NCBI GenBank assembly: GCA_001793865.1
Contig: MGIS01000024.1
Coordinates: 21,525 to 85,524 of the forward strand
DNA length: 64,000 nt
Source: Candidatus Wolfebacteria bacterium RIFCSPLOWO2_01_FULL_47_17b
GTDB lineage: Bacteria > Patescibacteriota > Minisyncoccia > UBA6257 > JAGOQP01
Direction: 5' to 3'
Of this stretch, positions 1 to 64,000 are shown in pieces (within the stretch, counting starts at the first letter, position 1; the number at the start of each line of letters is the position of its first letter). Under the pieces are notes generated by a model. The model was not told the DNA's origin. It did not search any database and saw nothing but the letters and a program-made list of their open reading frames with translations. A program made the position numbers and the translations under genes.

Positions 1-1
1 G

Positions 2-1207
2 GGGTTAAAGGTTGTTACGACGCTTGATTGGCACCTACAGGAAGTTGCTGAACGAGTTGTAAAGGAAGGGGCCGTAAAAAATTCCGAGCGTTATGCCGGA
101 TCGAATGCCGCGCTTGTCGCCGAGGACCCGAAAACCGGCCAGATCCTTGCGCTTGTTGGCTCGGCTGATTATTTCAATGAGGATATTGACGGAAACTTCA
201 ACGTTATAACCCAGGGATTGCGCCAACCCGGCTCAACTATGAAGCCGATCGTGTACCTCGCCGCATTTATGAAAGGATATACGCCTGACACTGTGGTATT
301 TGATCTTCCAACACAATTTAATACCTCAGACGATCCGCGTTATAACTATAGCCCCGCGAACTTCGAGGGAACATTCCGAGGTCCGATAACGCTCAAACAA
401 GCGCTTTCACAGTCCATAAATGTGGCCGCGGTAAAAGTGTTATATCTGACCGGCGTATCACAAGCGCTCGATACCGCACAAAAGCTTGGCATTACCACCC
501 TTACCGATCCGTCCCGCTACGGCCTTTCGCTTGTTCTCGGAGGAGGAGAGGTTCGTCCGATAGAATTGGTGCATGCATACAGTGCGTTCGCACGGGACGG
601 CGTCCAACATATGCAATCCAATATTCTGCGCGTGGAAGACGCGCAAGGAAACACACTCGAAACATTCAAGGATGAGGCGGAGCAGGTGATTGACGCACAG
701 TATGCCAGAATGATAAATACTATTTTATCCGATATCGAACTGCGCTCGGGGTTATTAAGCGGCAGCTTGCCTCTTACTATATTCGAGGGGTATCAGGTCG
801 CGCTCAAAACGGGAACTACAAATGATTATCGCGATGCGTGGACAATCGGCTACGCGCCGTTTCTGACCGTCGGCGTATGGGCCGGAAACAGCAATAATCA
901 GGCGATGCGGCGCCAAGGAGGTAGCATCCTTGCCGCACTTCCTATGTGGAGCGAATTTATGCGTGAAGCAATACAATCATACCAACCAGAACCGTTTACG
1001 CCCGCACAGCCTGTTTTTGTAGAAAACAACCCCGTCCTTAATGGAGAGGCGCAAGAACACACTATTTTGTATTACATAGACAAAAACGATCCAAAATCGT
1101 TTAATCCTCCCAAAACCAGCGACTCCCAGTTTTTAAACTGGGATACGCCGGTGCGTGTGTGGATGTCCCAGCACAGCACCTCCACGCTTTCAGGCGGTCT
1201 TGATTGA
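2..1207 (+). CDS. penicillin-binding protein, transpeptidase domain (5' partial, continues upstream of window)
   Basis: Frame open from nt 2; SxxK 'STMKP', SxN 'SQSIN', KTG 'KTGTT' motifs of class A PBP transpeptidase. Confidence 0.8.
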   Translation, partial: GLKVVTTLDWHLQEVAERVVKEGAVKNSERYAGSNAALVAEDPKTGQILALVGSADYFNEDIDGNFNVITQGLRQPGSTMKPIVYLAAFMKGYTPDTVVFDLPTQFNTSDDPRYNYSPANFEGTFRGPITLKQALSQSINVAAVKVLYLTGVSQALDTAQKLGITTLTDPSRYGLSLVLGGGEVRPIELVHAYSAFARDGVQHMQSNILRVEDAQGNTLETFKDEAEQVIDAQYARMINTILSDIELRSGLLSGSLPLTIFEGYQVALKTGTTNDYRDAWTIGYAPFLTVGVWAGNSNNQAMRRQGGSILAALPMWSEFMREAIQSYQPEPFTPAQPVFVENNPVLNGEAQEHTILYYIDKNDPKSFNPPKTSDSQFLNWDTPVRVWMSQHSTSTLSGGLD

Positions 1208-2308
1208 CGTAAGTACGTATAAGAAGCCCTCGTCATCCGGCGCCTGCAGGATGCTCGGTTTTTGCTCCGAATTTATTCCAATAAATACCGTTTCGGTCGG
1301 CACCTGCTTCAGTCCGTCCAATAAAAACCGCCAGTTGAATGATATGACCAATGGGGATCCCTTGCTTTTTACGGATAGGATGTATTCACTCTCACCGAAT
1401 TCATGACTTGATGACAGGAGTTGTATATTTTTCATCGAATCATCTATTTTTATTCGCACCTCATTGAGCCGGTTGGCAAGCGAGCTGGTAAGCCGAAGCG
1501 CTTGTATGAGCTCATTTTTTTGAATCGTAAGTTCCGCTTCGAATGATTTTGGTATAACCATCGTGTAATCCGGGAATTTGCCCTCGATAAGGCGCGATAC
1601 AAGCCGTGTTGATTTGCTTTTCACCACGATCTGATTTTCGTCGAATAGCACCTGTATCACGTCGCTCTCTTGTGGAAATATGCGTATAATCTCCTGCGCC
1701 GTGCGTAACGGAATAATTATAGAAGCGGTAATAGAAGGGGATATATTCAGCTTTTTTTTGGGAATGATCGCTTTGGCGAGACGAAAACTGTCAGTCGCCA
1801 CCGCATACACAAATCCGTCGCGGATATCAAGAAGAATTCCGCTTAATTCAGGCCTGAATTCCGACGTGTGGCATGCGGTTGCCGTTGTCTGTAGTGCGTG
1901 CACGCACGATCCTGCATCAACCGAAAACTGCTGCGGCGTATCATCGGATAAGTTCGGAATGATCGGAAACTCGTCTTTCTGGGTAGCCGCTATTTTCGCG
2001 TTGTAGTTTTCCGTGGATATATGCAGCGCACTTCCTTTCAGCTCAAGCTCGATGCGCTCAGATGCCGCGTTTTGGATTATTTGCTGAAACACGCCGAAGG
2101 GAACGGTGCACGATCCCTTTAAAAGCACTTTTGCCGATAGGGAGTGTACGACTCCTATCTCAAGATCTGTTGCGGATAGGGTAAGCGCGGTATCATGCGC
2201 TTCAATAAGGATGTTTTTTAATGCAGGAAGCTGGGCACTTTCTTTTTTTGCGTTTGCGACCAGAGAGATTCCTTCTTTTAAATTATTTCGTAGAATGATG
2301 CAGTGCAT
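1190..2308 (-). CDS. dnaN: DNA polymerase III beta sliding clamp
   Basis: 372 aa, three-domain beta-clamp-like sequence, adjacent to dnaA in canonical order. Confidence 0.8.
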   Translation of the reverse strand: MHCIILRNNLKEGISLVANAKKESAQLPALKNILIEAHDTALTLSATDLEIGVVHSLSAKVLLKGSCTVPFGVFQQIIQNAASERIELELKGSALHISTENYNAKIAATQKDEFPIIPNLSDDTPQQFSVDAGSCVHALQTTATACHTSEFRPELSGILLDIRDGFVYAVATDSFRLAKAIIPKKKLNISPSITASIIIPLRTAQEIIRIFPQESDVIQVLFDENQIVVKSKSTRLVSRLIEGKFPDYTMVIPKSFEAELTIQKNELIQALRLTSSLANRLNEVRIKIDDSMKNIQLLSSSHEFGESEYILSVKSKGSPLVISFNWRFLLDGLKQVPTETVFIGINSEQKPSILQAPDDEGFLYVLTSIKTA

Positions 2309-2484
2309 TTGGGTAGTAGAAGTTTACTATTGCTATAAGTATAATTAATTATATATATAAATAGTAGTTGTAGTAGAGGATGTGGATAAGGGGATAAGTG
2401 GGTTATGGGTTATGGGTAGTGGGCGGTTTGTTTGCTATGTTCCGGTACAAGTACTGGATAGGGTGTGTACGAAGAGTGGATGAA
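2309..2484. promoter_or_regulatory. candidate oriC segment between dnaA and dnaN with perfect DnaA box TGTGGATAA (2381-2389) and AT-rich tract
   Basis: Consensus DnaA box plus degenerate boxes 'GGATAAGTGG', AT-rich 2340-2370. Confidence 0.5.
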
Positions 2485-3861
2485 TTAGGCAGGTGTTTTT
2501 TGGATTATTTCCTTCAACATTACAATTTTTTGGTTTAGCGCCTTATCTTTTATTATTCCTTGTGTTATTTTTTCAAAAGAATGTATCGCGGTCGTGTGAT
2601 CTTTCTTTCCCATCTTATCCCCAATATCTGGGTATGACATCCCCAGCATATCCCGCAAAAGATACATCGCGATTTGTCGCGGGATGACGATTTCTTTGCG
2701 CCGAGATTTATTTGTGAGATCCGATGTTTGTATCTCAAAAAACTGTGCGACACATTTGAGAAGATGTGTGGGGTTTATATTAATCATGTTCTGCTGCAGG
2801 GTGTTTTGTATGATTTCTTCAGCGACCCGGATGTCAATGGCTGAACCCTTTAATTCCTTATAAAATAACAGCTTGTTTATAATACCCTCTATTTCCCGTA
2901 CATTTCGCTGTATTTTTGTGGCTATAAGATGGGTAACGTCGTCTTGTATTTGGAGTTTTTTTTCTTGCACCTTGTTTTTTATGATTGCCAGCTTCATTTC
3001 GTAGTCGGGGTAGGTGATATCTACAATCATGCCCCCTTCAAACCGCGATCTGAGCCGATCTTCGAGTGTTGGAATTGCCGCGGGAGCGCGGTCGGATGAT
3101 ATGATTATCTGTTTATTGTTCTGGTACAGGATGTTGAATGTGTGGAAAAATTCCTCTTCGCTTCGCTCTTTTCCGCCAATGAACTGTATATCGTCGATGA
3201 TAAGCACATCCACGTTGCGGTACTTATTTTTTATGTCATCCATCCGTTTCGTGCGGATTGCCCATACAACGTCGTTTACAAACCGTTCGGATGGCACGTA
3301 TTTTACCCGCGTCCGTTTTTTAAAATTCTTTACAATCTCGTTTCCGATCGCTTGGATAAGGTGTGTTTTTCCGAGTCCGGTGCTGCCGTATACAAATAGC
3401 GGGTTGTATTTGGTTCCAACCTCTTTGGTGACCGCGCTTGCCGCCGCGAAGGCAAGTTCGTTTGATGATCCGACCACGAACGAGTCGAACGTATAGCGCG
3501 GATGGAGGTTTGTTTCGGGGTCCGCGGAGAATTCAATAAAACCCACTTGTGATGAGGGCTGCTCTTCGCGCGTCTGTTTTTGTTCAAATATCTTTTTTTC
3601 AGCCTCGGCGCTTGAGAGTACGATGTATTCTACCCGATTAATACTCGGTTCGTGGTTTTGAATTATTTCGATGATCGTCTTGTTGTATTTTGACTGTATC
3701 CACTCCTTTGCGAAGTTGCTTCCGACACCCACCACCACATGTCCGGTGTCGGTATTCTTTTCGATGAGCCTGCTGTTCTTAAACCACGTCAGGAAATTTG
3801 GTTTGGAGACTTGTAATTCTATCTCAGACAGTGTTTTTTCCCATAGTTTTTTTTCGTCCAT
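2485..3861 (-). CDS. dnaA: chromosomal replication initiator DnaA
   Basis: AAA+ Walker A 'GSTGLGKTHL', DnaA signature C-terminal DNA-binding domain. Confidence 0.9.
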   Translation of the reverse strand: MDEKKLWEKTLSEIELQVSKPNFLTWFKNSRLIEKNTDTGHVVVGVGSNFAKEWIQSKYNKTIIEIIQNHEPSINRVEYIVLSSAEAEKKIFEQKQTREEQPSSQVGFIEFSADPETNLHPRYTFDSFVVGSSNELAFAAASAVTKEVGTKYNPLFVYGSTGLGKTHLIQAIGNEIVKNFKKRTRVKYVPSERFVNDVVWAIRTKRMDDIKNKYRNVDVLIIDDIQFIGGKERSEEEFFHTFNILYQNNKQIIISSDRAPAAIPTLEDRLRSRFEGGMIVDITYPDYEMKLAIIKNKVQEKKLQIQDDVTHLIATKIQRNVREIEGIINKLLFYKELKGSAIDIRVAEEIIQNTLQQNMININPTHLLKCVAQFFEIQTSDLTNKSRRKEIVIPRQIAMYLLRDMLGMSYPDIGDKMGKKDHTTAIHSFEKITQGIIKDKALNQKIVMLKEIIQKTPA

Positions 3862-4014
3862 ATGAAGCGGGTTTTATTGCGAGTTATTGTAGACGAAACT
3901 GATTCTAATGCAAGCTGTGGAAAAATCAATTTTGTGCATAACTTGTGCATTACAAAATGTGGCACAGTGTCTTCACATATTGCTATATGCTTTCTTTTCT
4001 GATACGTTAACGAT
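3862..4014. promoter_or_regulatory. dnaA/rpmH divergent promoter region with degenerate DnaA boxes (TGTGCATAA, TGTGGAAAA)
   Basis: One-mismatch DnaA boxes upstream of dnaA start. Confidence 0.35.
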
Positions 4015-4149
4015 ATGTCAGTAACATTTCAGCCGAAAAAGAAGAAGAGGAAGAAATCGCATGGCTATTTGAAGAGGCGGCGAACCCCCGGAGGGAGACG
4101 TGTGCTTGCGCGAAGGCGCGCGAAAGGAAGAAAGAGACTTACTTCATAA
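4015..4149 (+). CDS. rpmH: 50S ribosomal protein L34
   Basis: 44-aa basic ORF '[44 protein letters not shown]' found by eye (not in ORF track); canonical position before rnpA. Confidence 0.85.
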
Positions 4150-4156
4150 TACATTG

Positions 4157-4501
4157 ATGATATCGCGAAAACATACATTGCCCGCTTCTTTTTTCAGAAA
4201 GATTCATCAAAAAAAAATTTCTCCCGATCGTGTTTTGTCGCTACACACGTGTCATGTGCGCTGTTACGCGTCTGGTCTCCGCTATAGCAGGTATGCGGTA
4301 GTGGTTCCCAATAGTGCGTTTTCGAGTGTGGTGTCCCGCAACGCATTCAGGAGAATGGCGTATGAGGTGATTCGCTCTGAAAAACTTACAGATGTTCTCG
4401 GTTATGATGTTGTGCTCTTGTTCGGAAAGATGGCGGGAACTTTCTCGAAGGAAGAAGTTAAAAAAGATATTTTAAAACTGCGTCATGTCATTTCTATTTA
4501 A
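4157..4501 (+). CDS. rnpA: ribonuclease P protein component
   Basis: Position after rpmH and before yidC; basic ~115 aa protein; start may be 4100. Confidence 0.65.
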   Translation: MISRKHTLPASFFRKIHQKKISPDRVLSLHTCHVRCYASGLRYSRYAVVVPNSAFSSVVSRNAFRRMAYEVIRSEKLTDVLGYDVVLLFGKMAGTFSKEEVKKDILKLRHVISI

Positions 4502-5231
4502 CGAAATTTTATATAAGCCCCTTTTGAACCTATTGATACTCATCTACGACCTTGTGGTGTCCGATTTCGGCGTTTCCATTATTCTTATTACGGTTCTCAT
4601 ACGCTTTGTTCTGCTTCCGATTTTTTATAAAAGCGCCAAGGACCAAACCATACTTCAGAAAATAGCGCCGCAGATCCGCGAAATACAAAAAAAGCACAAG
4701 GAAAACAAAGAAGAGCAGGTGCGCCAGATGATGGCGGTATATAAAGAGCATCGTGTCAATCCGTTTTCGAGCATACTTCTGCTTATTATCCAGCTTCCCA
4801 TATTGTTCGCTTTGTACCGTGTGTTTGTGGGCGGATTGCCGGAGGCGGGATCGGACAAGCTCTACTCGTTCGTGCATCTTCCCGAGGTTATCCACTACAC
4901 CTTCCTGGGATTTATAGATCTCAGCAGCCCGTTTTTGGCGCTTGTGATTATCACGGCGTTGGCGCAATTTACGCAGTCGTGGCTCTTACTGCGTGTTGCG
5001 AAAAAGCGCGCTCCCAATCCGGCCGCGGCGGGAGATAACCCGGCCATTCAGGCCGCCGAGCGGATGTCCCACAAGATGATATACTTTATGCCAGTCGTGA
5101 CTGCAATCATTCTATTTAATCTTCCCGCGGCAGTTGCGCTGTACTGGTTTACGACGTCGGTATTTTCCGCAATCCAGCAACTAGCCATCAACAAAAAGAT
5201 TCGGGAAAAAGAAATTATCAGCAATGCATAA
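4485..5231 (+). CDS. yidC: membrane protein insertase YidC/Oxa1 (short form)
   Basis: Multi-TM, conserved YidC core, synteny rpmH-rnpA-yidC-jag. Confidence 0.8.
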   Translation: MSFLFNEILYKPLLNLLILIYDLVVSDFGVSIILITVLIRFVLLPIFYKSAKDQTILQKIAPQIREIQKKHKENKEEQVRQMMAVYKEHRVNPFSSILLLIIQLPILFALYRVFVGGLPEAGSDKLYSFVHLPEVIHYTFLGFIDLSSPFLALVIITALAQFTQSWLLLRVAKKRAPNPAAAGDNPAIQAAERMSHKMIYFMPVVTAIILFNLPAAVALYWFTTSVFSAIQQLAINKKIREKEIISNA

Positions 5232-5658
5232 CGAAGCCAAGACAATTTTAGAGGAGATACTTTCCCGAATGGGCTTTTCGGATTTTTCGGTGCAACAAAG
5301 CGAGGACGGAAAGCGATGCGCGGTGTTTGTAAACGATGCTCCGTTTCTTTCTCGGCAGGTGGCTGGGTTTATGCTTGATCTGGATACGGTGCTACGGCTT
5401 ATACTCAAGAAAAAGAATCTGCCATTCGTATTTGTGGACGTGAATAACTACCGCAAGGAGCGTGAGGAGATTATTATAAAGCTTGCGAAGGCCGCTGCTC
5501 GAAAGGCGCTGGCCGAAAAAACCAATGTGCCACTTCCGCCCATGAATGCGTATGAACGCATGATTGTGCATACGGAATTATCGCTGCATCCGGAACTTAA
5601 GACCGAAAGCTTCGGCGAAGGGCCGAACCGACACGTTGTCATTCGTCCATTCCAATAA
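5224..5658 (+). CDS. jag: Jag/KhpB-like RNA-binding protein (KH/R3H)
   Basis: C-terminal R3H-like 'GEGPNRHVVIRP', synteny after yidC. Confidence 0.7.
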   Translation: MHNEAKTILEEILSRMGFSDFSVQQSEDGKRCAVFVNDAPFLSRQVAGFMLDLDTVLRLILKKKNLPFVFVDVNNYRKEREEIIIKLAKAAARKALAEKTNVPLPPMNAYERMIVHTELSLHPELKTESFGEGPNRHVVIRPFQ

Positions 5659-7690
5659 GATGGGGACACTGTAGCTTGTATAGTATTCCCGCTTCATCTT
5701 CATACACCCTCTCTGTTTGTGACAGGAAATTTTTTTGTATAAATGGCAGGTATTCTTGCTTAAATGGTTCATCCCAATACAGATATGTCGCTCCATTGGA
5801 GCAGAGGACGGTGGGATCGCCTGTTTGCAGAAATGAGCGTATGTTCTGGCGGCGCGCTGATCCGGTGTCCGCGCGGCCTTGTGTCCAGAGCCACCCCTCG
5901 AATCCTAAATATATAGGACGTCCTGTAAGCATGGGGATGAAATTGTTTGCTCCCGATGCGGATACGATAACGGCCGTGCTCGGTGTGTTGTTCCGTATAT
6001 ACTCAGCCGCTCCAAACTGCGTTTGTGAATAGTAGCCAAAATGCGATTTGTTTATGCGAGGACTTGTCCCAAGACTAATTCGTGCGAATACGTCCGCGGT
6101 TCCGGACGCGAGCGCTCCGAGTATGAAAATTATCGCAAGTGAAATAGGCGTGATTTTATACGGTGTACGATATACGATATTCGGCATACGGCCAATAAAT
6201 TTTTCTATAAGAAAAACAAAAACAAGCGTCGCGGCGAACCACCAGTAGAACAAAAGTTTGTTGTTATCGAATTCCCATGGCTGGAGCTTTACGAGATTTC
6301 CAACGGCAAAAATAATACTTCCGGCAATCCACGTTGCGAAAAGTGCGCTATGTTTTTTTATTTTTTTTATAAAAAAGAATGAAAGCAGCCATGCCCCAAA
6401 CAATACGCCGAAGTTTTTAAACCAAAACCACAGCGCATTCGCGTCGGTGCCCGAGGTATTGGGGTCGCACGCAAACCAGTTTGTGTTGTGTGCGCATGTC
6501 ATCCAGCCGAACCATAACGTGAGAGGTGAGACAGATGAAAAAATGGAATTTGAGAGGAGAAAATAAAGTTGCGGAGCGGCGATGAGGATGCCTATAAAGA
6601 TGGGGAGGAGTGCTTGTATACCGTATGCCGTATATTGTATATCGCGTACGCGGAACAAAAACACCACTAGCGCGAAAATTCCCATTGCAACGACCGTATG
6701 CAAGTGCGCTAAAGGAATGAATCCGACAAGCATGAACCAAAGCCATACCTTGTCTGTCTTCCAATATGCAAAAACTCCTGCAAGGAACAGGAACGCGAGC
6801 GCGGCGGCCGGCATAAACGATCGCTGGTGAGAAAAGAATGAAATAGCGGGCGTTATCCAGACAATATTCGCATCGTATTCCGCGCCGGACGGCTTTCCTC
6901 CTGTGCGGATATCCATGTGCGTGTATTCGAGTTGAGTGGTGAGTAGTGAGTAGTGAGTGGTGGGTTGTGAAAAATGCACGATGAATAGACCCAGGCCACC
7001 GCCAAACAAAACAATGGCGACAAATGATATTTGTAGAACAGGTTTCTTGACGGTGAGCTTTACGAGGTTCCACAATCCCGCTACGATGCCTGCGCCGTAT
7101 ATAAAGAGGGGCAGATGCCAAGCCAAGGCAAATGAACTCCCAAGCTTTAAAATCAACGCGCTGAGGAAGTTGATAAAAAATGTGTAGGTGAGCGGCGTGC
7201 CGCCGGCGATCGGGTGATTGAGCGCGAATGGATCCGATTCGGCCAACACTCGTATCATGTCCATGTGGTACGCGCCGTCTCCCCAGCCCTTGAGTATGCC
7301 GTAGGGAAATCCGTCCACCCAAATCATAGATTGGTACGCGAGAAGCAGGACAACGGCGGCTATTAATAGGATAGAAATACTTGTCGCTATCATTGCGAGC
7401 GACCAGCGGGAGCGCGGCAATCTCAAATAGTCAAGTGGATTGCTTCGCGTTGCTCGCAATGACAATAAAAACACTATCAGTGAAATTCCCAGAGTCGCCC
7501 ATGCCGCGAGCGTCAAATTTTTTGTGACCAGCGCACATACAAGCACAACAAACCCCTGTAAAGTTGTTCCAAGTACGAGCGAGAAAATCAAGCGCGAGAA
7601 AATACCGAATCGTTTTTCTTTATCCAAAAATGAAAGCGCAACCGCGCCTGATACTACTGAGAAAATACAAAACAACACCCCGTATATCAT
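5639..7690 (-). CDS. large polytopic membrane protein, possibly GT-C-fold glycosyltransferase (PMT/ArnT-like)
   Basis: 683 aa with >12 predicted TM helices; family assignment uncertain. Confidence 0.35.
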   Translation of the reverse strand: MIYGVLFCIFSVVSGAVALSFLDKEKRFGIFSRLIFSLVLGTTLQGFVVLVCALVTKNLTLAAWATLGISLIVFLLSLRATRSNPLDYLRLPRSRWSLAMIATSISILLIAAVVLLLAYQSMIWVDGFPYGILKGWGDGAYHMDMIRVLAESDPFALNHPIAGGTPLTYTFFINFLSALILKLGSSFALAWHLPLFIYGAGIVAGLWNLVKLTVKKPVLQISFVAIVLFGGGLGLFIVHFSQPTTHYSLLTTQLEYTHMDIRTGGKPSGAEYDANIVWITPAISFFSHQRSFMPAAALAFLFLAGVFAYWKTDKVWLWFMLVGFIPLAHLHTVVAMGIFALVVFLFRVRDIQYTAYGIQALLPIFIGILIAAPQLYFLLSNSIFSSVSPLTLWFGWMTCAHNTNWFACDPNTSGTDANALWFWFKNFGVLFGAWLLSFFFIKKIKKHSALFATWIAGSIIFAVGNLVKLQPWEFDNNKLLFYWWFAATLVFVFLIEKFIGRMPNIVYRTPYKITPISLAIIFILGALASGTADVFARISLGTSPRINKSHFGYYSQTQFGAAEYIRNNTPSTAVIVSASGANNFIPMLTGRPIYLGFEGWLWTQGRADTGSARRQNIRSFLQTGDPTVLCSNGATYLYWDEPFKQEYLPFIQKNFLSQTERVYEDEAGILYKLQCPHLIGMDE

Positions 7691-9942
7691 AGTTCTTTCC
7701 AGGTTTTACCTATTGATGCGGATACCGCAAGCGGCACCGAGAGTTTATACGCGGATTCCATTGTTTTTTTGATGTCCTGCACGATATCACTTTTGTCTCC
7801 GTTTTTGAGCATCGCATCCGGTATTTCGAATATGAGTTCGTCATGAATGGTGAGTATCATACGCGCTTTCGTGTGCACTTTCACCATCGCTAACTTCAGG
7901 ATGTCCGCGGCAAGTCCTTGGGTGGGCATATTGATGGCGGCGCGTTGGGCTTCGGACGCCATAAATTGATTTGACGCGTACAAGCCGGGCAGATGCCGAA
8001 TTCGTCCGCTCTCGTTTTGCACGTAGCCCTTTTTTCGCGCGCCGGTAAGTATTTTTTCCTGCCATTTTTTGATTGTTGCGAACTCCTCAAAATATTTTTG
8101 CATAAATTTCTTTGCCTCGTCGCCCGGAATGCCCGCCGATTGCGCGAACGCGCGATATCCCATGCCATACACCATGCCGAAGTTGAGCGTTTTTGCCATA
8201 CGGCGCATGGATTTGTCTACTTTTTCGTCGGGCACGCCGAATACGAATGCCGCCGTGCGGGTATGGATATCTTTTCCTTCGACGAATGCGTCCATCATCT
8301 GCTGGTCTTGCGTGAGGTGCGCGAGCACGCGAAGCTCGATTTGTGAGTAGTCACACGAAAGAAGCGAGTGGCCTTTGGCGGCCACGAACGCGCCGCGGAT
8401 TTCACCTGACCATTTTGATTCCTGCGGGATATTCTGCAGGTTTGGATTCGTGCAAGCGATGCGGCCCGTTGCCGCGCCTATTTGCAGGAACGTCGGATGT
8501 ATACGCCCGTCCTTTTGGACAAGGTCCTGCAAGGGATGCAGGTATGTTGTTCTGAGTTTGAATAATTCGCGGTATGCGAGCAGATCTTCGAGTGCTTTTG
8601 GCGGATCATTTATTTTTGCCAAAGCATCTGCAGATGTGGACTTGAGTTTGAGGCTGAATTTCGAGTTGAGCGCTTCAAGTACTTGCTTGGGCGAATTGAA
8701 ATTTATGTCGCTTATGGATTTTTTCAGCTTCTGTTCTTTCGTTTCAATCTCCTTTATGAGCTTGGTTTCAGTTTTTTTGAGGCGTGCTTTGTCTACCCGT
8801 ATTCCTGCTTTTTGCATATCTTCTAGGACCGGAATCAGCGGCCGTTCGATATTTTGCCATATGTCCCACAAGCCGCGCTTTTTCAGCTCTTTTTCGATTT
8901 GTGATTGCGGCATGCGCTTGTTCGGGTCCATTTCAAGAAGCTGGAGCATAATTTTTTCTTCCGGATTTAATTCGGAGTCGTGGGATTGTTTCCCCCGATT
9001 TTCCATCGGGGTCGCAATGACCGCGTGTGAACCCTCCAATCTTTTTATGAGCGATGTAAAGTTCTGTTCTTCAAAGAACGCGAGTGCTTTTTTGGGTGAA
9101 AATGAACACACAAGATCGGAGAGCTTGATGTCCACCGGTACGTTTTGGTCGATCGTCGCAAGCTCGCGCGAAAGGAATGCGATGTCTTTGTGAGATGATA
9201 TTTTTTCGTATGCCTTTTCGCCCCTTCCCTTGCTTAAAAAATCATCCAGTGTTCCGTACTTTTGTAGAATGGTTGCCGCGGTTTTGGGGCCCACGCCGGC
9301 AACGCCCGGGATATTGTCCGATGTATCTCCAACAAGCGCCTTGTAGTCTATGAGTTGGTCCGGCCTTAGGCCATAGCGTTCGTGTACGCGCGCTTCGTTG
9401 TATAGAAGCGTTTCGGAAACACCCTTTTTGAACGTTTCTACTTCCACCCCGTTAGAAGCAGATCGCCCCTCGGCGGTCGTAGCCATGCCTGCGGCAGGGC
9501 GGCTTCTAACGGGGTCCACGGCATCATCGTGCACCAATTGCAGCGAGTCAAGGTCTCCGGTGAGTATGCGCACCGGTTCCTGTTCTGAAAATTTTTTTGC
9601 GAGCGCACCAATGAGGTCATCTGCCTCGTAGCCCGCCTTTTCGATCCACGGTATCGAAAAGGCGTCGAATAAGTCATGGGCTTTTATTATCTGTGCGATG
9701 AGTTCATCGTCTGCCTTGGGCCGATGGATTTTATAGTCCGCAAATTTTTCCTTGCGGAATGTGGGTTCGGGCCGATCGAAGAGTGCCGCGCAATGCGCGG
9801 GTTTGGTTTGCTGGATGATTTTCAGCACAATGCCCGCTACACCGTATAAGGCGCCGGTTGGCTCGCCCTTTTTGTTCGTAAGCGGCGGGAGCGCATGGTA
9901 GCAGCGGTGTATTAGTGAATTGGCATCGATTAATAACAACAT
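7687..9942 (-). CDS. polA: DNA polymerase I (5'-3' exonuclease plus polymerase domains)
   Basis: Motif A 'DYSQIELRVLAHL', motif B 'RRMAKTLNFGMVYG', motif C 'HDELIFE', FEN-like N-terminus. Confidence 0.9.
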   Translation of the reverse strand: MLLLIDANSLIHRCYHALPPLTNKKGEPTGALYGVAGIVLKIIQQTKPAHCAALFDRPEPTFRKEKFADYKIHRPKADDELIAQIIKAHDLFDAFSIPWIEKAGYEADDLIGALAKKFSEQEPVRILTGDLDSLQLVHDDAVDPVRSRPAAGMATTAEGRSASNGVEVETFKKGVSETLLYNEARVHERYGLRPDQLIDYKALVGDTSDNIPGVAGVGPKTAATILQKYGTLDDFLSKGRGEKAYEKISSHKDIAFLSRELATIDQNVPVDIKLSDLVCSFSPKKALAFFEEQNFTSLIKRLEGSHAVIATPMENRGKQSHDSELNPEEKIMLQLLEMDPNKRMPQSQIEKELKKRGLWDIWQNIERPLIPVLEDMQKAGIRVDKARLKKTETKLIKEIETKEQKLKKSISDINFNSPKQVLEALNSKFSLKLKSTSADALAKINDPPKALEDLLAYRELFKLRTTYLHPLQDLVQKDGRIHPTFLQIGAATGRIACTNPNLQNIPQESKWSGEIRGAFVAAKGHSLLSCDYSQIELRVLAHLTQDQQMMDAFVEGKDIHTRTAAFVFGVPDEKVDKSMRRMAKTLNFGMVYGMGYRAFAQSAGIPGDEAKKFMQKYFEEFATIKKWQEKILTGARKKGYVQNESGRIRHLPGLYASNQFMASEAQRAAINMPTQGLAADILKLAMVKVHTKARMILTIHDELIFEIPDAMLKNGDKSDIVQDIKKTMESAYKLSVPLAVSASIGKTWKEL
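9447..9514. mobile_element. MITE-like palindromic element inserted in-frame in polA (TIR CCCCGTTAGAAGC / GCTTCTAACGGGG)
   Basis: 13-nt perfect terminal inverted repeats, 42-nt spacer, flanking TCCA direct repeat; element+TSD=72 nt=24 codons. Confidence 0.6.
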
Positions 9943-9998
9943 GATACGTTTATTTTATCACATATTTGGTCTGTCTTTCTTATTTGTTTGCTATACAC

Positions 9999-10100
9999 AA
10001 TTTCGAATTCTGAATTTCTAATTTCGATTCAATTTTGAATAACTGAAGTTTCGAAATTAATGCATTAGAAATTGATTCGAAATTCGGAATTGGAAATTAT
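9999..10100. repeat. AT-rich GAATTTCGAAT-type palindromic intergenic repeat, copy A (diverged)
   Basis: Shares 'gaatttc/gaaattc' motif architecture with copies at 25.9, 26.6/27.0, 41.6 and 45.1 kb. Confidence 0.6.
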
Positions 10101-10194
10101 AAATTATATGAATTATCCACACATCTTCGATTTGCGCGTAAATAATGTGTTATACTGTTTGAAAGGCCCTAAAAGCAATCACTAATTATTTATT

Positions 10195-11334
10195 ATGGAT
10201 CAAAACACGTCCTTCGATCCGATACAATCATCGGGTCAGCAAGATGATCGAAGTAAAGTTCCTCCTCCGCCCCCGTCATATGATCAACAGGTTGGGGTAC
10301 GAAGCATGGCTTCCGATATGCAGTCCATCCAGCAGTCCGGAGGCGAGTCGCCTCAGTCCCAGATACTCTCGGCACAGGATGTTTTCAAGTCGCCGCAGCA
10401 GGATCAGTCTCAATTTATTCCCCCAGCCACTCCGATGAGCGCGGTTCCTCCTCCACCGATGCCGGATATTCCCGGCATGATGCCGCAGGCACCCGATCAA
10501 CAGCAGGTAGTTATGGAACCTCCGGTGTCGCACGGATCGCCCCTCAAGACCATTCTTACGATATTCGGTATTGTTATCGTTGCGGCGGGCGTGGGATATG
10601 GAGTGTATTATCTTGTAAACTCGTTGAACTCTGGGCCAGCCGTTCCCGCGGTTCCTGCGTTTTCACCCAATCCGGCGCTTTCCGAGGAGCCGACGCCGGC
10701 CGCATCGACACCGTCTCCGCTAAGCCATTCATCGCTTATTCCCAACCCGGCAAAATCAGAGAGTATTCCGCTGACGATGATTGCGTTGGGAGATTTCAAA
10801 ACGGCTTTGTCGGCAGTATCAGCCCGGGAAAGCATGCTCGTGGGCACCGTAAAAGATCTTTCTTTTGTGACTGAAGCGGGGGTGCCGGTAAGTTCTGAAC
10901 AGTTTTTGACCGCGTTCTTTCCGTCAGCGGCCGCGAATATTTCATTTCTCTTTGAACAGGACTTTACCGCATGGTTGTATGGCGATCGTGTAGGCGGAAA
11001 TAAATTCGGTGTAGTGTTCGGGGTAAAGCAAGGAATCTCTGCTGAGCAATTAACCGCGTCACTCTCTCTTCTTGAGGGAAACACATCGGACATATCCAAT
11101 ATGTTTGTTTCATCGGTTTCGGCGGCAGGAACATCCGGTTTTGAAGGGGCTCCGATTGATGGCATTCCGGTTCGGTATCTGGTGCTTTCATCAAAGAATC
11201 AGCAGGTGTTTGAGTACGCGTCGGTGCAGATCGGCGGTAAGATGCACGTGATCATTACGACTTCCTACTATCAGATGCAGCACATACTTAATCTGCTCAA
11301 CGCCCAGCCGGTTGCCACAACTCCGACCGTGTAA
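10195..11334 (+). CDS. hypothetical Pro/Ser-rich membrane-anchored protein
   Basis: Long disordered P/Q/S-rich N-region, one TM helix, no recognised domain. Confidence 0.4.
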   Translation: MDQNTSFDPIQSSGQQDDRSKVPPPPPSYDQQVGVRSMASDMQSIQQSGGESPQSQILSAQDVFKSPQQDQSQFIPPATPMSAVPPPPMPDIPGMMPQAPDQQQVVMEPPVSHGSPLKTILTIFGIVIVAAGVGYGVYYLVNSLNSGPAVPAVPAFSPNPALSEEPTPAASTPSPLSHSSLIPNPAKSESIPLTMIALGDFKTALSAVSARESMLVGTVKDLSFVTEAGVPVSSEQFLTAFFPSAAANISFLFEQDFTAWLYGDRVGGNKFGVVFGVKQGISAEQLTASLSLLEGNTSDISNMFVSSVSAAGTSGFEGAPIDGIPVRYLVLSSKNQQVFEYASVQIGGKMHVIITTSYYQMQHILNLLNAQPVATTPTV

Positions 11335-12370
11335 GTTCTTGTAGCACCAACCCCAGTTCCTTTTGGGTGGTTTTGGTTTGGGAGAATATAATTATATTGC
11401 AACCTGCTTCAAGCGCGCGGAGGGCGCGGTCTTTGAGTGAGAATTGCGAGAATGCATCCATCTCCAAATCGTCGCTTATGGCCATGCCTTTGAATCCGAG
11501 TTCGTTTTGAAGCAAGGATTGTATGATTGTAGGAGAAAGGGCCGCGGGCAAAGAATCAAAGGCGGCGTATACGCTACCGCCGATCATGACCGCGGGGGGA
11601 TTGAAGCGTGAAATTATTTTTTTGAATGGCACAAGGTGCTTTTCGAGCTCTTGTTTGGAAGCAGGTACGGTTGCTATGGAATCGTGTGTGTCTACCGAGT
11701 CGTCGGTGTGGCCCGGAAAGTGTTTGAGCACCGGTATAACGCCGCCGTCTTCGTAACCTCGTAGCATCGCTCCCGCGAGCATCGTTATTATTTCGGGATC
11801 TTTTTGGAATGTTCGGTTATATAAAAAGGAATCTGGGTTCGTAATGTAATCAACAACGGGAGAAAAATTCATATCAATGCCGTACTCACGCAGCTGTTCG
11901 GCCCTCTTCCGCGCTATGAGGTACGCATCGGTTTCCGATGAAATGTCTTTTTGTGCCGTACTCTCCGTGCCGGGAAATGCTATGCGTGATACGTCGCCGC
12001 CTTCCTGGTCTATTGCGATTATAATTTCGGAATTGATCGCATGAATATCAGCGGTTAGTTTTTTCAATTGTGCGAGAGATTGGATGTTTCTGGATAGGAG
12101 TAAAATGCCGCCGATGTGATACGCGCGTATGAAATCGGCCGTTGTTTTGGAAAGCACCGTGTCGGTGACGCCGATCATCACTTGAGAAGGCGCGTGAGGT
12201 TCAACCTTGGTCTGGGAAGGTTGAACCTCGGCGATATTTAGTATGTTTGCCTGCAACGAAACAGAAGCCGTTGGGGTGGCTTTGGAAATGGCCGTGCAAG
12301 CGAACGCAAAAAATACCGAGAGCAGAATAAAGGAAAGTATATAGGGGGCGTGTATGAGCTTGCGGTTCAT
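11297..12370 (-). CDS. nagZ: beta-N-acetylhexosaminidase, glycoside hydrolase family 3 (NagZ-like), secreted
   Basis: GH3 motif 'KHFPGHTDDSVDTHDS', N-terminal signal peptide. Confidence 0.75.
   Translation of the reverse strand: MNRKLIHAPYILSFILLSVFFAFACTAISKATPTASVSLQANILNIAEVQPSQTKVEPHAPSQVMIGVTDTVLSKTTADFIRAYHIGGILLLSRNIQSLAQLKKLTADIHAINSEIIIAIDQEGGDVSRIAFPGTESTAQKDISSETDAYLIARKRAEQLREYGIDMNFSPVVDYITNPDSFLYNRTFQKDPEIITMLAGAMLRGYEDGGVIPVLKHFPGHTDDSVDTHDSIATVPASKQELEKHLVPFKKIISRFNPPAVMIGGSVYAAFDSLPAALSPTIIQSLLQNELGFKGMAISDDLEMDAFSQFSLKDRALRALEAGCNIIIFSQTKTTQKELGLVLQELTRSELWQPAGR
12198..12227. repeat. small palindromic element GGTTCAACC-TTGGTCTGGGAA-GGTTGAACC inserted in-frame in nagZ
   Basis: 9-bp perfect stem, 12-nt loop; same element in three other genes. 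Confidence 0.6.
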
Positions 12371-12396
12371 CGGTTACGAGTGTATACTATAAGCAT

Positions 12397-12738
12397 ATGT
12401 TAACAGCTCAGGAAGCACAAGAATTTAAAAAGATACTGCAAGAAGACAAGCATAAAACGCTTGCAGATCTTAAGGAGCTGGAATCGCCTCCCGATTTTGG
12501 AAATGAACCCGGGCCCGAGGACGAAATAGACGAGGCCAAACAGGCATTCGATAATGAAGGAAGCGCCAAAAGCTACCGCCGCCGCATATCGGAAATAGAT
12601 GCGGCACTTGCCCGCATTGAAAAAGGAACGTATGGAGTTTGCGAGAAAACAGGAAAGGAAATTCCCAAAGAGGTGCTGGAAATAAACCCGGTTGCTCGAT
12701 TCCACCCAGACTATCTGAAGCAATCCCACAACCCATAA
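12397..12738 (+). CDS. DksA/TraR-family C4 zinc-finger protein
   Basis: Coiled-coil N-terminus and C-terminal Cys-containing 'TYGVCEKTGKEIP...ARF' region. Confidence 0.65.
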   Translation: MLTAQEAQEFKKILQEDKHKTLADLKELESPPDFGNEPGPEDEIDEAKQAFDNEGSAKSYRRRISEIDAALARIEKGTYGVCEKTGKEIPKEVLEINPVARFHPDYLKQSHNP

Positions 12739-12772
12739 TTTACTCCGCCAGCTGGCGGATCACAACTTATCA

Positions 12773-14320
12773 ATGGCTGTCAAACATACAACTGCAAAAC
12801 TATACTGCGCCGAACTGGAGGGCGTTGTTTCTCGTTGTATTGAAGTTGAGGTGGACCTGCACCCTGGACTGAGCGCGTTTACAATTGTGGGACTTGGGGA
12901 CAAAGCCGTGTCCGAAGCGAAGGAACGCGTGCAAGCGGCTATAAAAAATTCCGGTATGAAGCCTCCCAACAAACAGAATCGCAAACTCACCGTAAATCTC
13001 GCTCCGGCGGACGTGAAGAAAAACGGATCGCAGTACGACATGGCTATCGCGCTCGGGTATTTGCTTGCGTCCGAACAGATGGCAGTATTCGATGCTTCCA
13101 AGAAACTCTTCTTGGGTGAGCTAGCTTTGGACGGCGCAATACGCCCAGTCCCGGGCGTGCTGAATGCATGTTTGATGGCCCGCGAACGCGGTATAGAGCA
13201 GGTATATGTGCCGCAGGGCAATGCGCCGGAAGTGAGGCACCTGTCTGAGCCTCGTGTTATTCCCGTCGGGCATATGCGTGGACTGGTTGCGCTGCTGGAG
13301 GGTAAGGTGCGTTACGCGTGCGCCGAGGCCGATCCGTTCGCGGCTGAGCAAACGCCCGGCGCAGTGGATATATCCGAGATACGCGGTCAGTCGGCGGCGA
13401 AGCGAACGCTTCTTGTCGCGGCGGCTGGAGGGCATAACCTGCTTATGTCAGGTCCGCCCGGCGCGGGTAAGACCATGCTGGCACAATCGCTTGTTTCTAT
13501 TCTGCCTGCTCTTGCGTTTGAAGAGGCGTTGGAATGCACGCAGATATACAGTGCGGCGGGACTTTTGCTGGATCGTCCGTTTATGTCGTATCGTCCGTTC
13601 CGATCTCCGCATCACAGCGCGTCGCTGGCGTCGGTGGTGGGAGGCGGAACAAATCCGCGGCCGGGTGAAGTTAGTTTGGCGCACCGGGGAGTGCTCTTTA
13701 TGGATGAATTTCCCGAATTCCATCGGGATGTACTGGAGGCGCTTCGCCAGCCGTTGGAACAAGGCACGGTTGTCGTGGCTCGCGCCAAGAGTACACATGT
13801 TTTTCCCTCCAAATTTATGCTTGTGGCCGCGGCAAATCCCTGCCCATGCGGTTACTACCAAGACGAGGAGAAGGAGTGCGTGTGCAGTCCTCGAGAAATT
13901 CACCGGTATTCCAAGAAATTGTCGGGGCCGTTGCTTGATCGTATAGACCTGCACATATGGGTACCGCGCCTTCGCTCCGAGGATCTGGTAAAGGATATCA
14001 ACGTCGCCGAATCCGACGCCGCGCGAGCACGTGTGCAGGAGGCTCGGGCGCGGCAAGCGGAACGATTTAGGCAAGCCGGACTTGGCCATTTTTCGAATTC
14101 CGAACTTACCTCAAAACAAGCGACGGAGCATATCCGTATCTCCCAGAGGGCAAAGGCCATGCTTGATCGGATGCTTGATGCGGCAAAGATCTCTGCACGC
14201 GGGTATTTTAAATCGATGAAAGTTGCTCAAACCATAGCGGACTTGGATGGTAGAGGTGAGGTTGACGAAGCGTGCATTCATGAAGCATTTTCGTATAGGA
14301 TACGTAATGTGGAGCACTGA
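12773..14320 (+). CDS. comM: YifB/ComM-family Mg-chelatase-like AAA+ ATPase
   Basis: Walker A 'GPPGAGKT', ChlI-like core, 'LFMDEFPEF' Walker B. Confidence 0.85.
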   Translation: MAVKHTTAKLYCAELEGVVSRCIEVEVDLHPGLSAFTIVGLGDKAVSEAKERVQAAIKNSGMKPPNKQNRKLTVNLAPADVKKNGSQYDMAIALGYLLASEQMAVFDASKKLFLGELALDGAIRPVPGVLNACLMARERGIEQVYVPQGNAPEVRHLSEPRVIPVGHMRGLVALLEGKVRYACAEADPFAAEQTPGAVDISEIRGQSAAKRTLLVAAAGGHNLLMSGPPGAGKTMLAQSLVSILPALAFEEALECTQIYSAAGLLLDRPFMSYRPFRSPHHSASLASVVGGGTNPRPGEVSLAHRGVLFMDEFPEFHRDVLEALRQPLEQGTVVVARAKSTHVFPSKFMLVAAANPCPCGYYQDEEKECVCSPREIHRYSKKLSGPLLDRIDLHIWVPRLRSEDLVKDINVAESDAARARVQEARARQAERFRQAGLGHFSNSELTSKQATEHIRISQRAKAMLDRMLDAAKISARGYFKSMKVAQTIADLDGRGEVDEACIHEAFSYRIRNVEH

Positions 14321-14342
14321 TTCTGTAACCTTTCAAATCCCC

Positions 14343-15106
14343 ACGAGGCTCAGCCTCGTAGAGAAAGTATGAGAAAGTTAGCTTTTGTAAATGGTGGTAT
14401 ATATCACATCTATAACCGCGGAGTTGAAAAACTCCCCGTTTTTCATGATAGTCATGATTGTTTCAGGTTTTTGTATGGCCTTTATGAATTTAATGACAAA
14501 AATCCTGCCGAAAATATTTACTTTAAAGAACCTTCTTTAAAGTCCTACGAGGCTGAGCCTCGTAGGGAGCTTATCCTTAAGGATCGCGAACAAGTTGTCC
14601 ATATATACGCGTATTGCCTTATAGATAATCACTTCCATCTTATGGCCAGGCAAATAGAAGAAGGGGGAATTGTAAAATTTATGCATAAATTAGGGACGGG
14701 GTATACTGGGTTTTCCAATAAAAAATATGAAAGGTCAGGGCATCTTTTTCAAGGAAGATTTAAAGCGGTTTCCATAGAGAAGGAATCTCAATTATTGTAT
14801 CTTCCATATTATATCCATGCGAATACACTTGATATGTATATGCCCGGATGGAGAGAGGATGGTGTTGCTAACCTCAATAAGGCAATGCAAATTCTTGAAA
14901 ACTATGAGTATAGCAGTTATTCGGAGTATGCATGCGAACAAGGGAATTATCGGAATCCTATTTTAGAAAAAGATTTTTTATCAGGAGTTTTAGGATCCCC
15001 AGAACAATATAAAAAAGATATGATGAAGTGGCTTAAGGAAAAAAATAGATTCGAAAAATTAGGCGGAGTAACGATAGAGTCATAGTTCTACGAGGCTGAG
15101 CCTCGT
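14343..15106. mobile_element. IS200-like unit / RAYT with REP-like palindromes ACGAGGCT(C/G)AGCCTCGT at 14343-14359, 14545-14565 (internal) and 15090-15106
   Basis: Three copies of the same perfect 17-nt palindrome bracketing and within the HuH gene. Confidence 0.55.
14369..15085 (+). CDS. IS200/IS605-like (RAYT-like) HuH Y1 transposase family protein
   Basis: HuH motif 'DNHFHLM', family resemblance to COG1943; flanked by REP-like palindromes. Confidence 0.6.
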   Translation: MRKLAFVNGGIYHIYNRGVEKLPVFHDSHDCFRFLYGLYEFNDKNPAENIYFKEPSLKSYEAEPRRELILKDREQVVHIYAYCLIDNHFHLMARQIEEGGIVKFMHKLGTGYTGFSNKKYERSGHLFQGRFKAVSIEKESQLLYLPYYIHANTLDMYMPGWREDGVANLNKAMQILENYEYSSYSEYACEQGNYRNPILEKDFLSGVLGSPEQYKKDMMKWLKEKNRFEKLGGVTIES

Positions 15107-15129
15107 GGAAACTATACACTCATCCTCTT

Positions 15130-16929
15130 TTGCTTTACACTGGCGTTATGTTTTCGGACTTGAACGACAAACAAAGAGAGGCGGTGTTTGCGGGGGATGG
15201 GCCGCTTTTGATAGTGGCGGGCGCGGGATCTGGCAAAACCAAAACACTTATTTCTCGGATCTTGTATTTTATTGCCGAGAAAAAGATCGAGCCGGCGAGG
15301 ATACTTGCTATTACGTTTACAAACAAGGCGGCTGATGAAATGAAATCCCGCGTGCTCGCCGCGCTCAAAAAAAGCGGTATCGGTATCCATTCCGAGCCGC
15401 GATTGAGCACCTTCCATTCATTCGGCGCGGCGTTGCTGCGTGATATGTGCGAGTACGCGGGTCGCACGAAGACTTTTTCCATATACGACGATGATGACTC
15501 GATCAAGCTTCTGCGCGACATAGTGAAACATAAAAATCTTGAAAAAGGAAAAGGAGCCGGCTACTTTGTGCGTGAAATATCCCGCATAAAAAGTGAGTTA
15601 GTCGGCAAAGCTGAATTCAGCGGGGAGGATGTTGTGCGGGAGGTATATGAGGAATACGAAGCTATGCTTAAAAAAAACAATGCGTTTGATTTTGATGATC
15701 TGATTGAAAAAGTGGTGCGCATATTTCAGGTCCACCGTGACGTGCTGGAGGAATATCAGAAGCGCTATACCCATGTGCTTGTGGACGAATACCAGGACGT
15801 GAATACCTCGCAGTATTGGATGCTGAAATTACTCGCGCAGAAACACGCCAACGTGACGGTCGTCGGAGACGATGCGCAATCCATATACCGGTTCCGATTC
15901 TCTGATTTTAGGAATTTTTTGAACTTCGAACAAAGTTGGCCGAATGCGAAGGTAATTTTTTTGGAGCAGAACTACCGTTCTTCTAAAAATATCATTGAGG
16001 CATCTTCGGATCTGATCGCAAAGAATACACAACAAAAGAAAAAGAATTTATGGACCGAGAATAGCCAAGGCGTGCCGGTGCAAGTCGTTGAGCATTCCGA
16101 TGAATTTAGCGAGGCTGATTTTATTGTCACCAAGGGGCGCGATCTTCAGAAGCTTACGAAGCATATCGGGATTCTGTTCCGTACAAACGCGCAGTCGCGC
16201 GCGCTGGAGCAGATGCTTATTGAATACGGCGTGGAGTACCGCCTATTCGGGGCGGTGAGTTTTTATGAGCGTAAGGAGATACGCGATGTGGTAGCGGCGC
16301 TGCGGTACGCGCACAATCCCGCCGATGAAGTCGCGCTTGATCGGCTGAAAAAGAACCTGTACAAAAAGCATTTTGTCTTGCTACGTGACGAGCTGCCGCA
16401 AAGAGCGCATGGAGTTTCTCCGACGAAGGTTATTTCGTATTTTATGGACGCGGTTTCGTATCCCGCGTATCTGCAGTCGGAATTTTCAAATTTTACTGAG
16501 CGGTTGGAAAACGTGCAGGAGCTTTTAAATTTTGCCGAGCAATTCGATTCTCTTGGGGCGTTTTTGGAAAAAATAGCGTTGGTGGATGCTTTTGATTCGG
16601 GGCGAAGGAAAAAGAAGTCTCGGCATGAACAGGGACCGACCATCGATTTAATGACTATACACCTCGCAAAAGGGCTTGAATTCGATGTGGTTCTGGTGGC
16701 GGGGGTCAATGAGGGAACGCTGCCGCATAGCCGGTCGTATTATTCGATGGACGAATTGGAGGAAGAACGGCGGCTGATGTATGTGGCGATGACGCGGGCC
16801 AAAGAGCAGTTGTATTTGAATTTCTATCACACGCCTTCGCGATTCCTATTTGAACTTCCGGGTAATAAGATTGTGTTCCATGGAGAAAAATCACTTGAGG
16901 ATGAAGAACGGTATATAGAATATGACTAA
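15130..16929 (+). CDS. UvrD/PcrA-family ATP-dependent DNA helicase (short)
   Basis: Walker A 'GAGSGKTKTL', 'VLVDEYQDVN' motif II, UvrD C-terminal motifs. Confidence 0.85.
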   Translation: MLYTGVMFSDLNDKQREAVFAGDGPLLIVAGAGSGKTKTLISRILYFIAEKKIEPARILAITFTNKAADEMKSRVLAALKKSGIGIHSEPRLSTFHSFGAALLRDMCEYAGRTKTFSIYDDDDSIKLLRDIVKHKNLEKGKGAGYFVREISRIKSELVGKAEFSGEDVVREVYEEYEAMLKKNNAFDFDDLIEKVVRIFQVHRDVLEEYQKRYTHVLVDEYQDVNTSQYWMLKLLAQKHANVTVVGDDAQSIYRFRFSDFRNFLNFEQSWPNAKVIFLEQNYRSSKNIIEASSDLIAKNTQQKKKNLWTENSQGVPVQVVEHSDEFSEADFIVTKGRDLQKLTKHIGILFRTNAQSRALEQMLIEYGVEYRLFGAVSFYERKEIRDVVAALRYAHNPADEVALDRLKKNLYKKHFVLLRDELPQRAHGVSPTKVISYFMDAVSYPAYLQSEFSNFTERLENVQELLNFAEQFDSLGAFLEKIALVDAFDSGRRKKKSRHEQGPTIDLMTIHLAKGLEFDVVLVAGVNEGTLPHSRSYYSMDELEEERRLMYVAMTRAKEQLYLNFYHTPSRFLFELPGNKIVFHGEKSLEDEERYIEYD

Positions 16930-17719
16930 CAAACGACTCGGTCAGCATTTTTTACAGAATGGAGCTAAGCTACAAAAGATTGCAGACGCTCTTGAGATAC
17001 AAAAAGGGGATGTGATAATCGAGATTGGCCCCGGTAGAGGCGAACTTACTGAAAAACTTCTTGCCGCGGGCGCACGTGTGATTGCTATTGAAAAGGATGT
17101 ATTGTTGTGGTCAAGGCCGGGTCTCGACCACCTCGAGATGGTGTACGGCGATGTGCGAGAAAAGCTTTCGGTTGTTGTGAAATCTTTAGAAAAGAAACCC
17201 TACTTTCTTGCAGGAAATATCCCTTACTATCTGACGGGGTATTTGTTGCGAATGATAGGAGATATTGAGCACAAGCCGGTGCGGACAGTTTTTACGATTC
17301 AAAAGGAAGTTGCTGAGCGAATATGTAAAACCGAGGAGGTTGGCATGAATATATTAGCGGCTTCCATTTTGTGGTGGGCTGACGCGGCATACATTACCAC
17401 AATTCCGCGAAAAATGTTCAATCCTCCGCCGAAGATTGATTCCGCCGTAATCTTACTGAAAACAAAGCCAGCTTTCATAAAGGGTGGAACGAGGCAGCTC
17501 CGTGACCACGCTGATTATATGAAATTCGTGAAAGTTTTATTCGCGCATCCACGCAAAACAGCGCTATCGAATCTCCTCGCATTGTATAAAAAGAAGGCCG
17601 TGTTGGTCACCTTTACTGCATTGGATATTAGTGCGAATATTCGTCCCGAAAGACTCTCATTTGAGAAAATTTTAGAATTATATAAAACATTGCCCTCACT
17701 TAAGGACGATCGTCCTTAA
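16922..17719 (+). CDS. rsmA: 16S rRNA (adenine1518/1519-N6)-dimethyltransferase
   Basis: 'LGQHFLQN' and SAM-binding 'IEIGPGRGELT' KsgA motifs. Confidence 0.85.
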   Translation: MTNKRLGQHFLQNGAKLQKIADALEIQKGDVIIEIGPGRGELTEKLLAAGARVIAIEKDVLLWSRPGLDHLEMVYGDVREKLSVVVKSLEKKPYFLAGNIPYYLTGYLLRMIGDIEHKPVRTVFTIQKEVAERICKTEEVGMNILAASILWWADAAYITTIPRKMFNPPPKIDSAVILLKTKPAFIKGGTRQLRDHADYMKFVKVLFAHPRKTALSNLLALYKKKAVLVTFTALDISANIRPERLSFEKILELYKTLPSLKDDRP

Positions 17720-17725
17720 GTGAGG
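17694..17725. repeat. perfect 32-nt palindrome CCTCACTTAAGGACGATCGTCCTTAAGTGAGG overlapping rsmA 3' end
   Basis: Exact palindrome between convergent genes; related copies at 18383-18424 and 19650-19691. Confidence 0.7.
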
Positions 17726-17727
17726 AA

Positions 17728-18300
17728 CTAAATTCCAAAGTGATATTTAAGTTTATCTTCTCCTTCAAAATGATCCACATACGCAATAAGTATGTGATCT
17801 CGAATTGCGTAAAACGACGCGATGAAATCTATTTCGTCTTCGCACGAGTACGGAATAATAGCCACGCTCCTTTGGAGGAAATAAAAACCCATTCGATAAA
17901 GATGCCTTCGTAGAGCATTCCGCGCGGTTTTGTATTTTTCAGGAACGTCGAATGAAACAATTCGCCATTTTTTGTCCCATCGTCCCGCCGTCTTCAGCTC
18001 TATGTGTTCAATATCAAATTGCAAAACTTTTTCTTTTCCGGTTTTCAGTATTTTTATCTCTATGTTGCCATCCGCGAGTTCTTTGTAATCAACCATCTCT
18101 CGTTTCTGGAGGACGCGCAGATCCCGCATGAATTTATCTTTTTCAAAACACCTTTTTCGATAATAGATTTTTGCCAGTTCCGAGAGGATACGCGCGCCGC
18201 CAGCTGGATTGGTAAGTGAGACAACGGCAATTCCCGTGCCGATTGCAAGGTATTTCAATATAAGATGCGAGCGAGAGTTTCTATATATATTTTTTGCCAT
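17728..18300 (-). CDS. hypothetical protein with PaaX-C-like 'RWDKKWRIVSFDVPE' motif, possible regulator
   Basis: Weak motif resemblance only. Confidence 0.3.
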   Translation of the reverse strand: MAKNIYRNSRSHLILKYLAIGTGIAVVSLTNPAGGARILSELAKIYYRKRCFEKDKFMRDLRVLQKREMVDYKELADGNIEIKILKTGKEKVLQFDIEHIELKTAGRWDKKWRIVSFDVPEKYKTARNALRRHLYRMGFYFLQRSVAIIPYSCEDEIDFIASFYAIRDHILIAYVDHFEGEDKLKYHFGI

Positions 18301-18382
18301 AACAGCCGAGCACTATTCGTGCTCCTATTATCACTCCCTCTGTATATAAAATCAACCCCCAGTTAGGCGATTGTCAGATGTT

Positions 18383-18424
18383 CTGCCCCCACTTAAGAAC
18401 GATCGTTCATAAGTGAGGGCAGGG
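18383..18424. repeat. imperfect palindrome with ACGATCGT core (family copy 2)
   Basis: 'CTGCCCCCACTTAAGAACGATCGTTCATAAGTGAGGGCAGGG'. Confidence 0.6.
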
Positions 18425-18461
18425 AGAGTGGCGGGAAGAGAATTTAAAAGAGTCAGGGCGG

Positions 18462-18800
18462 CTAGAAAGGAAATAGGCCGCAACGTATGACTCCGTCCGC
18501 AAGCTCATGACAGGTAAAAAATAATTCTATGACGGTTTCGTATAGAAAGTAGATAAGCAGACATCCATATGCGGCAAGCGTTCCTATTCCCGTCCATTTT
18601 AAGAAGTTATTTCCATTTTTTCTGGATTTTGATATGAGGATTATGGGCACAGAAATGAAAGCGATTAAGAATAGAAGCGACAGATTTGCCCCGACTGATC
18701 CGAGTCCGAGAATTCCTGAAAGGCGAAACAAACCCAATACAGCAGCAAAAATGGCAATGCCGGTTATAACTCCGCTGATCTTTTGATATGCGTTCTTCAT
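18462..18800 (-). CDS. small integral membrane protein, hypothetical
   Basis: 112 aa, 3-4 TM helices. Confidence 0.4.
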   Translation of the reverse strand: MKNAYQKISGVITGIAIFAAVLGLFRLSGILGLGSVGANLSLLFLIAFISVPIILISKSRKNGNNFLKWTGIGTLAAYGCLLIYFLYETVIELFFTCHELADGVIRCGLFPF

Positions 18801-18836
18801 TTTTAAATTTGGTTATAATGTAGTATCAGCCGCCAT

Positions 18837-19601
18837 TTAGCGGTAGATACAATAGGGATTTGGGGAGATGGCGCAGGGATCGTTTTTCTCTTTTGCCGTA
18901 ATACATGATTCGTTTTTGTTTGTCGTATACACATATCTTTGCGAGCCCGTGTATTCGGCGGGTTTTGGCACCGGAAAAGTGTCCAATTTTTTTTCTAGCT
19001 CCATCAGGTTATTCGCGTATACTCCGAATTTTGTAAAATACAGTACCTGAAGAGCCTCTATTTTTTGTATATCCGCTTTTGCGCGTGCGGTGCTTGCGGT
19101 TGATTTGCAATATACACCCGGAATACTTTCCCAGATTGAAGCGATAATAATCACGTAGCTGACAACGTTTATGATCGTCATAAGCACGAGGGCTTGATTT
19201 TGCGTGAAATTATATTTTTCTTTGATCTTTTTTGTGAAGAATGCGAGTTCGAAAAATACGGTGAATATAAAGAATATTGGGAAGAGAATGTATATAGATT
19301 GCTTGTCGGGTCGGGCGATAATAGAAGTCGCAAAAAATCCGAGGATGGATGTTACGAAATTCCCAAGAATGATAATGAATAGAATGTGTTTTACCGCAAG
19401 CCATTTTTTGTATATGAACTTTGAAGCGATAATGAGCGTGATTGCTTCGGATATAACCACCACAGCAAAGAGAACGAACACATTTCCGAATGCTTCTATG
19501 ATAGTTGGAGACATGCCAACGATCATATCTGCATATGCAAAGGATGTGGACAGCAGGATTCCGGCCGCAATAAGAGTTGGTAGAAGCGGGGCTTTTTTCA
19601 T
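18837..19601 (-). CDS. polytopic membrane protein with C-terminal pilin-like Cys-containing segment, hypothetical
   Basis: Multiple TMs; C-terminal 'ARAKADIQKIEALQVLYFTKFGVYA' resembles type IV pilin post-helix region. Confidence 0.35.
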   Translation of the reverse strand: MKKAPLLPTLIAAGILLSTSFAYADMIVGMSPTIIEAFGNVFVLFAVVVISEAITLIIASKFIYKKWLAVKHILFIIILGNFVTSILGFFATSIIARPDKQSIYILFPIFFIFTVFFELAFFTKKIKEKYNFTQNQALVLMTIINVVSYVIIIASIWESIPGVYCKSTASTARAKADIQKIEALQVLYFTKFGVYANNLMELEKKLDTFPVPKPAEYTGSQRYVYTTNKNESCITAKEKNDPCAISPNPYCIYR

Positions 19602-19649
19602 GTTGCTTTAAGTATAAGTCGTGTCTGCGAAAGTTCAAGCTATACGTGT

Positions 19650-19691
19650 CCCTGCCTTCACTTATGAACGATCGTCCATAAGCGAGGGCAG
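19650..19691. repeat. imperfect palindrome with ACGATCGT core (family copy 3, inverted relative to copy 2)
   Basis: 'CCCTGCCTTCACTTATGAACGATCGTCCATAAGCGAGGGCAGG'. Confidence 0.6.
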
Positions 19692-19779
19692 GTAGAGGGG
19701 GCGGTTGGTGAGGGGGATTTTATGCACATTTTTCGTTTGTATAAAGACCTCCACTAGTAGTATACTTATATTGTATGAA

Positions 19780-19909
19780 CCCCGCTAGAAGCCCTTGGCT
19801 GAAAATTTTTAACGAAATTTTCTGCGGGGCGCGAGCGGGGAGTTGTGCTATGGATAATCAAGTCACCCGAAATGAGCATGGGCTCTATAAGGACAGGCTT
19901 CTAACGGGG
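19780..19909. mobile_element. MITE-like element (TIR CCCCGCTAGAAG / CTTCTAACGGGG) immediately upstream of and overlapping start of ORF 19909
   Basis: Terminal inverted repeats with one mismatch; homologous to 58508-58634 copy; flanking TGAA direct repeat. Confidence 0.6.
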
Positions 19910-20685
19910 TGAATCGCTCGCGGACATACTTTTCCGTGTTTTTAGGCATAGTGATACTTTTTGTATCCTATTATGTTTCGCAATCTCTCTTTTTTTCGCG
20001 AAATAACGACAAGGATGCTCCTATCTCAAAAATTTTCAGTAGTGGAACGACTCCGAAGTTCGCCGAATCAATATCGGCAGGAAGTGTTTCCAATGTAAAT
20101 CTTACGCAGGCGCTCGTGAGCGATATAAGTGAGGATTTTTATACCAAAGTTGAAGGTCTCGACGCGCAAGGGCGTGAAGATCTATTCGCGCAAATTAAAG
20201 CGGGAAACGCGGAAAGTCTTAGCTTTGCGAATGTCGATCCCGATACGTTTGCGCAGCAGTTAACTCCCGAGCTTATCGGTATTCGTAACGAGATTTCGGA
20301 CGATGAAATAAAGTCAGATCCGAAGAATGATGTGGAAGCGTATAAAAAGCGTTACTTGCTTGCGGTAACCGATGTGCAGCTGCTTGTTTCTTCGCAAGAT
20401 GCAGCCGGAGTACTGCAATCCTTTATGGATCAAGGGGATGTCTCTGGACTGAACGCGATTGTGAACGCACATCGGGAGACATACGGCGCTTTACTGGACA
20501 TTCCGGTTCCCAAGAATGCGCTTGAATTCCATAAAAAGAATTTATTGTATTTTTCCAATTCTGCCGCTATCTACACTGCGCTTGGGCAATACCAATCCGA
20601 TCCTTTAAAAGGATACCTTGCGGTGCAGTATATGGGATCCATTTATCGGTTGTGGGATGAAATTTATTCAAGCGGCATTTTATGA
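19909..20685 (+). CDS. hypothetical secreted/membrane-anchored protein (GTG start inside MITE terminus)
   Basis: N-terminal TM/signal; first gene of T4SS-like cluster. Confidence 0.4.
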   Translation: MNRSRTYFSVFLGIVILFVSYYVSQSLFFSRNNDKDAPISKIFSSGTTPKFAESISAGSVSNVNLTQALVSDISEDFYTKVEGLDAQGREDLFAQIKAGNAESLSFANVDPDTFAQQLTPELIGIRNEISDDEIKSDPKNDVEAYKKRYLLAVTDVQLLVSSQDAAGVLQSFMDQGDVSGLNAIVNAHRETYGALLDIPVPKNALEFHKKNLLYFSNSAAIYTALGQYQSDPLKGYLAVQYMGSIYRLWDEIYSSGIL

Positions 20686-22679
20686 AACGGACTATTTTGA
20701 TTTTAATAATATGTACGGTTGTGGGATCGACCCTTGGTTTTCTGGTCCCGCCTCGGCGTGTGCACGCCCAAGCCGACGGTTCAGGGTGGGCGATATTCGG
20801 GGAAATGCTTGCGGAATGGGGCAAGACGATTTTGAAGTGGGTCGAGGATGAATTATGGCCGGTGCTTCGTGACCAAGCGGTGAAGCGGATAGTTGATGAT
20901 CTTACCGATCAGATAATAGATTCAATAGAAAACGGAGGAGAACCATTGTTTATACAGGATCCGCTGGGTGAATTACAGAGGGTGGGAGATATTACGTTTG
21001 ATACGTTTAATTCATATCTGGGAAGTGAAACGGGTGTAAACTTATGTGCGCCTTTTCAGGCTGAACTTTCATTATATTTTCAAACAACATTTCAACGAGA
21101 GCAGCCATTTGGGCTTCCTGTGCAATGTACATTTAGCGAATTTCAGCAGGCGTTGCAGGATAGCGCCCATTTGATTGAACGTGGTGGATGGGTGACGTTC
21201 CAGCAGGCATTTATTCCGAGTAATAATTTCTTCGGGGCATCTCTTCTTGTCGATCAAGCGTATATGAATGAGACACAGCGAAAGCTTAAAGAAGCAAGCG
21301 ACAGAATGAATAGAAATTTAGGATTTGACGATGTGAGTCTTTGTACCCAGTGGCGTAATCCTCGCTCAGGAGATCTGGCCGTTTCTGAGAACGAGGCGTA
21401 TAGCATGGCGCTTGAAATGAGTGGATACGCGATGCCGCTGACTCAAGACCAGGATCAACAAGTACAGAACATAATGGAAGGCCTTTGTACAAGACGCGAA
21501 ACGCTTACGCCCGGAAGCATTGTAGCGGAAGCTGCTACAAAAGGAGTTTTGAAAGATTTTGAATACGCGGCGAATGTGCAGAGTATCATATCCGCGCTTA
21601 TCAACACCGCGTTAAGCAAGGTGTTTGATAAAGACAAGGGAGGGCTGCTTGCGGCGCATAGTTCGGTGCGAGGGACGAGCTTTGGTTACGAGTCATATAC
21701 CGGCAAGACGTTCAAAGATCAGGTTGACGCGGCTATACGTGATTTGGAGGCGAAAAAAGAATCGTACTACGGGATCAACGCATACCTGCAGGTCCTGGAG
21801 CCGAAGATACTACATGCAAGAAGAGGCGCCCTTTCGGCAATAGCCCTATGTACGAACTGGTATGATACAAATAAAAATAATAACGAAGGGGGCGCTATCG
21901 GCTATCCACATTTCGGATATGTTATTTATGATCCGCAAGAAGGCATGCGTGTAACGGCAACTTTGGGAGATTTAGTTGAAATTCCGTTCGCGTCTTCCTC
22001 GCCTCTTTTTGCCGATTCGTGGGAAACGCTTTTTGACAGCAGTCCGGACAGCAACGGAGGGTTTTTTATGCGGGATCCTACGATGGGCGAGCCCCTCGCA
22101 CATGAAGGATACTTCACTGGGCTTGAGCGCGCGAGACGCGCCGCGCGGGACGCATTAAACGGCACCCCTGAGAATCCCGAAGGTATTTCGCGGCGTCTTG
22201 AGGGATACCTTGCCGAATTGCGGGCGATTCAAACCAATCCTGAAACCGGAATAAAGAATGCTGTTATCGCGTCATTGCAAGCGGGACCGCCGTCTTTGAC
22301 GGCAGACGAAGCGCGGGCAATATTCGAATCCGCGAGCTCCACTTTTGTTCTTGAATATATCGCGGATTCGACCGACCGCATGAACAGGATTCTTGGCATT
22401 GCGACAAGGGAATTCTCAGATTACACAAGCGAATTTTCTGTTGTGGTCAGCGATGCCGTAAGGCAAAGTTCATACGGGTCTGGGCCAGGAAACCTGAATA
22501 TAGCCAACCTTTCGCTCTCCGCGACACTCGATTCCCTTATCCAGGGATTCACAACCACTCCGTACGGGGCGTTTGTTGATTCCCGTCCGTGGACCGGGTC
22601 GCTTCATATAAAGAATCTTATCCGTAATAGTATTCCTGGAGAATATTCCCCCATGTTTTTCTGTGAAAATAGGACATGA
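20682..22679 (+). CDS. large hypothetical secreted protein
   Basis: 665 aa with N-terminal signal peptide; 4-nt overlaps with both neighbours (operon). Confidence 0.45.
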   Translation: MKRTILILIICTVVGSTLGFLVPPRRVHAQADGSGWAIFGEMLAEWGKTILKWVEDELWPVLRDQAVKRIVDDLTDQIIDSIENGGEPLFIQDPLGELQRVGDITFDTFNSYLGSETGVNLCAPFQAELSLYFQTTFQREQPFGLPVQCTFSEFQQALQDSAHLIERGGWVTFQQAFIPSNNFFGASLLVDQAYMNETQRKLKEASDRMNRNLGFDDVSLCTQWRNPRSGDLAVSENEAYSMALEMSGYAMPLTQDQDQQVQNIMEGLCTRRETLTPGSIVAEAATKGVLKDFEYAANVQSIISALINTALSKVFDKDKGGLLAAHSSVRGTSFGYESYTGKTFKDQVDAAIRDLEAKKESYYGINAYLQVLEPKILHARRGALSAIALCTNWYDTNKNNNEGGAIGYPHFGYVIYDPQEGMRVTATLGDLVEIPFASSSPLFADSWETLFDSSPDSNGGFFMRDPTMGEPLAHEGYFTGLERARRAARDALNGTPENPEGISRRLEGYLAELRAIQTNPETGIKNAVIASLQAGPPSLTADEARAIFESASSTFVLEYIADSTDRMNRILGIATREFSDYTSEFSVVVSDAVRQSSYGSGPGNLNIANLSLSATLDSLIQGFTTTPYGAFVDSRPWTGSLHIKNLIRNSIPGEYSPMFFCENRT

Positions 22680-24880
22680 AAAACCGCGCATTTAAAGTTT
22701 TTCTTATAAGCTGTATCATCTTTACACTGATTGTGGTGCCGTTTTTCGCGCAGGGACAGGTGCAGAATGCTCCTTCGGGGCTTCAGGATGTGGGGAGCAT
22801 AAACATCCCCATTATCGGGTTTGTGGTTAAGGCAATTCTGTATCTTGGTCTTGTTATTGAGGGACTTTTTATAGCGCTTGTGGGACAGTTTGTCGGGATA
22901 GCGCTTGGATTTAATGCAACGATTCTGAATTTTGATCCTCCCTTTATTACTATCGGATGGAGTTTGTTCAGGGACATCGCAAACCTTGGATTTGTCATCG
23001 GTATTGTGGTGATAGCGGTGATGACCATATTGCGGGTAAAAGGGTATCAGGCGCAGCAAATTTTGTGGAAGCTTGTTGTGGCGGCGCTTGTGGTGAACTT
23101 CAGCTTGCTTATAGGAGGCGCTATTATAGCTCCCGCGAACGCAATCTCGTGTTTTATTCTTTCATATTTTGGTCCGGGGGGAGAATGTACCGATGGAGCC
23201 ATGTACTCCGCGCAGATCGGGGACTCTTTTAGGTTTATCGATATTTCGACAAACGTTGCGCGGTGGTCCGATGGGCTTCTCTCGAATCTTGGTTCGATTG
23301 TTGGCATAGGAGACAGTGCGAGTTTGCTGGTGATCGCGAGCATGGCCGTAGTACTTATATTCGGGCTTGTGATGTTTCTTACGCTGCTCGCCATAGCGGG
23401 GATGCTCTTTCTGCGCTATTTTTATCTCTCGTTTTTACTTATTATTTCTCCAGTTGTGTGGCTGTTGTGGATATTTCCACATACAAAACAGCATTTCAGG
23501 AAATGGTGGAGTAAATTTATACACTGGGTTCTGTACGCGCCGTTTATGCTCCTTTTTATATATCTCGCGCTGCGGGTGCTGGACTTGTACGCGGATTCTC
23601 CTAATGGTGTGCTTAAAAACGCAACGGCGAGCGATTTTACGTGGATCGCGGGTGGGGATAATACCGGTATAAACTTTGGACTCCTGATGACAAGCATATT
23701 TGCGTCGGCGATTCTGATAGGCGGGCTGAAGCTTGCTGCGGAAATGGGGCACGGCGGGACGACGCTTGCATTGGGTGCGGTAACTGGAATGCAGAAGTGG
23801 GGGAAGAATTATATAAAGACAAAATCACAGCGGGCAGGAGCGCGGGCTGGAGTTGTCACAGCTGGAAAAGCATCAGCGGGATTGCGGGGGACTATGCAGA
23901 AGTGGTCTGAAAAATCTGGAACTTGGGGGAAGGTTGGTAAGGTTGCGTCAAAGATGACAGCACCTTTGCAACGTGGAGGCATACAGATGGAAGCAGCTCT
24001 TCAGAAAAAAGCATACGAAGGCATAGAAGAAAAGAAGAAGACATACGCAAAACTGTCCACGGATCAGCAAATTGCAATGTTGAAAACGACGGGAGGTGTT
24101 GAGGGACGAGCGGCCTTGCTCGAATTACTTGAAGGAGCGGATCAGTTGAGTGTCAAGAATACCGCTGGAATTGATACGTCCGCTGTCATAGCGGACATGG
24201 CGAAGAAAGGTAGAGGGAAAGAAGCTGCTAAGGTTGCAAAAAAGTTAGGCAAGAGCATTGATGTTGCGCGTCTTGAGACGGAAGGAAAGCAAGATGAAAA
24301 TGGCTGGTACATTGAATCAAAAACAGAATTTGGGCCTGATGGTAAAACGCCGAAAAGGGTATATGAAGGAGAAATATTTGATAAGGTGTTCGAGGGATTT
24401 TCGAAAGACGATATACAAAATTTTGTCAAAAATAATAAGGATTCATTTACAAAGGATCCTCTTGGCACAAACACACAGGTTTCAGACCGGCATCGAGACG
24501 CATATCGGGAGCGTTTGAGAGCTCAGATATTAAACCCACTTTCAAACTTTTCACAAAATATTTCGCTCGTGCTTAAGGGCGCGAAAGATAAAATGGCATT
24601 TTATGAGCAGATGGTTAAGGAATTGGTTCAGGAAGTGGGAAGGGAAACTGTTAAGATAAATGGCCTGAATGTAAATCTTTCCAAAATGGCCTCTCAGCGT
24701 TTTGCGCAGGGTGATGTCGATGGAGCATTTGAGTTGCTTGAGCAATCACAACATGAAAATGTCTCAAAGATGGCTAAGAAGTTAGGTAAAACTATGGGAG
24801 CACAGCTTATATCCGCGTTTGAAGGCGCTAGGGCTCCAGGTGAGCCAGAAGGAGAAAAGAAAGCAGAAAAAGAAAAATAG
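22676..24880 (+). CDS. VirB6/TrbL-like polytopic membrane protein with long Lys-rich C-terminal tail
   Basis: ~7 TM helices in first 330 aa, hydrophilic K/E-rich C-terminus; context with VirB4/PrgI-like genes. Confidence 0.4.
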   Translation: MKNRAFKVFLISCIIFTLIVVPFFAQGQVQNAPSGLQDVGSINIPIIGFVVKAILYLGLVIEGLFIALVGQFVGIALGFNATILNFDPPFITIGWSLFRDIANLGFVIGIVVIAVMTILRVKGYQAQQILWKLVVAALVVNFSLLIGGAIIAPANAISCFILSYFGPGGECTDGAMYSAQIGDSFRFIDISTNVARWSDGLLSNLGSIVGIGDSASLLVIASMAVVLIFGLVMFLTLLAIAGMLFLRYFYLSFLLIISPVVWLLWIFPHTKQHFRKWWSKFIHWVLYAPFMLLFIYLALRVLDLYADSPNGVLKNATASDFTWIAGGDNTGINFGLLMTSIFASAILIGGLKLAAEMGHGGTTLALGAVTGMQKWGKNYIKTKSQRAGARAGVVTAGKASAGLRGTMQKWSEKSGTWGKVGKVASKMTAPLQRGGIQMEAALQKKAYEGIEEKKKTYAKLSTDQQIAMLKTTGGVEGRAALLELLEGADQLSVKNTAGIDTSAVIADMAKKGRGKEAAKVAKKLGKSIDVARLETEGKQDENGWYIESKTEFGPDGKTPKRVYEGEIFDKVFEGFSKDDIQNFVKNNKDSFTKDPLGTNTQVSDRHRDAYRERLRAQILNPLSNFSQNISLVLKGAKDKMAFYEQMVKELVQEVGRETVKINGLNVNLSKMASQRFAQGDVDGAFELLEQSQHENVSKMAKKLGKTMGAQLISAFEGARAPGEPEGEKKAEKEK

Positions 24881-24885
24881 CACAC

Positions 24886-25923
24886 ATGATTCAGATTTCT
24901 CAACAACAACTTGAACGACGATGGGATGAGGCGCCAGACGAGATTCGGGACGGCATATTTTCGGATGAAAATAATGATGAGTTGGACAGGATAGGAGTCA
25001 CATATACTTTGAATCGTCAGCAGGAAAAAGATCTGGCATATCTGTGCCTGGTTACGTTCTTGGGATTCATCACCACGAAAGATGTATACAACCAGTTGCT
25101 GGAATTTTTCGGAGGAAATGCAAAGAGTGCGTACGATGTGTATGTGCTGTTGGATGTGAAGCTGTTCGGGCCGGTAAAGGGGCAAATAGAGGCGTTTCGG
25201 AAGACGCACTGGATTCCGGATGAGCAGGCCGATGTTCAACTTTCCCAGACCAAGGTTGAACCTCCACGCATGGAACAGAGGGTGGATTTGAAGAAGAGAC
25301 CGGAGAAAGATGCGGTCAATTTAAAAACAGAAGAGATTAAAAAGGTGGAGTCGGAGCCTGGACCGGTGGTGGTGTCACAAGTTAGAAGTGAGAAGCTAGA
25401 AGTGAGAAGTGAACAAAAAGAGCAAGTCCCCGCTGCTGTTCTTCCAACCTCCAACTTCCAACCCCTAACTTCTCAACCGAAATTGTTTTCGCCACACGAT
25501 TTTCACTTGAGAGGTGAGAAGTGGGCTGTGAGTAGTGAGAAAACTCAGTCTTCACAATCCGTAACTCAAAACCCACAACCCACTACTCAAAACCTAGACG
25601 AAGGGCCCATCATTCTTCACAAAAAGGAGGAATCTATTCCGATTGCGGAAGCGAATAGGTATAAAGAATATAAAAATATATCGGCGGGAGGATTTTTGGG
25701 GTCGTTTGGAAGCATATTCAACAGGAAGCGGGAACAGCAGAATCAGGCGCCGAGGGCGAGCGTGGAGATACCGGAGGCGTATACCGAAAACCGTATACCG
25801 TATACCGAATCAGGGAAGGTAGGGGAGAAAGTTCCGGTGAAGGTGAAGAATTTCGGAGATGAGCGAAGCAATGTGCAGTACAGTGATTATAGGACATATC
25901 TAAAACAAAGAGACCAGAGTTAA
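24886..25923 (+). CDS. hypothetical protein with internal short tandem repeats
   Basis: Repeats 'agaagtgagaag' x2, 'cgtataccg' x3, plus in-frame palindromic element 25234-25261. Confidence 0.4.
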   Translation: MIQISQQQLERRWDEAPDEIRDGIFSDENNDELDRIGVTYTLNRQQEKDLAYLCLVTFLGFITTKDVYNQLLEFFGGNAKSAYDVYVLLDVKLFGPVKGQIEAFRKTHWIPDEQADVQLSQTKVEPPRMEQRVDLKKRPEKDAVNLKTEEIKKVESEPGPVVVSQVRSEKLEVRSEQKEQVPAAVLPTSNFQPLTSQPKLFSPHDFHLRGEKWAVSSEKTQSSQSVTQNPQPTTQNLDEGPIILHKKEESIPIAEANRYKEYKNISAGGFLGSFGSIFNRKREQQNQAPRASVEIPEAYTENRIPYTESGKVGEKVPVKVKNFGDERSNVQYSDYRTYLKQRDQS

Positions 25924-26030
25924 TTTTTAATTATGATTTTCGAATTTCGAATCAATTTTAAATGACTGAATTTCTAAAATCAATACATTCGAGTTTGACT
26001 CGAAATTCAAAATTAGAAATTCGGGATTAT
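25924..26030. repeat. AT-rich GAATTTCGAAT-type palindromic intergenic repeat, copy B (solo)
   Basis: ~90% identical to copies D and E. Confidence 0.7.
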
Positions 26031-26039
26031 ACCTAAAAC

Positions 26040-26558
26040 ATGCAATTTTCAGTACCACAATTCATTGATGTTGAAAGCAAGATTGTCGGGCCGCTGACCA
26101 TCAAGCAATTTGTGCTGGTGGCGGTGCCGGCATTGTTGACATTTGTGCTCTTTTTCGTACTGCACATTGCCTTCTGGATTCCGATCGCGGCAATCTTGGT
26201 TGGCGTTGGTGTATCGTTTGCTTTCATAAAAGTAGACTCCCGTCCTTTGTATATGATTGCGCTCTATGCCCTCAAATTCTTTTGGCAGCCGAAACTGTAT
26301 TTATGGAAGCCGGCGGTTATAACCGAGAAAGTTATTATTCCCGAGATACAAAAGAAACGATTCGAGCTTAAGACACTTATACCCGATTTTTCGAAGGTCA
26401 ATAAGCTATGGCAGGACATGACCACGACTAAAAACCCCATTCCGAAGCGCGAAAAAATACTTCCCAAAGCGATGCTGCAAGAAGTGCAAGAACAGTACCA
26501 GGTGTTTAGAAAATTGAGCGGCGAACGGGAGATAGCGAAGAGAGTGGACTTTAGATGA
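26040..26558 (+). CDS. PrgI/TcpE/VirB3-like small conjugation membrane protein
   Basis: Two adjacent TM helices after 'IVGPLTIKQFVLVAV' segment, precedes VirB4. Confidence 0.45.
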   Translation: MQFSVPQFIDVESKIVGPLTIKQFVLVAVPALLTFVLFFVLHIAFWIPIAAILVGVGVSFAFIKVDSRPLYMIALYALKFFWQPKLYLWKPAVITEKVIIPEIQKKRFELKTLIPDFSKVNKLWQDMTTTKNPIPKREKILPKAMLQEVQEQYQVFRKLSGEREIAKRVDFR

Positions 26559-27016
26559 AAATTTTGAATTTCGAGTTCTGAATTTCGAATCAATTTTAAA
26601 TTATTGAATTATGAAGAACAGGCTGTCAGATACAACATATAACCTTGAAGAGCGAACCGCCGCATTTGGTGAAAAGATTATTAAACTCTGCAGAAGCATC
26701 CCGCAAGATGTTATCACGAAACCAATCATTAATCAGCTCATCCGTTCCGGGACGAGTATAGGTGCAAATTATATGGAAGCGAATGCCGCTAGCTCAAGGA
26801 AAGATTTCAAGAACAAGATTTTTATCTGTAAGAAAGAATCTCAAGAAACGCAGCATTGGCTTAGGATGATGGCACAATGCGTGCCGGGAAAGAAGGAGGA
26901 AATTAGAAATTTATGGAAGGAAGTGCATGAGTTGATATTAATATTTGGAAAAATTGTTTCAACATTAAGAAATTAGAATTTGAATCGAAATTCAAAATCA
27001 AGAATTCGAAATTCCC
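26557..27016. mobile_element. loaded copy of AT-rich palindromic repeat carrying a four-helix-bundle gene between its arms
   Basis: Left arm 26560-26610 and right arm 26977-27016 match left and right halves of solo copies B/D/E. Confidence 0.6.
26611..26976 (+). CDS. four-helix-bundle protein (23S rRNA IVS-protein / Avd-like family)
   Basis: 'QLIRSGTSIGANYMEANAASSRKDFKNKIFICKKESQETQHWL' matches TIGR02436-type consensus. Confidence 0.7.
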   Translation: MKNRLSDTTYNLEERTAAFGEKIIKLCRSIPQDVITKPIINQLIRSGTSIGANYMEANAASSRKDFKNKIFICKKESQETQHWLRMMAQCVPGKKEEIRNLWKEVHELILIFGKIVSTLRN

Positions 27017-27075
27017 AAGGAGTATCAAAACATAATTGCTTTATTAAACATAGTTTTTGCACTATACTACTATAC

Positions 27076-27738
27076 ATGGCAGAGGTGACATACGCTCCGA
27101 ACTCCACTCAGCAGTTTGTGGATGTGGAGCGGATCAAAAACGGAATTGTGGAGCTACGGAGCGGATCCATTCGGTCCGTTATTATGGTTGGCGGCGTAAA
27201 CTTCGAGCTGAAATCTGAAGAAGAACAAAACAGCATAATCGCCGCGTATCAGAATTTTTTGAACGCGCTCGATTTTTCTCTGCAGATACTGGTTCATTCG
27301 CGCAAGCTGAACATCGATCGATACCTGGATAAGATGCAAGGGATTCACGAAAAAGAGCAAAACGATCTTCTGCGCAATCAGATAGCCGAATATATCGAAT
27401 TTGTACGGGGGTTTGTGAAAGAAAATGAGATTATGGCAAAAAACTTTTTTGTCGTAGTGCCGTATGACGGAGGCGGCGTCGCGGAGCTCAAAAAAGGCAT
27501 TTCGAGCGTGCTACCGTTTTTCGGTAAGAAGAAGAATGCTGCAAAGGGAAAACAGGAGACCTATGAGCAGAAAGTGGTGCAGCTTAAGCAGCGCGTGGAT
27601 GAGGTGGTAAGCGGGCTTGAGCGGATCGGTCTGCGGGCAATCCCGTTGCAGGACGATGAGCTCACGGAGCTATATTACAATTTATACAATCCGGAAACAG
27701 TCGAAAAAGAACTGAAAAAACATGGAGCAGAAGATTAG
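27076..27738 (+). CDS. VirB4/TraC-like conjugation ATPase, N-terminal portion (split gene)
   Basis: N-terminal VirB4 region 'ELRSGSIRSVIMVGGVNFELKSEEEQNSIIAAYQNFLNALDF'; ends at A6 tract 27731-27736. Confidence 0.6.
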   Translation: MAEVTYAPNSTQQFVDVERIKNGIVELRSGSIRSVIMVGGVNFELKSEEEQNSIIAAYQNFLNALDFSLQILVHSRKLNIDRYLDKMQGIHEKEQNDLLRNQIAEYIEFVRGFVKENEIMAKNFFVVVPYDGGGVAELKKGISSVLPFFGKKKNAAKGKQETYEQKVVQLKQRVDEVVSGLERIGLRAIPLQDDELTELYYNLYNPETVEKELKKHGAED

Positions 27739-29476
27739 GATTTCACAAAAGAATATTTCGGAGGACAGTGAAGTGAAAAATCTTATCGCTCCGGCGGCAA
27801 TCCAGTCCAATCAGTCGCACTTGAAGGTGGGAAATAAATTTGCGAAGACGTTTTTTGTTTTTTCGTACCCACGGTATCTTTCGAGCGGATGGTTTTCGCC
27901 GATTATCAATCTCGCGAAGTTGTTTGATATATCCATTTTTGTGCACCCGGTGGATACCGCGTTGGCGCTTCGCAATTTGCGCAAAAAAGCGGCGCAGGTT
28001 GAAGCCGAGATTCTGGACAGGCAGGAAAAGGGATATGTGCGGGACCCCATGCTTGAAACCGCGTTCGGCGACATCGAGGGCTTGCGGGATAATCTTCAAC
28101 AGGCGCAGGAGCGGTTGTTCGATACGGCGGTGTACGTAACCATCTATGCCGAGACGCTTGAAAAATTGCAGGAATTGGAGGATACACTGGTGAACTTATT
28201 TGAGAGCAAGCTCATATACATCAAACCGGCAATTTTCCAGCAGGTGGAGGGCCTCGTGTCTACGTTGCCGCTCGCGCAAGACAAGCTTGCGATTCATACG
28301 CCTCTGAATTCCGGCCCGGTATCGTCGTTTTTTCCGTTCACGTCCATGGATCTTACGTCGGAGAACGGGATAATGTATGGCATAAATTTGCACAATAATT
28401 CGCTTGTGCTCTTCGATCGATTTTCTTTGGAAAACGCGAACCAGGTTGTGTTCGCCAAGTCGGGAAGCGGAAAATCGTACGCAACGAAGCTGGAAATTTT
28501 GCGTACGCTTATGATGGGGACCGAGGTAATCGTGGTGGATCCGGAAAAAGAGTACAAGAATTTGTGTGATACCGTTGGAGGCACGTATTTCAATGTATCG
28601 CTTACGTCGGATCAGCACATAAATCCTTTCGACATACCATTCGTACCGGAAGGAGAAGATCCGGCAGATGTATTTCGTTCACACATACTGACGATGGCGG
28701 GGCTTTTGAAGATTATGTTGGGAGATATTGCCGTGGAAGAAGAAGCTCTTCTGGACCGGGCTATAAGTGAAACATACTCGTCGTTCGACATTACACCGGA
28801 TAATCCTAACTTTTTAAAACTGGATGCGCCTCTTCTGTCCGATTTTGAGACCGTTTTGCGAAATATGGAGGGCGGAAAAGATATGGCGGAACGATTGTAT
28901 AAATATACACAAGGAAGCTACGCGGGGTTCGTGAATCAAAAGACAAATATAGATGTGCAGAACCGGCTGGTTGCGTTTTCAATACGAGATTTGGAGGACG
29001 AGCTGCGGCCGATTGCCATGTATGTCATCCTTAACTTTATTTGGAACTTGGTGCGGTCGCAGATGAAACGGCGCATACTTGTGATAGATGAAGCATGGGT
29101 GATGATGAAATACCCCGAAGGGGCAGCCTTTTTGTTCGGGATGGCGAAGCGCGGGCGTAAATATTACCTAGGCCTTACCACTATCACGCAGGAAGTTGAC
29201 GACTTTCTGAATTCGCCGTATGGGAAGCCTATTATCACCAACTCGTCGTTACAGCTTCTTTTGAAGCAAGCACCAGCGACCATAGATACGGTTGCAAAGA
29301 CGTTCAACCTGACCGAAGCGGAGAAGAATCTTTTGCTTGAGGCGGGCGTGGGACAGGGAGTGTTTTTCGCGGGATTGAAGCATGTTGCCATGCAGGTGGT
29401 GGCCTCGTACTTTGAGGATAAAATTATTACGACCAAGCCGCAACAATTATTATCGGAAGAGGAGCCACTCGTATAA
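27722..29476 (+). CDS. VirB4/TraC-like conjugation ATPase, C-terminal ATPase portion
   Basis: Walker A 'AKSGSGKSYATK', Walker B 'RRILVIDEAWVMM'; overlaps upstream ORF in +1 frame. Confidence 0.8.
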   Translation: MEQKIRISQKNISEDSEVKNLIAPAAIQSNQSHLKVGNKFAKTFFVFSYPRYLSSGWFSPIINLAKLFDISIFVHPVDTALALRNLRKKAAQVEAEILDRQEKGYVRDPMLETAFGDIEGLRDNLQQAQERLFDTAVYVTIYAETLEKLQELEDTLVNLFESKLIYIKPAIFQQVEGLVSTLPLAQDKLAIHTPLNSGPVSSFFPFTSMDLTSENGIMYGINLHNNSLVLFDRFSLENANQVVFAKSGSGKSYATKLEILRTLMMGTEVIVVDPEKEYKNLCDTVGGTYFNVSLTSDQHINPFDIPFVPEGEDPADVFRSHILTMAGLLKIMLGDIAVEEEALLDRAISETYSSFDITPDNPNFLKLDAPLLSDFETVLRNMEGGKDMAERLYKYTQGSYAGFVNQKTNIDVQNRLVAFSIRDLEDELRPIAMYVILNFIWNLVRSQMKRRILVIDEAWVMMKYPEGAAFLFGMAKRGRKYYLGLTTITQEVDDFLNSPYGKPIITNSSLQLLLKQAPATIDTVAKTFNLTEAEKNLLLEAGVGQGVFFAGLKHVAMQVVASYFEDKIITTKPQQLLSEEEPLV

Positions 29477-29895
29477 TGGAAGAGGTACAAGAAGGAATTG
29501 AACAAGTAGATGAATCGGTGGAATTGTCCGAAGAAACTGAAGAAGATGAGCTGAATCGTCCGCGGTTTGATATTATAGAATCGTTTTTTTTAATAGCGTT
29601 TAATGCCCTGGGGGATATTGCGGAGCTTCTCGATATAACGGGTGTCGGCGTCGTGGTGGGGCTCGCTGTTGATTTTATAAATGGACCTCTTACCGTGATG
29701 TATTTGTGGATTAAGGGCGTGCCTCGGACAGTAGGCAAAAACGCGCTTGCGCAGACGGTTGAGCTTTTCCCTTTTATCGATATTCTTCCGATACGTACCG
29801 TCGCGATAGTATATACGATATTAATTACCAATCATCCCGAGCGTTTTCGGAAACTACAGTCGGCGCTTTCTTTCGCAAAAAAGGTTAAAAAGTGA
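29476..29895 (+). CDS. hypothetical acidic small membrane protein
   Basis: Acidic N-terminus, two hydrophobic segments; start overlaps VirB4 stop. Confidence 0.35.
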   Translation: MEEVQEGIEQVDESVELSEETEEDELNRPRFDIIESFFLIAFNALGDIAELLDITGVGVVVGLAVDFINGPLTVMYLWIKGVPRTVGKNALAQTVELFPFIDILPIRTVAIVYTILITNHPERFRKLQSALSFAKKVKK

Positions 29896-29906
29896 CGGCG
29901 ATGCCG

Positions 29907-29962
29907 TCATCCTGAGCGAAGCGAAGGATCTCATGAAAACGAGGAGATTGCTTCGCTTCACT
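29907..29962. repeat. imperfect inverted repeat GTCATCCTGAGCGAAGCGAAGGATCTC...GAGATTGCTTCGCTTCACTCGCAATGAC
   Basis: ~27-nt arms, ~80% complementary, 11-nt loop. Confidence 0.5.
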
Positions 29963-29966
29963 CGCA

Positions 29967-30671
29967 ATGACAAGATGTATGTTATATACTATGTGCATGA
30001 ATAAAAGGTTTCCGCACCTTTTTGTGCCCGTATTTTTTACCTTCCTTTTTGCCGTCTTGGCGTTGTCCGCACAAGCGGCGGATCCGCAGTTTTTGGTGAC
30101 GTGGAAAGCACAGACGAAGGTTCCGGTGTGGTATGAAGGCAAAGCGCTTGCGGTGCAGAACAGCTCGGTGCTTGTGTCGCTTGCGATGGTAGAGCAGAGC
30201 GGGAAACTCCTTAATCTTAGCGGATCTGAAATCCGATGGTATCTGAAAGGGGAATTGGTGCAGAAAGGGACGGGACTCACGTCCATTTCGGTTCTGAATA
30301 AGGACTTTTCGGGAAACTATATAGATCTGAAAGTTTCGGTTGAATATGCCGATCAGCAGAGCGGCAGGCGGTTTATTGATGCGTACTACACTATTCCTAT
30401 CGTAAGTCCCAAAGCGGTGGTAGAGTATAAGAATCTTCAACCCTCATACGTTGCCGGATCCGATCTTTTGGTGAAAGGCTATCCGTTCTTCTTCACAAAT
30501 TCGTATCTGAAGTCCGAATGGGACCTCGGCGGATCGCAAAAAGTGCAAGATTCATATGAACTTCGCATTGAACAGGCGCCAGCGGGAATACGCAGTATTC
30601 AATTTGCCGTATGGAACCCGAGCAGGGTGCTCGAAAAGGCGCAGAGCACGCTTTATTTACAGAGCAACTAG
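29967..30671 (+). CDS. hypothetical secreted protein
   Basis: N-terminal signal peptide ending 'ALSAQA'. Confidence 0.45.
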   Translation: MTRCMLYTMCMNKRFPHLFVPVFFTFLFAVLALSAQAADPQFLVTWKAQTKVPVWYEGKALAVQNSSVLVSLAMVEQSGKLLNLSGSEIRWYLKGELVQKGTGLTSISVLNKDFSGNYIDLKVSVEYADQQSGRRFIDAYYTIPIVSPKAVVEYKNLQPSYVAGSDLLVKGYPFFFTNSYLKSEWDLGGSQKVQDSYELRIEQAPAGIRSIQFAVWNPSRVLEKAQSTLYLQSN

Positions 30672-30776
30672 AGTAATGACAAATCCGCCAGCTGGCGGAC
30701 CAATTTCCAATGTCAAATCAAGTCCAAAGGTCAAGATCCAAATGACAAGGCGGCTGTTTCGTTGTAGTATATATAC

Positions 30777-31058
30777 ATGGATGTTGAACAGATAAAAGTG
30801 AAAATCGTGCCAATACTCAAATCCGCTGGGGTTACGCGGTCGTCTTTGTTCGGCTCGGTCGTGCGGGGCGAAGCGACGGAATCCAGCGACGTTGATGTAC
30901 TGGTTGAATTTCCAAAAGGGAAAACGCTCCTTGATTTGGTGCGCCTGCAGAATGAGTTGGAGGGCGCACTTGACAGACGGGTTGATGTTTTGACGTATAA
31001 GTCACTACATCACTTGTTTCGAGACGAAGTTCTTAAAAGCCAAGTCCCCATACTATGA
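30777..31058 (+). CDS. mntA: MntA-like nucleotidyltransferase antitoxin
   Basis: 'LFGSVVRGEATESSDVDVLVEF' minimal nucleotidyltransferase motif. Confidence 0.75.
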   Translation: MDVEQIKVKIVPILKSAGVTRSSLFGSVVRGEATESSDVDVLVEFPKGKTLLDLVRLQNELEGALDRRVDVLTYKSLHHLFRDEVLKSQVPIL

Positions 31059-31396
31059 GAAAAGATCCTCAAACGCTCCTTAAACACATTAAAGAGAGTA
31101 TCGAATGGGTTGAATCATATGTTGCAGGACTTTCGTTTGAAGATTTTTTTAGATCGCAGGAAAAACAGGATGCCGTTTCAAAACGATTGGAGATAATCGG
31201 CGAAGCGGTGAAAAATCTTCCGCAAGAAATACGGGATGCACACACAGAGATTCCGTGGAAAGAAATAACAGGTATGCGGGATCGGCTTATACATGAGTAC
31301 TTTAGCATTGATGCGGAATTGGTGTGGGATACGATTGGATCTGATATGACGAAGTTAAAAAAATGGGTTGTGGAATTCTTGAATAAAAAGGAATAA
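31055..31396 (+). CDS. hepT: HepT-like HEPN (DUF86) toxin
   Basis: HEPN R-x4-6-H motif 'RDRLIHEY'; 4-nt overlap with mntA. Confidence 0.75.
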   Translation: MRKDPQTLLKHIKESIEWVESYVAGLSFEDFFRSQEKQDAVSKRLEIIGEAVKNLPQEIRDAHTEIPWKEITGMRDRLIHEYFSIDAELVWDTIGSDMTKLKKWVVEFLNKKE

Positions 31397-33240
31397 TGAA
31401 AACAATTTTTATAATTTTATTTGTGCTCCCCATCTTTTCTTTCGGTACCGTTGTATATGCGCAGACGACGACGATATCAAGTAGTTCGCTTGCGCTGGAT
31501 CAGATACCCGGAGACCCAACCAACCCGCAGGGGCCGGCGGATCTGGTGCAGAAGATATTTGCGTTCGCGATATACATTGCAGGCACGCTTGCGGTCATTA
31601 TGATCGTATACGGCGGCGTGCGGTATGTGGTTGAAGCGGGCAATACCGCGTCGCAGACCGAAGCCAAGGAAGTATTGAAAGGAGCGGTATGGGGAATTAT
31701 CCTGCTTGCCGGCGGTTGGCTGATACTCAATACCATAAATCCCCAGCTTACCAATCTTTCGAACCTGGGCTTGCAAAACGTGACGATACACGGGAATACG
31801 TCGCAGTTAGAGCCGCCCGAGGGGCAGTTTGATACGGGTGGTAATCTTGGTGATAATACTCTCGGGTGTACGGTTGAAAATATAGGGATGTCGTACAATG
31901 ATCCAAACAGTGGATTGCAAAAGATTGCTATTGATTACCTTGCTACCACTCCAAATCTGGATTCTGGTGGAGATTGTGGCGTGAATACGAGTCCGAGAAA
32001 CATTGTTAATGCGGTTGCGGGCGGTACCATCCCGCAGGTATGTGATCGGAGCGACAAAAATCAATCATGTAGTTGCGAGCAAGGAGGTGATACGAATAAA
32101 AAAACGCTCTGTCCACTTCTTTTGCAGCGGCTTACTATTCTTCAGCAGAATGCAAGCGTGCTTCCATCATTCACAATTGAGAGTTTGACGGGGGGAGATC
32201 ATTCGCCGGGATCAACTCATTATCAGGGAAGAGGTGTTGATATTACTGTGCCGGGAGGCAGTATTGGTGACTGGCAGAATGTGCGTGCGGCAATGGTGCA
32301 AGCCGGATTTCGGTCTGCAAAATTTGAATACAATAGGAATGGCAGACCATACTTTTCTCCAGGAAGTGGAAATGACGGCGACTTCCTCGCATCAGGGAGT
32401 ACAAACCAGCATATACATGCTGAATCAGGAGGAGCAGGAAGCCCTCCTCCAGGTAGTGAAAATCAATTATTGGAAGATTTGAAGAATCTTGCATTGCAAC
32501 TTGACTTGAATAAATTTAAGGGCGATATGTCCTGGGGGCTTCCATCGAGTACCCTTGATCCTACGTATACATGTAATGCGGGATCCGATCCGCGCTCAAT
32601 TATCAGCGAGACCTCAAAGATGAATCTTCCGATGGTGTGTGATACAAGCGCGTACGGGACGATCCCGGGAACCGATAACGTTTTTTCGGTTGACTGTTCA
32701 TGTAATGTTGGCGGTAAAGATGGAGTTCGTGTGTTGGATAAGCGTTTGCTCCAGAAACTCGTTTCCCTACAAGAAAGCGGTATTGACTATAGGGTCGTTT
32801 CCTTAACGGGAGGCGTACATAAAAATGACGGAATTGCGAGTAGTCACCATTATAGCGGTACCGCGCTGGATGTGGTTCCAATGAGCGGCTCGGTAATATC
32901 TCAAAATCAATCTGATTGGATTGCGCTGTATAATGCTGTCAAATCTGCTCAGCCGATCGCCGGAATCGTTGATTATATATACGATGAGGTGAACACGGAT
33001 TCCAAGATCGTATTTGAAGGGGTTACGCCGATTGAGTATAGGTGGATTGATAGTATTATTACAAAGCCTACTAATGATACTTTGGCATTGCTTCAGTGCC
33101 CCACAATGAATTTCAGCGGGAGCAGTCCAACACATTTGTACAGCATATTTGAGATTAAAAATCCCATCGCAGATTCACGCTTTCATACCGAGATTATAGG
33201 GAGGTGCTACAATCCGCGTATTCGAGCAGTCGTGAATTAA
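31396..33240 (+). CDS. VirB2/TrbC-pilin-like N-terminal domain fused to large Cys-rich extracellular region with two M15/LAS-peptidase-like repeats
   Basis: Signal peptide plus two TMs; repeats 'HSPGSTHYQGRGVDI' and 'ASSHHYSGTALDV' resemble 'SxHxxGxAxD' Zn-site of M15 peptidases. Confidence 0.4.
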   Translation: MKTIFIILFVLPIFSFGTVVYAQTTTISSSSLALDQIPGDPTNPQGPADLVQKIFAFAIYIAGTLAVIMIVYGGVRYVVEAGNTASQTEAKEVLKGAVWGIILLAGGWLILNTINPQLTNLSNLGLQNVTIHGNTSQLEPPEGQFDTGGNLGDNTLGCTVENIGMSYNDPNSGLQKIAIDYLATTPNLDSGGDCGVNTSPRNIVNAVAGGTIPQVCDRSDKNQSCSCEQGGDTNKKTLCPLLLQRLTILQQNASVLPSFTIESLTGGDHSPGSTHYQGRGVDITVPGGSIGDWQNVRAAMVQAGFRSAKFEYNRNGRPYFSPGSGNDGDFLASGSTNQHIHAESGGAGSPPPGSENQLLEDLKNLALQLDLNKFKGDMSWGLPSSTLDPTYTCNAGSDPRSIISETSKMNLPMVCDTSAYGTIPGTDNVFSVDCSCNVGGKDGVRVLDKRLLQKLVSLQESGIDYRVVSLTGGVHKNDGIASSHHYSGTALDVVPMSGSVISQNQSDWIALYNAVKSAQPIAGIVDYIYDEVNTDSKIVFEGVTPIEYRWIDSIITKPTNDTLALLQCPTMNFSGSSPTHLYSIFEIKNPIADSRFHTEIIGRCYNPRIRAVVN

Positions 33241-33244
33241 TATC

Positions 33245-34423
33245 ATGAGAAGAGTAATTATCATACTTATCATAGTTGTTATTATCGCGATCATTGCGGG
33301 TGTTGTATTCGCGCTGTTGGACTCCGGTAACGGAGATGGTGAAGATTCTCCGTTGAAAAACGTATTTCCAATTTCTCTCCTGTATCCCGATACATCTTCT
33401 ACTCCCGGTGTCTTCATTCCAGGAAGTGGCGGAGGAAGCGGTGGGTACACTGAGGAGACCGATGAATACGCGGAAGGTTCTGCTGTGCATCCGATCCCAC
33501 TTTCACAGGAAGAGATATATGGATACTGGGTTTCGAGCAGTACGGCATTCTTTTTGACCAAAGACGGGGACCTGAAGAAAAACGACGGGACTGGAGAATT
33601 TTCACTTCTGTCGCATTCATACGGCATACCGCTTAGGGTAAAGCAAAATCTCGCTGGGACCGCCGCCGCGGTGAAGTTTGATTCCGGATCCACGTATCTA
33701 TATATAGAAAGCCGCAATGCGTGGGAGTTTTTGGGCAATGCCATAAGCGACTTTGCATTTTCGCCGGACGGCAACAGTTTATTGGCGCTTGAAGAACGGG
33801 GAAGTGAAATGTCCATGGTGCGACACGAGCCATTTACAACACCGAAGCGCGCCGTGACGCTGCTTCGTATGAGTGGTGTGGATTTGCGCGTGCAGTGGCC
33901 GAGCGCAAATCGGGCGGTGCTTTCATCGGTGCCTTCATACTATGCCGAAAGTCAGATATGGGAAATAAACCTGCAAACGCAGACATTTAGAAAAATAGCA
34001 GTGGGAAGCGGTATGAGCGCAATTACCTCGCCGTTCGTCACGCGCACGGTTGTCTTTACGCCCGAATCGAAACAGAAAATGGTTGCACGTTTGTATGCCT
34101 CGGATGGAACTCAGGTGAATTCTTATTCCAGAATGCTTCTTGAGGCAAAGTGCGGTGCATCGCTGAGTGATCCCATTGTGTGGTGCGGCGCCCCTCAGCT
34201 TGTACCTGCCGATGCTCACGTGTTTCCCGATGATTATCTTCAGCGTGAGGTATTTACGCACGATGAACTCGCGGGCATCGCGCTTGATACGGGAGAATTT
34301 TTCACGATTCCGTTCAGGTCCGACTCATATGTGGATATGTCTGGAGTCAAACATAGTAATGGTGTTGTGTATTTTATAAACCGACTTGATGATAGATTAT
34401 ATAAACTAGAAGTTGGACTTTAG
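33245..34423 (+). CDS. membrane-anchored beta-propeller-like protein (TolB-like repeats), hypothetical
   Basis: N-terminal TM, 'DFAFSPDGNSLLA' repeat. Confidence 0.35.
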   Translation: MRRVIIILIIVVIIAIIAGVVFALLDSGNGDGEDSPLKNVFPISLLYPDTSSTPGVFIPGSGGGSGGYTEETDEYAEGSAVHPIPLSQEEIYGYWVSSSTAFFLTKDGDLKKNDGTGEFSLLSHSYGIPLRVKQNLAGTAAAVKFDSGSTYLYIESRNAWEFLGNAISDFAFSPDGNSLLALEERGSEMSMVRHEPFTTPKRAVTLLRMSGVDLRVQWPSANRAVLSSVPSYYAESQIWEINLQTQTFRKIAVGSGMSAITSPFVTRTVVFTPESKQKMVARLYASDGTQVNSYSRMLLEAKCGASLSDPIVWCGAPQLVPADAHVFPDDYLQREVFTHDELAGIALDTGEFFTIPFRSDSYVDMSGVKHSNGVVYFINRLDDRLYKLEVGL

Positions 34424-34478
34424 GAGTTACGAGGTGGAACCTCGGTTTGGGGAGGTTCTACCTCTAATACAATTAACT

Positions 34479-35639
34479 ATGTTTTCCCTATTCAAAAAAA
34501 AAGAGACCAAGACGCCGTATGAGCGGCAGGCGGATATCATTATACGGAATCTTCCGGTTGGCGTTGTTGTATATGATGCGGACTTTGAGGTACAGATATT
34601 CAACCCTGCCGCAGAAGATATATTTGGCATTACCGTGCAGGAGGCAATGGCGCAAAAACTGGATGCGTCACTTACCATGGATCCAAAACTGCAGCTGTTT
34701 GTGCGGGTTGTTTTCTCCACGCTGGCGCCGGTCGTCATCAAGCGGTCCGATCCGGGAAAATATCCGCAGATCGCCGATATCATATTCGACGACCCGCATG
34801 TAGAACTTAATGTGGTGACCGATACCGTCTATGAAGAACTTCCCGATGGAACTCGGGGAAAGCCGAACGGGTTCATTAAGCTTATTGTCAATAAAACACG
34901 TGAAGCGAACCTCATTCAATCAAAGGCGGAATTCATTACGGTCGCCGCGCATCAATTGCGTACACCGCTTACCGCCGTTAACTGGGCGCTCGAGGCGCTT
35001 GAGGGAAGCATTACCGATCCCGGACAAAAAGAATTGTTGGACACCGGTTTTGGAGCGGTCAAGAATTCTTTGAAAATCGTCAATGATCTTCTGGACGTTT
35101 CGAAGATCGAAGAAGGACGGTTTGGATATGAATTTCATAAAGTAAGCATGGTTGATTTTCTGGAACGGGCGCTTATGCAAGTTGCGGATATTGCAAAACA
35201 ATATGGAGTTAAGTTTTATTTTGATCATAGTCAGCAATCGCAGGTGGAAGTTTCCATTGATGAGCAAAAAATGGGAATTGTATTCTTTAATCTTTTTGAC
35301 AACGCGATTCAGTACAATGTGGAGAATGGGCAGGTGACGGTACGCGTGAAGCGGGATATGACGAAAAATTCGGTAGTGGTGAGCGTGGAGGATACCGGTA
35401 TCGGCATCCCACAGGAGGAGATTAATAAGGTATTCTCAAAATTTTTTCGTGCCGAGAACGCCAAGAAAACCATCGCCAACGGAAATGGGCTTGGCTTGTA
35501 TATCGCCCGCAATATTGTTCGGGCGCACGGGGGAGATATGTGGGTGGAGTCGGAGGTGAACCGCGGCACGACGTTTTACGTGTCCATACCAGTTGAGCGC
35601 CAGGCCGCGAGCGAGGAATTATTGGGGGGAAATAGTTAG
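34479..35639 (+). CDS. sensor histidine kinase (PAS-HisKA-HATPase_c), orphan
   Basis: H-box 'HQLRTPLTAVNWALE', G2 box 'GLGLYIARNIVRAHGG'; alternative start 34413. Confidence 0.75.
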   Translation: MFSLFKKKETKTPYERQADIIIRNLPVGVVVYDADFEVQIFNPAAEDIFGITVQEAMAQKLDASLTMDPKLQLFVRVVFSTLAPVVIKRSDPGKYPQIADIIFDDPHVELNVVTDTVYEELPDGTRGKPNGFIKLIVNKTREANLIQSKAEFITVAAHQLRTPLTAVNWALEALEGSITDPGQKELLDTGFGAVKNSLKIVNDLLDVSKIEEGRFGYEFHKVSMVDFLERALMQVADIAKQYGVKFYFDHSQQSQVEVSIDEQKMGIVFFNLFDNAIQYNVENGQVTVRVKRDMTKNSVVVSVEDTGIGIPQEEINKVFSKFFRAENAKKTIANGNGLGLYIARNIVRAHGGDMWVESEVNRGTTFYVSIPVERQAASEELLGGNS

Positions 35640-35698
35640 GCGTCAAACGCGCTGACTCCATTAGACATTTTCGTACTTTCTCATTTATACTGTATGCA

Positions 35699-37321
35699 AT
35701 GAGAAAGTATGTCTTTGTGGTGGGAGGGGTTATGTCCGGCGTAGGCAAGGGCGTGGCTTCGTCTTCCATTGCACGCATCCTCAAAGACGGCGGATACCGC
35801 GTAACAGCGGTAAAAATCGATCCCTATGTGAACGTAGACGCCGGGACGATGAATCCGACCGAACATGGGGAGGTTTTTGTGCTTGACGATGGTACCGAAT
35901 GTGATCAGGACATGGGCAACTATGAACGATTCTTGCACACCAATCTGTCCGGTTATAACTATATGACTACGGGCAGTGTGTACTTATCCGTTATCCAAAA
36001 GGAGCGAAATCTTGAGTATCATGGCAAATGTGTGGAAGTGGTTCCGCACGTTCCGCTTGCTGTTCTGGATACCATCAATGGCGCCTTGAAGCATACGAAA
36101 TCCGAGATCGTGGTTGTTGAAATTGGCGGCACGATCGGCGAGTACCAAAATCTCATCTTTCTTGAAGCTGTGCGTATGCTCAAACAGAAGCATCCCGACG
36201 ATGTTGCTCTGGTTCTTGTCAGCTATCTCCCGCTTTTGAATAAAGACAACGAACTCAAAACAAAGCCGACGCAATACGCGGTTCGCACGCTGAACTCCGC
36301 CGGTTTGCAGCCGGATATCATACTTGCCCGTTCCGCTCAGTCGATTGACGATAAGCGCAAAGAAAAGATCGCGTTCAACTGCAATATACCGAAACATTCT
36401 GTGGTTGCGGCGCCCGATGTTAAAAATATATATGAAATTCCGGTCAACTTGCGGAAAGGGAAGATAGATATGCTTCTTCTGAAGAAACTTGGTTTGCGTA
36501 AACGAGAAAACGCGTCGGCACAGTGGCGGAAGTTCGCATTGTCTTTGGACGGCGTCCAGAAAACGGTGCGCATTGGGATAGTGGGAAAATATTTTTCGTC
36601 CGGATCGTTTGTCCTTGCCGATTCCTACCGCTCGGTCATCGAGGCGTTGCGCCATGCGGCTCATCAGGAGAAGATTAAATTGGAACTTGATTGGATTGAT
36701 TCGGAACAGGTACAGAAAAAACCCTCTTTAATCGGGCAGTACGATGGCATTCTGGTCCCTGGCGGATTCGGAGCGCGCGGTATTGAGGGGAAGATCAAAG
36801 CGATTGAATACGCCCGTACGCATAAAATCCCCTATTTCGGGCTGTGCTATGGTATGCAGCTTGCGGTGGTGGAATTTACCCGTAATGTGGTGGGCCTTAA
36901 AAAAGCCCATACCACCGAGGCGGATCCCAAGACGCCGTATCCGGTCATCGCGGTGCTTCCTGAACAAAAAGAATATTTGGCTTTAAAAAAATATGGCGCA
37001 ACTATGCGCCTAGGAGGATATCCTGCCGTGTTGCAGAAGAATACGATCGCTCGTGAAGCGTACGGAAAACCGAATATTCGTGAACGCCATCGGCATCGTT
37101 ATGAAGTGAACCCCGATTATCTGAAGGTGTTAGCGGACGCGGGCTTGGTGATATCCGGCATTTCTCCATCGCAGGAACTTGCGGAAATCATCGAACTGCC
37201 GCGGACGGTTCATCCGTTTTTCGTCGGCACGCAGTTTCATCCGGAGCTTACGAGTCGTCCCCTTGAGCCGCATCCGCTCTTCTGTGCCTTTATGAAAGCC
37301 GCAAAAAGAGAGAGTTTATAG
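35699..37321 (+). CDS. pyrG: CTP synthase
   Basis: N-terminal synthetase domain, GATase 'GLCYGMQLAVVEF'. Confidence 0.9.
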   Translation: MRKYVFVVGGVMSGVGKGVASSSIARILKDGGYRVTAVKIDPYVNVDAGTMNPTEHGEVFVLDDGTECDQDMGNYERFLHTNLSGYNYMTTGSVYLSVIQKERNLEYHGKCVEVVPHVPLAVLDTINGALKHTKSEIVVVEIGGTIGEYQNLIFLEAVRMLKQKHPDDVALVLVSYLPLLNKDNELKTKPTQYAVRTLNSAGLQPDIILARSAQSIDDKRKEKIAFNCNIPKHSVVAAPDVKNIYEIPVNLRKGKIDMLLLKKLGLRKRENASAQWRKFALSLDGVQKTVRIGIVGKYFSSGSFVLADSYRSVIEALRHAAHQEKIKLELDWIDSEQVQKKPSLIGQYDGILVPGGFGARGIEGKIKAIEYARTHKIPYFGLCYGMQLAVVEFTRNVVGLKKAHTTEADPKTPYPVIAVLPEQKEYLALKKYGATMRLGGYPAVLQKNTIAREAYGKPNIRERHRHRYEVNPDYLKVLADAGLVISGISPSQELAEIIELPRTVHPFFVGTQFHPELTSRPLEPHPLFCAFMKAAKRESL

Positions 37322-37329
37322 GAGTGGGT

Positions 37330-37413
37330 GTAGCAGCTTGTATGGTCTAAAGTCTATGGGTAAGAGCATGCGGACCCGTAACTATCCCCACGGACCATAC
37401 TAGCGTCCATACC
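37330..37413. repeat. solo palindromic element with termini GTAGCAGCTTGTATGGT ... ACCATACTAGCGTCCATACC
   Basis: Termini match those flanking the four-helix-bundle gene at 40797-41259. Confidence 0.6.
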
Positions 37414-37485
37414 CATGCCTATATCAAAATCAACAGTGGGGAGTGGTGTATAAGTTCTAGAATTGATGTATTATATATTTATTAT

Positions 37486-38502
37486 ATGAAAATAAACCCT
37501 ATTGATATCACCTGGTCGTCGCTTTTTAGGATTCTTGCGGTTCTGATTTTGGCTGTGACGGCATATTATATCCGCGAGGTGTTTGTTATTCTTTTTATCG
37601 CCATTATCATATCGTCCGCGCTTCATACGCCGGTACAGTACCTTGAACGAAAGAAGATTCCCCGAGTGCTGAGCGTATTGATGATATTTTTGATCGCACT
37701 TGCGATCGTATCACTTATTGTATACGCGGTAGCGCCGGTACTCATTATCCAGCTTAAGTATTTTCTCTCGAATATCAACGAGCTTCGTATTCCGCTTTTG
37801 GATTCGTTCGGCACTTCGGATGCCGTTTCACAGCTTAATGGCCAGCTTAACCAGTGGCTAAATAATTTATTCTACGGCGGGTCAGACATTGTCGGATTTA
37901 TAACTTCGTTCGCGGGCAACGTATTGTTTGTGTTTGTGGCGGTTGTGCTTTCATTTTACCTTTCGATTAGTAAGGGTGGCATTCAGCGTTTCATCCGTTC
38001 TGTTATGCCGATCGAAAAAGAAGAGTATGCCATAGATTTGTACAAGCGCACGAGGCGAAAGATTGGCAGGTGGTTTACGAGTCAGATTATTATCAGTTTT
38101 TTTGTGGGATCGCTCACGTTTATCAGCCTGCTTATCCTAGGGACTGATTACGCTCTTTTACTCGGCATACTGGCCGCGGTCCTTGAAATCGTGCCGTACG
38201 TCGGGCCGATTGTCGTGGGAATTGTGAGTTTTGTAGTGATCCTGCCGGAATCTGCGACGTTGGCATTCATTGCGGTGATTATATTCTTTCTTATCCAGCA
38301 ACTTGAAAACCATGTGCTTGTGCCGCTTATTGTCGGCCGAGCTATCGGCATTGACCCCGTTATGATTGTAATCGCTATTCTTGCGGGAGGTGAACTCGCG
38401 GGCCTTACTGGCGCGCTTGTCGCGATCCCAGTTGCTATTATCCTGCAAGAGATTATAGACGACTGGAGTCTCAAGAAGACGCAGAAATTAAAGTCTTCTT
38501 GA
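37486..38502 (+). CDS. AI-2E family transporter (PerM/UPF0118)
   Basis: 8 TM topology and conserved C-terminal region of PF01594. Confidence 0.65.
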   Translation: MKINPIDITWSSLFRILAVLILAVTAYYIREVFVILFIAIIISSALHTPVQYLERKKIPRVLSVLMIFLIALAIVSLIVYAVAPVLIIQLKYFLSNINELRIPLLDSFGTSDAVSQLNGQLNQWLNNLFYGGSDIVGFITSFAGNVLFVFVAVVLSFYLSISKGGIQRFIRSVMPIEKEEYAIDLYKRTRRKIGRWFTSQIIISFFVGSLTFISLLILGTDYALLLGILAAVLEIVPYVGPIVVGIVSFVVILPESATLAFIAVIIFFLIQQLENHVLVPLIVGRAIGIDPVMIVIAILAGGELAGLTGALVAIPVAIILQEIIDDWSLKKTQKLKSS

Positions 38503-39977
38503 GCATGAAGGAGAAATATTATATTACCACCGCCATTGACTATGTGAATGCGCCACCGCATATCGGGCATGCGCTTGAAAAAATACAGGCGGATGTGCTT
38601 GCTCGCTACGCGCGTCTCAAGGGGATGGATGTGTATTTTTTGACTGGAACAGACGAGCATGGTTCCAAGATAGCCCGTACTGCCCGTGAGGCTGGTGCGG
38701 AGGTAAAGAAATTCGCTGCCCAGAACAGTAAAACCTTTAAGGAGCTCAAAGAGATCCTGAACCTATCATGGAACCAATTTATACGGACAAGTGACCAAAA
38801 AAAGCACTGGCCCGGTGTCATAAAAATGTGGAATGCTCTTGCCGCCGCGGGCGACCTGTACAAGAAGACGTATCGTGGGCTGTACTGTGCCGGCTGTGAA
38901 GGATTTTTAACAGAAAAAGATTTGGTAGATGGTCTGTGCCCGATACACAAAAAAGAGCCCGAACTTGTGGAGGAGGAGAATTATTTTTTTCGCCTCTCTG
39001 CATACGGCAAACAGATAAAACAGGCAATCCAAAACAAGGATATACGCGTGATTCCTGAATCACGCGAGCGCGAAATTCTTTCTCTTATTAATACTGGACT
39101 TGAGGATGTGAGCTTCTCTAGGTCAAAGGAGAAACTTGCGTGGGGGATTCCGGTTCCGGGTGATGATTCTCAGACGATGTATGTCTGGGCGGACGCTCTT
39201 ACAAATTACATTTCCGCGATCGGATATGGTCAGTCCGATGTCTTGATGTCTCGGAATTTTGAAAAATGGTGGCCGGCAGACGTACACGTGGTAGGTAAAG
39301 ATATTCTGCGATTTCATGCGGCTATCTGGCCCGCGATGCTTCTTTCGGCAAAACTGCCGCTTCCTAGGGTGCTTTTTGTGCACGGATTTGTGAATGCCGA
39401 GGGGCAGAAAATATCCAAATCTTTGGGAAATGTTATAGCGCCTCAGGATATTGTTTCCGCGTACGGCACTGACCCATTCCGATACTACTTTTTACGGGAG
39501 ATATCACCCACCGAGGACGGGGATTTTTCTCAGACCCGGTTCTTGGAGCGATACAATGCTGACTTGGCCAATGGCTTGGGGAATTTTACCGCGCGTGTTG
39601 CGACGCTCGTTTCGAAAAGAGAGCTCAAAAAGGACTTCAAACTTATGGACCTTATTGTTGAACAGCGTATCAAGACGGTGCAGAAGAATATAGATGAAGC
39701 GATGCGGGCGTTTCGGTTCAATGACGCCCTCGCCGAGCTCTGGGAATTAATTTCGTTTGGTGACGGCTATCTGAACGAAAAACAACCATGGGCGAAACAG
39801 GCGGTTGATGTAGATAACGCACTTTTTTCCCTTTCGGTGCTTGTGACAAGCATCGCGGTTCTACTTGAGCCTTTTTTGCCGAAAACGGCCAAAAAAATAT
39901 CTGACGCCATTTCTCTTAAAGGAAAGATGGTTGAAGTAAAAGAAGTTCCAAAATTATTTCCGAGATTAGAGCAATAA
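38499..39977 (+). CDS. metG: methionine--tRNA ligase
   Basis: HIGH-like 'PPHIGHALE', 'KISKSLGN' KMSKS, Zn knuckle CxxC. Confidence 0.9.
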   Translation: MSMKEKYYITTAIDYVNAPPHIGHALEKIQADVLARYARLKGMDVYFLTGTDEHGSKIARTAREAGAEVKKFAAQNSKTFKELKEILNLSWNQFIRTSDQKKHWPGVIKMWNALAAAGDLYKKTYRGLYCAGCEGFLTEKDLVDGLCPIHKKEPELVEEENYFFRLSAYGKQIKQAIQNKDIRVIPESREREILSLINTGLEDVSFSRSKEKLAWGIPVPGDDSQTMYVWADALTNYISAIGYGQSDVLMSRNFEKWWPADVHVVGKDILRFHAAIWPAMLLSAKLPLPRVLFVHGFVNAEGQKISKSLGNVIAPQDIVSAYGTDPFRYYFLREISPTEDGDFSQTRFLERYNADLANGLGNFTARVATLVSKRELKKDFKLMDLIVEQRIKTVQKNIDEAMRAFRFNDALAELWELISFGDGYLNEKQPWAKQAVDVDNALFSLSVLVTSIAVLLEPFLPKTAKKISDAISLKGKMVEVKEVPKLFPRLEQ

Positions 39978-39978
39978 T

Positions 39979-40785
39979 ATGACTATTTTACTGTATGGGC
40001 CTGATACGTATTCCAGACAATGCAAGCTTGTCCAGTTTCGTGAAGGAGTCGTGAAGCGCAATCCTGATGTGGTGCAGGGCTCGTTTGATTTGAGTGAAGA
40101 TGGCACGCTGTATACGCTACACGAGTTTGCATCGGTGCGGGGGCTCTTTTCGCAAGGAAAGCGCATTGCGGTTGTGCGCGGCGCTCTTGGTTTTTTTGGC
40201 AATGAAGCTTTTGTCCGAATCGTATCCCGCGCGGCGCATGATCCAGACGTGCTTTTGCTTTTGCAGGAAGACCGGGACAGAAAATTAGACCGAAAGACGG
40301 AATCGTTCTGCAAAAAGAATGATATACAGGTGCAATATTTTGCAAAACCGACCGTTGCAACAGTGCGTACACGGGTGCAGGAGCACGCTGTATCAATCGG
40401 TGTTACGATCGATTCTCGGGCGCTTGATTTTCTGATTGAAGCGCGTGGGCAGGATATATACGCGTTAGTATCGGACATTGATAAATGGTCCGCCGTCAGC
40501 ACGAAAATCGATGTACCGTTTCTTTCAAAGACGGGCGAGTATGCTGCGGGAATAGGCGTATTCGATTTTTCTCAATCGGTGTTGTACCGAAAACCGCTTG
40601 CGGAGCGGCTCTCGCTGTTTGAGCGCGTTTCTTCACAAGGGATTGATCTATACGCGGCGTTCAACATTATCGCGAAAATGACCGCTTCCAAGGATCTTAT
40701 TGATTTGCTTGCCGCCGCGGATCTGAAAATAAAAAAAGGCCTTTTGGATATACAGCAAGCGATGCTTGCTGTGGTTATAGATTAG
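39979..40785 (+). CDS. holA: DNA polymerase III delta subunit-like
   Basis: Size/N-terminal pattern 'LLYGPDTYSRQ'; weak. Confidence 0.4.
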   Translation: MTILLYGPDTYSRQCKLVQFREGVVKRNPDVVQGSFDLSEDGTLYTLHEFASVRGLFSQGKRIAVVRGALGFFGNEAFVRIVSRAAHDPDVLLLLQEDRDRKLDRKTESFCKKNDIQVQYFAKPTVATVRTRVQEHAVSIGVTIDSRALDFLIEARGQDIYALVSDIDKWSAVSTKIDVPFLSKTGEYAAGIGVFDFSQSVLYRKPLAERLSLFERVSSQGIDLYAAFNIIAKMTASKDLIDLLAAADLKIKKGLLDIQQAMLAVVID

Positions 40786-41218
40786 GGGTTTTGGCGTAGA
40801 AGCTTGTATGGTTGAGGGGCTTTGTTTGATGTTTGTCTTTAAACGAATTCCACGCAGTGGCAAGGTTGAATAGTTGTCTCGATGTAATGTCGTAGACGGT
40901 GATGAGTTCAGTGCAGAGCGAAATTTCAATCCTGTAGATATCCTTGATTTGTTCAAGTCCCACGATTGTTTCGTTGCTTTCGGCCATTGCGTCATCAAGA
41001 TATTTTTGAAACCCGCGTTTTTGATGACGTTTTGCATAACCTTCTGCGATAAGACGAGGCACAGCTTTGCATGATCGTGATAGCTGATCTTTTAAATCAT
41101 ACCTTTCGTTAAGAGGTAGTTTTGGAATAATTTTAGTCATCAAAATAACACAGGCGTTGTAGCTGTTTTTATATACTTCTAAGTCCCGAAAACTTCTTAT
41201 GGGTTTTTTTATTTCCAT
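40775..41218 (-). CDS. four-helix-bundle protein (23S rRNA IVS-protein family)
   Basis: 'FRDLEVYKNSYNACVIL...QLSRSCKAVPRLIAEGYAKRHQKRGFQKYLDDA' classic TIGR02436-type pattern. Confidence 0.8.
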   Translation of the reverse strand: MEIKKPIRSFRDLEVYKNSYNACVILMTKIIPKLPLNERYDLKDQLSRSCKAVPRLIAEGYAKRHQKRGFQKYLDDAMAESNETIVGLEQIKDIYRIEISLCTELITVYDITSRQLFNLATAWNSFKDKHQTKPLNHTSFYAKTPNL

Positions 41219-41259
41219 ACGACAACCTTTTGACGCTATACCATACTAGCGTCTATACC
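40797..41259. mobile_element. loaded copy of the 37.3-kb palindromic element carrying a four-helix-bundle gene
   Basis: Left terminus GTAGAAGCTTGTATGGT (40797-40813), right ACCATACTAGCGTCTATACC (41240-41259). Confidence 0.6.
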
Positions 41260-41531
41260 TAAGCCTTTGTAAAAGTCTTTGTATATAACCTGCTGGCCCG
41301 TGATTTAATGCGACTCGCTTTATTGCGGTGAATGAAGTTGGACTTGGATGTCTTGTCCGCGGTCTTGTACAGCTTGGTAAGCGCGGCGGCTGCTTCGTCT
41401 TTTTTCTGCGCGGCGGCAAGTTTCTTGAATTCTTTAGCGGCGCTTTTGAGGGCGGTTTTCCGCTCCAGATTGCGCTCCCGCCGGCGGATATTCTGCCGGT
41501 TCGCTTTTATGGCTGATTTCGTGTTTGGCAT
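41259..41531 (-). CDS. rpsT: 30S ribosomal protein S20
   Basis: 'MPNTKSAIKANRQNIRRRERN' typical S20. Confidence 0.85.
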   Translation of the reverse strand: MPNTKSAIKANRQNIRRRERNLERKTALKSAAKEFKKLAAAQKKDEAAAALTKLYKTADKTSKSNFIHRNKASRIKSRASRLYTKTFTKA

Positions 41532-41599
41532 GATACGCGTGATAGTAGCATGACAATTTTATAAAATCAAGCTACACATGTTTCTTTGCGGTCAAGATT

Positions 41600-41720
41600 T
41601 AATATATTTAATTTTTAATTTTGACTTTCGAATTTCGAATCAATTTTTAATGATTGAATTTTCAAAATTAATACATTCGAGCTTGATTCGAAATTCAAAA
41701 TTAGAAATTCGAAATTATTA
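41600..41720. repeat. AT-rich GAATTTCGAAT-type palindromic intergenic repeat, copy D
   Basis: Near-identical to copy E including upstream 'tatatttaatttttaattttga'. Confidence 0.7.
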
Positions 41721-41762
41721 TTGATTTTGATACGGTGTATGGAATGCGGTATACTACTACAT

Positions 41763-42344
41763 ATGTTATATTCACTCAGCGGAGTCATAACCCACATCCG
41801 AGATGATTTTTTTGTGCTAGAAACAGCGGGAATAGGGTTTCGCATTCGCGCCACGCAGGGACTTCGCCAAAAAGCAGTTGTCGGGAAGAATTTATCCATT
41901 TTTTGTAACTGGCAGGTGGAGCAGGGCGATATATATGGCTTTGAGGCTTCGGAGGAGCTTTCGCTTTTTGAAACGCTCATTATGGTGTCGGGAGTAGGGC
42001 CGAAAATGGCGCTGAAACTTCTCAATAGCATGCCCGCCGCGCAGCTAGCGTCATTAATTCTGCTTGAGAAGCGTGACGATCTTTCGAATTTTTCGGGTAT
42101 AAGCGAAAAAACCGCGTCCAAGATCATTATTGAGCTTAAAGAAAAACTTCGAAAAAGCTCATTTTCCAAGACTTCTGATACTGCCCGCTCGCTTGAGCTT
42201 GAGGAACTTTTACGGATGTTGGGGTATGCCCACAAAGACATTGAGGCGGTGTGCAAGGATATGGACACACGTACCGGTAAGATTGAAGTTCACCTTAAGA
42301 ACGCGTTGAAGGAGCTATCAAAGAACAAACTTCGAAAAGTATGA
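41763..42344 (+). CDS. ruvA: Holliday junction DNA helicase RuvA
   Basis: OB-fold N-terminus, HhH 'GVGPKMALKLL'; ORF-track start 41721 lies in repeat. Confidence 0.8.
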   Translation: MLYSLSGVITHIRDDFFVLETAGIGFRIRATQGLRQKAVVGKNLSIFCNWQVEQGDIYGFEASEELSLFETLIMVSGVGPKMALKLLNSMPAAQLASLILLEKRDDLSNFSGISEKTASKIIIELKEKLRKSSFSKTSDTARSLELEELLRMLGYAHKDIEAVCKDMDTRTGKIEVHLKNALKELSKNKLRKV

Positions 42345-43564
42345 TGTTATTTGTGTATTCACTGTACCATTTGCTATGGAGCGTTGTGGGGGCATTTTTA
42401 TACCGGCATCCTTCCAGGAAATTGTGCGTGATTGGCGTTACCGGCACCAAGGGAAAATCAACAACGCTTGCGCTCTTATCGCATATTTTTTCATACGCAG
42501 GCAAAAAGACGGCGCTCGTGTCTTCTTCGTACGTGCAGATCGGCGCGCGCACCGAACGGAATGAGTCCGGCAATTCCATGCCCGGCAGGTTTTTTTTGCA
42601 GAGGTTTTTGCACCGCGCGCACAAAGAGGGATGTGAGTATGTATTTTTGGAGGTAACGTCGCAGGGGGTGTTGCAGCACCGGCATCGCTTCATTCATTGG
42701 GACAGTGCGGTGTTTTTGGATATCCATCCCGAGCACATTGAAGCGCACGGGTCGTTTCGGAATTATCTGCGCGCGAAAGTATCCTTTTTCACCTATGTAG
42801 CGAAATTTACTTTAAAAAAGCCAACTTTTTTTGCTTACGCGCATGATCCCCACACGCATGCATTCGAGTACGCGGCTCGGCCGTATCCGGTCACGCTTTT
42901 TTCAGAGTCGGTTATACGCGAGAAAAAGATTGAGATTCCCGAAACACTTCCCGGAGACTTTAATCGGATTAACGTTGCGGCGGCGTATGCGATTGCCCGC
43001 ACGCATGGTATTTCGGGTGCCGAGGTTCGCGAAGCGATCGCTTCATTCCCCGGCTTGCTTGGGCGTATGACAATTGTTTCGAAACGTCCTGTGTATGCAG
43101 TTGTGGATTACGCGCATACTCCCGATTCCCTGCAGGCAGTGTATGAATTTTTAAACTCAAAACTCAAAACTCAAAACTCAAAACTCATATGTGTTCTGGG
43201 GGCTGCGGGTGGAGGACGAGACAAATGGAAGCGGCCGATTATGGGCGGCGTCGCGGGACGTTATTGCTCTACTATTATTCTGACAAATGAAGATCCCTAT
43301 AATGAAGATCCGAAAAAAATTATGTATGATGTGGAAAGGGGAATACGGGAGAGCAATTTCATCGGTGAGCTGCACATCATAGAAGATCGAATGATGGCGA
43401 TTATGAAAGCAATATCGCTTGCCACAGACGGGGATACACTCGTGTGTACCGGTAAAGGGGCCGAAGGCTCCATACATATCGCGGGAGGAAAAAAAATTCC
43501 TTGGTCGGAGAGCGAGTTTGTGTTTACGGAATTACAACGACAGGGAAAATATTACAAAACGTGA
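42341..43564 (+). CDS. murE: Mur ligase family protein (MurE-like UDP-N-acetylmuramoyl-tripeptide ligase)
   Basis: P-loop 'GVTGTKGKSTT', Mur ligase middle and C domains. Confidence 0.6.
   Translation: MMLFVYSLYHLLWSVVGAFLYRHPSRKLCVIGVTGTKGKSTTLALLSHIFSYAGKKTALVSSSYVQIGARTERNESGNSMPGRFFLQRFLHRAHKEGCEYVFLEVTSQGVLQHRHRFIHWDSAVFLDIHPEHIEAHGSFRNYLRAKVSFFTYVAKFTLKKPTFFAYAHDPHTHAFEYAARPYPVTLFSESVIREKKIEIPETLPGDFNRINVAAAYAIARTHGISGAEVREAIASFPGLLGRMTIVSKRPVYAVVDYAHTPDSLQAVYEFLNSKLKTQNSKLICVLGAAGGGRDKWKRPIMGGVAGRYCSTIILTNEDPYNEDPKKIMYDVERGIRESNFIGELHIIEDRMMAIMKAISLATDGDTLVCTGKGAEGSIHIAGGKKIPWSESEFVFTELQRQGKYYKT
43153..43187. repeat. heptanucleotide tandem repeat (AAACTCA)x5 inside Mur ligase CDS
   Basis: Five perfect copies, encodes 'LNSKLKTQNSKL' insertion. 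Confidence 0.9.
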
Positions 43565-43662
43565 TAGGTTAAAGGGTGTGGCAACCCGTGTCGGCGTGGG
43601 AATGGTTATACGTCAGACAAAATCCCTAGACGATACTGGTTGCGATACCTACAACTACAACT

Positions 43663-45015
43663 ATGACATTGCAATTTCTAGGCGGAGCAAAAAGCGTAAC
43701 GGGGGCGCAATACCTTTTGGAACACGAGGGAACCCGCGTACTCGTGGATTGCGGACTATTTCAAGGAGGTGCGGCAACAGAACAGCTGAATGCCGAACCG
43801 TTTGGGTTTGATCCCGCGACGGTTACGGCGCTTTTTGTGACACACTCGCATATCGATCATATGGGTCGGGTGCCCATGCTCGTGAAGAACGGGTTTCATG
43901 GAGAGATTTATTCTACGCCTCCGGCACGTGACGTGTCGCACGAACTTCTGCTTGACGCGCATTCGCTTATGACTCACCAGTTAAGTCAAGGTACCTTGCC
44001 GCTCTATGAGATTGATGATATTGATCGCGCAATGGGGCTGTGGAGGGGAGTCGCGTACCATGAGCCGTTTTCTGTTGGGCCGTTTCGAGTCGAATTTTTC
44101 AATTCCGGGCATATTCTGGGATCCGCGTGCGTGCGCATTGAGGCAGGAGGCAGAACGATTGTATTTTCGGGAGATCTTGGAAATTCTCCGGCGCCGCTTT
44201 TAAAGGATACCGAACGGATCGAATTTGCGGACTATGCGGTGGTAGAATCCGCGTATGGAGGGCGGGTGCACGAACCAAAAGAACAGGGCAAGCATGTATT
44301 GGAAGATCTTATTGAAGATACGGTCAGATTAAAGGGGACGCTTATGATTCCGGCGTTTGCGATGGAGCGCACGCAGGAACTATTGTATGAATTGAACGAT
44401 TTGGTGGAGCACGGGCGCATTCCGCGTATTCCTGTGTTTATTGATAGCCCCTTGGCCATCCGCCTTACGGCGGTGTACGAGAAATATATCCATGATTCTG
44501 ATTATTTTGACGAGGAAGTTCAAAGGCTTCTTGAGCGGGGTGATGAAATATTCAACTTTTCGGGACTTCGATTAACGCTAACCAAAGAGGAGTCCAAACA
44601 AATAAATGTGGTACCGTCGCCTAAGATGATTATTGCAGGGGCCGGAAATTCGCAGGGAGGGCGGATTTTGCATCATGAACGCAGATATTTATCCGATCCA
44701 AACAGTACGCTCCTTTTTGTCGGATATCAGACCGAGGGATCGTTGGGTAGGCGCATTCTTGACGGTGTTACGGAGGTGACGATTATGAGTGAAAAAATCC
44801 CGGTTCGCGCGCGGGTACAAGAAATCGAATCATTCTCGGCGCACGCGGACCAGCCGCAGTTGGTGGGATGGATTAAGTCGATGCGCGCTTCTCTAAAAAA
44901 GGTATTTGTGGTGCAAGGTGAGGAAGAACAAAGTGAAGCGCTCGCGCACAAGATTTCGGATGAGTTGGCGGTGGACGCTGTCGTTCCGGAGCGCGGTGGT
45001 ATATATGAGCTTTGA
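43663..45015 (+). CDS. MBL-fold beta-CASP family RNA-metabolising hydrolase
   Basis: 'HSHIDHMGRVPML' HxHxDH motif, beta-CASP and RMMBL-like C-terminus. Confidence 0.7.
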   Translation: MTLQFLGGAKSVTGAQYLLEHEGTRVLVDCGLFQGGAATEQLNAEPFGFDPATVTALFVTHSHIDHMGRVPMLVKNGFHGEIYSTPPARDVSHELLLDAHSLMTHQLSQGTLPLYEIDDIDRAMGLWRGVAYHEPFSVGPFRVEFFNSGHILGSACVRIEAGGRTIVFSGDLGNSPAPLLKDTERIEFADYAVVESAYGGRVHEPKEQGKHVLEDLIEDTVRLKGTLMIPAFAMERTQELLYELNDLVEHGRIPRIPVFIDSPLAIRLTAVYEKYIHDSDYFDEEVQRLLERGDEIFNFSGLRLTLTKEESKQINVVPSPKMIIAGAGNSQGGRILHHERRYLSDPNSTLLFVGYQTEGSLGRRILDGVTEVTIMSEKIPVRARVQEIESFSAHADQPQLVGWIKSMRASLKKVFVVQGEEEQSEALAHKISDELAVDAVVPERGGIYEL

Positions 45016-45049
45016 TGTGCAGTGTGATATAGTTATGTATTATAGGAAT

Positions 45050-45165
45050 ATATTTAATTTTTAATTTTGATTTTCGAATTTCGATTCAATTTTAAATGAC
45101 TGAATTTCTAAAACTAATACATTCGAATTTGACTCGAAATTCAAAATTAGAAATTGGAAATTTTT
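45050..45165. repeat. AT-rich GAATTTCGAAT-type palindromic intergenic repeat, copy E
   Basis: Sequence near-identical to copies B and D. Confidence 0.7.
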
Positions 45166-45171
45166 AAACCC

Positions 45172-45804
45172 ATGCAACGAGGAACTAAAACGCCCAAAAA
45201 AATAGAAACCCATCTGTCGAATAACCTAGAGCCCCTTACCTGTTCGATTGATACCAAATACAAGATATGTGTCTCGGGGGCCGCGGATACGACGTATTGC
45301 GGAGATAAGGCGTTTGATGTGGCTATGGAGCTTGGGCGTGAAATCGTTCGCCACCAAGCGGTGCTTGTGGATGGTGCTACAACGGGGTTTCCTTTCTGGG
45401 CTTCGAAGGGGGCTAAAGAAGAGGGAGGTATGGTCATTGGGTTTTCGCCCGCCGCGACCGAGCTTGAACACATAAAATCATACCGTCTGCCGATCGAATA
45501 CCATGATGTCATCGTGTATACCGGATCAAACTACTCCGGCCGCAATCTCCAGCTGACTCGTTCGGCTGACGCGGTTATCATCGGATGCGGGCGGTTGGGC
45601 ACGTTGAACGAATTTACGATCGCGTTTGAAGACCAGAAGCCCATTGGGGTTTTAGAGGGCGCGTGGGAAATGGATGATCTTATCAAGGAGATCATTGCCA
45701 AGGGGCACCGAGGCCCCGGGAAGATTGTGTATGCGCAGTCGCCAAAGGAGCTTTTAGACAAGCTTGTTGAGCTTATCGAAAAAGAGAAAGGAAATGTGGA
45801 ATAA
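45172..45804 (+). CDS. TIGR00725/LOG-like Rossmann-fold protein
   Basis: 'KICVSGAADTTYCGDKAFDVAMELGREIV' SLOG-type N-terminus. Confidence 0.45.
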   Translation: MQRGTKTPKKIETHLSNNLEPLTCSIDTKYKICVSGAADTTYCGDKAFDVAMELGREIVRHQAVLVDGATTGFPFWASKGAKEEGGMVIGFSPAATELEHIKSYRLPIEYHDVIVYTGSNYSGRNLQLTRSADAVIIGCGRLGTLNEFTIAFEDQKPIGVLEGAWEMDDLIKEIIAKGHRGPGKIVYAQSPKELLDKLVELIEKEKGNVE

Positions 45805-46987
45805 AACGGTACTTCCTATATCTCTGCTTGCCGGTACCGTTATTGGTGCCGGAGTATTTTCACTTCCGTATGTATTCAAAACGACCGGATTTTGGCTGAG
45901 CGTCGCGTATGGCGCTCTTTTTTGTTGTGTGGCAATCAGTACCTTTCTGATGTACGCGGATCTTCTGCGACAGCATCCGGGGATGCGGTATGTGGGGCTT
46001 ATGCGCTCATACTTCGGTGCGCGGGGGTATTATATGTCGTTTTTGCTGGACACGGTCCAGCTTTTTTTGGCGCTCACGGTATATGTGGTTCTTTCCGAAA
46101 GTTTTTTGCGGCTCATCCTACCGGGGTACAGCGGAGGCGTGTACGCGATTGGATTCTGGCTTCTGGGATCACTGGCGCTTTTTGTCCGTAATAAAAAAGA
46201 GGCGCTGGAAGAATTTTTTGCCTTGCTGGGGGTGCTTATTATTATGCTCGTCATCGCGATTCTTGGTATAAAAGGATTTGTGCAGTCGGGCATAGCGGAT
46301 CAACCTTTTTCGTACGAATTCATATTCCTTCCGTTCGGGGCGCTTTTATTTTCGTTCAGCGGCCGATCGGTCATACCCGATCTTGTTTCGCTTACGCGAG
46401 GAAATCGGCGTGTTCTGAAACGATCAATCATTGCAGGCATCAGTATTCCGCTTGTACTGTATCTGCTTTTTGTCGTGGGAGTGCTGGGGCTCAGTTCGGA
46501 GGTCTCATCGGACGCGGTTACTGGGCTTCTGGGGCAGGTATACCCCTCTCTTTTGATCTGTATCGGTGTGCTTGGAGCACTTACGCTGTGGAGTTCGTAT
46601 GTGGCGATAGGAGAAAATATCCGCAGGACGCTTGCGGGAGATGTCGGTATTCCGAAGTACATGGCGGGACTTTTTGTGGTCATGGTACCGATTATTCTGT
46701 TCGCGTTTGGATTGCAGAATTTTATCGTGCTCATCGCTTTAATCGGAGGACTTTTGACCGCGACCGAATGGGCGTGTGTTGCCTTGATGTGGCGGAAGTC
46801 GTTTAAGAGAGATTCTATAATGCGAATGCCGCGAATGCAGAATGCGAATGCCGCGAAAGAAGCTGTCATTCCTGCGGAAGCAGGAATCCATTTGCTATTG
46901 CCGCGTTTCTCGTACCCGCTTTTCCTCGGGGTTTTAGGCGTGCTTTCTATCGCGTTCGTGTACACGCTTGTTGAGTTTGTGTTTTAA
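45764..46987 (+). CDS. polytopic membrane transporter, amino-acid-permease-like
   Basis: ~11 TM helices; contains 15-nt tandem duplicate 'AATGCGAATGCCGCG' near 3' end. Confidence 0.4.
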   Translation: MLSLSKKRKEMWNKTVLPISLLAGTVIGAGVFSLPYVFKTTGFWLSVAYGALFCCVAISTFLMYADLLRQHPGMRYVGLMRSYFGARGYYMSFLLDTVQLFLALTVYVVLSESFLRLILPGYSGGVYAIGFWLLGSLALFVRNKKEALEEFFALLGVLIIMLVIAILGIKGFVQSGIADQPFSYEFIFLPFGALLFSFSGRSVIPDLVSLTRGNRRVLKRSIIAGISIPLVLYLLFVVGVLGLSSEVSSDAVTGLLGQVYPSLLICIGVLGALTLWSSYVAIGENIRRTLAGDVGIPKYMAGLFVVMVPIILFAFGLQNFIVLIALIGGLLTATEWACVALMWRKSFKRDSIMRMPRMQNANAAKEAVIPAEAGIHLLLPRFSYPLFLGVLGVLSIAFVYTLVEFVF

Positions 46988-46996
46988 AGTTATATA

Positions 46997-48487
46997 ATGA
47001 ATATAATGCGAATGTTACGAAATCGGAGCCCAAAGCTCGTAAGGTTTGGCCTTGGTTTGCGAAGGCCGAACCTTGGTTTTACGAGCTTTGGATGTAAGAA
47101 TTCTTTCACCCTGATTGAGCTCCTCATCGTCATAGGCATCCTCGCCATCCTCACCGCCGCAGTCGTCATCCTCCTCAACCCAGCAGAAATGCTCAAAAAA
47201 GGACGGGATGGTACCCGTATGCAGGACATTGCTTCGCTTGATACAACCATATCACTTCTTGAAACACAGGTATCCAATCTTGATCTGGGCATCGCCCAAA
47301 CCCTCTATATATCCATTCCCGATCCATCCCTATCAGGATCATCTACATCCACCTGTTCCTCACTTGGACTTCCAACACTTCCGAGCGGTTATACCTACCA
47401 CTGCGTATCCCAAGACAATCTCCGAAACGTAGATGGTACTGGCTGGCTCCCCGTGGACTTTACCCAATCGGGCATCACCTCTCTTCCCGCGCTTCCCATC
47501 GATCCTACCAACAGCACCTCTACAGGTCTTTTCTATCGCTACATACCCGGAGGCAGTTATCACTTGGAAGCACTACTTGAATCAAACAGCTATCTAGCTA
47601 CCGCTCAAAGTGATGGTGGCTCTTCTCCCTCTGCATTTGAAAAAGGATCCAACCTTACTCTTATGCCTCCCACCTTTCCTACCGGCTATGTGAAAGTACC
47701 AGGCAACTCAACCTTCGGTACCTCTGATTTCTATGTCATGCAGTATGAGGCGAAGTGTTTTGATGAAAACAACCAACCTCTTCCCTATACCACCGGAGAT
47801 GGAGGTGAGGGAGCAACGTACAACATATATCGAGACCTTTCATTCCCCTGCACATCCGCAAACAACAAGTATGTAGGATCCGCACCCACCGGAGCTCCTA
47901 TTACCCGCGTATCCCAAACAAACGCAATTGCCCGATGTGAAGCATCGGGTGCACATCTCATCACCAATAATGAATGGCAGACCATCGCGTGGAACATACA
48001 AAATAACGCAGTCAACTGGAGCGGCGGATCGGTGGGATCTGGTACCGTACCTCGTGGAAATTCAAACACGTCCGCGGCCATGAGTGACGCCTCTACATTG
48101 AGCGGAGTCAATTATCGAAAGCACATACTTTCAAACGGAAATGAGGTGTGGGATATGGCAGGAAATGTCTGGGATTGGACAAGCGATACCATTGTGGGAA
48201 CTAACAAACCCGCAGGCACGGCAGGTTCGTGGGTTGAATTTACCGCCGTATCAAATTACGGGACACTCTCCCGCTCACAGTTTGGTCCCGTTGACAGCTC
48301 GTGGAGTGCTACGCAAGGTCTTGGTCGCTACTATATGGGAACCGCCGATGGAACAACTTACGCCTTTCTACGCGGCGGCGATTGGGGTGATAGCACGAAC
48401 GCGGGGGTTGAGACGCTGTACCTGACCTACACGCCGGGCTATACGGAGAAGCTACATCGGGTTCCGTTGCGCGAGGTAGTCGTGTAG
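46997..48487 (+). CDS. DGR target protein: type IV pilin-like N-terminus plus C-terminal C-type-lectin/FGE-fold variable region
   Basis: Prepilin-type helix 'FTLIELLIVIGILAILTAAVVILL'; C-terminal VR (48360-48480) matches TR with A-specific differences. Confidence 0.8.
   Translation: MNIMRMLRNRSPKLVRFGLGLRRPNLGFTSFGCKNSFTLIELLIVIGILAILTAAVVILLNPAEMLKKGRDGTRMQDIASLDTTISLLETQVSNLDLGIAQTLYISIPDPSLSGSSTSTCSSLGLPTLPSGYTYHCVSQDNLRNVDGTGWLPVDFTQSGITSLPALPIDPTNSTSTGLFYRYIPGGSYHLEALLESNSYLATAQSDGGSSPSAFEKGSNLTLMPPTFPTGYVKVPGNSTFGTSDFYVMQYEAKCFDENNQPLPYTTGDGGEGATYNIYRDLSFPCTSANNKYVGSAPTGAPITRVSQTNAIARCEASGAHLITNNEWQTIAWNIQNNAVNWSGGSVGSGTVPRGNSNTSAAMSDASTLSGVNYRKHILSNGNEVWDMAGNVWDWTSDTIVGTNKPAGTAGSWVEFTAVSNYGTLSRSQFGPVDSSWSATQGLGRYYMGTADGTTYAFLRGGDWGDSTNAGVETLYLTYTPGYTEKLHRVPLREVVV
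48360..48480 (+). repeat. DGR variable repeat (VR)
   Basis: ~120 nt aligned to TR 48942-49060; about 10 of about 13 mismatches at TR adenines. Confidence 0.8.
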
Positions 48488-48496
48488 CAACCCCGC

Positions 48497-48526
48497 ACCA
48501 GAGCGAAGCTCGGTGCGGGGCGCAGT
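48497..48526. other. GC-rich hairpin CCCCGCACC-N-GGTGCGGGG immediately 3' of VR
   Basis: 9-10-bp perfect stem; position analogous to DGR homing hairpin. Confidence 0.5.
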
Positions 48527-48556
48527 CTGAAATCTCTCCTCTCGATCAAACAACAT

Positions 48557-48928
48557 ATGTTGCAAAATCTTGTCATCTACCAAAAGACGTATGATCTGCT
48601 GCTCTGGCTGTATCCGGTTGTAAATAAATTTCCCAAAAGCCAGCGGTTCGTGCTCGGACAGCATATTGAAAACAAAGCGCTTGATCTGCTGCAGCTTTTG
48701 ATCCGCGCGCAAGCGGCAATGGACAAGAAAACATATTTGCGGGGCATAAGCATTGCATTGGACGAACTGCGCACACTCGTGCGTTTGGCAAAAGATCTCA
48801 AGTTTATGCAATTGAAACAATATGAACAGGCGGCGGATAGGCTGAATGAGATTGCGAAACTACTCTGCGGACTTATGAAAAGGTTTATTCCGGAGTATAC
48901 TGAGAGCGCTTATCAAAAGCAGGGGTAA
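48557..48928 (+). CDS. avd: DGR accessory variability determinant (Avd), four-helix-bundle protein
   Basis: 123 aa helical, Avd/four-helix-bundle pattern, between target and TR/RT. Confidence 0.75.
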   Translation: MLQNLVIYQKTYDLLLWLYPVVNKFPKSQRFVLGQHIENKALDLLQLLIRAQAAMDKKTYLRGISIALDELRTLVRLAKDLKFMQLKQYEQAADRLNEIAKLLCGLMKRFIPEYTESAYQKQG

Positions 48929-48941
48929 GACTGCACAATGG

Positions 48942-49060
48942 ACGCCTTTCAACGCGGCGGCGATTGGAATAATAGCACGAACGCGGGGGTTGAGACGCTG
49001 AACCTGAACAACACGCCGGGCAATACGAACAACAACATCGGGTTCCGTTGCGCGAGGTAC
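48942..49060 (+). repeat. DGR template repeat (TR)
   Basis: Adenine-rich relative to VR (AAC/AAT codons). Confidence 0.8.
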
Positions 49061-49211
49061 TCATTACTTTTTGGCCCGAATGAAGCGTGTACGCACACTT
49101 CATCTGAGCCGGACGACTACTGCCTTATTCCTTCTCCAAAAGAGTAAATACACATCCCATTCTCCGCGCTGTTGCATATGCTCCGGCGCGGAGGTGGAGG
49201 GATGTTTTATT

Positions 49212-50210
49212 ATGTTTGATCAACTCACTTCATTTCAAAATCTGCACCAAGCGTATCGGGATGCGAGAAAAGCAAAAAGATATCGCCCCGCTATCCTGCG
49301 ATTTGGATGCATGCTTGAAAAGGAACTTCCAATACTGCGGGATGCATTGCGCAACGGGACGTATGTACACGGCACCTACAGGACATTTATTGTTTCCGAT
49401 TCCAAAAAACGAATCATTCAAGCAGCTCCATTTCGCGATCGAGTGGTGCACCACGCGGTGTGCAATGTGATAGAGCCATTGTTCGAGCGTACCTTTATAC
49501 ACGACTCATACGCGTGCCGAAAGGACAAGGGGACGCATGCGGCGGTCAAACGATTGCGTTCGTTCATGCAAAGTTGCGGGGGGGGGGGGTCCAGGGTCTT
49601 CTGCCTGAAATGCGACATATCCAAATACTTCGATTCCATAGATCACGGAATATTATTGGGGCTACTGAAGAAGGGGCTACGAAAAGAAACCAAGGTTGAA
49701 CCTTCGCAGACCAAGGTTCAACCTTGGTCACTTCTCAATCTCTGCGAGCAGATCATCCGAAGCGTTCCTTCGGGCGTACCCATAGGCAATCTCACGAGTC
49801 AATTATTCGCAAACATCTATCTCAATGAACTTGACCAGTATGTGAAACGCGTACTCAAAGAACGATACTATATCCGCTATATGGATGATTTTCTTATTTT
49901 GAGTACGGATGCAGAGCATTTGTACAAACAACGAGAGTGCATACGCGCATTTTTGCGGGATCGATTGAAGCTTGTTTTGCATCCAAAAAAATCATCCATA
50001 TTTCCAATCATGCCCAACGGCATAGATTTTCTAGGATATCGTGTGTTCACGCACCATGTGGAATTGCGGAGATCTACCGTACAAAGGTGGAAGAGAAAAT
50101 TCAAAAATCTTCCGGCGGATCTCAGATCGGACGCGATTCGTGATTGGAAAGGATACACGAAGCATGCGAAATCGTGGAAGACGGTTCAAGGATTGCGGAT
50201 TTTGAAGTAA
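49212..50210 (+). CDS. DGR reverse transcriptase
   Basis: 'IGNLTSQLFANIYLNELD' and 'YIRYMDDFLIL' (YxDD) motifs; upstream ORF-track start 49071 overlaps TR. Confidence 0.85.
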   Translation: MFDQLTSFQNLHQAYRDARKAKRYRPAILRFGCMLEKELPILRDALRNGTYVHGTYRTFIVSDSKKRIIQAAPFRDRVVHHAVCNVIEPLFERTFIHDSYACRKDKGTHAAVKRLRSFMQSCGGGGSRVFCLKCDISKYFDSIDHGILLGLLKKGLRKETKVEPSQTKVQPWSLLNLCEQIIRSVPSGVPIGNLTSQLFANIYLNELDQYVKRVLKERYYIRYMDDFLILSTDAEHLYKQRECIRAFLRDRLKLVLHPKKSSIFPIMPNGIDFLGYRVFTHHVELRRSTVQRWKRKFKNLPADLRSDAIRDWKGYTKHAKSWKTVQGLRILK

Positions 50211-51253
50211 TTGCGCGCGACGAACTCGTATTGCTTCATAAATAATTCTTTGAAATACGAAAGGTTGTTTTGTTCGTCAAAAAGCAGGATTGCTTTTTTG
50301 TACTCTTCCTCGTCCGTCGCGCGGTATGAAAGCGGCAATTTGTTATACGCGAGCAAGAGCGCGTTGCCGACCATTCTGCTTGTACGCTTGTTTCCATCCT
50401 CAAACGGTTGGATGTACGCAAGCAACGATATCGCAACGATTGTCTTTTCAAACGGATTTTTTATCTTATTCACCGTATTGCACGCATCTTTTATCGCTTC
50501 CTGAATTTGATATAGATTATCCAGCGGACGGTAATATGTTCCAGTTATTCCTACCGCCGTTTTGCGGATGTTGCCGGATATTTCCAAATTCTTTGTAAGG
50601 ATTTCGTGCAGATATTCGATATCCGCTATCGAAAGTTTTCTGAATTTTTTTGGATGCGATAAAACAAACGTCATTGCGTCTTTATGATTTAAAATCATCC
50701 GCGCCTCTTCGATTTTCTTGCCCTTTGCAGAAGTGTGTTTTTTGATGAGATTTTCGGTTTCGAGCAGGGTATAGGTATTTCCTTCTATTCGCGATGATTT
50801 CCAGCTGAACTCGATAATAAACCGTTCCAGCTCCTGTTTTTTGATTGCGGGAGGCACGTACTTTTTTCGTGTACGCGCGGCATCGGTTGTATTTTGAAGC
50901 ATTTTTCTCTCCTGGGTATTCAGTAGTGCCGTCTTTTGCAGTATTGAAAATATGCTCTGATTGAATCGCGTTTGAATTTCTTCAGCCCTTCGTTCGCCGG
51001 AGAAATATTTCGATATCTGTACGGGCTTCATAAGCTTGTATAGAGGTGTTATGGAATATGTGCGAGCCCGCGCAGAGCCTGTGCAGGCAATAAATCTATT
51101 CTTTTTCAGGAATGCCAAATCACGCTTTAGTGTCACGAATGATGCGCTGTGCACTGAATTGGTAAGTATTTTTTGAATTTCTCCAGAAGAAACAGGTTGG
51201 TTCGCGGGGATTATGTGGAGTATTTCAGTTTGTCTTTCATTTATTTTGACCAT
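50186..51253 (-). CDS. Fic/DOC family protein
   Basis: Fic motif 'HPFEDGNKRTSRMVGNALLL'. Confidence 0.8.
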   Translation of the reverse strand: MVKINERQTEILHIIPANQPVSSGEIQKILTNSVHSASFVTLKRDLAFLKKNRFIACTGSARARTYSITPLYKLMKPVQISKYFSGERRAEEIQTRFNQSIFSILQKTALLNTQERKMLQNTTDAARTRKKYVPPAIKKQELERFIIEFSWKSSRIEGNTYTLLETENLIKKHTSAKGKKIEEARMILNHKDAMTFVLSHPKKFRKLSIADIEYLHEILTKNLEISGNIRKTAVGITGTYYRPLDNLYQIQEAIKDACNTVNKIKNPFEKTIVAISLLAYIQPFEDGNKRTSRMVGNALLLAYNKLPLSYRATDEEEYKKAILLFDEQNNLSYFKELFMKQYEFVARNYFKIRNP

Positions 51254-51273
51254 ATTTTATGCCGTTCTATCTT

Positions 51274-51319
51274 AAATCGTATCATTCTAACATAAAAATC
51301 GTATCATATATGATACGAT
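51274..51319. promoter_or_regulatory. candidate operator upstream of fic: 24-nt perfect palindrome AATCGTATCATATATGATACGATT plus extra half-site
   Basis: Exact palindrome 51296-51319, half-site copy 51274-51284, -10-like 'TAGAAT' nearby on minus strand. Confidence 0.45.
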
Positions 51320-51444
51320 TACGCAATTGTACGTGGAAGCGTACGGTATACACGGAATGAAACCGCGCGCAGGCTGACGAGCCGAGTGCAGGGAGTTTGC
51401 GAGCACGCAAAACTCCCGAGTTGAATGGAGTGTATAACCGTACG

Positions 51445-53184
51445 CTACACCTCTATCACAACCGGAAGCACCATCGGGCGGCGCTTGGTTTTGGAATAGA
51501 GGAATGAGCCGAGCTGGTCGCGGATGAGCGCTTTGAGGTAGTCGGGCTCTATGGACTGCGCCCGCGGAATTCGGTTGACGATCACTTTGATTCGCTTGCG
51601 GATATCTTCCACAAACTCTTTGTTCATTTTCAGGTTAATAAATCCCCGCGAGATGATGTCGGGATTTTTCAAAAATCTTCCGGTGCGGCGATCGAGCGTG
51701 GAAATGACCACAATCATTCCTTCGCTTGAAAGTGCCTGGCGGTCGCGCAGAACCACTTCTTCCACGTCCCCGACACCCAGTCCGTCCACCATCACATAGT
51801 TTGCCGGTACCATCATGTCTGTTGCGATGACTTTGTCCGGCAAAAGATCCACGATCTGACCATTGTCCACGAGTATACAATTTTTCTCGGGCACTCCCAT
51901 TTCTTGCGCGTTTTCGCAGTTTGCCGAACGCATATAATACATACCGTGGATGGGAAGGAAAAACTTCGGCTGTACGGTCTTAATCATAAGTTTGAGGTCT
52001 TCGGCGGGGCCATGGCCTCCGGAGTGCACATCGATATCCTGCGTCTGGATGACTTTGGCGCCCTGGCGCGTGAGGTTGTCTTTGAGTGTCTGGATCGCCA
52101 TTTCATTTCCGGGAATAATTGACGATGAAAAGATAATCGTATCTCCTTTTTTGACGGATACGTACCTGTTTTCGCCGTTCGCGATCTTCATCATACTCGC
52201 GCGCGGCTCTCCCTGGGCTCCGGTGCTGAGGATGAGAACCTTGTCATCTTTATATTTCCGTATTTCTTCTACAGGAACGATGGTTCCTTTTTTTACTTTT
52301 ATGTAGCCGAGATTCTGCGCAATTTGGAAGTTTGTTTTGAGTGAAAAGCCGCTCAGGATGACTTTTTTGTCGAGCTTTTCGGCTATCTTTACGATCTCGC
52401 CGGCGCGCGTCAGTAAAGACGCGAACATACCGACAATAATCCGCCCCTTTGCTTTGGCGAGGATGTCCTCGATGTTCTTTTGTACGATTTCTTCGGAAAG
52501 CGATTTGCCCTGCTTCCACGCGGAGGTGCTATCCAGAAAAAGCGTATGGATGCCGTGCTTTTTCATCTTTTCGAATGAGCCGAGGTCTTTTGGATTTCCT
52601 TTCGCGTCAAAATCAATTTTGAGGTCGGTGCAGTACGCGAAATTTCCGACAGGGGTTTCGATGACCAAGCCGATCGAGTCGGGGATCGTATGCTCGATCT
52701 CGTAGAAATGCACCTTGATATGCTCGGATATCTGCATGCTTTGCCCGTCTTTTATACTGTGGATGATGGGCTTGGCCGCGTGAGAATAATCCTCCTGCCG
52801 CCTTTTTATGATTTCGCGGGTGAGGTCGGTTGCGTAGATGGGTATTGAGGCGCCAAGTTTATCCAGCAAGTGAGGAATGCCGCCGATGTGATCATAGTGC
52901 CCGTGTGTAATGATGATTCCCTTTATGTTGTGGCGCTTGGGGAGCAGTGATTCCACGTTGGGAATAATGTAGTCAATCCCTGGCGTGTTTTCTTCGGGGA
53001 ACTGCAGCCCCATGTCTATGAGCAGTATTTCGTTTTTATATTCGAACACGGACATATTGCGCCCGATTTCCTCAAGCCCGCCCAGCCCGATAAAACGAAC
53101 GCCGTCGCCAGAGGATCGCGGAGCTTGTTTACCGACAGTGGAATGAAGAGGTCGCCGTAGCGTTCTTTTTTTAGTAGTTTGCAT
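51445..53184 (-). CDS. rnj: ribonuclease J
   Basis: 'ITHGHYDHIGGIPHL' MBL motif, beta-CASP plus C-terminal domain, 579 aa. Confidence 0.85.
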   Translation of the reverse strand: MQTTKKRTLRRPLHSTVGKQAPRSSGDGVRFIGLGGLEEIGRNMSVFEYKNEILLIDMGLQFPEENTPGIDYIIPNVESLLPKRHNIKGIIITHGHYDHIGGIPHLLDKLGASIPIYATDLTREIIKRRQEDYSHAAKPIIHSIKDGQSMQISEHIKVHFYEIEHTIPDSIGLVIETPVGNFAYCTDLKIDFDAKGNPKDLGSFEKMKKHGIHTLFLDSTSAWKQGKSLSEEIVQKNIEDILAKAKGRIIVGMFASLLTRAGEIVKIAEKLDKKVILSGFSLKTNFQIAQNLGYIKVKKGTIVPVEEIRKYKDDKVLILSTGAQGEPRASMMKIANGENRYVSVKKGDTIIFSSSIIPGNEMAIQTLKDNLTRQGAKVIQTQDIDVHSGGHGPAEDLKLMIKTVQPKFFLPIHGMYYMRSANCENAQEMGVPEKNCILVDNGQIVDLLPDKVIATDMMVPANYVMVDGLGVGDVEEVVLRDRQALSSEGMIVVISTLDRRTGRFLKNPDIISRGFINLKMNKEFVEDIRKRIKVIVNRIPRAQSIEPDYLKALIRDQLGSFLYSKTKRRPMVLPVVIEV

Positions 53185-53203
53185 AGTTATTAATGATTAT
53201 TTG

Positions 53204-53284
53204 TGGGCGAGAGAGGATTTGAACCTCCATGGATTGCTCCACACGCTCCTGAAGCGTGCGCGTCTGCCATTTCGCCACTCGCCC
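53204..53284 (-). tRNA. tRNA-Leu (anticodon CAG), type II with long variable arm
   Basis: Manual fold: acceptor GGGCGAG/CTCGCCC, anticodon loop TTCAGGA, T-loop GGAGGTTCAAATCCTCT. Confidence 0.75.
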
Positions 53285-53288
53285 ATGG

Positions 53289-53966
53289 TTATTCAAATGG
53301 GTATAGCGGGTCGTTATTCTTTGGTGCGGTTATTTTTTTGGCCGTATAGCCGGACAGCCGGGGATTTTTTTTGAATGTCAGTTTTTGTTTATCCCATACG
53401 GGGAACAGTGCGGGGCCGTGTGTGCGTCGAAAAAAATCGTAGTCTGAAGAGTGCTTTTTTGCTGTGAAAATATTTGCAATAACAAGTGGTGTGCCGCGGG
53501 ATGCCTGTATGGTTATATGTCCGTACACGCCGGGAATATGTACATACGATCCTTCCTCTGCGCGTACGAGTATGATTTCTTTTTTAGTAGCGTGCTGCAG
53601 GTAGAACAGACCTTGTCCGTGAAGTACCTGGTACAGTTCGGCTGGCCGAGTACTACCGATTCGTTTGTGTATGTGGCCTATGGTCCGTACGGCTTCCGGG
53701 CCGATGGTTCCATACTGCAGGACGGTTATATCGTATCGAATGCCCTGTTTTCTGAACAGTTGCGTATGCGAAGGGAATCGAACGTTACGGTAAATATAAT
53801 ACAATGGTTTGGGAATTGCAAGTGTCCGGGTGTGCGGCATAAAAAATTCTTCATTTCCAGCGTAGTGCCGTTTTTCCACTGGGTCGTGCTCCAGCTTGGA
53901 AGAAAATATAAGGCCGCGCTTCGTGAGTGTTATTGGAAGGCCTGAGATGTGTTGTAGGGAAATCAT
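53289..53966 (-). CDS. cupin-type glucose-6-phosphate isomerase-like protein
   Basis: 'TIGHIHKRIGSTRPAELYQVLHGQGLFYLQ' matches cPGI metal-binding pattern. Confidence 0.5.
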   Translation of the reverse strand: MISLQHISGLPITLTKRGLIFSSKLEHDPVEKRHYAGNEEFFMPHTRTLAIPKPLYYIYRNVRFPSHTQLFRKQGIRYDITVLQYGTIGPEAVRTIGHIHKRIGSTRPAELYQVLHGQGLFYLQHATKKEIILVRAEEGSYVHIPGVYGHITIQASRGTPLVIANIFTAKKHSSDYDFFRRTHGPALFPVWDKQKLTFKKNPRLSGYTAKKITAPKNNDPLYPFE

Positions 53967-53984
53967 GAGAGAATTATAAATTTT

Positions 53985-54060
53985 AAATTATAAATCAGTT
54001 TTTAATTACTAAATTATAAAATTCAGACCTTGATTTTAAATTTATAATTTATAATTGGAA
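53985..54060. repeat. AT-rich hairpin (ATAAATTTTAAATTATAAATCA / TGATTTTAAATTTATAATTTAT), distinct from GAATTTC family
   Basis: ~22-nt inverted arms between convergently ordered minus-strand genes. Confidence 0.5.
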
Positions 54061-54061
54061 A

Positions 54062-55732
54062 TTAACGTGATACCCGTTTTGTCTTCGCATACCATTCGGT
54101 GATGCGGACAAAGCGGGCGTCGGGCGTCGCGATGGTGTCTATGGGAGCGCCGATTGTATGCGCTTGCGTGAGATATATGTACTGCGGGGAAGCTATGAAG
54201 AGTGCGGGTGTTTGGGAGACGATCTCTTGTGCAAGAATCGCCAGCGTTTCATTCCTGGATTGCGATTGAGGATCGATGGATCGCAGCTGCAAAAGTAGTT
54301 CATCTATGGTGCCGCTTTCATAAAGCGAGAAGTTAAGTCCCGGGTAAAACCGTTCGTTTGAATGCCAGAACGATGTAAGATCCGGCATAGGGAGTAGAAT
54401 ATTCCCATATATGATCATTTCGTAGTTTCTAGTTTTCAGTACATCTTCGGAAAAGAGATTTGCGTCGGTTGTTTCAATCTTCGTTTTGATCCCGACGGTT
54501 TCCCATTGGTTCCGCACCGATTCGGCGATTTGCCGCACGATCGGAGAGTCGGGGATTTTTATGGTGAACATAAGTTGCGCGAGCGTTTCATCGTCGGTTA
54601 CCGTATTCCATGTGCGAGTTTCGTCGTCAAAGAACCACCCGTTGTCTTCAAGCAGGCGATGGGCTTCATCGGTATTTCCTTGGGCTGGTACGGGGTTTTG
54701 AAGCGCGGTATCTTGGTATGCCGGCAACGGTCCTTGTTGAACCACTGCGTGTCCCGCGAAAACATCTTGTATAAGTGCTTCGCGGTCCACAAAGAGCCAT
54801 AGTGCGCGTCGTACCGCGGGTGACGCCAGGGCGGAATGCGCATTCTGGTTCAGGAACACCGCGTAGTATCGGGACGTTGAAATATTGTTTTGTTGGGTGT
54901 TTATTTCGGCGTATTCGGCAATGCGAGGCGTAAAACTGCCGAATCCGTCTATCAGTCCCTTATTGAACGAACGCATGAGTAAATCTTCGTTTTCAAAGTA
55001 CAGCATTACGAATCGATCCAGGTGTGGCAGTGTGCCGATCGCGTGGTACCGTTCGTTTTTCTTCATAAATATGCTTGTAATAAAGCCGTCCGCGCGCTTT
55101 TCGAGCTCCTCGAATACGAATGGTCCGCTTCCGATAGGCTTGAGGTTAAATGCCGAAAGCCGAATATTCGCAGGAGAAAGATCGGCAAAGTATTTCTTCG
55201 GGATGGGGCGAAGATCGTGCAGGAGATTTTCGAAGAGCGCGTAGGTATTGACTGTTTCAAAGAGAACTTCCCGTTCGCTGACGCGCTCAACGCTTACGTT
55301 CTGCCAGTTGGAAAAATGCGGACTTGCCGCGTCTGTGTTTTGGATGATTTGTACGGTGAATACAATGTCGTCGCTTGTAACGGGGGTGTTGTCGTGCCAA
55401 ACGGCTTCCTCTTTCAAGCGCAGACTCCAGCTCCTGAACTCCTCATCGTGTTCAATAAGCTCGGCAAGATCGTAGACTGAGGCAAACAGGAGTGCTACCG
55501 CGTCCCGGTCCGCGCTGCCTTCCCGCGCAAGCACGGGATTGAGGTAGGCGACCTGTCCGACAACTCCTTCGGTGAACGTACCACCCTGTGCCGGTACCGA
55601 CACGGTGTAGGTGTTGATAAGCTGGATGATCAAAAGCACGCCCGTTAGGAGTACGAGCGCCGAACACACCAGAAAGATCGTGAACTCTTTGGGTGAGAAA
55701 GATTTGATAGCGGACAAAAACGTGTGAAGCAT
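54062..55732 (-). CDS. extracellular solute-binding protein, family-5 (peptide/nickel ABC SBP-like), membrane-anchored
   Basis: N-terminal TM anchor, size/pattern of SBP_bac_5; no adjacent ABC permease. Confidence 0.45.
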   Translation of the reverse strand: MLHTFLSAIKSFSPKEFTIFLVCSALVLLTGVLLIIQLINTYTVSVPAQGGTFTEGVVGQVAYLNPVLAREGSADRDAVALLFASVYDLAELIEHDEEFRSWSLRLKEEAVWHDNTPVTSDDIVFTVQIIQNTDAASPHFSNWQNVSVERVSEREVLFETVNTYALFENLLHDLRPIPKKYFADLSPANIRLSAFNLKPIGSGPFVFEELEKRADGFITSIFMKKNERYHAIGTLPHLDRFVMLYFENEDLLMRSFNKGLIDGFGSFTPRIAEYAEINTQQNNISTSRYYAVFLNQNAHSALASPAVRRALWLFVDREALIQDVFAGHAVVQQGPLPAYQDTALQNPVPAQGNTDEAHRLLEDNGWFFDDETRTWNTVTDDETLAQLMFTIKIPDSPIVRQIAESVRNQWETVGIKTKIETTDANLFSEDVLKTRNYEMIIYGNILLPMPDLTSFWHSNERFYPGLNFSLYESGTIDELLLQLRSIDPQSQSRNETLAILAQEIVSQTPALFIASPQYIYLTQAHTIGAPIDTIATPDARFVRITEWYAKTKRVSR

Positions 55733-55948
55733 TTATAACAACAAATTTGCCAATGACGTAGCGATAAACAAGACCAAACCCACAATAGTTGCGGTGTGAA
55801 GGTATTTTTCGATGCCTCTGCGCTGGGTGGTAAATTCCGCTCCTCCTCCAAACGCTTCTCCGACTCCGCCGCCCCGTTCTTGCACGAGCACGAGTATGAT
55901 GAGTATGACCGCAATTGCCAGTTGCGCAACTGATAAAATGGTGGACAT
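55733..55948 (-). CDS. secG: preprotein translocase subunit SecG
   Basis: 71 aa, two TMs with Gly-rich 'ERGGGVGEAFGGGAEF' loop. Confidence 0.75.
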   Translation of the reverse strand: MSTILSVAQLAIAVILIILVLVQERGGGVGEAFGGGAEFTTQRRGIEKYLHTATIVGLVLFIATSLANLLL

Positions 55949-55961
55949 AAAAATAATTTAA

Positions 55962-56405
55962 TCACTCCTTTTTCTTAGAGGACTTTGATGTAAGATAGTT
56001 AGCCACACTTATGATTACTGTAGCATAGACGAGCGGAAAAAGTCCAGCAATGGTGATTTCTGTTAGTACAAAGTCTACGCCATAGAGTAAAAGCGCGTTT
56101 ACCACAAGTACACCCAGCCCCAGCGTGATGAATATGACTGGGCTGAAGATGAGCTTGAGTATGGGCCGGATAAAGATGTTTACGAGCGTCAGTACCGCGG
56201 CGACCTTGAGGTATGCCTCAACGCTTGGCACGACGTCAAAACCGTCGATGAAATACTGCGATACATACAGTGCCGCGCCGTTTGCAAGCAATTGGATCAG
56301 TATTCGGGAGATGAATGACATGGCTCTAGTATATCCCATTGTATTCCTATTTTCCACATGCAATGAGTTTAGATGTGCTATACTGAAGAGGTAATTCATT
56401 AGCAT
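55962..56405 (-). CDS. PF04020-family (phage holin 4_2-like) 4-TM membrane protein
   Basis: 'IRPILKLIFSPVIFITLGLGVLVVNALLLY' pattern. Confidence 0.5.
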   Translation of the reverse strand: MLMNYLFSIAHLNSLHVENRNTMGYTRAMSFISRILIQLLANGAALYVSQYFIDGFDVVPSVEAYLKVAAVLTLVNIFIRPILKLIFSPVIFITLGLGVLVVNALLLYGVDFVLTEITIAGLFPLVYATVIISVANYLTSKSSKKKE

Positions 56406-56445
56406 TTAAAGGTCGCTTTTGTTTATCGTATATTGATTTAACCAT

Positions 56446-57114
56446 ATGTGGACAGATATCATAACTCAGTCGTTTCAAAACGCATGGGTCGTGGTTGTGA
56501 ATTTTTTGCCGTCGTTTATCGCGGCTTTGATCATCCTCATCATCGGTCTTTTGGTAGCATCGGTGCTGCGGACGATTTTCGAGCGGATTATAACTGTGTT
56601 GCAACTTGATTCGGTTTTGCGCAAGCTTGGACTTGAAGCGGCATTGCAACGCGGCGGCCTCGCGCTTAATAGCGCACGGTTTATCGGCGCGCTGGTGTAT
56701 TGGTTCTTTGTCGTTGTGACGGTGCTTGCAGCATCAGATATTCTTGGATTGTGGGGTCTTTCTTCGTTCCTGAACGAAGTACTGCTCTACTTCCCGAATG
56801 TGATCGCCGCGGTGCTCATCTTGGTGGCGGCGATACTGGTTGCCAACTTCCTTCGCTCGCTCGTACGCGCGTCGGTCAAGGGCGCGAAACTGCATGGTGC
56901 CAAGTTTCTTGGTACGCTCACCTGGTGGATAGTCGTAGTATTCGGATTTCTGGCAGCGCTTCTGCAGCTGGGAGTCGCGACCGAACTTATCCAGTCAGTT
57001 GTTGTCGGCGTCATCGGCATGTTTGCGCTCGCCGGGGGTCTTGCATTCGGACTTGGTGGCAAGGATTACGCGGCGGCGTGGATCTCAAAATTCAAAAGCC
57101 ATACCGAAGAATAA
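56446..57114 (+). CDS. membrane protein with MscS-N-terminal-like TM helix repeats
   Basis: Repeated TM hairpins; weak family assignment. Confidence 0.35.
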   Translation: MWTDIITQSFQNAWVVVVNFLPSFIAALIILIIGLLVASVLRTIFERIITVLQLDSVLRKLGLEAALQRGGLALNSARFIGALVYWFFVVVTVLAASDILGLWGLSSFLNEVLLYFPNVIAAVLILVAAILVANFLRSLVRASVKGAKLHGAKFLGTLTWWIVVVFGFLAALLQLGVATELIQSVVVGVIGMFALAGGLAFGLGGKDYAAAWISKFKSHTEE

Positions 57115-57120
57115 TTCAGT

Positions 57121-57176
57121 AAAACACCGCTGGTCTGCCATCCGTCAGCGGATGGAGGCGAAGCGGTGTTTTTGTA
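57121..57176 (+). terminator. rho-independent terminator (compound hairpin followed by T5)
   Basis: AAAACACCGCT...AGCGGTGTTTTT outer stem with inner CCATCCG-TCAG-CGGATGG hairpin. Confidence 0.6.
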
Positions 57177-57247
57177 CTTGCATTTCCCATTTACGATGCT
57201 AGAATAATTCTATTCAGATCCGCTGCTCAGCGGATTTATTTAAGGAC

Positions 57248-58483
57248 ATGCTCGATATCAAAATGGTGCAAAAGGCGGTCGAACAGCTGGCCGCGGAAAA
57301 GGATCTTGATCCGAAGCAAATTATGGAGGCGCTCGAAGCGGCGCTTGTTTCCGCGTATAAAAAAGAATACAACAAGCGCGGTGAAGTGATCCGCTGCAAT
57401 TTGGACACCAAGACCGGCGATATGCATTTCTACCAGATAAAGACCGTGGTAGATGATACGCTTGTGAGGTTCCCGGTAGAGGGGGAGGAAGAAGAACAGC
57501 AACGCGTTGAGGAGCCACGGCGTGAAGTCGGGGTTCCGGCCGAAACTTCGGAAGAGCAACTGCCGTTGTTTAACGAAGAGCGCCACATGACGCTTGATGA
57601 GGCAAAAAAGGTAAAGAAAGACGCCGCTGTGGGCGACGAGTTTACATTTGATCTCGAGACTCCTTCTATGGATTTCGGGCGCATTGCCGCGCAGACCGCA
57701 AAGCAGGTCATTATGCAGAAATTGCGCGAGATCGAAAAAGACGCCATTAAAAAGGAGTTTGAGGGTCGCGTTGGAGAGCTTGTGACTGGTGTTTTACAGC
57801 GCATCGAACGGGGGAATGTATTTGTGGATTTAGGGCGCGCGTCTGGTGTTATGTTTTTTTCAGAGGCGATCCCCGGCGAGCATTACCGTATCGGCGAGCG
57901 GCTGAAGTTTTATCTTTTGCAGGCGCAGGAGAGCGGCCGGGGGCCGAATCTGCTGTTATCCCGCTCGCATCCCCGCTTTGTTACAAAACTTTTTGAACTT
58001 GAAGTTCCCGAAATCGCGGATGGCGTGGTACAAATAAAGGGTATTGTGCGGGAGCCGGGTAGCCGGTCCAAGATTGCGGTTGCGACCGAGGAGGACGGCG
58101 TGGATCCGGTTGGATCGTGCGTGGGTCAGCGAGGCGCGCGCGTGCTTGCGGTAACCAGCGAACTTGGAAGCGAAAAAACCGATATTATCGAATGGTCTGC
58201 GGATCCAGAAAAATATGTGTCGGCAGCTTTGAGTCCAGCGACCGTTACGGCGGTTGAGCGCACCGGAGACCGTGAGGTCCGCGTACTTGTTCCTGAGGAT
58301 CAGCTGAGTCTTGCGATCGGCAAAGGGGGGCAAAATGCCCGCCTCGCGGCGCAGCTGACCGGTATGAAAATCGATATTCGTTCGCAATCCCGCCCCGAAG
58401 AGAAGCAGGAGGGAGGGGTCGCCGAAGTGCCCGAAGGCGAAGAGGCTATGTCTGAGGAGAAAAATGAGGACGCCGAAGAGTAA
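57248..58483 (+). CDS. nusA: transcription termination/antitermination factor NusA
   Basis: N-terminal domain, S1 'GELVTGVLQRIERGNVFVDLG', two KH domains, acidic tail. Confidence 0.9.
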   Translation: MLDIKMVQKAVEQLAAEKDLDPKQIMEALEAALVSAYKKEYNKRGEVIRCNLDTKTGDMHFYQIKTVVDDTLVRFPVEGEEEEQQRVEEPRREVGVPAETSEEQLPLFNEERHMTLDEAKKVKKDAAVGDEFTFDLETPSMDFGRIAAQTAKQVIMQKLREIEKDAIKKEFEGRVGELVTGVLQRIERGNVFVDLGRASGVMFFSEAIPGEHYRIGERLKFYLLQAQESGRGPNLLLSRSHPRFVTKLFELEVPEIADGVVQIKGIVREPGSRSKIAVATEEDGVDPVGSCVGQRGARVLAVTSELGSEKTDIIEWSADPEKYVSAALSPATVTAVERTGDREVRVLVPEDQLSLAIGKGGQNARLAAQLTGMKIDIRSQSRPEEKQEGGVAEVPEGEEAMSEEKNEDAEE

Positions 58484-58507
58484 ATAATGTATACTACACA
58501 TATGAAT

Positions 58508-58634
58508 CCCGTTAGAAGTTCTTGGCTGGAAAAATTTGTAAAATTTTTCTCGGCGCATACAATACGGGATATATTAATAAATAAAGTTTTCTAAAAATGA
58601 TTTCTGTATCATATAAGGATAAACTTCTAACGGG
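58508..58634. mobile_element. MITE-like element (TIR CCCGTTAGAAGTT / AACTTCTAACGGG) abutting clpP start codon
   Basis: 13-bp perfect stem; ATGAAT direct repeats flank it (58502-58507 and 58635-58640). Confidence 0.6.
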
Positions 58635-59225
58635 ATGAATCTCGTACCAATGGTCATAGACAAGTCCCAGTTCGGTGAACGGGCATACGATATTTTTTCC
58701 CGCCTTTTGAAGGAGAGGATTATTTTTGTCGGCGGGCCGATCAGCGATGAAGTTGCCAATCTTGTGATTGCCCAGCTTCTGTTTTTGGACCATGAAGATC
58801 CGAAAAAAGATATTCAAATGTACATCAACAGCCCTGGGGGATCGGTTACGGCTGGGCTTGCTATCTATGATACGATGCAGCATGTGCGCCCCGATGTATC
58901 TACAATTAGCGTGGGGATCGCCGCCTCCATGGCATCGGTGCTTTTGGCGTCCGGCAAAAAAGGTAAGCGCTACGCATTACCCAATTCCGAGATTCTTTTG
59001 CATCAAGTGATGGTGGAAGGGATCGGTGGTCAGGCAAGTGAAATTGAAATCGGAGCCAAGCAAATTTTGAAACTTAAACAGCGGCTCAATGAGATGCTTG
59101 CAAAACACACGGGCCAAACGCTTACCAAGATCGAAAAAGACACCGATCGCGATTTTTATCTTACGGCGGATGAGGCCAAGGCATACGGCATCATTGATAG
59201 CATCATCAAGTCAAAAATAAAATAA
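58635..59225 (+). CDS. clpP: ATP-dependent Clp protease proteolytic subunit
   Basis: '[19 protein letters not shown]', catalytic Ser in '[11 protein letters not shown]'. Confidence 0.9.
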
Positions 59226-60241
59226 TGGCGAACATCGCCCTTTTTCACATATCCGGCTGGGAACGGGAATATCTGACAAAGAAGCTTACCGATGCGGGAC
59301 ATTCGGTAGATGTGTATGACCACTCCCTTGATGCAGAGCACCTCCCCGACAAGCGGGACTACGAGGTGCTTTCTGTTTTTGTGGGATCGGCGGTGACTCC
59401 GGATGTGATCGATGCGTTTGGGAGCGTAAAGCTGATCACAACCCGTTCGACTGGATACGATCATGTGGACATTGCACATGCTCGGCAGAAAGGGATTTCG
59501 GTGGGATACGTACCGCATTACGGCGAAAACACCGTCGCGGAGTTTGCGATGGGGCTTTTGCTTACGCTGTCCCGCAAGCTGTATCTGGGTATTGACCGCA
59601 TTAAGGAGACGGCGCAATTTTCATATGAAGGACTGGAAGGTTTTGATTTGAAAGGAAAGACCGTTGGCGTAATAGGAACGGGCAGGATCGGCAAGCATTT
59701 CATACAGATGCTGAAGGGATTTGATGCGCGGGTTGTGGCGTACGATGTGTATCCGAACAAAGAGCTTGCCGCGGAGCTTGGCTATACAATGGTCTCACTG
59801 GATGAGCTGTATGCCGCAAGCGACATTATTTCCCTGCATTGCCCCTGCACGCCCAAAACAACGCACTTGCTCAATAAAGAAGCATTTTCAAAGATGAAAA
59901 AAGGAGTTGTGCTTATAAATACAGCGCGCGGCGCGCTCATTCAGACCGAAGCGCTCGTGGCCGCCCTGCAGAACGGCACGGTGGCCGGCGCAGGGTTGGA
60001 CGTACTGGAGGAGGAGGGAGTTGCATCGGATGAAATGGGCTATGTTATGCACGGCGGAAGTTTGGACAAGGCCCGTACGATGCTTGCGAACCATATCCTT
60101 ATGGATCATCCCAATGTGGTCATCACGCCGCATAACGCGTTCAATACCAAAGAAGCAAAAACCCGCATTTTAGACGCTGATTTCGAAAACATCACTTCGT
60201 TTCTCACCTCCTCCGTCCCGGCCTTTCCGGTCAAGATTTAA
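59225..60241 (+). CDS. D-isomer-specific 2-hydroxyacid dehydrogenase (NAD-binding)
   Basis: 'GVIGTGRIGKHFIQMLKGFDARVVAYD' Rossmann motif, catalytic His region. Confidence 0.8.
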   Translation: MANIALFHISGWEREYLTKKLTDAGHSVDVYDHSLDAEHLPDKRDYEVLSVFVGSAVTPDVIDAFGSVKLITTRSTGYDHVDIAHARQKGISVGYVPHYGENTVAEFAMGLLLTLSRKLYLGIDRIKETAQFSYEGLEGFDLKGKTVGVIGTGRIGKHFIQMLKGFDARVVAYDVYPNKELAAELGYTMVSLDELYAASDIISLHCPCTPKTTHLLNKEAFSKMKKGVVLINTARGALIQTEALVAALQNGTVAGAGLDVLEEEGVASDEMGYVMHGGSLDKARTMLANHILMDHPNVVITPHNAFNTKEAKTRILDADFENITSFLTSSVPAFPVKI

Positions 60242-61004
60242 TCTTGCACGGTGTTGTTTGTGCAAGATTAAATCTTGGACATTTTTGAATACAAGGATTG
60301 AATTTCGTTTGCATTTGGGTTTTGAAGCCAATTCGTTATTTCTTTCTCATATTTATCTGGCCCATTAAAAAAATCCATAAGAAATTTTCTATTTGTAACA
60401 AGTGGGAAGTTTGGTGTTCCGATATAATCTAGATGGCTACTCCATCTATACCCACTCAAATACTCCATTGCTTTTCGGGGATTCTCAACGCCTCCATTCC
60501 TCCATTCTGGAAATTTTAAATCGAGAGGATTTAGGTGGATGTAATACGGTAGGTGGAGAAGGTGTGCGTCTTTTTTAACTTCCGCAGATTTATATGTCCC
60601 TTGAAACAGTGAGCCAGATCGTTCGTATTTTATGTTGAAATACATCGTGTATGCTATTCCTATCTTCTGCATGAATTTTTGAATTCCATCTTTCTTAATT
60701 TCTTGTAGCATAAGGTGGAAGTGGTTTGGCATCAGGCAAAAAGCAAGAATGTTCACTAAGGGACTTCCTTTTCTCTCCTTTTTTAGGTTTTCTTCGTCTA
60801 TGTCTTCTATTCTTCGTTTAGTATTTTTCTCTGATGTTTCTGTTGAATTGAATTCAAATAAATCTAGGACAAGTCGTATCCTATCTTTATCTTCTTGAAA
60901 TATGTTTCTTTTATCTACACCTCTGTTGTATATATGGAAGATTTTATTCATTTTATTTTAATTCAAGATTAAATCTTGCACATGATGTGCAAGATTTAAT
61001 CTTG
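60232..61004. mobile_element. IS200/IS605-like unit: HuH gene flanked by subterminal hairpins (60232-60277 and 60964-61004)
   Basis: Left CAAGATTTAATCTTGCAC-N10-GTGCAAGATTAAATCTTG; right perfect 20-nt-arm palindrome CAAGATTAAATCTTGCACAT/ATGTGCAAGATTTAATCTTG. Confidence 0.65.
60268..60951 (-). CDS. IS200/IS605-like (RAYT-like) HuH Y1 transposase family protein, second paralog
   Basis: 'MPNHFHLML' HuH; clearly homologous to 14369-15085 product ('IYHIYNRGV', 'ERSG-LFQG-K', 'LPYYIH-N-LD'). Confidence 0.6.
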   Translation of the reverse strand: MNKIFHIYNRGVDKRNIFQEDKDRIRLVLDLFEFNSTETSEKNTKRRIEDIDEENLKKERKGSPLVNILAFCLMPNHFHLMLQEIKKDGIQKFMQKIGIAYTMYFNIKYERSGSLFQGTYKSAEVKKDAHLLHLPYYIHLNPLDLKFPEWRNGGVENPRKAMEYLSGYRWSSHLDYIGTPNFPLVTNRKFLMDFFNGPDKYEKEITNWLQNPNANEIQSLYSKMSKI

Positions 61005-61012
61005 AACGCCGG

Positions 61013-64000
61013 CTATTCCTGGAAGTAATATCGGGTGGGGTCGGTTGCGGCGAGGTAGTAGGTTTGGCCGCCGGCGCTGGAAAAGCCGAGTACATAATAC
61101 GCGACGGTGAGGAAATCGTTTGGTGATAGTGTGCCAACCTGTTCTTTGATGAGGTCTATGTGGATCGAACTGGCGCCTACGCTGTTTGGATGAATATAGT
61201 TTTGATTAACGGGGCAAGATGCGGCGTTGTCGTTCAGCACAAGCGCGGGCGCGGTGGTTTGTTTGTTGTTGCATTTACGATATGAGACGGGCAGGGCGGA
61301 TGCGCGCATGTCTTCGCTCCACTCTGCATCAAGTGCTTGACCCCCTCCGACGTGGAATGAGCTCATTGTGGCTGGGTCGCTATTCAAGAAGAAGATGACA
61401 AGCTTGGCAGAGCCGCTTCCAGTATTTTGTGTGTATAGATCCGGTATAAAAGGATATGCATCATATTGCAGTTCAACAGTAGGGGATTCTTGGCTGGTGA
61501 ATAAGATATTTGATACATATGCGGGTATGTCGATATCCCCTTTGTATGAGACGCCGACCGTTGTTGCAGTTAGTGCGGTTGCGCGGATGGCGTAAGTTCG
61601 CCCAACTTCTGATATTTGGAAGCGGTAATAATCAACATCGGCTGTACCCATCTTGACAGGATTATCGGGATCGGATACATCTTCTATAAGATAGTGTTCA
61701 TTTTCCTGTAGTTCTCCTTGCCAGCTCGCGACAAGCGCAGGCGCGAACCGTTGCATGTCGCGTTCCTCTTCGGGCGTATCCTGTAAACTCGCGAGGTATT
61801 CAAGAGTAAGTGTTGACGTGTCTGTGGTCTCGTCTTCCCCAACTTCTTCCGGGGGACCACATATATTTATTTCTCCCGGTGTCGGAGCCCCTGGGCACCA
61901 CACACTTTCCGTAATCTGCAAAGAGTTTCCGGTTTCACTTGCTCCCCATGAAGAATCAAACTCCACTGAATCAATTTTTAAGTCACTGTTATACAAGGCA
62001 AGCGTGTCTGATTCGTTTTTTATGGAGCAGGATGGGCAGGAGCTTTGTAAAAGCATGCCCGAAAAGCCTGGAAATTCTTCCAGGAATCCATTTGTGTCAT
62101 ATGCGATGATCGCATATTCGCCTGGAGACAATACTGCGTCTCCTTGCGCTGGCGTTATCGTGTGTTTTGTACCCTCTTTCTCGGTATGTTTCCAGTTCAG
62201 CAGGTCGGCGTTAGTTGTATCTTCATTAAAAATTTCTATCCATTCCCGACCATTATCTGCTCCAATCGGGTCGTAATATATTTCGGTAATCGTAACCGCA
62301 GTAAATATGGGCGAGGGGCTTGGTGAGGTGGATGGGAACGGTGAGATGGTTGGGGATGCTGACGCGGCTGGTGAGGACGAAGGTGAGGGCGAAAGTGTTG
62401 GATCGGCGTCGTTTGCTTCACTCCCTCCTACCCCTCCGCCGGAGGATGATCCCCCAGTCTGTGATGGAGTAGAATTTGTCCTTTTAGGCGTGCCGTCGGT
62501 TATCGAGGATGTGTACCATACGCGGGTCGATTCATTACGCTCCATTGTTTTACGGCTCGAAGCATTTCCCGCTTGCCACTTTGTGTTTGTAAGTGCGTCT
62601 ATGATGCCGCATGCGGCATTGAACAGGTATAGTTTCTCTCCTTCATTTGCCAACGTGCCAGTATATATTATATCTGCTTTGATCCCCGGCATAGAAGTAT
62701 CATCCGTGCGCTCAAGCAGGGCATAGGCGTCTGCCTGGATTGTTATGCTTGGAAACGACATATCCACCGATCCGTCAGCTGTTTTTAGCCCCCAACCGGA
62801 AAGGTTTATGCTTGAGTTGGAGATATTTTTCAGCTCGATCCACTCGTTTGCCGCGCTTTTGGTTGTTCCCATCCATGCGATTTCGGTTATGAGAATTGGG
62901 GAATAGGTGGGTGTCGCGTTTGTTGGAATGGAGCAGGTGTTTGGTACGGGGGATGGTGACGGAGTTGGTTTAGGCGAGAGCGTTGCTTTTAGTGTTGGCG
63001 TTGGCTTTGGTGATGCTTTTGCTTGCGGTAAGCTTGTTGAAGCCGGAGATGTTTTTGGCGAGGAAGAGGGTCTATATGTTGGGGTGGGAGATTTTTGAGG
63101 TGCAACCTCCCCGGACCGAGGTTGAATATCGGTGACAGGCGATGTGACAATCTTAGGCGAACTTATAGGAATCGTAATAATCTGCTCATTATTCGACGAC
63201 CCTCCGCCGAAGATCGAATTGATTGTATTTTCGGCGAATTCAATTATTTGGCCTATAAATGTTTTCTTTTTGGTGAGGAATTCGGGATTATTTTTATTTT
63301 TCTCGGCTTCTTGAAAGAAGAGATCTATGACTCCCGCGCTGTATTCTATTGCTTTTTTTGAAAGCAGGTTCCAGTAGTCGTTCATTACGACATTGTTTTC
63401 TAGAGTAAAATCTTTTTTTGTTGTTATTAGAGCACTTGAACCACTTACCTGTGTATAGAGGTGAAGTTCTTTTCCAGATTCGTCTTTCCCTATTCCATAT
63501 AATAGATTTCCAATCTGTATTACATCGGTTGGTTGTGGTTTACTATAACCGCTTTGAATTCCGATCGTATCTTTGCTGTAGAAATTATTATTTGAATATA
63601 CAGCGAGATCGGTGAAGAATGAGTCAAGGTTGGGGAGTATTTTTGGCGTCAAGCCTGCGTTTCTGGGTGCGTTTGCGTAGTCGGGAGCGTCGGGATTGAA
63701 TCGCTTTGCGTAATTTTCATACGGACTTCCTTCGGGATGTGTATCGTTTCGGGTATGGTCTGGCACGGATGTGTCTTCCATAAGGTGCAGAATGTGCCCG
63801 AGGGTGAATAGCGCCATTTCTTTTTCACCTTGTATCCAGTATCTCAAGGCCTCGTTCCATGTAAAATCGGATGTGGGGAAGTACGGCTGTATTTTCCCAG
63901 ACTGCATAGCGGAAAGAACCGTGGCGATGACGGGTGAATACACAAAAGATGTTTGGTTCTTGGAATCTTGCGCCCAATCCTTTGATTTCTGCCAGTTTCC
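61013..64000 (-). CDS. very large secreted protein with Zn-phospholipase-C/P1-nuclease-like N-domain, Pro/Ser/Thr linkers and two lamin-tail domains (5' end beyond window)
   Basis: 'LGHILHLMEDTSVPDHTRNDTH' Zn site-like; LTD motifs 'ILITEIAWMG...EWIELKN' and 'VTITEIYYDP...EWIEIFN'; frame open to window edge. Confidence 0.55.
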   Translation of the reverse strand, partial: GNWQKSKDWAQDSKNQTSFVYSPVIATVLSAMQSGKIQPYFPTSDFTWNEALRYWIQGEKEMALFTLGHILHLMEDTSVPDHTRNDTHPEGSPYENYAKRFNPDAPDYANAPRNAGLTPKILPNLDSFFTDLAVYSNNNFYSKDTIGIQSGYSKPQPTDVIQIGNLLYGIGKDESGKELHLYTQVSGSSALITTKKDFTLENNVVMNDYWNLLSKKAIEYSAGVIDLFFQEAEKNKNNPEFLTKKKTFIGQIIEFAENTINSIFGGGSSNNEQIITIPISSPKIVTSPVTDIQPRSGEVAPQKSPTPTYRPSSSPKTSPASTSLPQAKASPKPTPTLKATLSPKPTPSPSPVPNTCSIPTNATPTYSPILITEIAWMGTTKSAANEWIELKNISNSSINLSGWGLKTADGSVDMSFPSITIQADAYALLERTDDTSMPGIKADIIYTGTLANEGEKLYLFNAACGIIDALTNTKWQAGNASSRKTMERNESTRVWYTSSITDGTPKRTNSTPSQTGGSSSGGGVGGSEANDADPTLSPSPSSSPAASASPTISPFPSTSPSPSPIFTAVTITEIYYDPIGADNGREWIEIFNEDTTNADLLNWKHTEKEGTKHTITPAQGDAVLSPGEYAIIAYDTNGFLEEFPGFSGMLLQSSCPSCSIKNESDTLALYNSDLKIDSVEFDSSWGASETGNSLQITESVWCPGAPTPGEINICGPPEEVGEDETTDTSTLTLEYLASLQDTPEEERDMQRFAPALVASWQGELQENEHYLIEDVSDPDNPVKMGTADVDYYRFQISEVGRTYAIRATALTATTVGVSYKGDIDIPAYVSNILFTSQESPTVELQYDAYPFIPDLYTQNTGSGSAKLVIFFLNSDPATMSSFHVGGGQALDAEWSEDMRASALPVSYRKCNNKQTTAPALVLNDNAASCPVNQNYIHPNSVGASSIHIDLIKEQVGTLSPNDFLTVAYYVLGFSSAGGQTYYLAATDPTRYYFQE

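Follow-up and report, generated by a model that had tools for sequence, protein, structure and literature searches.

A probable MITE-like mobile element in frame within polA of a Wolfebacteria genome, and a family with the same termini in Patescibacteria

The polA locus and other elements in the window

The window, by which is meant the whole 64-kb stretch of DNA analysed here, carries polA on its reverse strand (7687-9942). The gene encodes a 751-aa protein with 5′-nuclease and polymerase domains (Pfam PF02739, PF01367 and PF00476 in homologues) and contains a 68-nt element at positions 9447-9514. The termini of this element form a perfect inverted repeat, the left copy (CCCCGTTAGAAGC, 9447-9459) being complementary at 13/13 positions to the right copy (GCTTCTAACGGGG, 9502-9514), and they enclose a 42-nt GC-rich interior (9460-9501), characterised by folding and by alignment with five related copies. 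On either side lies a 4-nt TCCA target-site duplication, with its left copy (TGGA on the polA coding strand) at 9443-9446 and its right copy at 9515-9518; in the nearest relatives, L001 and L002, this site occurs once and is not interrupted. The element and one copy of the repeat together add 72 nt, or 24 codons, to polA, giving residues 143-166 (DPVRSRPAAGMATTAEGRSASNGV) of the predicted product. No stop codon occurs in the frame used through the element, and the polA ORF stays intact. The sequence thus agrees with the original prediction, which had described an inverted-terminus element with TCCA repeats and a gain of 24 codons at this position.

In the predicted fold the interior makes two small hairpins, which the terminal stem closes off. 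As DNA, the element folds with -28 kcal/mol (z = -6.4 relative to shuffles), and as RNA of the coding strand with -43.5 kcal/mol (z = -4.5 relative to shuffles). Read on the polA coding strand, its subfamily has the form GAAGCCGnCCT..GCTACG..GGGGCGnnCTGCTTC. An alignment of five copies from other genomes shows that the sequence of the hairpin stem varies while its complementarity is kept.

The 13-mer terminus, with up to one mismatch allowed, occurs five times in the window against an expectation of 0.08, and none of 100 shuffles reached five. Four of these occurrences are accounted for by the polA element and a second element at 19780-19909, each with two ends. The remaining one, at 55373, matches by chance; a decayed fourth copy at 55270-55384 was considered and rejected, as the match encodes PVTSDDIVF, a conserved motif of an SBP_bac_5 protein.

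The second family member, 130 nt in length, lies on the forward strand and spans 19776-19913 with its TGAA duplications (19776-19779 and 19910-19913). The insertion point is the start codon of a conserved 258-aa gene, whose GTG start at 19909 is made of the last G of the element and the TG that follows; the old ATG persists at 19775-19777, 8 nt after a TATACT. The orthologue in L002 provides the empty site for this copy (...gtgtgtATGAATCGCTCGCGG), a second orthologous empty site besides that of polA. The third member, also on the forward strand, is a 129-nt element at 58507-58635 between nusA and clpP (58503-58639 if the TGAA duplications on either side, 58503-58506 and 58636-58639, are counted). 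It has T...A as its outer pair and a T at position 12. The ATG of clpP at 58635 is likewise composed of the last A of the element and TG, and the old ATG lies at 58502-58504, 6 nt after a TATACT. The same termini had been claimed for all three loci. The three copies do have termini and repeat structure in common, but the polA copy does not share its interior with the other two.

Homologues, empty sites and predicted structure

The inserted segment is absent from all of the 60 closest PolA homologues, and also from Taq and mycobacterial Pol I. At this site the 60 homologues read QLVxD-GxVxVETFKKG, with a gap of 23-24 residues opposite the insert, and alignments to the Pol I of Taq and M. smegmatis, for which structures are solved, break exactly at the insert. 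The expectation that the segment has no counterpart in other Pol I proteins was therefore borne out. Orthologues carrying the segment, which had been named in advance as the finding that would speak for an ancestral linker, were absent, and an empty polA site is seen directly in the DNA of L001 and L002.

The exact polA protein was found on 12 contigs and in two NCBI Wolfebacteria records. Three of the 12 contigs were read, and these carry the filled allele with 100% DNA identity in three samples, so the insert is not an assembly artefact. No empty allele was recovered from a close strain: the 90%-identity protein cluster consists of the 751-aa form and two fragments, and the uninterrupted junction DDAVEVETFKKG, searched as a degenerate-codon pattern, gave no matches in the metagenome collection. 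This is the sole point in favour of an ancestral or lineage-specific PolA loop that is palindromic by chance, or of an assembly chimera. Against it stand the 13/13 termini and 4-nt repeat (with the 13-mer alone so rarely expected in a window), the absence of the segment from every homologue, the identity of three contigs from independent assemblies and the presence of the same type of element in unrelated genes and genomes. We regard this explanation as effectively refuted, with hardly any probability left to it.

An AlphaFold2 model of PolA has a mean pLDDT of 89.7. Residues 141-161 are modelled as coil with pLDDT below 50, between a helix at 131-136 and a strand at 166-172. The insert is positioned approximately 10 residues C-terminal of the TGDLD metal-binding motif, and the invariant residues on both sides of it are retained. 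The insert is thus predicted to be a disordered loop within an otherwise confidently modelled 5′-nuclease domain. Mapping onto a structure had been proposed with the original prediction, and in the model the insert does fall in low-confidence coil between folded elements. The assignment to the 5′-nuclease domain stands; however, the site is not an inter-domain linker but a loop beside a β-strand within that domain.

A family of elements in Patescibacteria and its mobilisation

What unites the family is a pair of termini (YCCCGTTAGAAG...CTTCTAACGGGR) together with a TNNA duplication. Scans for terminus pairs returned at least 120 genome stretches and at least 119 metagenome stretches, comprising more than 250 elements of 27-132 nt, nearly all from Patescibacteria among the matches listed, with a few in Planctomycetota, Ratteibacteria and Syntrophobacter that may be binning errors; as these scans required exact termini, the apparent conservation of the termini is partly set by the search design. 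The outer Y/R pair lay outside the search pattern and is complementary in 246/257 elements (among the matches listed). In the same elements the 4-nt flanking repeat is perfect in 160/257 cases against 15.5 expected, and three of the four bases match in 32 more. The duplication has the consensus T (87%) N N A (87%), and its sequence is not constant within one subfamily. The terminus search that had been suggested uncovered a real repeat family, with three copies in the window and over 250 elsewhere; fetched loci carry up to 5-6 copies each. The smallest forms, of 27 nt, consist of the termini alone (L214). In the short subfamilies a three-way junction is retained in the interiors, with changes that compensate each other, and interiors are wholly different between subfamilies, which were named by visual grouping, blastn clustering of interiors being too fragmentary for a rigorous definition. 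The small size, terminal inverted repeats, dispersed copies and duplications of fixed length and variable sequence are those of MITEs.

A gathering-threshold Rfam scan of the window returned one tRNA and no family for the elements, and a permissive Rfam scan of a long copy gave chance matches at the level of microRNAs only. The terminus pattern had no matches in viral contigs, and blastn against plasmids and phages found nothing. No published description of the family was found in the literature on MITEs, palindromic elements or leaderless genes in CPR, Patescibacteria or Saccharibacteria, including a 2024 MITE review and a 2024 Patescibacteria perspective. An element family spanning the CPR is therefore apparently undescribed so far, and the data support an RPE-like MITE family that is new to the CPR.

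Short forms recur in frame in housekeeping genes. The polA subfamily itself is also found in the genes for MetRS (L102) and RsmH (L006), where PDB alignments again break at the element, and other copies lie in frame in an M17 aminopeptidase and a pyridine-nucleotide oxidoreductase. Among the matches listed, 40/123 distinct short metagenome copies are placed in an open frame, and for 19 of these the ORF is 300 aa or longer; the unrelated host genes thus comprise PolA, MetRS, RsmH, the M17 peptidase and the oxidoreductase, together with at least 19 other long ORFs. Two frames through the termini are open (PVRS..SNG, the usual reading, and PLE..LLTG), while the third has TAG or TAA. Lengths divisible by three make up 59% and 53% of short forms against 35% of long forms (among the matches listed), and every intragenic copy found has such a length and an open frame.

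This last observation bears on whether the 72 nt reach the mature protein at all. One might suppose that they are excised as an intron or intein, or that the ribosome jumps from one of the duplicated GTGGA sites to the other (programmed translational bypassing). In favour of this are the identical GTG GA that the duplication places at the take-off and landing positions and the very stable hairpin after the take-off site. The Magnusiomyces mitochondrial byp and T4 gene 60 insertions are similarly short, GC-rich and structured, with matching flanking codons. The ribosome skips those insertions, and they are not required to keep frame. The open frames and multiple-of-three lengths of the CPR intragenic copies, in contrast, would not be required by removal or bypassing and point to translation. 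Moreover, no stop codon follows the take-off site and no ribozyme or intron family in Rfam was matched. A 24-residue insert is also far too small for an intein and has no Cys/Ser/Thr...HN terminal motifs; identity with an intein or self-splicing intron was rejected on these grounds. Loss of the segment from the mature protein is, in our view, very improbable.

Taken together, the 68-nt segment is very probably a non-autonomous, MITE-like mobile element, a functional analogue of the Rickettsia palindromic elements (RPEs), that entered polA of this Candidatus Wolfebacteria lineage after the split from the nearest sampled relatives. RPEs are small palindromic repeats of reduced, host-dependent genomes for which no transposase is known, and the likeness lies in repeated in-frame entry into unrelated housekeeping genes and in the addition of a short, fold-compatible peptide (PMC10969869). 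The RPE-style colonisation first proposed for polA holds as an analogy, which is all that we claim, with short copies in MetRS, RsmH, the M17 aminopeptidase and the other long ORFs. The host phylum here is Patescibacteria, the CPR intragenic copies measure approximately 55-80 nt as opposed to approximately 100-150 nt for RPEs, and the CPR elements have sharp 13-nt termini and a clear 4-nt duplication. To our knowledge, placement at start codons such as that of the CPR long forms has not been reported for RPEs.

The Correia/NEMIS elements of Neisseria, ERIC/IRU of enterobacteria and BOX/RUP of pneumococcus are likewise non-autonomous, bounded by inverted repeats, multicopy, often co-transcribed with the genes beside them and able to form RNA hairpins, and some generate in-frame fusions (PMC10969869). 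Integron attC sites resemble the CPR elements in being imperfect palindromes near gene starts, with conserved 7-nt GTT/AAC boxes and a variable, sometimes branched centre. They are 57-141 nt long and have the form 5′ RYYYAAC...GTTRRRY 3′. Identity with attC was rejected: the box order is inverted in the CPR elements (5′ GTTAGAA...TTCTAAC 3′) and the last position breaks the consensus. The CPR elements also differ in their variable 4-nt duplications and in having copies inside ORFs. Correia elements have a TA duplication and 26-nt inverted repeats. We know of no such MITE family with invariant termini across a whole superphylum, nor of one that rebuilds the start codons of leaderless genes.

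A possible lead is a resemblance of the termini to those of piggyBac-type and IS1380-family transposons. piggyBac has 13-bp termini starting CCC (CCCTAGAAAGATA) and a 4-bp TTAA duplication, and IS1380-family elements have ends in CC and duplications of 4-5 bp. The CPR termini are likewise 13 nt, start with YCCC (YCCCG...) and contain TAGAA, and the TNNA duplication is 4 nt; however, its two central bases are free, and no transposase was found with these termini. A DDE-type cut-and-paste transposase supplied in trans would be the mover, cutting R|TNNA|Y sites with a 4-nt stagger. In polA, a 4-nt target, TGGA on the coding strand, was duplicated on insertion. As no transposase-bearing element was found, we infer the enzyme and the transposition step only from the termini and duplications. 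Neither the window nor the 1.77 Mb of fetched loci (244 loci) holds an autonomous element or transposase bounded by the termini, and a search of the window and the 244 loci for solo termini and for terminus pairs 180-6000 nt apart yielded combinations of separate small elements only. In coding regions, selection would spare only copies with an open frame and a length divisible by three. The polA copy would then be a tolerated passenger rather than a functional addition, with a hairpin of -43 kcal/mol in the polA mRNA as a possible side effect.

A Pfam scan of 40 window ORFs identified two Y1_Tnp proteins (14369-15085 and 60268-60951) and no other transposase. Each of these genes adjoins palindromes, and Y1 paralogues occur in other element-bearing CPR loci. 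Together with the strong structure of the elements and the termini-only forms of L214, this would suit REPIN-like hairpins whose mobilisation, in single-stranded form, depends on a domesticated HUH/Y1 (RAYT or IS200-like) transposase in place of a DDE enzyme. In IS200/IS605 and RAYT chemistry, as known from IS608, insertion takes place 3′ of a short invariant sequence, and no target duplication is left. The CPR elements, however, do have a 4-nt duplication, which varies within one subfamily; moreover, the palindromes at the Y1 genes, CAAGATTTAATCTTGCAC and CTACGAGGCTGAGCCTCGTAG, bear no relation to the element termini, and Y1 genes are unlinked to the elements, accompanying them in 4/244 loci. 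Movement by a Y1 enzyme is accordingly improbable.

The CPR/Patescibacteria, which represent a large part of bacterial diversity, have very small and densely packed genomes in which mobile elements are believed to be scarce. Termini shared across the CPR would indicate a transposition system that is active now or was recently, and that has been exchanged among lineages; the perfect termini and duplications mean that the footprints of transposition are still sharp. After Rickettsia, this would be a second, independent case of a palindromic element building peptide loops into essential enzymes of reduced genomes, and a general route to new protein segments thereby becomes testable. In practical terms, such insertions inflate and disrupt marker alignments used for CPR phylogeny (PolA, MetRS, RsmH).

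Long forms at start codons

The majority of long forms lie exactly on start codons and rebuild an ATG or GTG, often at leaderless-type promoters. In the genome sample, 76 of the 123 non-ORF copies abut and rebuild a start codon (among the matches listed), whereas the target motif in the window fits 17 start codons as against 636 intergenic sites. Upstream of the retained first ATG, start-codon copies have a peak of TANNNT boxes at a distance of 6-7 nt; at the corresponding distance intergenic copies lack a -10 box peak, and general targeting of transcription starts was rejected for this reason. Orientation relative to the gene, judged by shared 8-mers, is biased 61 to 12 among start-codon copies. 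This bias and the covarying three-way junction point to constraints that a simple selfish MITE would not be under.

The family might therefore be mainly a functional structured leader or RNA module at gene starts, controlling translation or mRNA processing of leaderless genes, with the polA copy as an off-target by-product. The excess of copies at start codons, the position of the TANNNT box in these and not in intergenic copies, the biased orientation and the covariation of the structure all argue for such a role. On the other hand, no Rfam family was matched and interiors are entirely unlike between subfamilies. The frame from the first ATG stops early in 41/51 cases, on which account termination-reinitiation was rejected as a general mechanism, and the rebuilt second ATG has no consistent Shine-Dalgarno or -10 motif at a fixed distance. 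Furthermore, the intragenic copies, being open and multiples of three, would have to be translated, and there is no sign of their removal at the RNA level. We consider a mainly regulatory family possible, though we would not expect it. The explanation overlaps with that of a mobile element, since an element with such a function can still move.

A further proposal, which we put forward tentatively, is that the family may be a new kind of mobile element whose long forms are adapted or targeted to position +2 of leaderless genes. They would split the start codon on landing, with its A on one side and its TG on the other, and their terminal A or G would rebuild the start behind a 5′-terminal hairpin, as a portable structured leader that may alter translation or processing across the CPR. 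The in-frame protein insertions, including that of polA, would then be short-form by-products of the same machinery and would supply essential enzymes with new surface loops. Start-codon copies raise the question of how leaderless genes are translated with a hairpin of 70-130 nt between the transcription start and the rebuilt start, and they can mislead gene callers. Separately, SD-like motifs form a loose peak approximately 30-34 nt upstream of the rebuilt start codon.

An in-frame insertion in polA

The polA gene (7687-9942, minus strand, 751 aa) contains a 68-nt palindromic element at 9447-9514. On the plus strand, the element and its flanks (9443-9518) read TCCA, CCCCGTTAGAAGC, 42 nt, GCTTCTAACGGGG, TCCA, with 13-nt termini that are perfectly complementary and identical 4-mers on both flanks, exactly as originally predicted. 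The element and one copy of the repeat add 72 nt in frame, and these 24 codons correspond to residues 143-166 (DPVRSRPAAGMATTAEGRSASNGV). Fold prediction gives a structure much stronger than that of shuffled sequences, for DNA and RNA alike.

The segment had been claimed to lack a counterpart in other Pol I proteins, and alignment with orthologues confirms the insertion. All of the best 60 of 7,839 PolA homologues, which share up to 70% identity with the window PolA, have QLVxD-GxVxVETFKKG with a gap of 23-24 residues at the insert. Alignments to the Pol I of Taq (query 2-139 and 180-299) and M. smegmatis (query 2-140 and 170-270) are interrupted at the same place. Moreover, the polA site is uninterrupted in the DNA of both nearest relatives (loci L001 and L002), L001 having GATGGCCGCATAGAAGTCGAAACA against GATGATGCCG-TGGA-[element]-TGGA-AGTAGAAACG in the window. 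Very probably, the segment is a mobile palindromic element that inserted in frame, and it is younger than the split from relatives with a 70% identical PolA.

The exact 751-aa protein is on record for 12 contigs, and the three that were compared (two ENA samples and JGI sample 3300002502) are identical to the window in DNA. The same protein is found in NCBI as OGM90566.1 and OGM92066.1, from Candidatus Wolfebacteria MAGs. As identical protein and DNA recur across independent samples and NCBI MAG records, an assembly artefact is excluded. No empty-site polA allele was found in the 90% protein cluster or in the metagenome collection, hence the insertion is taken to be fixed in the sampled population.

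The insert was mapped onto an AlphaFold2 model of PolA built on 46 sequences (mean pLDDT 89.7). Residues 141-161 are coil with pLDDT below 50, flanked by a helix (131-136), which comes after the invariant T128-G129-D130-x-D132 motif, and a strand (166-172). The model thus predicts that the insert projects as a loop from the folded elements of the 5′-nuclease domain, which is otherwise normal. On the simplest reading, this copy is a passenger loop that the protein tolerates. Model confidence is likewise low for the inter-domain linker (residues 306-322). The protein is compact (727 aa without the insert), and the Pfam domains of the window PolA and its CPR homologues comprise only 5′-nuclease and polymerase, a 3′-5′ exonuclease domain not being listed.

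A widespread family with shared termini

Within the window, the terminal 13-mer occurs five times with no more than one mismatch, against 0.08 expected, and four of the five are the paired ends of the polA element and of a second element at 19780-19909. Both further copies in the original prediction are real, but the third, at the clpP start, spans 58507-58635 with a T...A outer pair, rather than 58508-58634. A relaxed scan for degenerate pairs revealed no further true copies in the window; a match at 55373 was rejected because it belongs to a conserved motif of an SBP_bac_5 protein.

One genome per GTDB species was scanned for CCCGYTAGAAG and CTTCTARCGGG separated by 46-106 nt, and short forms were also sought in metagenomes; counts below refer to the matches listed. 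The termini were found in at least 120 genome stretches, together with metagenome copies. Nearly all of the genome matches listed are Patescibacteria (Saccharibacteria, Nomura-, Kaiser-, Yanofsky-, Falkow-, Jorgensen-, Staskawicz-, Nealson-, Moran-, Gribaldo- and Levyibacteria, and Paceibacterota), with a few MAGs labelled Planctomycetota, Ratteibacteria or Syntrophobacter. Planctomycetota-labelled copies (L019 1195-1270, L081 4967-5044, L116 94-171, L043 460-561) lack the usual 4-nt duplication and share the context ..CCTGC, element, CTGGGAAGC.., some being in-frame in ORFs; possible explanations are misbinning, a protein segment that is repeated, or a separate sub-lineage.

Conservation of the termini is partly set by the search, since the scans required them to be exact; no such condition applied to the outer pair, the duplication or the contexts. 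One base pair beyond the searched termini, complementarity holds in 246/257 elements among the matches listed, which makes the true repeat 13 nt long (Y...R). Outside it, the adjoining 4-mers are a perfect direct repeat in 160 of these 257, against 15.5 expected; their consensus is T (87%) N N A (87%), between R and Y. Subfamilies with C...G ends at ATGAAA have ATGAA-C on the left and G-TGAAA on the right, which favours 13-nt termini with a 4-nt duplication over a 6-nt duplication. Core lengths range from 27 to 132 nt among the matches listed, the minimum (L214) consisting of two termini and a 3-5 nt loop only. At least five family members lie within 5262-11144 of this 13.6-kb metagenome contig (52% GC), the minimal forms being at 6089-6115 and 8424-8450.

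In the polA subfamily, two stems are retained (the terminal one and CGCCC/GGGCG), together with a hairpin that varies in sequence yet remains complementary (TGCC/GGCA, TGCCG/CGGCA, CTCTCG/CGAGAG, TGTCC/GGACA). For another short subfamily (GTAGCC..., 15 sequences), the consensus fold is a three-way junction, in which compensatory double changes affect 7/28 pairs. Interiors of different subfamilies are otherwise unrelated.

Copies in reading frames and at start codons

Ten genome-sample copies among the matches listed lie within long ORFs (nine of 66-78 nt, one of 102 nt), and all read xPVRS...SNGx. Hosts include MetRS (L102, PVRSRPAGAAVATATTGRPASNG) and RsmH (L006, PVRSRPLEHESATITLGRPASNG), whose copies belong to the polA subfamily in the same orientation and interrupt the alignments to PDB, as well as an M17 aminopeptidase and an oxidoreductase. 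Among the distinct short metagenome cores listed, 40/123 have open frames, and for 19 of these the ORF is 300 aa or longer; reading is through PVRS..SNG (27) or PLE..LLTG (13), while the third frame through the termini contains TAG or TAA. Lengths in multiples of three account for 59% (metagenomes) and 53% (genomes) of short forms and 35% of long forms listed, an excess that we read, from sequence, as a probable signature of selection on translated insertions. The original observation holds as a whole, and these hosts support its interpretation as in-frame colonisation of an essential gene in the style of Rickettsia palindromic elements (RPEs).

More than half (76/136) of the genome-sample copies listed adjoin an ORF no shorter than 60 codons, whose start codon is made of the terminal A or G of the element and TG from the duplication. 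The original ATG is retained upstream in 48/75. These sites look like leaderless gene starts, because a TANNNT box peaks 6-7 nt before the first ATG and Shine-Dalgarno-like motifs are rare (7/75). Both long window copies follow this pattern, with TATACT-N6-ATG at clpP and TATACT-N8-ATG at a 258-aa gene, whose L002 orthologue has an empty site (...ATGAATCGCTCGCGG). In the window, RTGNA fits 17 start codons against 636 intergenic RTNNA sites; start-codon copies make up 62% of non-ORF copies among the matches listed, which is therefore around 20-fold above naive expectation. Their orientation relative to the gene is biased (61 to 12). For these copies, tests of termination-reinitiation, of an internal promoter at a fixed position and of a fixed SD found none of the three to be general. 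Other intergenic copies have mostly GTNNAC-type flanks, and lack a -10 box at the distance seen for start-codon copies.

SD-like motifs (GGAG, AGGA, AAGG) cluster around 30-34 nt upstream of the rebuilt start codon in copies from L006-L125, immediately before the 3′ arm of the extended stem, which is farther away than a ribosome-binding site normally lies. In four start-codon copies of different CPR classes (L016, L023, L047, L048), there is no upstream ATG, and the left flank is AC(T/C)TGT in all, with TATAATATAGA before it in two; the sequence suggests either a longer conserved unit including the promoter or convergent loss of the first ATG.

Possible mode of movement and neighbouring features

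Defined termini, a variable duplication of fixed length, a palindromic target preference and orthologous empty sites point to cut-and-paste insertion, which would involve 4-nt staggered cuts by an enzyme supplied in trans. We give a DDE enzyme acting in trans roughly even chances. No transposase with the family termini was found in the window or fetched loci. The only transposase-like genes in the window, two Y1_Tnp (IS200/RAYT-like), have palindromes of their own that are unrelated to these termini; HUH chemistry leaves the variable duplications unexplained. The combination of 13-nt termini, CCC start and TNNA duplication is reminiscent of piggyBac and IS1380, a lead only. Readings as an attC site, intein, intron or REPIN were tested and rejected. 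Searches of Rfam, plasmids, phages and viral contigs gave no matches, and no published description was found in the literature searched. RPEs and transcript-embedded MITEs offer a functional parallel to the CPR family, and by this analogy the polA insertion is an RPE-like event. To our knowledge, described MITEs are not known to have termini shared across the CPR, to rebuild start codons at leaderless genes or to conserve junction structures.

The Y1_Tnp genes (14369-15085, plus strand; 60268-60951, minus strand) are paralogues (41% identical), with homologues in four other CPR loci (L008, L111, L231, L051). Palindromes CTACGAGGCTGAGCCTCGTAG accompany the first (14338-14361, 14545-14568) and CAAGATTTAATCTTGCAC-type hairpins the second (60232-60277, 60962-61006). 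An unrelated family of AT-rich intergenic palindromes of around 110 nt (AATTTTTAATTTTGAnTTTCGAATTTCGAATC...) occurs at 9987-10096, directly upstream of polA before the divergent gene at 10195, and at 41609-41717, 45047-45164 and 53972-54063.

The window also holds a diversity-generating retroelement (46997-50210). Its variable repeat (48353-48450) lies at the 3′ end of a gene (46997-48487) for an FGE-sulfatase-fold protein with an N-terminal methylation motif; the template repeat (48935-49032) is 87% identical, differing at template adenines, and is followed by a reverse transcriptase gene (RVT_1, 49071-50210) convergent with a Fic gene (50186-51253). The rRNA adenine dimethylase gene (16922-17719) is separated from the 258-aa gene (19909) by around 2.2 kb, against 76-82 nt in L001 and L002. 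The extra DNA (17728-19700) encodes a PaaX_M (Cas2-like domain) protein and a 254-aa ORF without a Pfam match, and is associated with perfect palindromes at 17694-17725 and 18383-18422. Downstream of the gene with the second element on its start codon is a type IV secretion-like cluster (20682-33240) of PrgI, a TraG/VirB4-type ATPase, a T4SS pilin and large proteins without Pfam matches.

Follow-up and report, generated by a model that had tools for sequence, protein, structure and literature searches.

The plus-strand gene cluster at 19909-34423 very probably encodes a chromosomal type IV secretion system (T4SS) that is inherited vertically in the Patescibacteria clade, with MPF-FATA monoderm ancestry, and is not a conjugative element. 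The DNA comes from a CPR bacterium, a member of Wolfebacteria in the class Paceibacteria. The recognisable core consists of a TrsD-like protein and VirB4, PrgI/VirB3, an extended VirB6-like protein, and a protein that joins a VirB2-like pilin domain to LAS-type peptidases, all encoded by open ORFs; beside it lie a TolB-like propeller and five lineage-specific conserved envelope proteins. No VirB8-like component was detected in the cluster, and six of its 14 genes have no assignable function. The first-pass annotation had proposed a chromosomal, non-conjugative T4SS as seen in small-genome episymbionts, a reading upheld by the CPR origin, T4SS matches beyond VirB4, the local absence of coupling protein (T4CP), relaxase and integrase, the conserved neighbourhood and the native composition. 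The ORFs that it named were all recovered at their positions by ORF check and HMM search, and three others (24886-25923, 26611-26976, and 29476-29895) complete its gene list.

The system as such is already described: the survey by Quinonero-Coronel et al. (2025; PMC12102498) covers the T4SS, the missing relaxase and the dnaA/ksgA neighbourhood. Nearly all ultra-small CPR/Patescibacteria carry a relaxase-free chromosomal T4SS cluster near the replication origin, and the survey describes their own VirB4 clade, the associated TrsD, and the proximity to dnaA and ksgA. Its dataset lists a Wolfebacteria genome (GCA_001793815.1) as positive for VirB4.

Genomic Setting and Inheritance

The window (the whole 64-kb stretch of DNA analysed) includes the cluster and its flanks, where Pfam places dnaA, dnaN, rnpA, yidC, polA, ksgA, pyrG, and metG; dnaA and dnaN adjoin the region, dnaA lying ~16 kb from the cluster. 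A recurrent order, uvrD-ksgA-...-VirB6-PrgI-TrsD-VirB4-...-pilin, is kept in the loci of 80 other species with VirB4 identity down to 58%, and the same uvrD-ksgA neighbourhood holds the cluster in dozens of other Paceibacteria species. The GC content and GC3 of the cluster (0.465 and 0.488) are close to those of the remaining window (0.477 and 0.518), with no sign of foreign composition. Conserved gene order across species, combined with flank-like composition, argues for vertical inheritance rather than a mobile element. Flanking direct or att repeats were not found around the cluster, no tRNA stands beside it (the sole tRNA is 19 kb off), and no relatives were found on viral contigs. Among its neighbours, a UvrD/PcrA-type helicase is conserved upstream, and ComM is encoded 5 kb upstream.

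The absence of VirD4, relaxase and integrase, already noticed in the first pass, holds in Pfam searches for all ORFs of at least 80 aa in the window and extends to the 10 kb on its left and ~6 kb on its right. The absence of T4CP and relaxase is a local statement, covering ~80 kb out of the 728 kb in the draft genome, and a VirD4-like gene may lie elsewhere in it.

VirB4 and the Separate trsD Gene

The two ORFs first read together as VirB4 both exist, but the first (27076..27738, plus strand) is a trsD-like gene, equivalent to a separately encoded VirB4 N-terminal domain. Its NCBIfam matches are to VirB4_plasma (1.3e-12), TrsD (5.5e-10, below cut-off), and positions 2-102 of the CD1110 profile, and its product aligns with the N-terminus of the ~790-aa single-chain VirB4 from other Parcubacteria. 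The longest trsD ORF begins with a TTG at 26980, within a hairpin arm; the ATG at 27076, favoured by the homologs, is the most likely start. The second ORF (27722..29476, plus strand) encodes a VirB4 ATPase of the CD1110/MPF-FATA type, with a 17-nt overlap between its start (ATG, +1 frame) and the 3' end of trsD. This C-terminal part matches Pfam P-loop_TraG (1e-31) and, in NCBIfam, the CD1110-family VirB4 (NF045971, 374 bits against a cut-off of 325), VirB4_plasma (2e-86) and, partially, CedB (3e-11). The Walker A (AKSGSGKS) and Walker B (ILVIDE) motifs are intact. The protein is 100% identical to the NCBI entry 'conjugal transfer protein TraC' of Ca. Wolfebacteria RIFCSPHIGHO2_01_FULL_48_22. 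It has ~8000 homologs, and among the best 120 all organism names given are CPR/Parcubacteria; the nearest plasmid VirB4s, from monoderms and of the CD1110 family, are 29-35% identical.

In 78 of 79 related loci, trsD is a separate ORF, with junctions that abut, overlap or stand wide apart, and whole genes are inserted between trsD and virB4 in four loci (L005, L013, L041, and L042). Identity to relatives is 58-83% in the C-part and 36-67% in the N-part (trsD), levels that point to purifying selection. Judged by these sequences, the trsD/virB4 split is an old, conserved two-gene arrangement, not a frameshift.

Membrane and Pilin Components

Two further core proteins pass their Pfam gathering scores, PrgI and the T4SS pilin, and two more, TrsD and TrbL, are matched below threshold, so the T4SS components extend beyond VirB4. 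The PrgI/VirB3-like protein (26040..26558, plus strand), small and with two TM helices, keeps its first-pass assignment (Pfam PrgI 3.9e-6, 27.7 bits against 27); its gene stands immediately upstream of trsD in 73 loci. The product of 22676..24880 (plus strand) has a signal-like N-terminus, ~7 TM helices and a hydrophilic 354-aa tail with 13% Lys, in line with the 7-TM, Lys-rich VirB6/TrbL-like protein first described. Its Pfam TrbL match (E 0.0094) scores 16.2 bits, short of the gathering score (25.9); eight of the 57 members of the family match TrbL (best 6.7e-6) and no other family recurs, while a PDB profile search returned coiled-coil noise only. Together with topology and synteny (58 loci), the TrbL match tentatively suggests an extended, polytopic VirB6/TrbL-like protein.

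The pilin gene (31396..33240, plus strand) encodes a VirB2-like T4SS_pilin domain with two TM helices at residues ~49-114 (31.5 bits against 26.6; NCBIfam Mbov_0395 pilin-like 0.0015, below the equivalog cut-off), followed by two Hedgehog/LAS (M15-like) zinc-peptidase domains. The first LAS domain carries the motif H-x6-D ... HIH; the second keeps H-x6-D, but its terminal IH is changed to IR and the last His ligand is missing. The peptidase domain aligns with the zinc site of sonic hedgehog. A Foldseek search with the AF2 model (mean pLDDT 62.7) placed Hedgehog N-domains in the best 36 positions, then M15 L-Ala-D-Glu peptidases (E 3e-3 to 5e-2, reported probability 1.0). The fusion of pilin and peptidase, recognised from the start, stands, but the peptidase is better named a Hedgehog/LAS zinc-peptidase fold than 'M15'. 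Elsewhere in the Parcubacteria, the fusion partners of the pilin domain are wall hydrolases of the SLT, VanY or CHAP type.

Accessory Envelope Proteins

The cluster opens with two genes that had been taken for those of large secreted proteins. The second (20682..22679, plus strand) does encode a 665-aa, largely alpha-helical protein with a signal peptide, but the first (19909..20685, plus strand), which begins the conserved block, encodes a mostly helical protein of only 258 aa with one N-terminal TM anchor. In 12 close loci, a homolog of the 258-aa protein stands at the equivalent place; the protein has no match in Pfam, NCBIfam or PDB. The 665-aa protein is syntenic in ~25 loci, and its AF2 model (pLDDT 63) found no fold match in PDB. 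Some of its relatives carry the short N-terminal motif of DUF4141 (39.9 bits in P0150 and P0152), which the window protein itself does not match. DUF4141 belongs to the Bacteroides conjugative-transposon gene located between traG and traJ.

Downstream of the VirB6-like gene lies a low-complexity soluble protein of 345 aa (24886..25923, plus strand), conserved in the close clade and with no match in Pfam, NCBIfam or PDB. After virB4, a protein of 139 aa, acidic at its N-terminus and with two TM helices (29476..29895, plus strand), is kept in 12 close loci; it is followed by a beta-rich, secreted or anchored protein of 234 aa (29967..30671, plus strand), syntenic in 23 loci and without a match in a PDB profile search. 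The last gene (33245..34423, plus strand) encodes a TolB/WD40-like beta-propeller anchored by an N-terminal TM helix, as initially described; its family profile matches WD40 (1.4e-18) and TolB (1e-12) in PDB, and its homologs, syntenic in 23 loci, show scattered propeller Pfam matches.

Repeats and Inserted Genes

Strain-specific insertions in the cluster region comprise MntA/HepT, an IVP gene in an AT-rich hairpin, and a minus-strand block. The hairpin repeats had been said to punctuate the module: two copies do lie inside it, but only two, and the repeat is genome-wide and intergenic (9990, 25913, 41601, and 45047, with a weak copy at 53965). A solo 120-nt copy of repeat family D1 (25913..26032; fold -24.4 kcal/mol, z -2.3) occupies the space that separates prgI from the 345-aa gene. 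The other copy (26560..27013, plus strand; repeat families D2/D3) is split by a four-helix-bundle 23S_rRNA_IVP ORF (26611-26976, Pfam 3.2e-16), which sits at the apex, the arms 26560-26615 and 26957-27013 pairing in the MFE fold. This element has a GC content of 0.388 against 0.47, and an IVP gene occurs at the same junction only in L005, L007, and L015; it is an insertion and not part of the T4SS. The same is true of the toxin-antitoxin pair at 30777..31396 (plus strand), correctly named earlier except for its order, which is MntA (30777-31058, Pfam 2e-15) then HepT (31055-31396, 2.7e-29, GC 0.392): a strain-specific insertion missing from all 80 related loci.

Relation to Known Systems

The closest likeness is to the Patescibacteria-clade T4SS (PMC12102498; Ca. 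Southlakia epibionticum ML1, Wang et al., 2023), with which the cluster shares the VirB4 lineage, TrsD beside virB4, PrgI/VirB3, a VirB6-like protein, the PF18895 VirB2-like pilin, the lack of relaxase and, in Paceibacteria, a chromosomal position near dnaA, dnaN, rnpA, and ksgA. It differs in having no VirB8- or VirD4-like gene in the locus, a single pilin gene fused to two LAS domains instead of the array of small pilins of Saccharimonadia, and extra genes: those of the Wolfebacteria clade (258, 665, 345, 139, 234, and 392 aa), the IVP hairpin element, and MntA/HepT. Monoderm MPF-FATA modules (CTn2/Tn916-like CD1110, pGO1 TrsC-TrsD-TrsE, and pCF10 PrgH-PrgI-PrgJ) share the CD1110 VirB4 (374 bits), a separate TrsD-like gene (as in pGO1), a PrgI-family VirB3, a polytopic VirB6-like protein, a wall hydrolase, and the lack of an outer-membrane core complex. 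Unlike them, the cluster has a VirB4 of only 29-35% identity, no relaxase, T4CP or oriT, a VirB2-like pilin, normally absent in Gram-positives, and a LAS peptidase instead of SLT/CHAP, and it is neither plasmid nor ICE. NCBIfam also gives matches to the Mycoplasma ICE proteins Mbov_0395 (pilin-like) and Mbov_0397 (VirB4), all below equivalog cut-offs. The Mycoplasma system likewise belongs to a wall-less or monoderm MPF-FATA lineage and has a small pilin-like protein, but it is carried by a mobile ICE that encodes a DDE recombinase. The T4CP-less systems Bordetella Ptl, Brucella VirB, H. pylori ComB and archaeal Ced are likewise chromosomal, lack a local coupling protein and relaxase, and have taken on new roles in toxin export or DNA import. 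However, they are diderm or archaeal (VirB7-10 or CedA) and show no orthology to the cluster beyond the VirB4 ATPase core.

Possible Functions

Within the preferred reading, it is possible, if doubtful, that the cluster is a nucleic-acid import machine like H. pylori ComB or archaeal Ced, supplying a nucleotide-auxotrophic symbiont from the host. Import requires neither T4CP nor relaxase, ComM is encoded nearby, and the T4SS has been proposed as a nucleotide-acquisition route, given that Ca. S. epibionticum can do without ComEC. In a 2026 preprint, a cultivated member of the phylum is also reported to take up host RNA and to bear T4SS-pilus-like tubes, by a mechanism that its authors leave open. 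However, the weak similarity to CedB is limited to the shared ATPase core, and the cluster has neither a ComB-type VirB7-10 set nor a nucleic-acid-binding domain.

It is improbable that the cluster is the mating-pair-formation module of a working conjugation system, exporting DNA with T4CP and relaxase encoded elsewhere in the genome. T4CP genes are indeed often distant from virB4, VirD4-like genes occurring in 2,918 genomes of a 3,035-genome Patescibacteria dataset, mostly far from virB4 (PMC12102498); the CD1110 family is conjugative, and the conserved UvrD/PcrA-type helicase would also fit. Yet relaxases occur in only 103 of the 3,035 genomes, whose T4SSs have no distinctive features (PMC12102498), none is encoded in the ~80 kb here, and the fixed chromosomal position, with 99.3% of nearest neighbours within the class (PMC12102498), speaks against transfer. 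A decaying integrated conjugative element, colonised by selfish genes and with a frameshift-broken VirB4, could account for the two overlapping frames and for the toxin-antitoxin pair, IVP gene and hairpins inside the cluster, but is effectively refuted by the conserved split with its varied junctions, identities that imply purifying selection, intact catalytic motifs, open core ORFs, the recognition of TrsD as a separate gene family, and native composition with no integrase or att site.

In a vertically inherited chromosomal T4SS, VirB4 and its separate N-domain would dock on PrgI and VirB6 in a single membrane and provide the energy to assemble a channel or a conduit resembling a pilus. The pilin-anchored LAS peptidase could take the VirB1 role, cutting peptidoglycan peptide cross-links of the cell itself or of the host, and the secreted and anchored accessory proteins would form the extracellular part contacting the host bacterium. 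Functional data on such T4SSs come from another class, Saccharimonadia, in which Ca. S. epibionticum cannot grow epibiotically without its T4SS genes. As to cargo, uptake of host macromolecules (nucleic acid), already proposed in the literature, seems slightly more likely than export of Sec-independent or periplasmic effectors; a role in adhesion or as a pilus only is unlikely, and other functions are unlikelier still. The machine would operate without a dedicated coupling protein and may serve the episymbiotic lifestyle.

Chromosomal setting and mobility

The window is chromosomal and adjoins the origin, with dnaN (1190-2308, minus strand) and dnaA (2485-3861, minus strand). The cluster (19909-34423, plus strand) is preceded by rnpA, yidC, jag, polA, ComM, UvrD (15130-16929) and KsgA (16922-17719), and followed by genes for a PAS histidine kinase, CTP synthase, an AI-2E transporter, MetRS and S20. 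T4SSs of Paceibacteria have been reported near dnaA, dnaN, rnpA and ksgA (Quinonero-Coronel et al., 2025; PMC12102498), and the cluster, close to the same genes and with no relaxase nearby, follows this pattern. The first-pass annotation had seen no VirD4, relaxase or integrase, and had read the cluster as a chromosomal T4SS that is not mobile. Indeed, ORFs of at least 80 aa in the 64-kb window gave no Pfam match to a relaxase of any MOB class, a coupling protein (VirD4/TraG or TcpA/FtsK-like) or an integrase, and precomputed Pfam matches showed none of the three in the 10 kb to the left and about 6 kb to the right. P-loop translocase-type matches in the window were limited to VirB4, UvrD, ComM and DnaA. 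The cluster is not surrounded by flanking direct repeats longer than 12 nt, the sole tRNA found in the window with Rfam (tRNA-Leu) lies 19 kb away, and the Y1_Tnp genes are 5 kb and 26 kb distant. When checked for signs of horizontal origin, the GC (0.465) and GC3 (0.488) of the cluster matched those of the other window genes (0.477 and 0.518); the AT-rich outliers were the IVP genes, HepT and the two Y1 transposases.

Gene order was compared by tblastn of the window's proteins against 80 related loci from other species. The core order uvrD-ksgA ... VirB6-PrgI-TrsD-VirB4 ... pilin persists where VirB4 identity is as low as 58%, and the close clade shares the fuller order uvrD-ksgA-(258)-(665)-VirB6-(345)-PrgI-TrsD-VirB4-(139)-(234)-pilin-(propeller)-HK-pyrG, where numbers denote protein lengths. 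Given this synteny, the native composition and the local absence of att repeats, a tRNA target and an integrase, the ICE reading is rejected and that of a chromosomal, non-mobile T4SS is supported; mobilome surveys should leave the cluster out of their mobile elements. No relatives of its VirB4 were found on viral contigs. Across Paceibacteria, and down to 58% VirB4 identity, a short (599-aa) UvrD/PcrA-type helicase and KsgA stand directly upstream of the T4SS block (15130-17719 here; loci L001-L080); conserved gene order close to the origin is the probable reason. At the window edge, a 976-aa ORF belongs to a gene that extends beyond the window end.

Gene content of the cluster

The ORF map and translations reproduced all of the plus-strand genes originally listed, but that list was incomplete, lacking a 345-aa low-complexity protein, a 23S_rRNA_IVP gene and a 139-aa protein with two TM segments. 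Besides VirB4, HMM searches gave T4SS matches for PrgI and T4SS_pilin, both above Pfam gathering scores, and the MntA/HepT pair (30777-31396) was likewise clearly matched by Pfam. PrgI (26040-26558; PF12666, 27.7 bits, gathering score 27) is a VirB3 homolog adjoining trsD/virB4, and its position is kept in 73 loci. The proposed VirB6/TrbL-like protein (22676-24880) has the TM segments (about seven) and the Lys-rich tail (354 aa, 13% Lys) ascribed to it, and its N-terminus is signal-like. Its match to TrbL/VirB6 PF04610 (16.2 bits) falls under the gathering score of 25.9; among its syntenic homologs, 8 of 57 match TrbL (E<=0.01, best 6.7e-6) and no other family is recurrent. The topology and the position fit a VirB6 identity.

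The remaining proteins are less easily assigned. Profile searches against PDB sequences gave nothing meaningful for the VirB6-like, 258-aa, 345-aa and 234-aa families, NCBIfam held no matches for the unassigned proteins of the cluster, among them those of 258, 345, 139 and 234 aa, and no VirB8/TcpC-like protein was identified in it. The 665-aa protein (20682-22679) had no fold match with its own structural model; some members of its family carry a DUF4141 N-terminal motif, the mark of a Bacteroides conjugative-transposon gene sited between traG and traJ. The beta-propeller membrane protein (392 aa; 33245-34423) was correctly recognized, as it is N-terminally anchored and of TolB/WD40 type (profile matches in the PDB of 1.4e-18 to a WD40 protein and 1e-12 to TolB). 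Together, six conserved envelope proteins, five of them unassigned and the sixth this TolB-like propeller, would define a lineage-specific extracellular part.

A promoter and terminator scan returned counts like those of shuffled sequence, and therefore no operon map is claimed. The end of the propeller gene overlaps by 11 nt with a gene for a cytoplasmic PAS-HisKA-HATPase histidine kinase (34413-35639). The close clade keeps this kinase gene (51-57% identity) as the immediate 3' neighbor of the cluster, no response regulator being encoded close by, and the kinase might regulate the T4SS. Between the 139-aa and 234-aa genes lies a GC-rich inverted repeat (GTCATCCTGAGCGAAGCGAAG / CTTCGCTTCACTCGCAATGAC; 29906-29971), with a related copy at 7420-7465 within the region of a 683-aa gene; either a terminator-like element or a dispersed repeat is a possible reading.

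VirB4 and the trsD-virB4 split

VirB4 (27722-29476) is of the monoderm CD1110/MPF-FATA type, according to NCBIfam (NF045971, 'VirB4-like conjugal transfer ATPase, CD1110 family'; 1.2e-111, 374.3 bits, cutoff 325), Pfam (P-loop_TraG, 1e-31) and its intact Walker A (AKSGSGKS) and Walker B (ILVIDE) motifs. As a measure of similarity only, it is 58-94% identical to many CPR proteins, compared with 29-35% for its best plasmid relatives, which are CD1110-family ATPases of Firmicutes and Actinobacteria. The upstream ORF (27076-27738) matches N-terminal regions of NCBIfam VirB4 profiles and the TrsD model of the TrsD/TraD family (NF041427, 5.5e-10, under the 200-bit subfamily cutoff); a TrsD-like protein, homologous to the VirB4 N-terminus, is encoded beside virB4. 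Its start is most likely the ATG at 27076, because the longer TTG start falls inside a hairpin arm. Joined together, the N and C parts align over 98-99% of the single-chain VirB4s (about 790 aa) of other Parcubacteria, at about 60% (60-63%) identity. Among the T4SS accessories of Patescibacteria, the TrsD and VirB4 pair has been described as the most common (PMC12102498).

The description of VirB4 as two ORFs is correct as to their number, but the upstream one is a separate, TrsD-like gene in an old arrangement. In the window, the virB4 ATG overlaps the end of trsD by 17 nt. An A-rich run is present at this junction, but any frameshift there would have to be +1, and an in-frame slippery heptamer is absent. 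In 78 of 79 loci, from the set fetched for 80 other species, trsD and virB4 are separate ORFs, whether overlapping, abutting or apart, and in every frame relation. Whole genes can also stand between them, namely PDDEXK_3 genes (L005:9578-9967, L013:1438-1836, L041:9458-9868), an IVP gene (L042:2592-3020) and RHH-like genes on the minus strand (L029:7657-7914, L052:9287-9514); another small junction ORF was recorded in L044 (8705-8899, minus strand). The conserved split and the intervening genes rule out a frameshifted or pseudogene VirB4. From these comparisons, the split appears to be ancient and tolerant of whole-gene insertions, which argues that the VirB4 N-domain would act in trans.

The pilin-peptidase fusion

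The protein encoded at 31396-33240 carries a VirB2-like pilin domain near virB4 (T4SS_pilin PF18895, 31.5 bits against 26.6), which is matched by all 30 syntenic homologs searched; it also weakly matches the model of the pilin-like Mbov_0395 of a Mycoplasma ICE. This protein had been annotated as a pilin-like/M15-peptidase fusion. The pilin domain stands, but the Pfam M15 model finds no match in the protein. In an AF2 model (mean pLDDT 62.7; residues 150-380 at 70-93), the 36 best Foldseek matches in the PDB were all Hedgehog N-domains (probability 1.0, E from 3e-3), followed by M15 L-Ala-D-Glu peptidases; 'M15-like' is therefore acceptable in the sense of the LAS fold. In alignments, the zinc ligands of domain 1 are H275-x6-D282 and H339-I-H341, and phmmer aligns the first motif with the zinc site of Sonic hedgehog; domain 2 keeps H-x6-D, and its terminal His is replaced by Arg. 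Domain 1 is thus a predicted LAS (M15/Hedgehog-type) zinc peptidase with the ligands H-x(3-6)-D and H-x-H.

The fusion has few homologs. About 10 of 40 homologs, from the close clade alone, have the pilin domain attached to LAS, and SLT, VanY or CHAP domains are fused to T4SS_pilin in single relatives from other Parcubacteria. The carriers of SLT lytic transglycosylase, VanY or CHAP fusions are the homologous proteins P0129, P0131 and P0134 and one locus homolog. Most of the syntenic 'pilin' genes encode 250-600 aa, above small-pilin size, and the 'VirB2-like pilin' domain of Paceibacteria most often (28 of 39 homologs) anchors a larger extracellular domain in the membrane and is not a free pilus subunit. 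Fusion to LAS, SLT, VanY or CHAP fits a putative VirB1-like, wall-opening role. The Wolfebacteria clade has a single pilin-domain protein, in fusion with LAS wall peptidases, and this protein is a candidate for the missing VirB1 function.

Hairpin repeats and insertions

A 120-nt AT-rich repeat occurs as ORF-less intergenic copies at 9990-10109, 25913-26032, 41601-41720 and 45047-45166, with a weak copy at 53965-54063. It folds as a single long imperfect stem with modest z-scores (-2.0 to -2.3), and the hairpin repeats matched no Rfam family. Copies do punctuate the module, as first noted, and the one at 25913-26032 fills the gap 5' of prgI, but others are intergenic elsewhere; the repeat is a genome-wide intergenic element and no T4SS feature. 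In the copy at 26560-27013 the IVP ORF (26611-26976) interrupts the apex, while the two arms pair with each other in the MFE fold. This layout, a long stem with an ORF in the loop, is like that of intervening sequences in 23S rRNA and hints at a small element, mobile or MITE-like. The same pattern is seen in a second 23S_rRNA_IVP gene (40775-41218, minus strand). It lies between inverted arms (40773-40812 and 41240-41290) of another sequence family, which also occurs as an ORF-less hairpin at about 37324-37416, between pyrG and the AI-2E transporter gene; the fold z-scores are weak (-1.1 and -1.4).

An IVP gene is found at the prgI-trsD junction in 3 of the 80 loci (L005:8438-8803, L007:620-988, L015:8867-9223). 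Junction ORFs in related Paceibacteria include PDDEXK_3 (GxxExxY) nucleases, IVP four-helix-bundle genes, RHH antitoxin-like genes and a MazF fragment. The prgI-trsD and trsD-virB4 junctions resemble hot spots at which small selfish ORFs insert. MntA/HepT is absent from all 80 loci, as is a minus-strand block between ksgA and the first cluster gene (17728-19601), which is therefore a strain-specific insertion; it encodes a PaaX-like Cas2-fold protein, a 112-aa protein with two TM segments and a 254-aa polytopic membrane protein.

Other elements in the window

A diversity-generating retroelement occupies 46997-50210. Its target gene (46997-48487) combines a type IV pilin-like N_methyl signal with an FGE-sulfatase/C-type-lectin-like domain and contains the variable repeat (about 48353-48450), followed by bAvd (48557-48928), the template repeat (about 48935-49032) and the reverse transcriptase (49071-50210). 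The two repeats are 87% identical, and differ mostly at template adenines. Directly after the reverse transcriptase, and convergent with it, lies a gene for a Fic/DOC-domain protein (50186-51253, minus strand). Two IS200-like Y1 transposase genes of low GC (0.35-0.36) are each bracketed by short GC-rich palindromes, 14369-15085 (plus strand) by 14337-14359 and 15084-15106, and 60268-60951 (minus strand) by 60228-60280 and 60960-61007, an arrangement reminiscent of REP-associated tyrosine transposases.

Significance

Patescibacteria account for much of bacterial diversity. VirB4 has been found in 2,417 of 3,035 of their genomes, with 2,425 of 2,474 homologues forming one clade nested in MPF-FATA, and TrsD, PrgI/VirB3, VirB6 and PF18895 pilins have been reported near virB4; T4CP homologs are usually far from it, and relaxases occur in only 103 of the 3,035 genomes (PMC12102498). 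The T4SS is already known from this survey and the present instance is catalogued there, as the 728-kb Paceibacteria MAG given as this genome (GCA_001793815.1) is listed with VirB4 = Yes (PMC12102498, Table S1). The locus brings no new system class and is a clean Paceibacteria example; modestly new are the evidence for trsD and virB4 acting as separate genes and for the operon junctions as insertion hot spots, the pilin-LAS peptidase fusion and the set of conserved envelope proteins of the Wolfebacteria clade.

Pfam and NCBIfam revealed no orthologs of ComB2-4, ComB6-10, VirB7-10 or CedA/CedA1/CedA2 in the cluster, and CedB of archaeal Ced is matched only by the generic ATPase core of VirB4 (3e-11, against a 700-bit cutoff); the cluster would not, on this evidence, belong to the ComB/Ced-type DNA-import T4SSs. 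The Patescibacteria T4SS matters, as its genes were essential for epibiotic growth in the sole species tested (Ca. Southlakia epibionticum, Tn-seq). The literature calls its role 'completely unknown' and proposes effector delivery or nucleotide acquisition, and a 2026 preprint on a cultivated relative describes host-RNA uptake and T4SS-pilus-like tubes. By homology, VirB4 would power a channel or pilus and the anchored peptidase would open the wall. A more speculative and rather doubtful extension is an essential, coupling-protein-independent import conduit, in which the pilin-anchored LAS domain would breach the host wall and VirB4/TrsD-VirB3-VirB6 would pull in host RNA or DNA. If import were its function, the T4SS would be the feeding tube of a nucleotide-auxotrophic Paceibacterium, and neither a secretion nor a mating device.

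Follow-up and report, generated by a model that had tools for sequence, protein, structure and literature searches.

Inverted heptamer arrays bracket a four-helix-bundle family gene in an operon spacer of a Wolfebacteria genome

Organization of the locus

The window analysed here is a stretch of 64,000 nucleotides from Candidatus Wolfebacteria bacterium RIFCSPLOWO2_01_FULL_47_17b (assembly GCA_001793865.1, contig MGIS01000024.1, positions 21,525 to 85,524, forward strand); all coordinates are those of the window. Between two genes of a T4SS-like secretion operon it contains a small gene of the kind found inside ribosomal-RNA intervening sequences (IVSs), bracketed by two arms that are inverted arrays of 7-base repeats; similar palindromes also occur nearby without the gene. 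The relevant features are the following.

26040-26558, + strand: upstream host gene, a PrgI-like small membrane protein of the T4SS-like operon (PF12666, 27.7 bits against a cut-off of 27), not part of the cassette; orthologues end at the same position in relatives.
26560-26615, + strand: left arm of the ORF-carrying (loaded) cassette, about six tandem heptamers (AATTTTG AATTTCG AGTTCTG AATTTCG AATC AATTTTA...), starting 2 nt after the PrgI-like stop codon and containing the ATG of the ORF.
26611-26976, + strand: gene of 366 nt for a 121-aa four-helix-bundle (4HB) protein of the IVS-protein family (TIGR02436 / PF05635).
26957-27016, + strand: right arm, the inverse heptamer array (..TCGAAAT TCAAAAT CAAGAAT TCGAAATT), overlapping the last ~20 nt of the ORF.
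27017-27075, + strand: likely original PrgI|TraC-like spacer, left intact downstream of the insertion, with TATACT about 7 nt before the TraC-like ATG.
27076-27738, + strand: downstream host gene, the 220-aa TraC-like N-terminal part of a split VirB4 (PF26593 on the identical protein), not part of the cassette; the ATPase part is 27722-29476 (P-loop_TraG / AAA_10).
9990-10109, orientation ambiguous: diverged ORF-less (solo) copy A, in a divergent intergenic region.
25913-26032, + strand: solo copy B, filling the spacer between ORF 24886-25923 and the PrgI-like gene, in the same orientation as the loaded copy.
41601-41720, + strand: solo copy D, upstream of the ruvA-like gene, used as reference.
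45047-45166, + strand: solo copy E, between a beta-CASP RNase-like gene and a SLOG/LOG-like gene.
53965-54063, no strand assigned: strongly diverged solo palindrome F, with a different heptamer (AATTATA / TTTATAA), which may belong to a sister family.

An earlier note, made from the sequence alone, had described an AT-rich palindromic repeat present both as empty copies and as a copy carrying a four-helix-bundle gene between its arms; this observation is confirmed, with all features at or within a few bases of the positions given there. However, the right arm begins inside the ORF and the ATG lies inside the left arm, while the downstream neighbour, indicated in the note as virB4, is the TraC-like piece and not the ATPase ORF itself. 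In addition, the note missed copy F, and it recognized neither that the arms are heptamer arrays nor that the arrangement is general for this protein family.

The four-helix-bundle protein

The 121-aa protein is a clear member of its family, scoring 78.1 bits against TIGR02436 (cut-off 24; E 5e-22) and 59.9 bits against PF05635 (cut-off 33.8; E 3e-16), with a PDB sequence match to 2RLD (E 9e-17). The AlphaFold2 model (pLDDT 91.6) shows four helices, at residues 13-28, 36-58, 63-90 and 92-119, and Foldseek retrieved 2RLD (E 2.5e-5, TM 0.78-0.86), 2GSC (TM about 0.8) and the accessory protein Avd of diversity-generating retroelements (DGRs; 4DWL). The gene is under purifying selection (pN 0.21 against pS 0.87), as expected for a functional protein. 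The absence of a Shine-Dalgarno sequence before the ORF is uninformative, since only 2 of 44 genes in the window have one. No transposase hit was found in Pfam or NCBIfam; PADLOC gave only a weak hit, regarded as uninformative (Dsr1, E 0.005, 12.7 bits), PHROGs gave nothing for this ORF, and a scan of viral contigs with the family alignment found no relatives.

The resemblance to Avd proposed in the earlier note holds only at the level of fold. The window contains a DGR at 46997-50210, and it could be supposed that the ORF is a displaced accessory protein of this element; this explanation is effectively refuted. Indeed, the DGR has its own bAvd (48557-48928; PF22296 87.8 bits; PHROG 'Avd protein of DGR') between the variable and template repeats, next to the reverse transcriptase at 49071-50210; the two proteins show no BLASTP similarity, the ORF matches PF05635 but not PF22296, and the cassette is 20 kb away, with an architecture that recurs in loci where no reverse transcriptase was seen among the annotated neighbours.

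Arms and ORF-less copies

Copies B, D and E are 86-100% identical to each other over 120 nt; compared with D, copy B is 86%, copy E 90% and copy A 78% identical. The left arm of the loaded copy is 73-84% identical to the left halves of the solo copies and its right arm (26957-27013) 74-82% identical to their right halves, while copy F shows 63-66% identity to the arms. The 22-nt core GAATTTCGAATCAATTTTAAAT, with up to 3 mismatches, occurs 6 times against 0 expected in 100 shuffles. Period-7 arrays were detected by TRF at 26560-26590 and 26985-27014 in the loaded copy and at 53972-53995 and 54035-54056 in copy F, and the lag-7 autocorrelation of the left arm is 0.57.

Copies A, B, D and E fold as long hairpins (-28.7, -24.4, -28.8 and -25.9 kcal/mol; z -4.1, -2.7, -3.6 and -4.0, respectively), whereas copy F is weaker (-16.6, z -2.2); in copy D the internal arms 41609-41662 and 41664-41717 are 76% complementary, with 1 nt between them. 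In the loaded copy the two arms are 71% complementary and pair across the ORF in the minimum-free-energy fold of 26545-27030. This whole 486-nt region does not fold significantly better than shuffles (z -1.6); the signal is in the arms, not in the ORF, and the arm-arm duplex alone reaches -32.2 kcal/mol (z -10.3). Across 68 cassettes the median is -23.8 against -10.4 for shuffles. However, mismatches in 58 arm pairs gave no RNA-specific signature: G:U-compatible mismatches on the sense strand are 86, against 94 A:C mismatches (p 0.6), and transversion mismatches are common (327); thus, complementarity could be a DNA-level property, or simply reflect two arrays of one motif.

The arms are about 80% A+T and repetitive, which inflates raw alignment scores, and the direct (non-inverted) control scores are not zero. 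Nevertheless, chance resemblance among AT-rich, low-complexity intergenic sequences is refuted by composition-preserving shuffles, which give z values of 9-11, and by the occurrence of the 22-mer core.

A design shared by related loci

Inverted repeats abutting the ATG and the stop of the ORF are significant in 61 of 67 related loci from candidate phyla radiation (CPR) bacteria (median z 9), and 115 of 136 arms have their best autocorrelation at lag 7. Strong lag-7 periodicity is found in 82% of 4HB-adjacent spacers against 23% of other spacers in the same loci (p 4e-26), and the termini are sharply conserved, AATTTT(C/G)AATTT...AAATT(G/C)AAAATT. Arms and protein diverge together: protein identity against heptamer distance gives a Spearman value of -0.66, with 0 of 500 Mantel permutations as extreme, and different 4HB subfamilies carry different heptamers (AAATCCT, GAAGCAC, TTTTTAA, GTAATTA, ACGAATT).

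The design is not limited to CPR bacteria. About 10 of 13 cyanobacterial, Bacteroidota, Chloroflexota and Treponema examples show it, and inverted heptamer arrays flank 4HB genes on Nostoc, Dolichospermum, Planktothrix, Chlorohelix, Treponema and Bernardetia plasmids. The published Coxiella 23S IVS has GACAGAT x3 before the S23p ATG, with the RNase III cut at the first repeat (PMC4990558), although the S23p protein was reported as probably not expressed; in Xanthomonas, a GGGAATC array overlaps the start of XCC0516, the crystallised 4HB protein, 6 nt after bccP (PMC4692102, supplement). Literature searches gave no hits for TIGR02436 and, in the collection of papers searched, whose silence does not prove novelty, no paper links heptamer repeats to PF05635 beyond the Coxiella description.

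The multiple short ORF-less copies in intergenic locations and the terminal inverted repeats with conserved tips could also suggest an ordinary non-autonomous transposon (MITE) family that captured a passenger gene, moved by an unlinked transposase, with no part played by the 4HB protein. This is very unlikely, since the association of gene and arms is not a one-off: it holds for the CPR loci, for other 4HB subfamilies with entirely different arms and in at least five further bacterial lineages, and the arms co-diverge with the protein. Moreover, no target-site duplication was detected, the longest common substring of cognate flanks (4.16) being equal to that of non-cognate flanks (3.93) in 55 cassettes, and no transposase lies next to any cassette examined.

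Position in operons, gain and loss

Both neighbours are co-directional with the 4HB gene in 55 of 62 loci and both are opposite in only 1; 51% of cassettes start within -12 to +6 nt of the upstream stop codon. A promoter and terminator scan gave no more hits than shuffles, and no + strand promoter-like or terminator-like site lies between the PrgI stop and the TraC-like start. No rRNA was found by Rfam in the window or in 13 related loci.

The orthologous PrgI|TraC-like spacer is empty in most of 80 relatives, measuring 31-67 nt and ending in TATACT/TATAAT just before the ATG; in one it holds an ORF-less palindrome, and in at least 8 lineages it carries unrelated 4HB cassettes (34-63% identity). 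Conversely, distant CPR lineages carry proteins 70-80% identical to this one. Two near-identical strains (loci L110 and L111), with 100% and 99.9% identical flanks, carry unrelated cassettes of 464 and 461 nt at the same site; this exchange could, however, be allele replacement by homologous recombination in the flanks rather than transposition. Copies with nonsense or frameshift mutations were found in five loci and solo copies alongside loaded ones in five others, both consistent with decay.

A different explanation is that the palindromes are host cis-regulatory or RNA-processing elements, comparable to REP/BIME elements or to the intercistronic RNase III sites of phage T7, and that the 4HB protein is their trans-acting binding factor, its own gene being flanked by the same sites for autoregulation and mobility being incidental. 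Solo copies sit exactly in the spacers of co-directional genes, in a fixed orientation, and end 2-40 nt before the next start codon, although the orientation evidence rests on only three clear copies (scores for copy B + 55 against - 40; for copy A, whose orientation is ambiguous, 48 against 52). Heptamer arrays close to start codons were proposed as translational regulators in Beggiatoaceae (PMC4679880), and both the strong purifying selection and the co-variation of arms and protein, as expected for specific recognition, fit this view. Such a domesticated regulon nevertheless appears unlikely: presence at orthologous sites is patchy and unrelated cassettes replace one another, several cassette families with different heptamers coexist in one genome, closely similar proteins occur in distant lineages while close relatives carry distant ones, pseudogenised copies are frequent, and the neighbouring genes share no common function.

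An IVS-type cassette outside rRNA

The explanation that best accounts for these data, held as a whole with moderate confidence, is an IVS-type selfish cassette living outside rRNA, a ~460-bp module in which two inverted arrays of about six tandem heptamers bracket a TIGR02436 gene. There is strong support that arms and gene form one heritable unit, that this unit occupies spacers between co-transcribed genes in the sense orientation, often starting at the stop codon of the upstream gene, and that it is gained, lost and exchanged between lineages. It is also inferred, with similar confidence, that the five gene-less hairpins of the window are internal-deletion derivatives, which keep relics of the start-codon region and of the last ~20 nt of the ORF. 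No recognisable nuclease, recombinase or transposase is present and the 4HB family has no known catalytic activity; movement is inferred only from distribution.

The cassette is inferred to have no promoter of its own and to be expressed by read-through from the host operon. In the transcript the arms may pair into a ~45-bp imperfect stem, which would fold the insert out of the operon mRNA and is a plausible RNase III substrate, as is proven for rRNA IVSs; in the absence of RNA data for this organism, the RNase III step remains doubtful. Equally tentative is the proposal that the oligomeric 4HB protein recognises the heptamer arrays of its own cassette, and of solo copies in trans, either controlling the expression of the cassette or promoting its propagation; relatives of this protein are pentameric rings, and in DGRs the ring holds RNA.

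The ORFs inside 23S rRNA IVSs have had no function since 1993, and the pentameric structures 2GSC and 2RLD are still annotated as unknown; heptamer tandem repeats, in turn, have been known to be over-represented in bacterial spacers since 1990 (STRR) without explanation. These two puzzles would become a single problem; the window shows a clean natural series of empty site, gene-less hairpin and loaded cassette. It is possible, although less likely than not, that 4HB 'IVS proteins' are the missing protein partner of the unexplained intergenic heptamer repeats seen across bacteria, namely cyanobacterial STRR, Xanthomonas GGGAATC, TAACTGA arrays and the AT-rich hairpins of CPR bacteria; together they would form a widespread, previously unrecognised class of transposase-less mobile cassette, each protein subfamily recognising its own heptamer, with ORF-less arrays as derivatives acted on in trans and the classical rRNA IVSs being merely the copies that landed in rRNA. 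The cassettes also matter for annotation of CPR genomes, since they break assemblies, split operons and create spurious N-terminal extensions on called genes.

Comparison with known systems

The comparison with rRNA IVSs that occur with and without ORFs, drawn in the earlier note, is supported and strengthened by the heptamers. In the ORF-containing 23S rRNA IVSs of Leptospira, Coxiella burnetii, Brucella and Xanthomonas, and in the rRNA insertions of CPR bacteria that encode 23S_rRNA_IVP (listed in PMC11270868), the same protein family sits in the loop, inverted repeats form a stem around it, and tandem heptamers lie directly upstream of the start codon (Coxiella GACAGAT). Forms with and without an ORF both exist, distribution is sporadic and looks horizontally transferred, and the family was long suspected to be a mobile element whose ORF aids mobility (Ralph and McClelland 1993, as cited in PMC4990558). 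Differently from IVSs, inserted in 23S helix 9, 25 or 45 or at CPR 16S/23S sites, the present cassette lies in an mRNA spacer of a T4SS-like operon, its ORF-less copies are dispersed through protein-coding regions, and arms and gene form many cognate families.

In DGRs, Avd (4DWL; ribonucleoprotein structures 8UBE/8UB7) shares the four-helix-bundle fold (TM 0.7-0.8) and is a pentameric ring that holds RNA together with the reverse transcriptase, a precedent for nucleic-acid binding by this fold; the cassette, however, has no adjacent reverse transcriptase and no template or variable repeats. MITEs and their parent insertion sequences have terminal inverted repeats and a similar relationship between a coding copy and internally deleted non-coding copies, but here transposase and target-site duplication are lacking and a strong sense-orientation bias within operons is observed.

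Seven-base tandem units are also known from unexplained intergenic repeats: cyanobacterial STRR (CCCCAAT and others), Xanthomonas GGGAATC arrays and Beggiatoaceae/Bacteroidetes TAACTGA arrays lie in spacers, often as convergent inverted pairs, for example in the groES|groEL spacer (PMC4692102), and the Planktothrix 4HB gene is flanked by AATCCCC arrays. Those papers treat the repeats as G-quadruplex or translational elements and mention no associated protein; the link to 4HB genes is made here from 13 plasmid loci and one published table, not from a genome-wide test.

Finally, in REPIN-RAYT systems (REPtrons) a single small protein gene is likewise bracketed by inverted copies of a repeat that also populates intergenic spacers as gene-less palindromes, there is no target-site duplication, and repeat and protein co-diverge. 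Conversely, the protein described here is a four-helix bundle with no HUH/Y1 nuclease motif and not a RAYT (IS200/IS605-like HUH Y1 transposase), the arms are arrays of tandem heptamers instead of a single REP hairpin, and the cassette is exchanged between lineages, whereas RAYTs are usually inherited vertically.

Structure of the cassette and of its ORF-less copies

Repeat finding in the window, from a Candidatus Wolfebacteria member of the candidate phyla radiation (CPR), recovered a 120-nt family whose members are 78-100% identical, each being itself a near-palindrome; the two halves of this family reappear, separated by 342 nt, on the two sides of a small ORF, and a weak sixth copy is also present. 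The features are the following:
9990, 25913, 41601 and 45047: starts of the four 120-nt ORF-less (solo) copies
26560-26615: left arm of the ORF-carrying copy, 73-84% identical to the family
26611-26976: ORF of 121 aa between the arms
26957-27013: right arm of the ORF-carrying copy, 74-82% identical to the family
53965-54063: weak sixth copy, diverged

The 22-nt core of the repeat occurs 6 times with up to 3 mismatches, against 0 expected. Four solo copies fold into long hairpins (z -2.7 to -4.1), while the diverged copy at 53965 is weaker (z -2.2); the split arms pair across the ORF in the minimum-free-energy fold, and their duplex alone is -32.2 kcal/mol, with z -10.3. A chance resemblance is excluded by the shuffle controls. 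The ORF scores 78 bits on TIGR02436 and 60 bits on PF05635 and matches PDB 2RLD; it is predicted with pLDDT 91.6 as four helices, and the best fold matches are 2RLD, the pentameric Xcc0516 (2GSC) and Avd. The upstream gene is PrgI-like, while the downstream gene is the TraC-like N-terminal piece of a split VirB4. Therefore, both refutation tests set in the earlier note, which concerned the alignment of the arms to the solo copies and the membership of the ORF in the four-helix-bundle (4HB) family, are passed.

However, the arms are not simply AT-rich palindromes, as the repeat had been described in the earlier note. They are arrays of about six tandem heptamers, of the AATTTCG/AATTTTG type, on the left and their reverse complements on the right; TRF reports period 7 in every copy, and lag-7 autocorrelation is 0.49-0.59 in all copies. 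Further period-7 arrays of other heptamer families (TATACGA, TGAGTAG, AAGTGAG, CGTATAC and a perfect AAACTCA x5) are found in the window:
6157-6191, 6616-6644 and 6933-6970: inside the minus-strand ORF 5639-7690
25379-25412, 25441-25478 and 25778-25807: inside the ORF 24886-25923
43153-43187: a further array

Several of these lie inside long ORFs, where they are read through in frame as low-complexity peptide; 6168-6191 and 6621-6644 form a 92% complementary inverted pair, 429 nt apart, inside a membrane-protein ORF. Other small palindromic families are also present:
12194-12232, 25228-25264, 47041-47079, 49687-49725 and 63095-63129: a second dispersed family of ~35-nt GC-richer palindromes (GGTTCAACCTTGG...CCAAGGTTGAACC), up to 95% complementary between copies; one copy lies inside ORF 24886-25923 and two within the region of a diversity-generating retroelement (DGR), at the start of the target gene and inside the reverse transcriptase gene
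17690-17738, 18383-18431 and 19649-19700; 14332-14364, 14536-14568 and 15079-15111; 60228-60280 and 60960-61007: three more small palindromic repeat families, CTGCCCTCACTTAAGGACGATCGTCCTTAAGTGAGGGCAG, CTACGAGGCTGAGCCTCGTAG, and CAAGATTTAATCTTG pairs

The match to Avd raised the possibility that the ORF is the accessory protein of this DGR, which is complete and spans 46997-50210:
46997-48487: target gene, with an FGE-sulfatase-like C-terminus and an N-terminal pilin-type methylation motif
48353-48450: variable repeat of the target gene
48557-48928: bAvd
48935-49032: template repeat, 87% identical to the variable repeat; by eye, most differences fall at template A positions
49071-50210: reverse transcriptase

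The Avd hypothesis is excluded, since the DGR has its own bAvd, which is dissimilar to the ORF of the cassette.

Distribution and position in CPR bacteria

The protein has more than 3,200 close homologues and 8,506 cluster representatives at 50% identity. Many of the database relatives are 150-220 aa long, with the 4HB domain at the C-terminus; this may reflect gene calls that start inside or upstream of the stop-free heptamer arm, or fusions to the tail of the upstream gene, as in contig L111, where the upstream stop overlaps the 4HB ATG. Eighty genomic loci from many CPR lineages were fetched, and nearly all show heptamer arrays running up to the ATG and starting just after the stop codon. 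Significant inverted repeats are found in 61 of 67 loci (median z 9), 74% have arm duplexes with z below -3, and 115 of 136 arms have their best lag at 7. As a control, strong lag-7 periodicity is found in 82% of 4HB-adjacent spacers, but only in 23% of other spacers of the same loci (p 4e-26); among those other spacers are ORF-less palindromes and further 4HB genes of other subfamilies. The termini are sharply defined (AATTTT(C/G)AATTT...AAATT(G/C)AAAATT) and carry no target-site duplication. A cassette 71% identical to the window protein lies on a 2.6-kb contig binned as an Undinarchaeales (DPANN) archaeon, and several cassette-bearing MAGs are labelled Gammaproteobacteria, Bdellovibrionales or Ignavibacteriaceae; these may be mis-binned or mislabelled, or they may reflect real transfer.

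In 55 of 62 loci both neighbours are co-directional with the 4HB gene, and in only 1 are both opposite. Half of the cassettes begin within a few bases of the upstream stop codon; in the window, the arm begins 2 nt after the PrgI stop, and the 59 nt after the right arm correspond to the complete spacer seen in relatives, with its TATACT before the ATG. TATACT/TATAAT boxes sit about 7 nt before several start codons, here (for example 27058-27075) and in relatives, and only 2 of 44 long ORFs of the window have a Shine-Dalgarno-like 4-mer upstream, which suggests leaderless or very short-leader mRNAs. Downstream of the cassette, at 27076-29476, the VirB4-like ATPase is split into a 220-aa TraC-like N-terminal ORF and a 584-aa ATPase ORF that overlap by 17 nt, and the same split is seen in relatives; the GenBank assembly copy is 83 nt shorter inside the ATPase ORF than the window and other assemblies. 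No + strand promoter-like or terminator-like site lies within the cassette, and none of the loci tested lies in rRNA.

Gain, loss and exchange of the cassette

In 80 relatives of the TraC-like gene, the PrgI|TraC-like spacer is usually empty, at 31-67 nt. In locus L096 it holds an ORF-less AT-rich palindrome (819-989), with two GC-rich hairpins (CCCCGACGCTTTGGTCGGGG and CCCGATCGGAGCATCGGG) nested inside it, while in at least eight lineages it carries 4HB genes only 34-63% identical to the one of the window, each with different heptamers (AAATCCT, GAAGCAC, TTTTTAA, GTAATTA). Conversely, far more distant CPR lineages carry proteins 70-80% identical to this one, and other spacers of the same operon are occupied in other lineages. 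Most directly, contigs L110 and L111/L112 are 100% identical over 2.9 kb on one side and 99.9% over 1.7 kb on the other, and nevertheless carry two unrelated 4HB cassettes of 464 and 461 nt at the same site; the swapped segment runs from 6-12 codons before the upstream stop to the PrgI ATG. A different small mobile palindromic element, a ~222-nt insertion made of GC-rich hairpins, is present in one of two ~98.5-99% identical Moranbacteria contigs (L038 7198-7449 versus L044 7420-7449).

Across 88 cassettes, protein identity and heptamer similarity are strongly correlated (Spearman -0.66; 0 of 500 permutations), indicating co-divergence of arms and protein. The recurrence of the gene-arm association in unrelated arm families contradicts the alternative that the feature is a MITE with a passenger gene. 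The protein is under purifying selection (pN 0.21 against pS 0.87), although nonsense and frameshift copies also exist. The solo copies of the window retain sequence homologous to the ATG region and to the last ~20 nt of the ORF; this fits an origin by internal deletion, which is however an inference. The serious alternative is a domesticated regulon, in which the protein would be a trans-acting factor for host heptamer sites; this is weakened by the patchy, exchangeable, multi-family distribution and is considered unlikely.

As for the mechanism, expression may occur by read-through from the host operon. By analogy with the intervening sequences (IVSs) of rRNA, it is also inferred that the arms pair in the transcript and are cleaved by RNase III; however, the arms show no excess of G:U over A:C mismatches (86 against 94) and transversion mismatches are frequent, which speaks against an RNA-level role. 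Recognition of the heptamer arrays by the oligomeric protein is likewise inferred, by analogy with pentameric 2GSC and with Avd in DGR ribonucleoproteins. No recognisable nuclease is present, and no carriage on viral contigs was detectable by the method used.

Occurrence beyond CPR bacteria and comparison with known systems

Thirteen 4HB genes on plasmids of other phyla were inspected, and about ten show heptamer arrays on both sides, usually inverted. Examples are Nostoc flagelliforme (AATTCGT x5 / ACGAATT x4), N. punctiforme (AATTCGC x4 / GCGAATT x4), Dolichospermum, Planktothrix (AATCCCC/AATCGTA), Chlorohelix, Treponema (CCGCTCT) and Bernardetia. They sit between genes of operons: RND adaptor|permease, helicase|methylase, cas2|cas1 and csx2|cas1.

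The papers on heptamer repeats do not mention this protein family, and no paper making the link was found in the literature that could be searched; the broader possibility, that this protein family is the partner of bacterial intergenic heptamer repeats in general, is not excluded and is proposed only tentatively. Published data agree with the architecture described here. In Xanthomonas campestris a GGGAATC array lies 6 nt after bccP and overlaps the start of XCC0516, the crystallised family member, and an inverted pair of such arrays occupies the groES|groEL spacer (PMC4692102). The Coxiella 23S IVS has three or four GACAGAT heptamers just before the S23p start codon, with the RNase III cut at the first repeat (PMC4990558).

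Thus, both the observation of the earlier note and its interpretation, which likened the solo and loaded forms to rRNA IVSs with and without ORFs, hold. The new points are that the heptamer-array arms are a defining, co-evolving part of the element, that it colonises operon spacers in the sense orientation, that it probably leaves gene-less palindromes behind, and that it is exchanged between strains. The feature is best classified with the IVS-type four-helix-bundle elements, from which it differs in residing outside rRNA.
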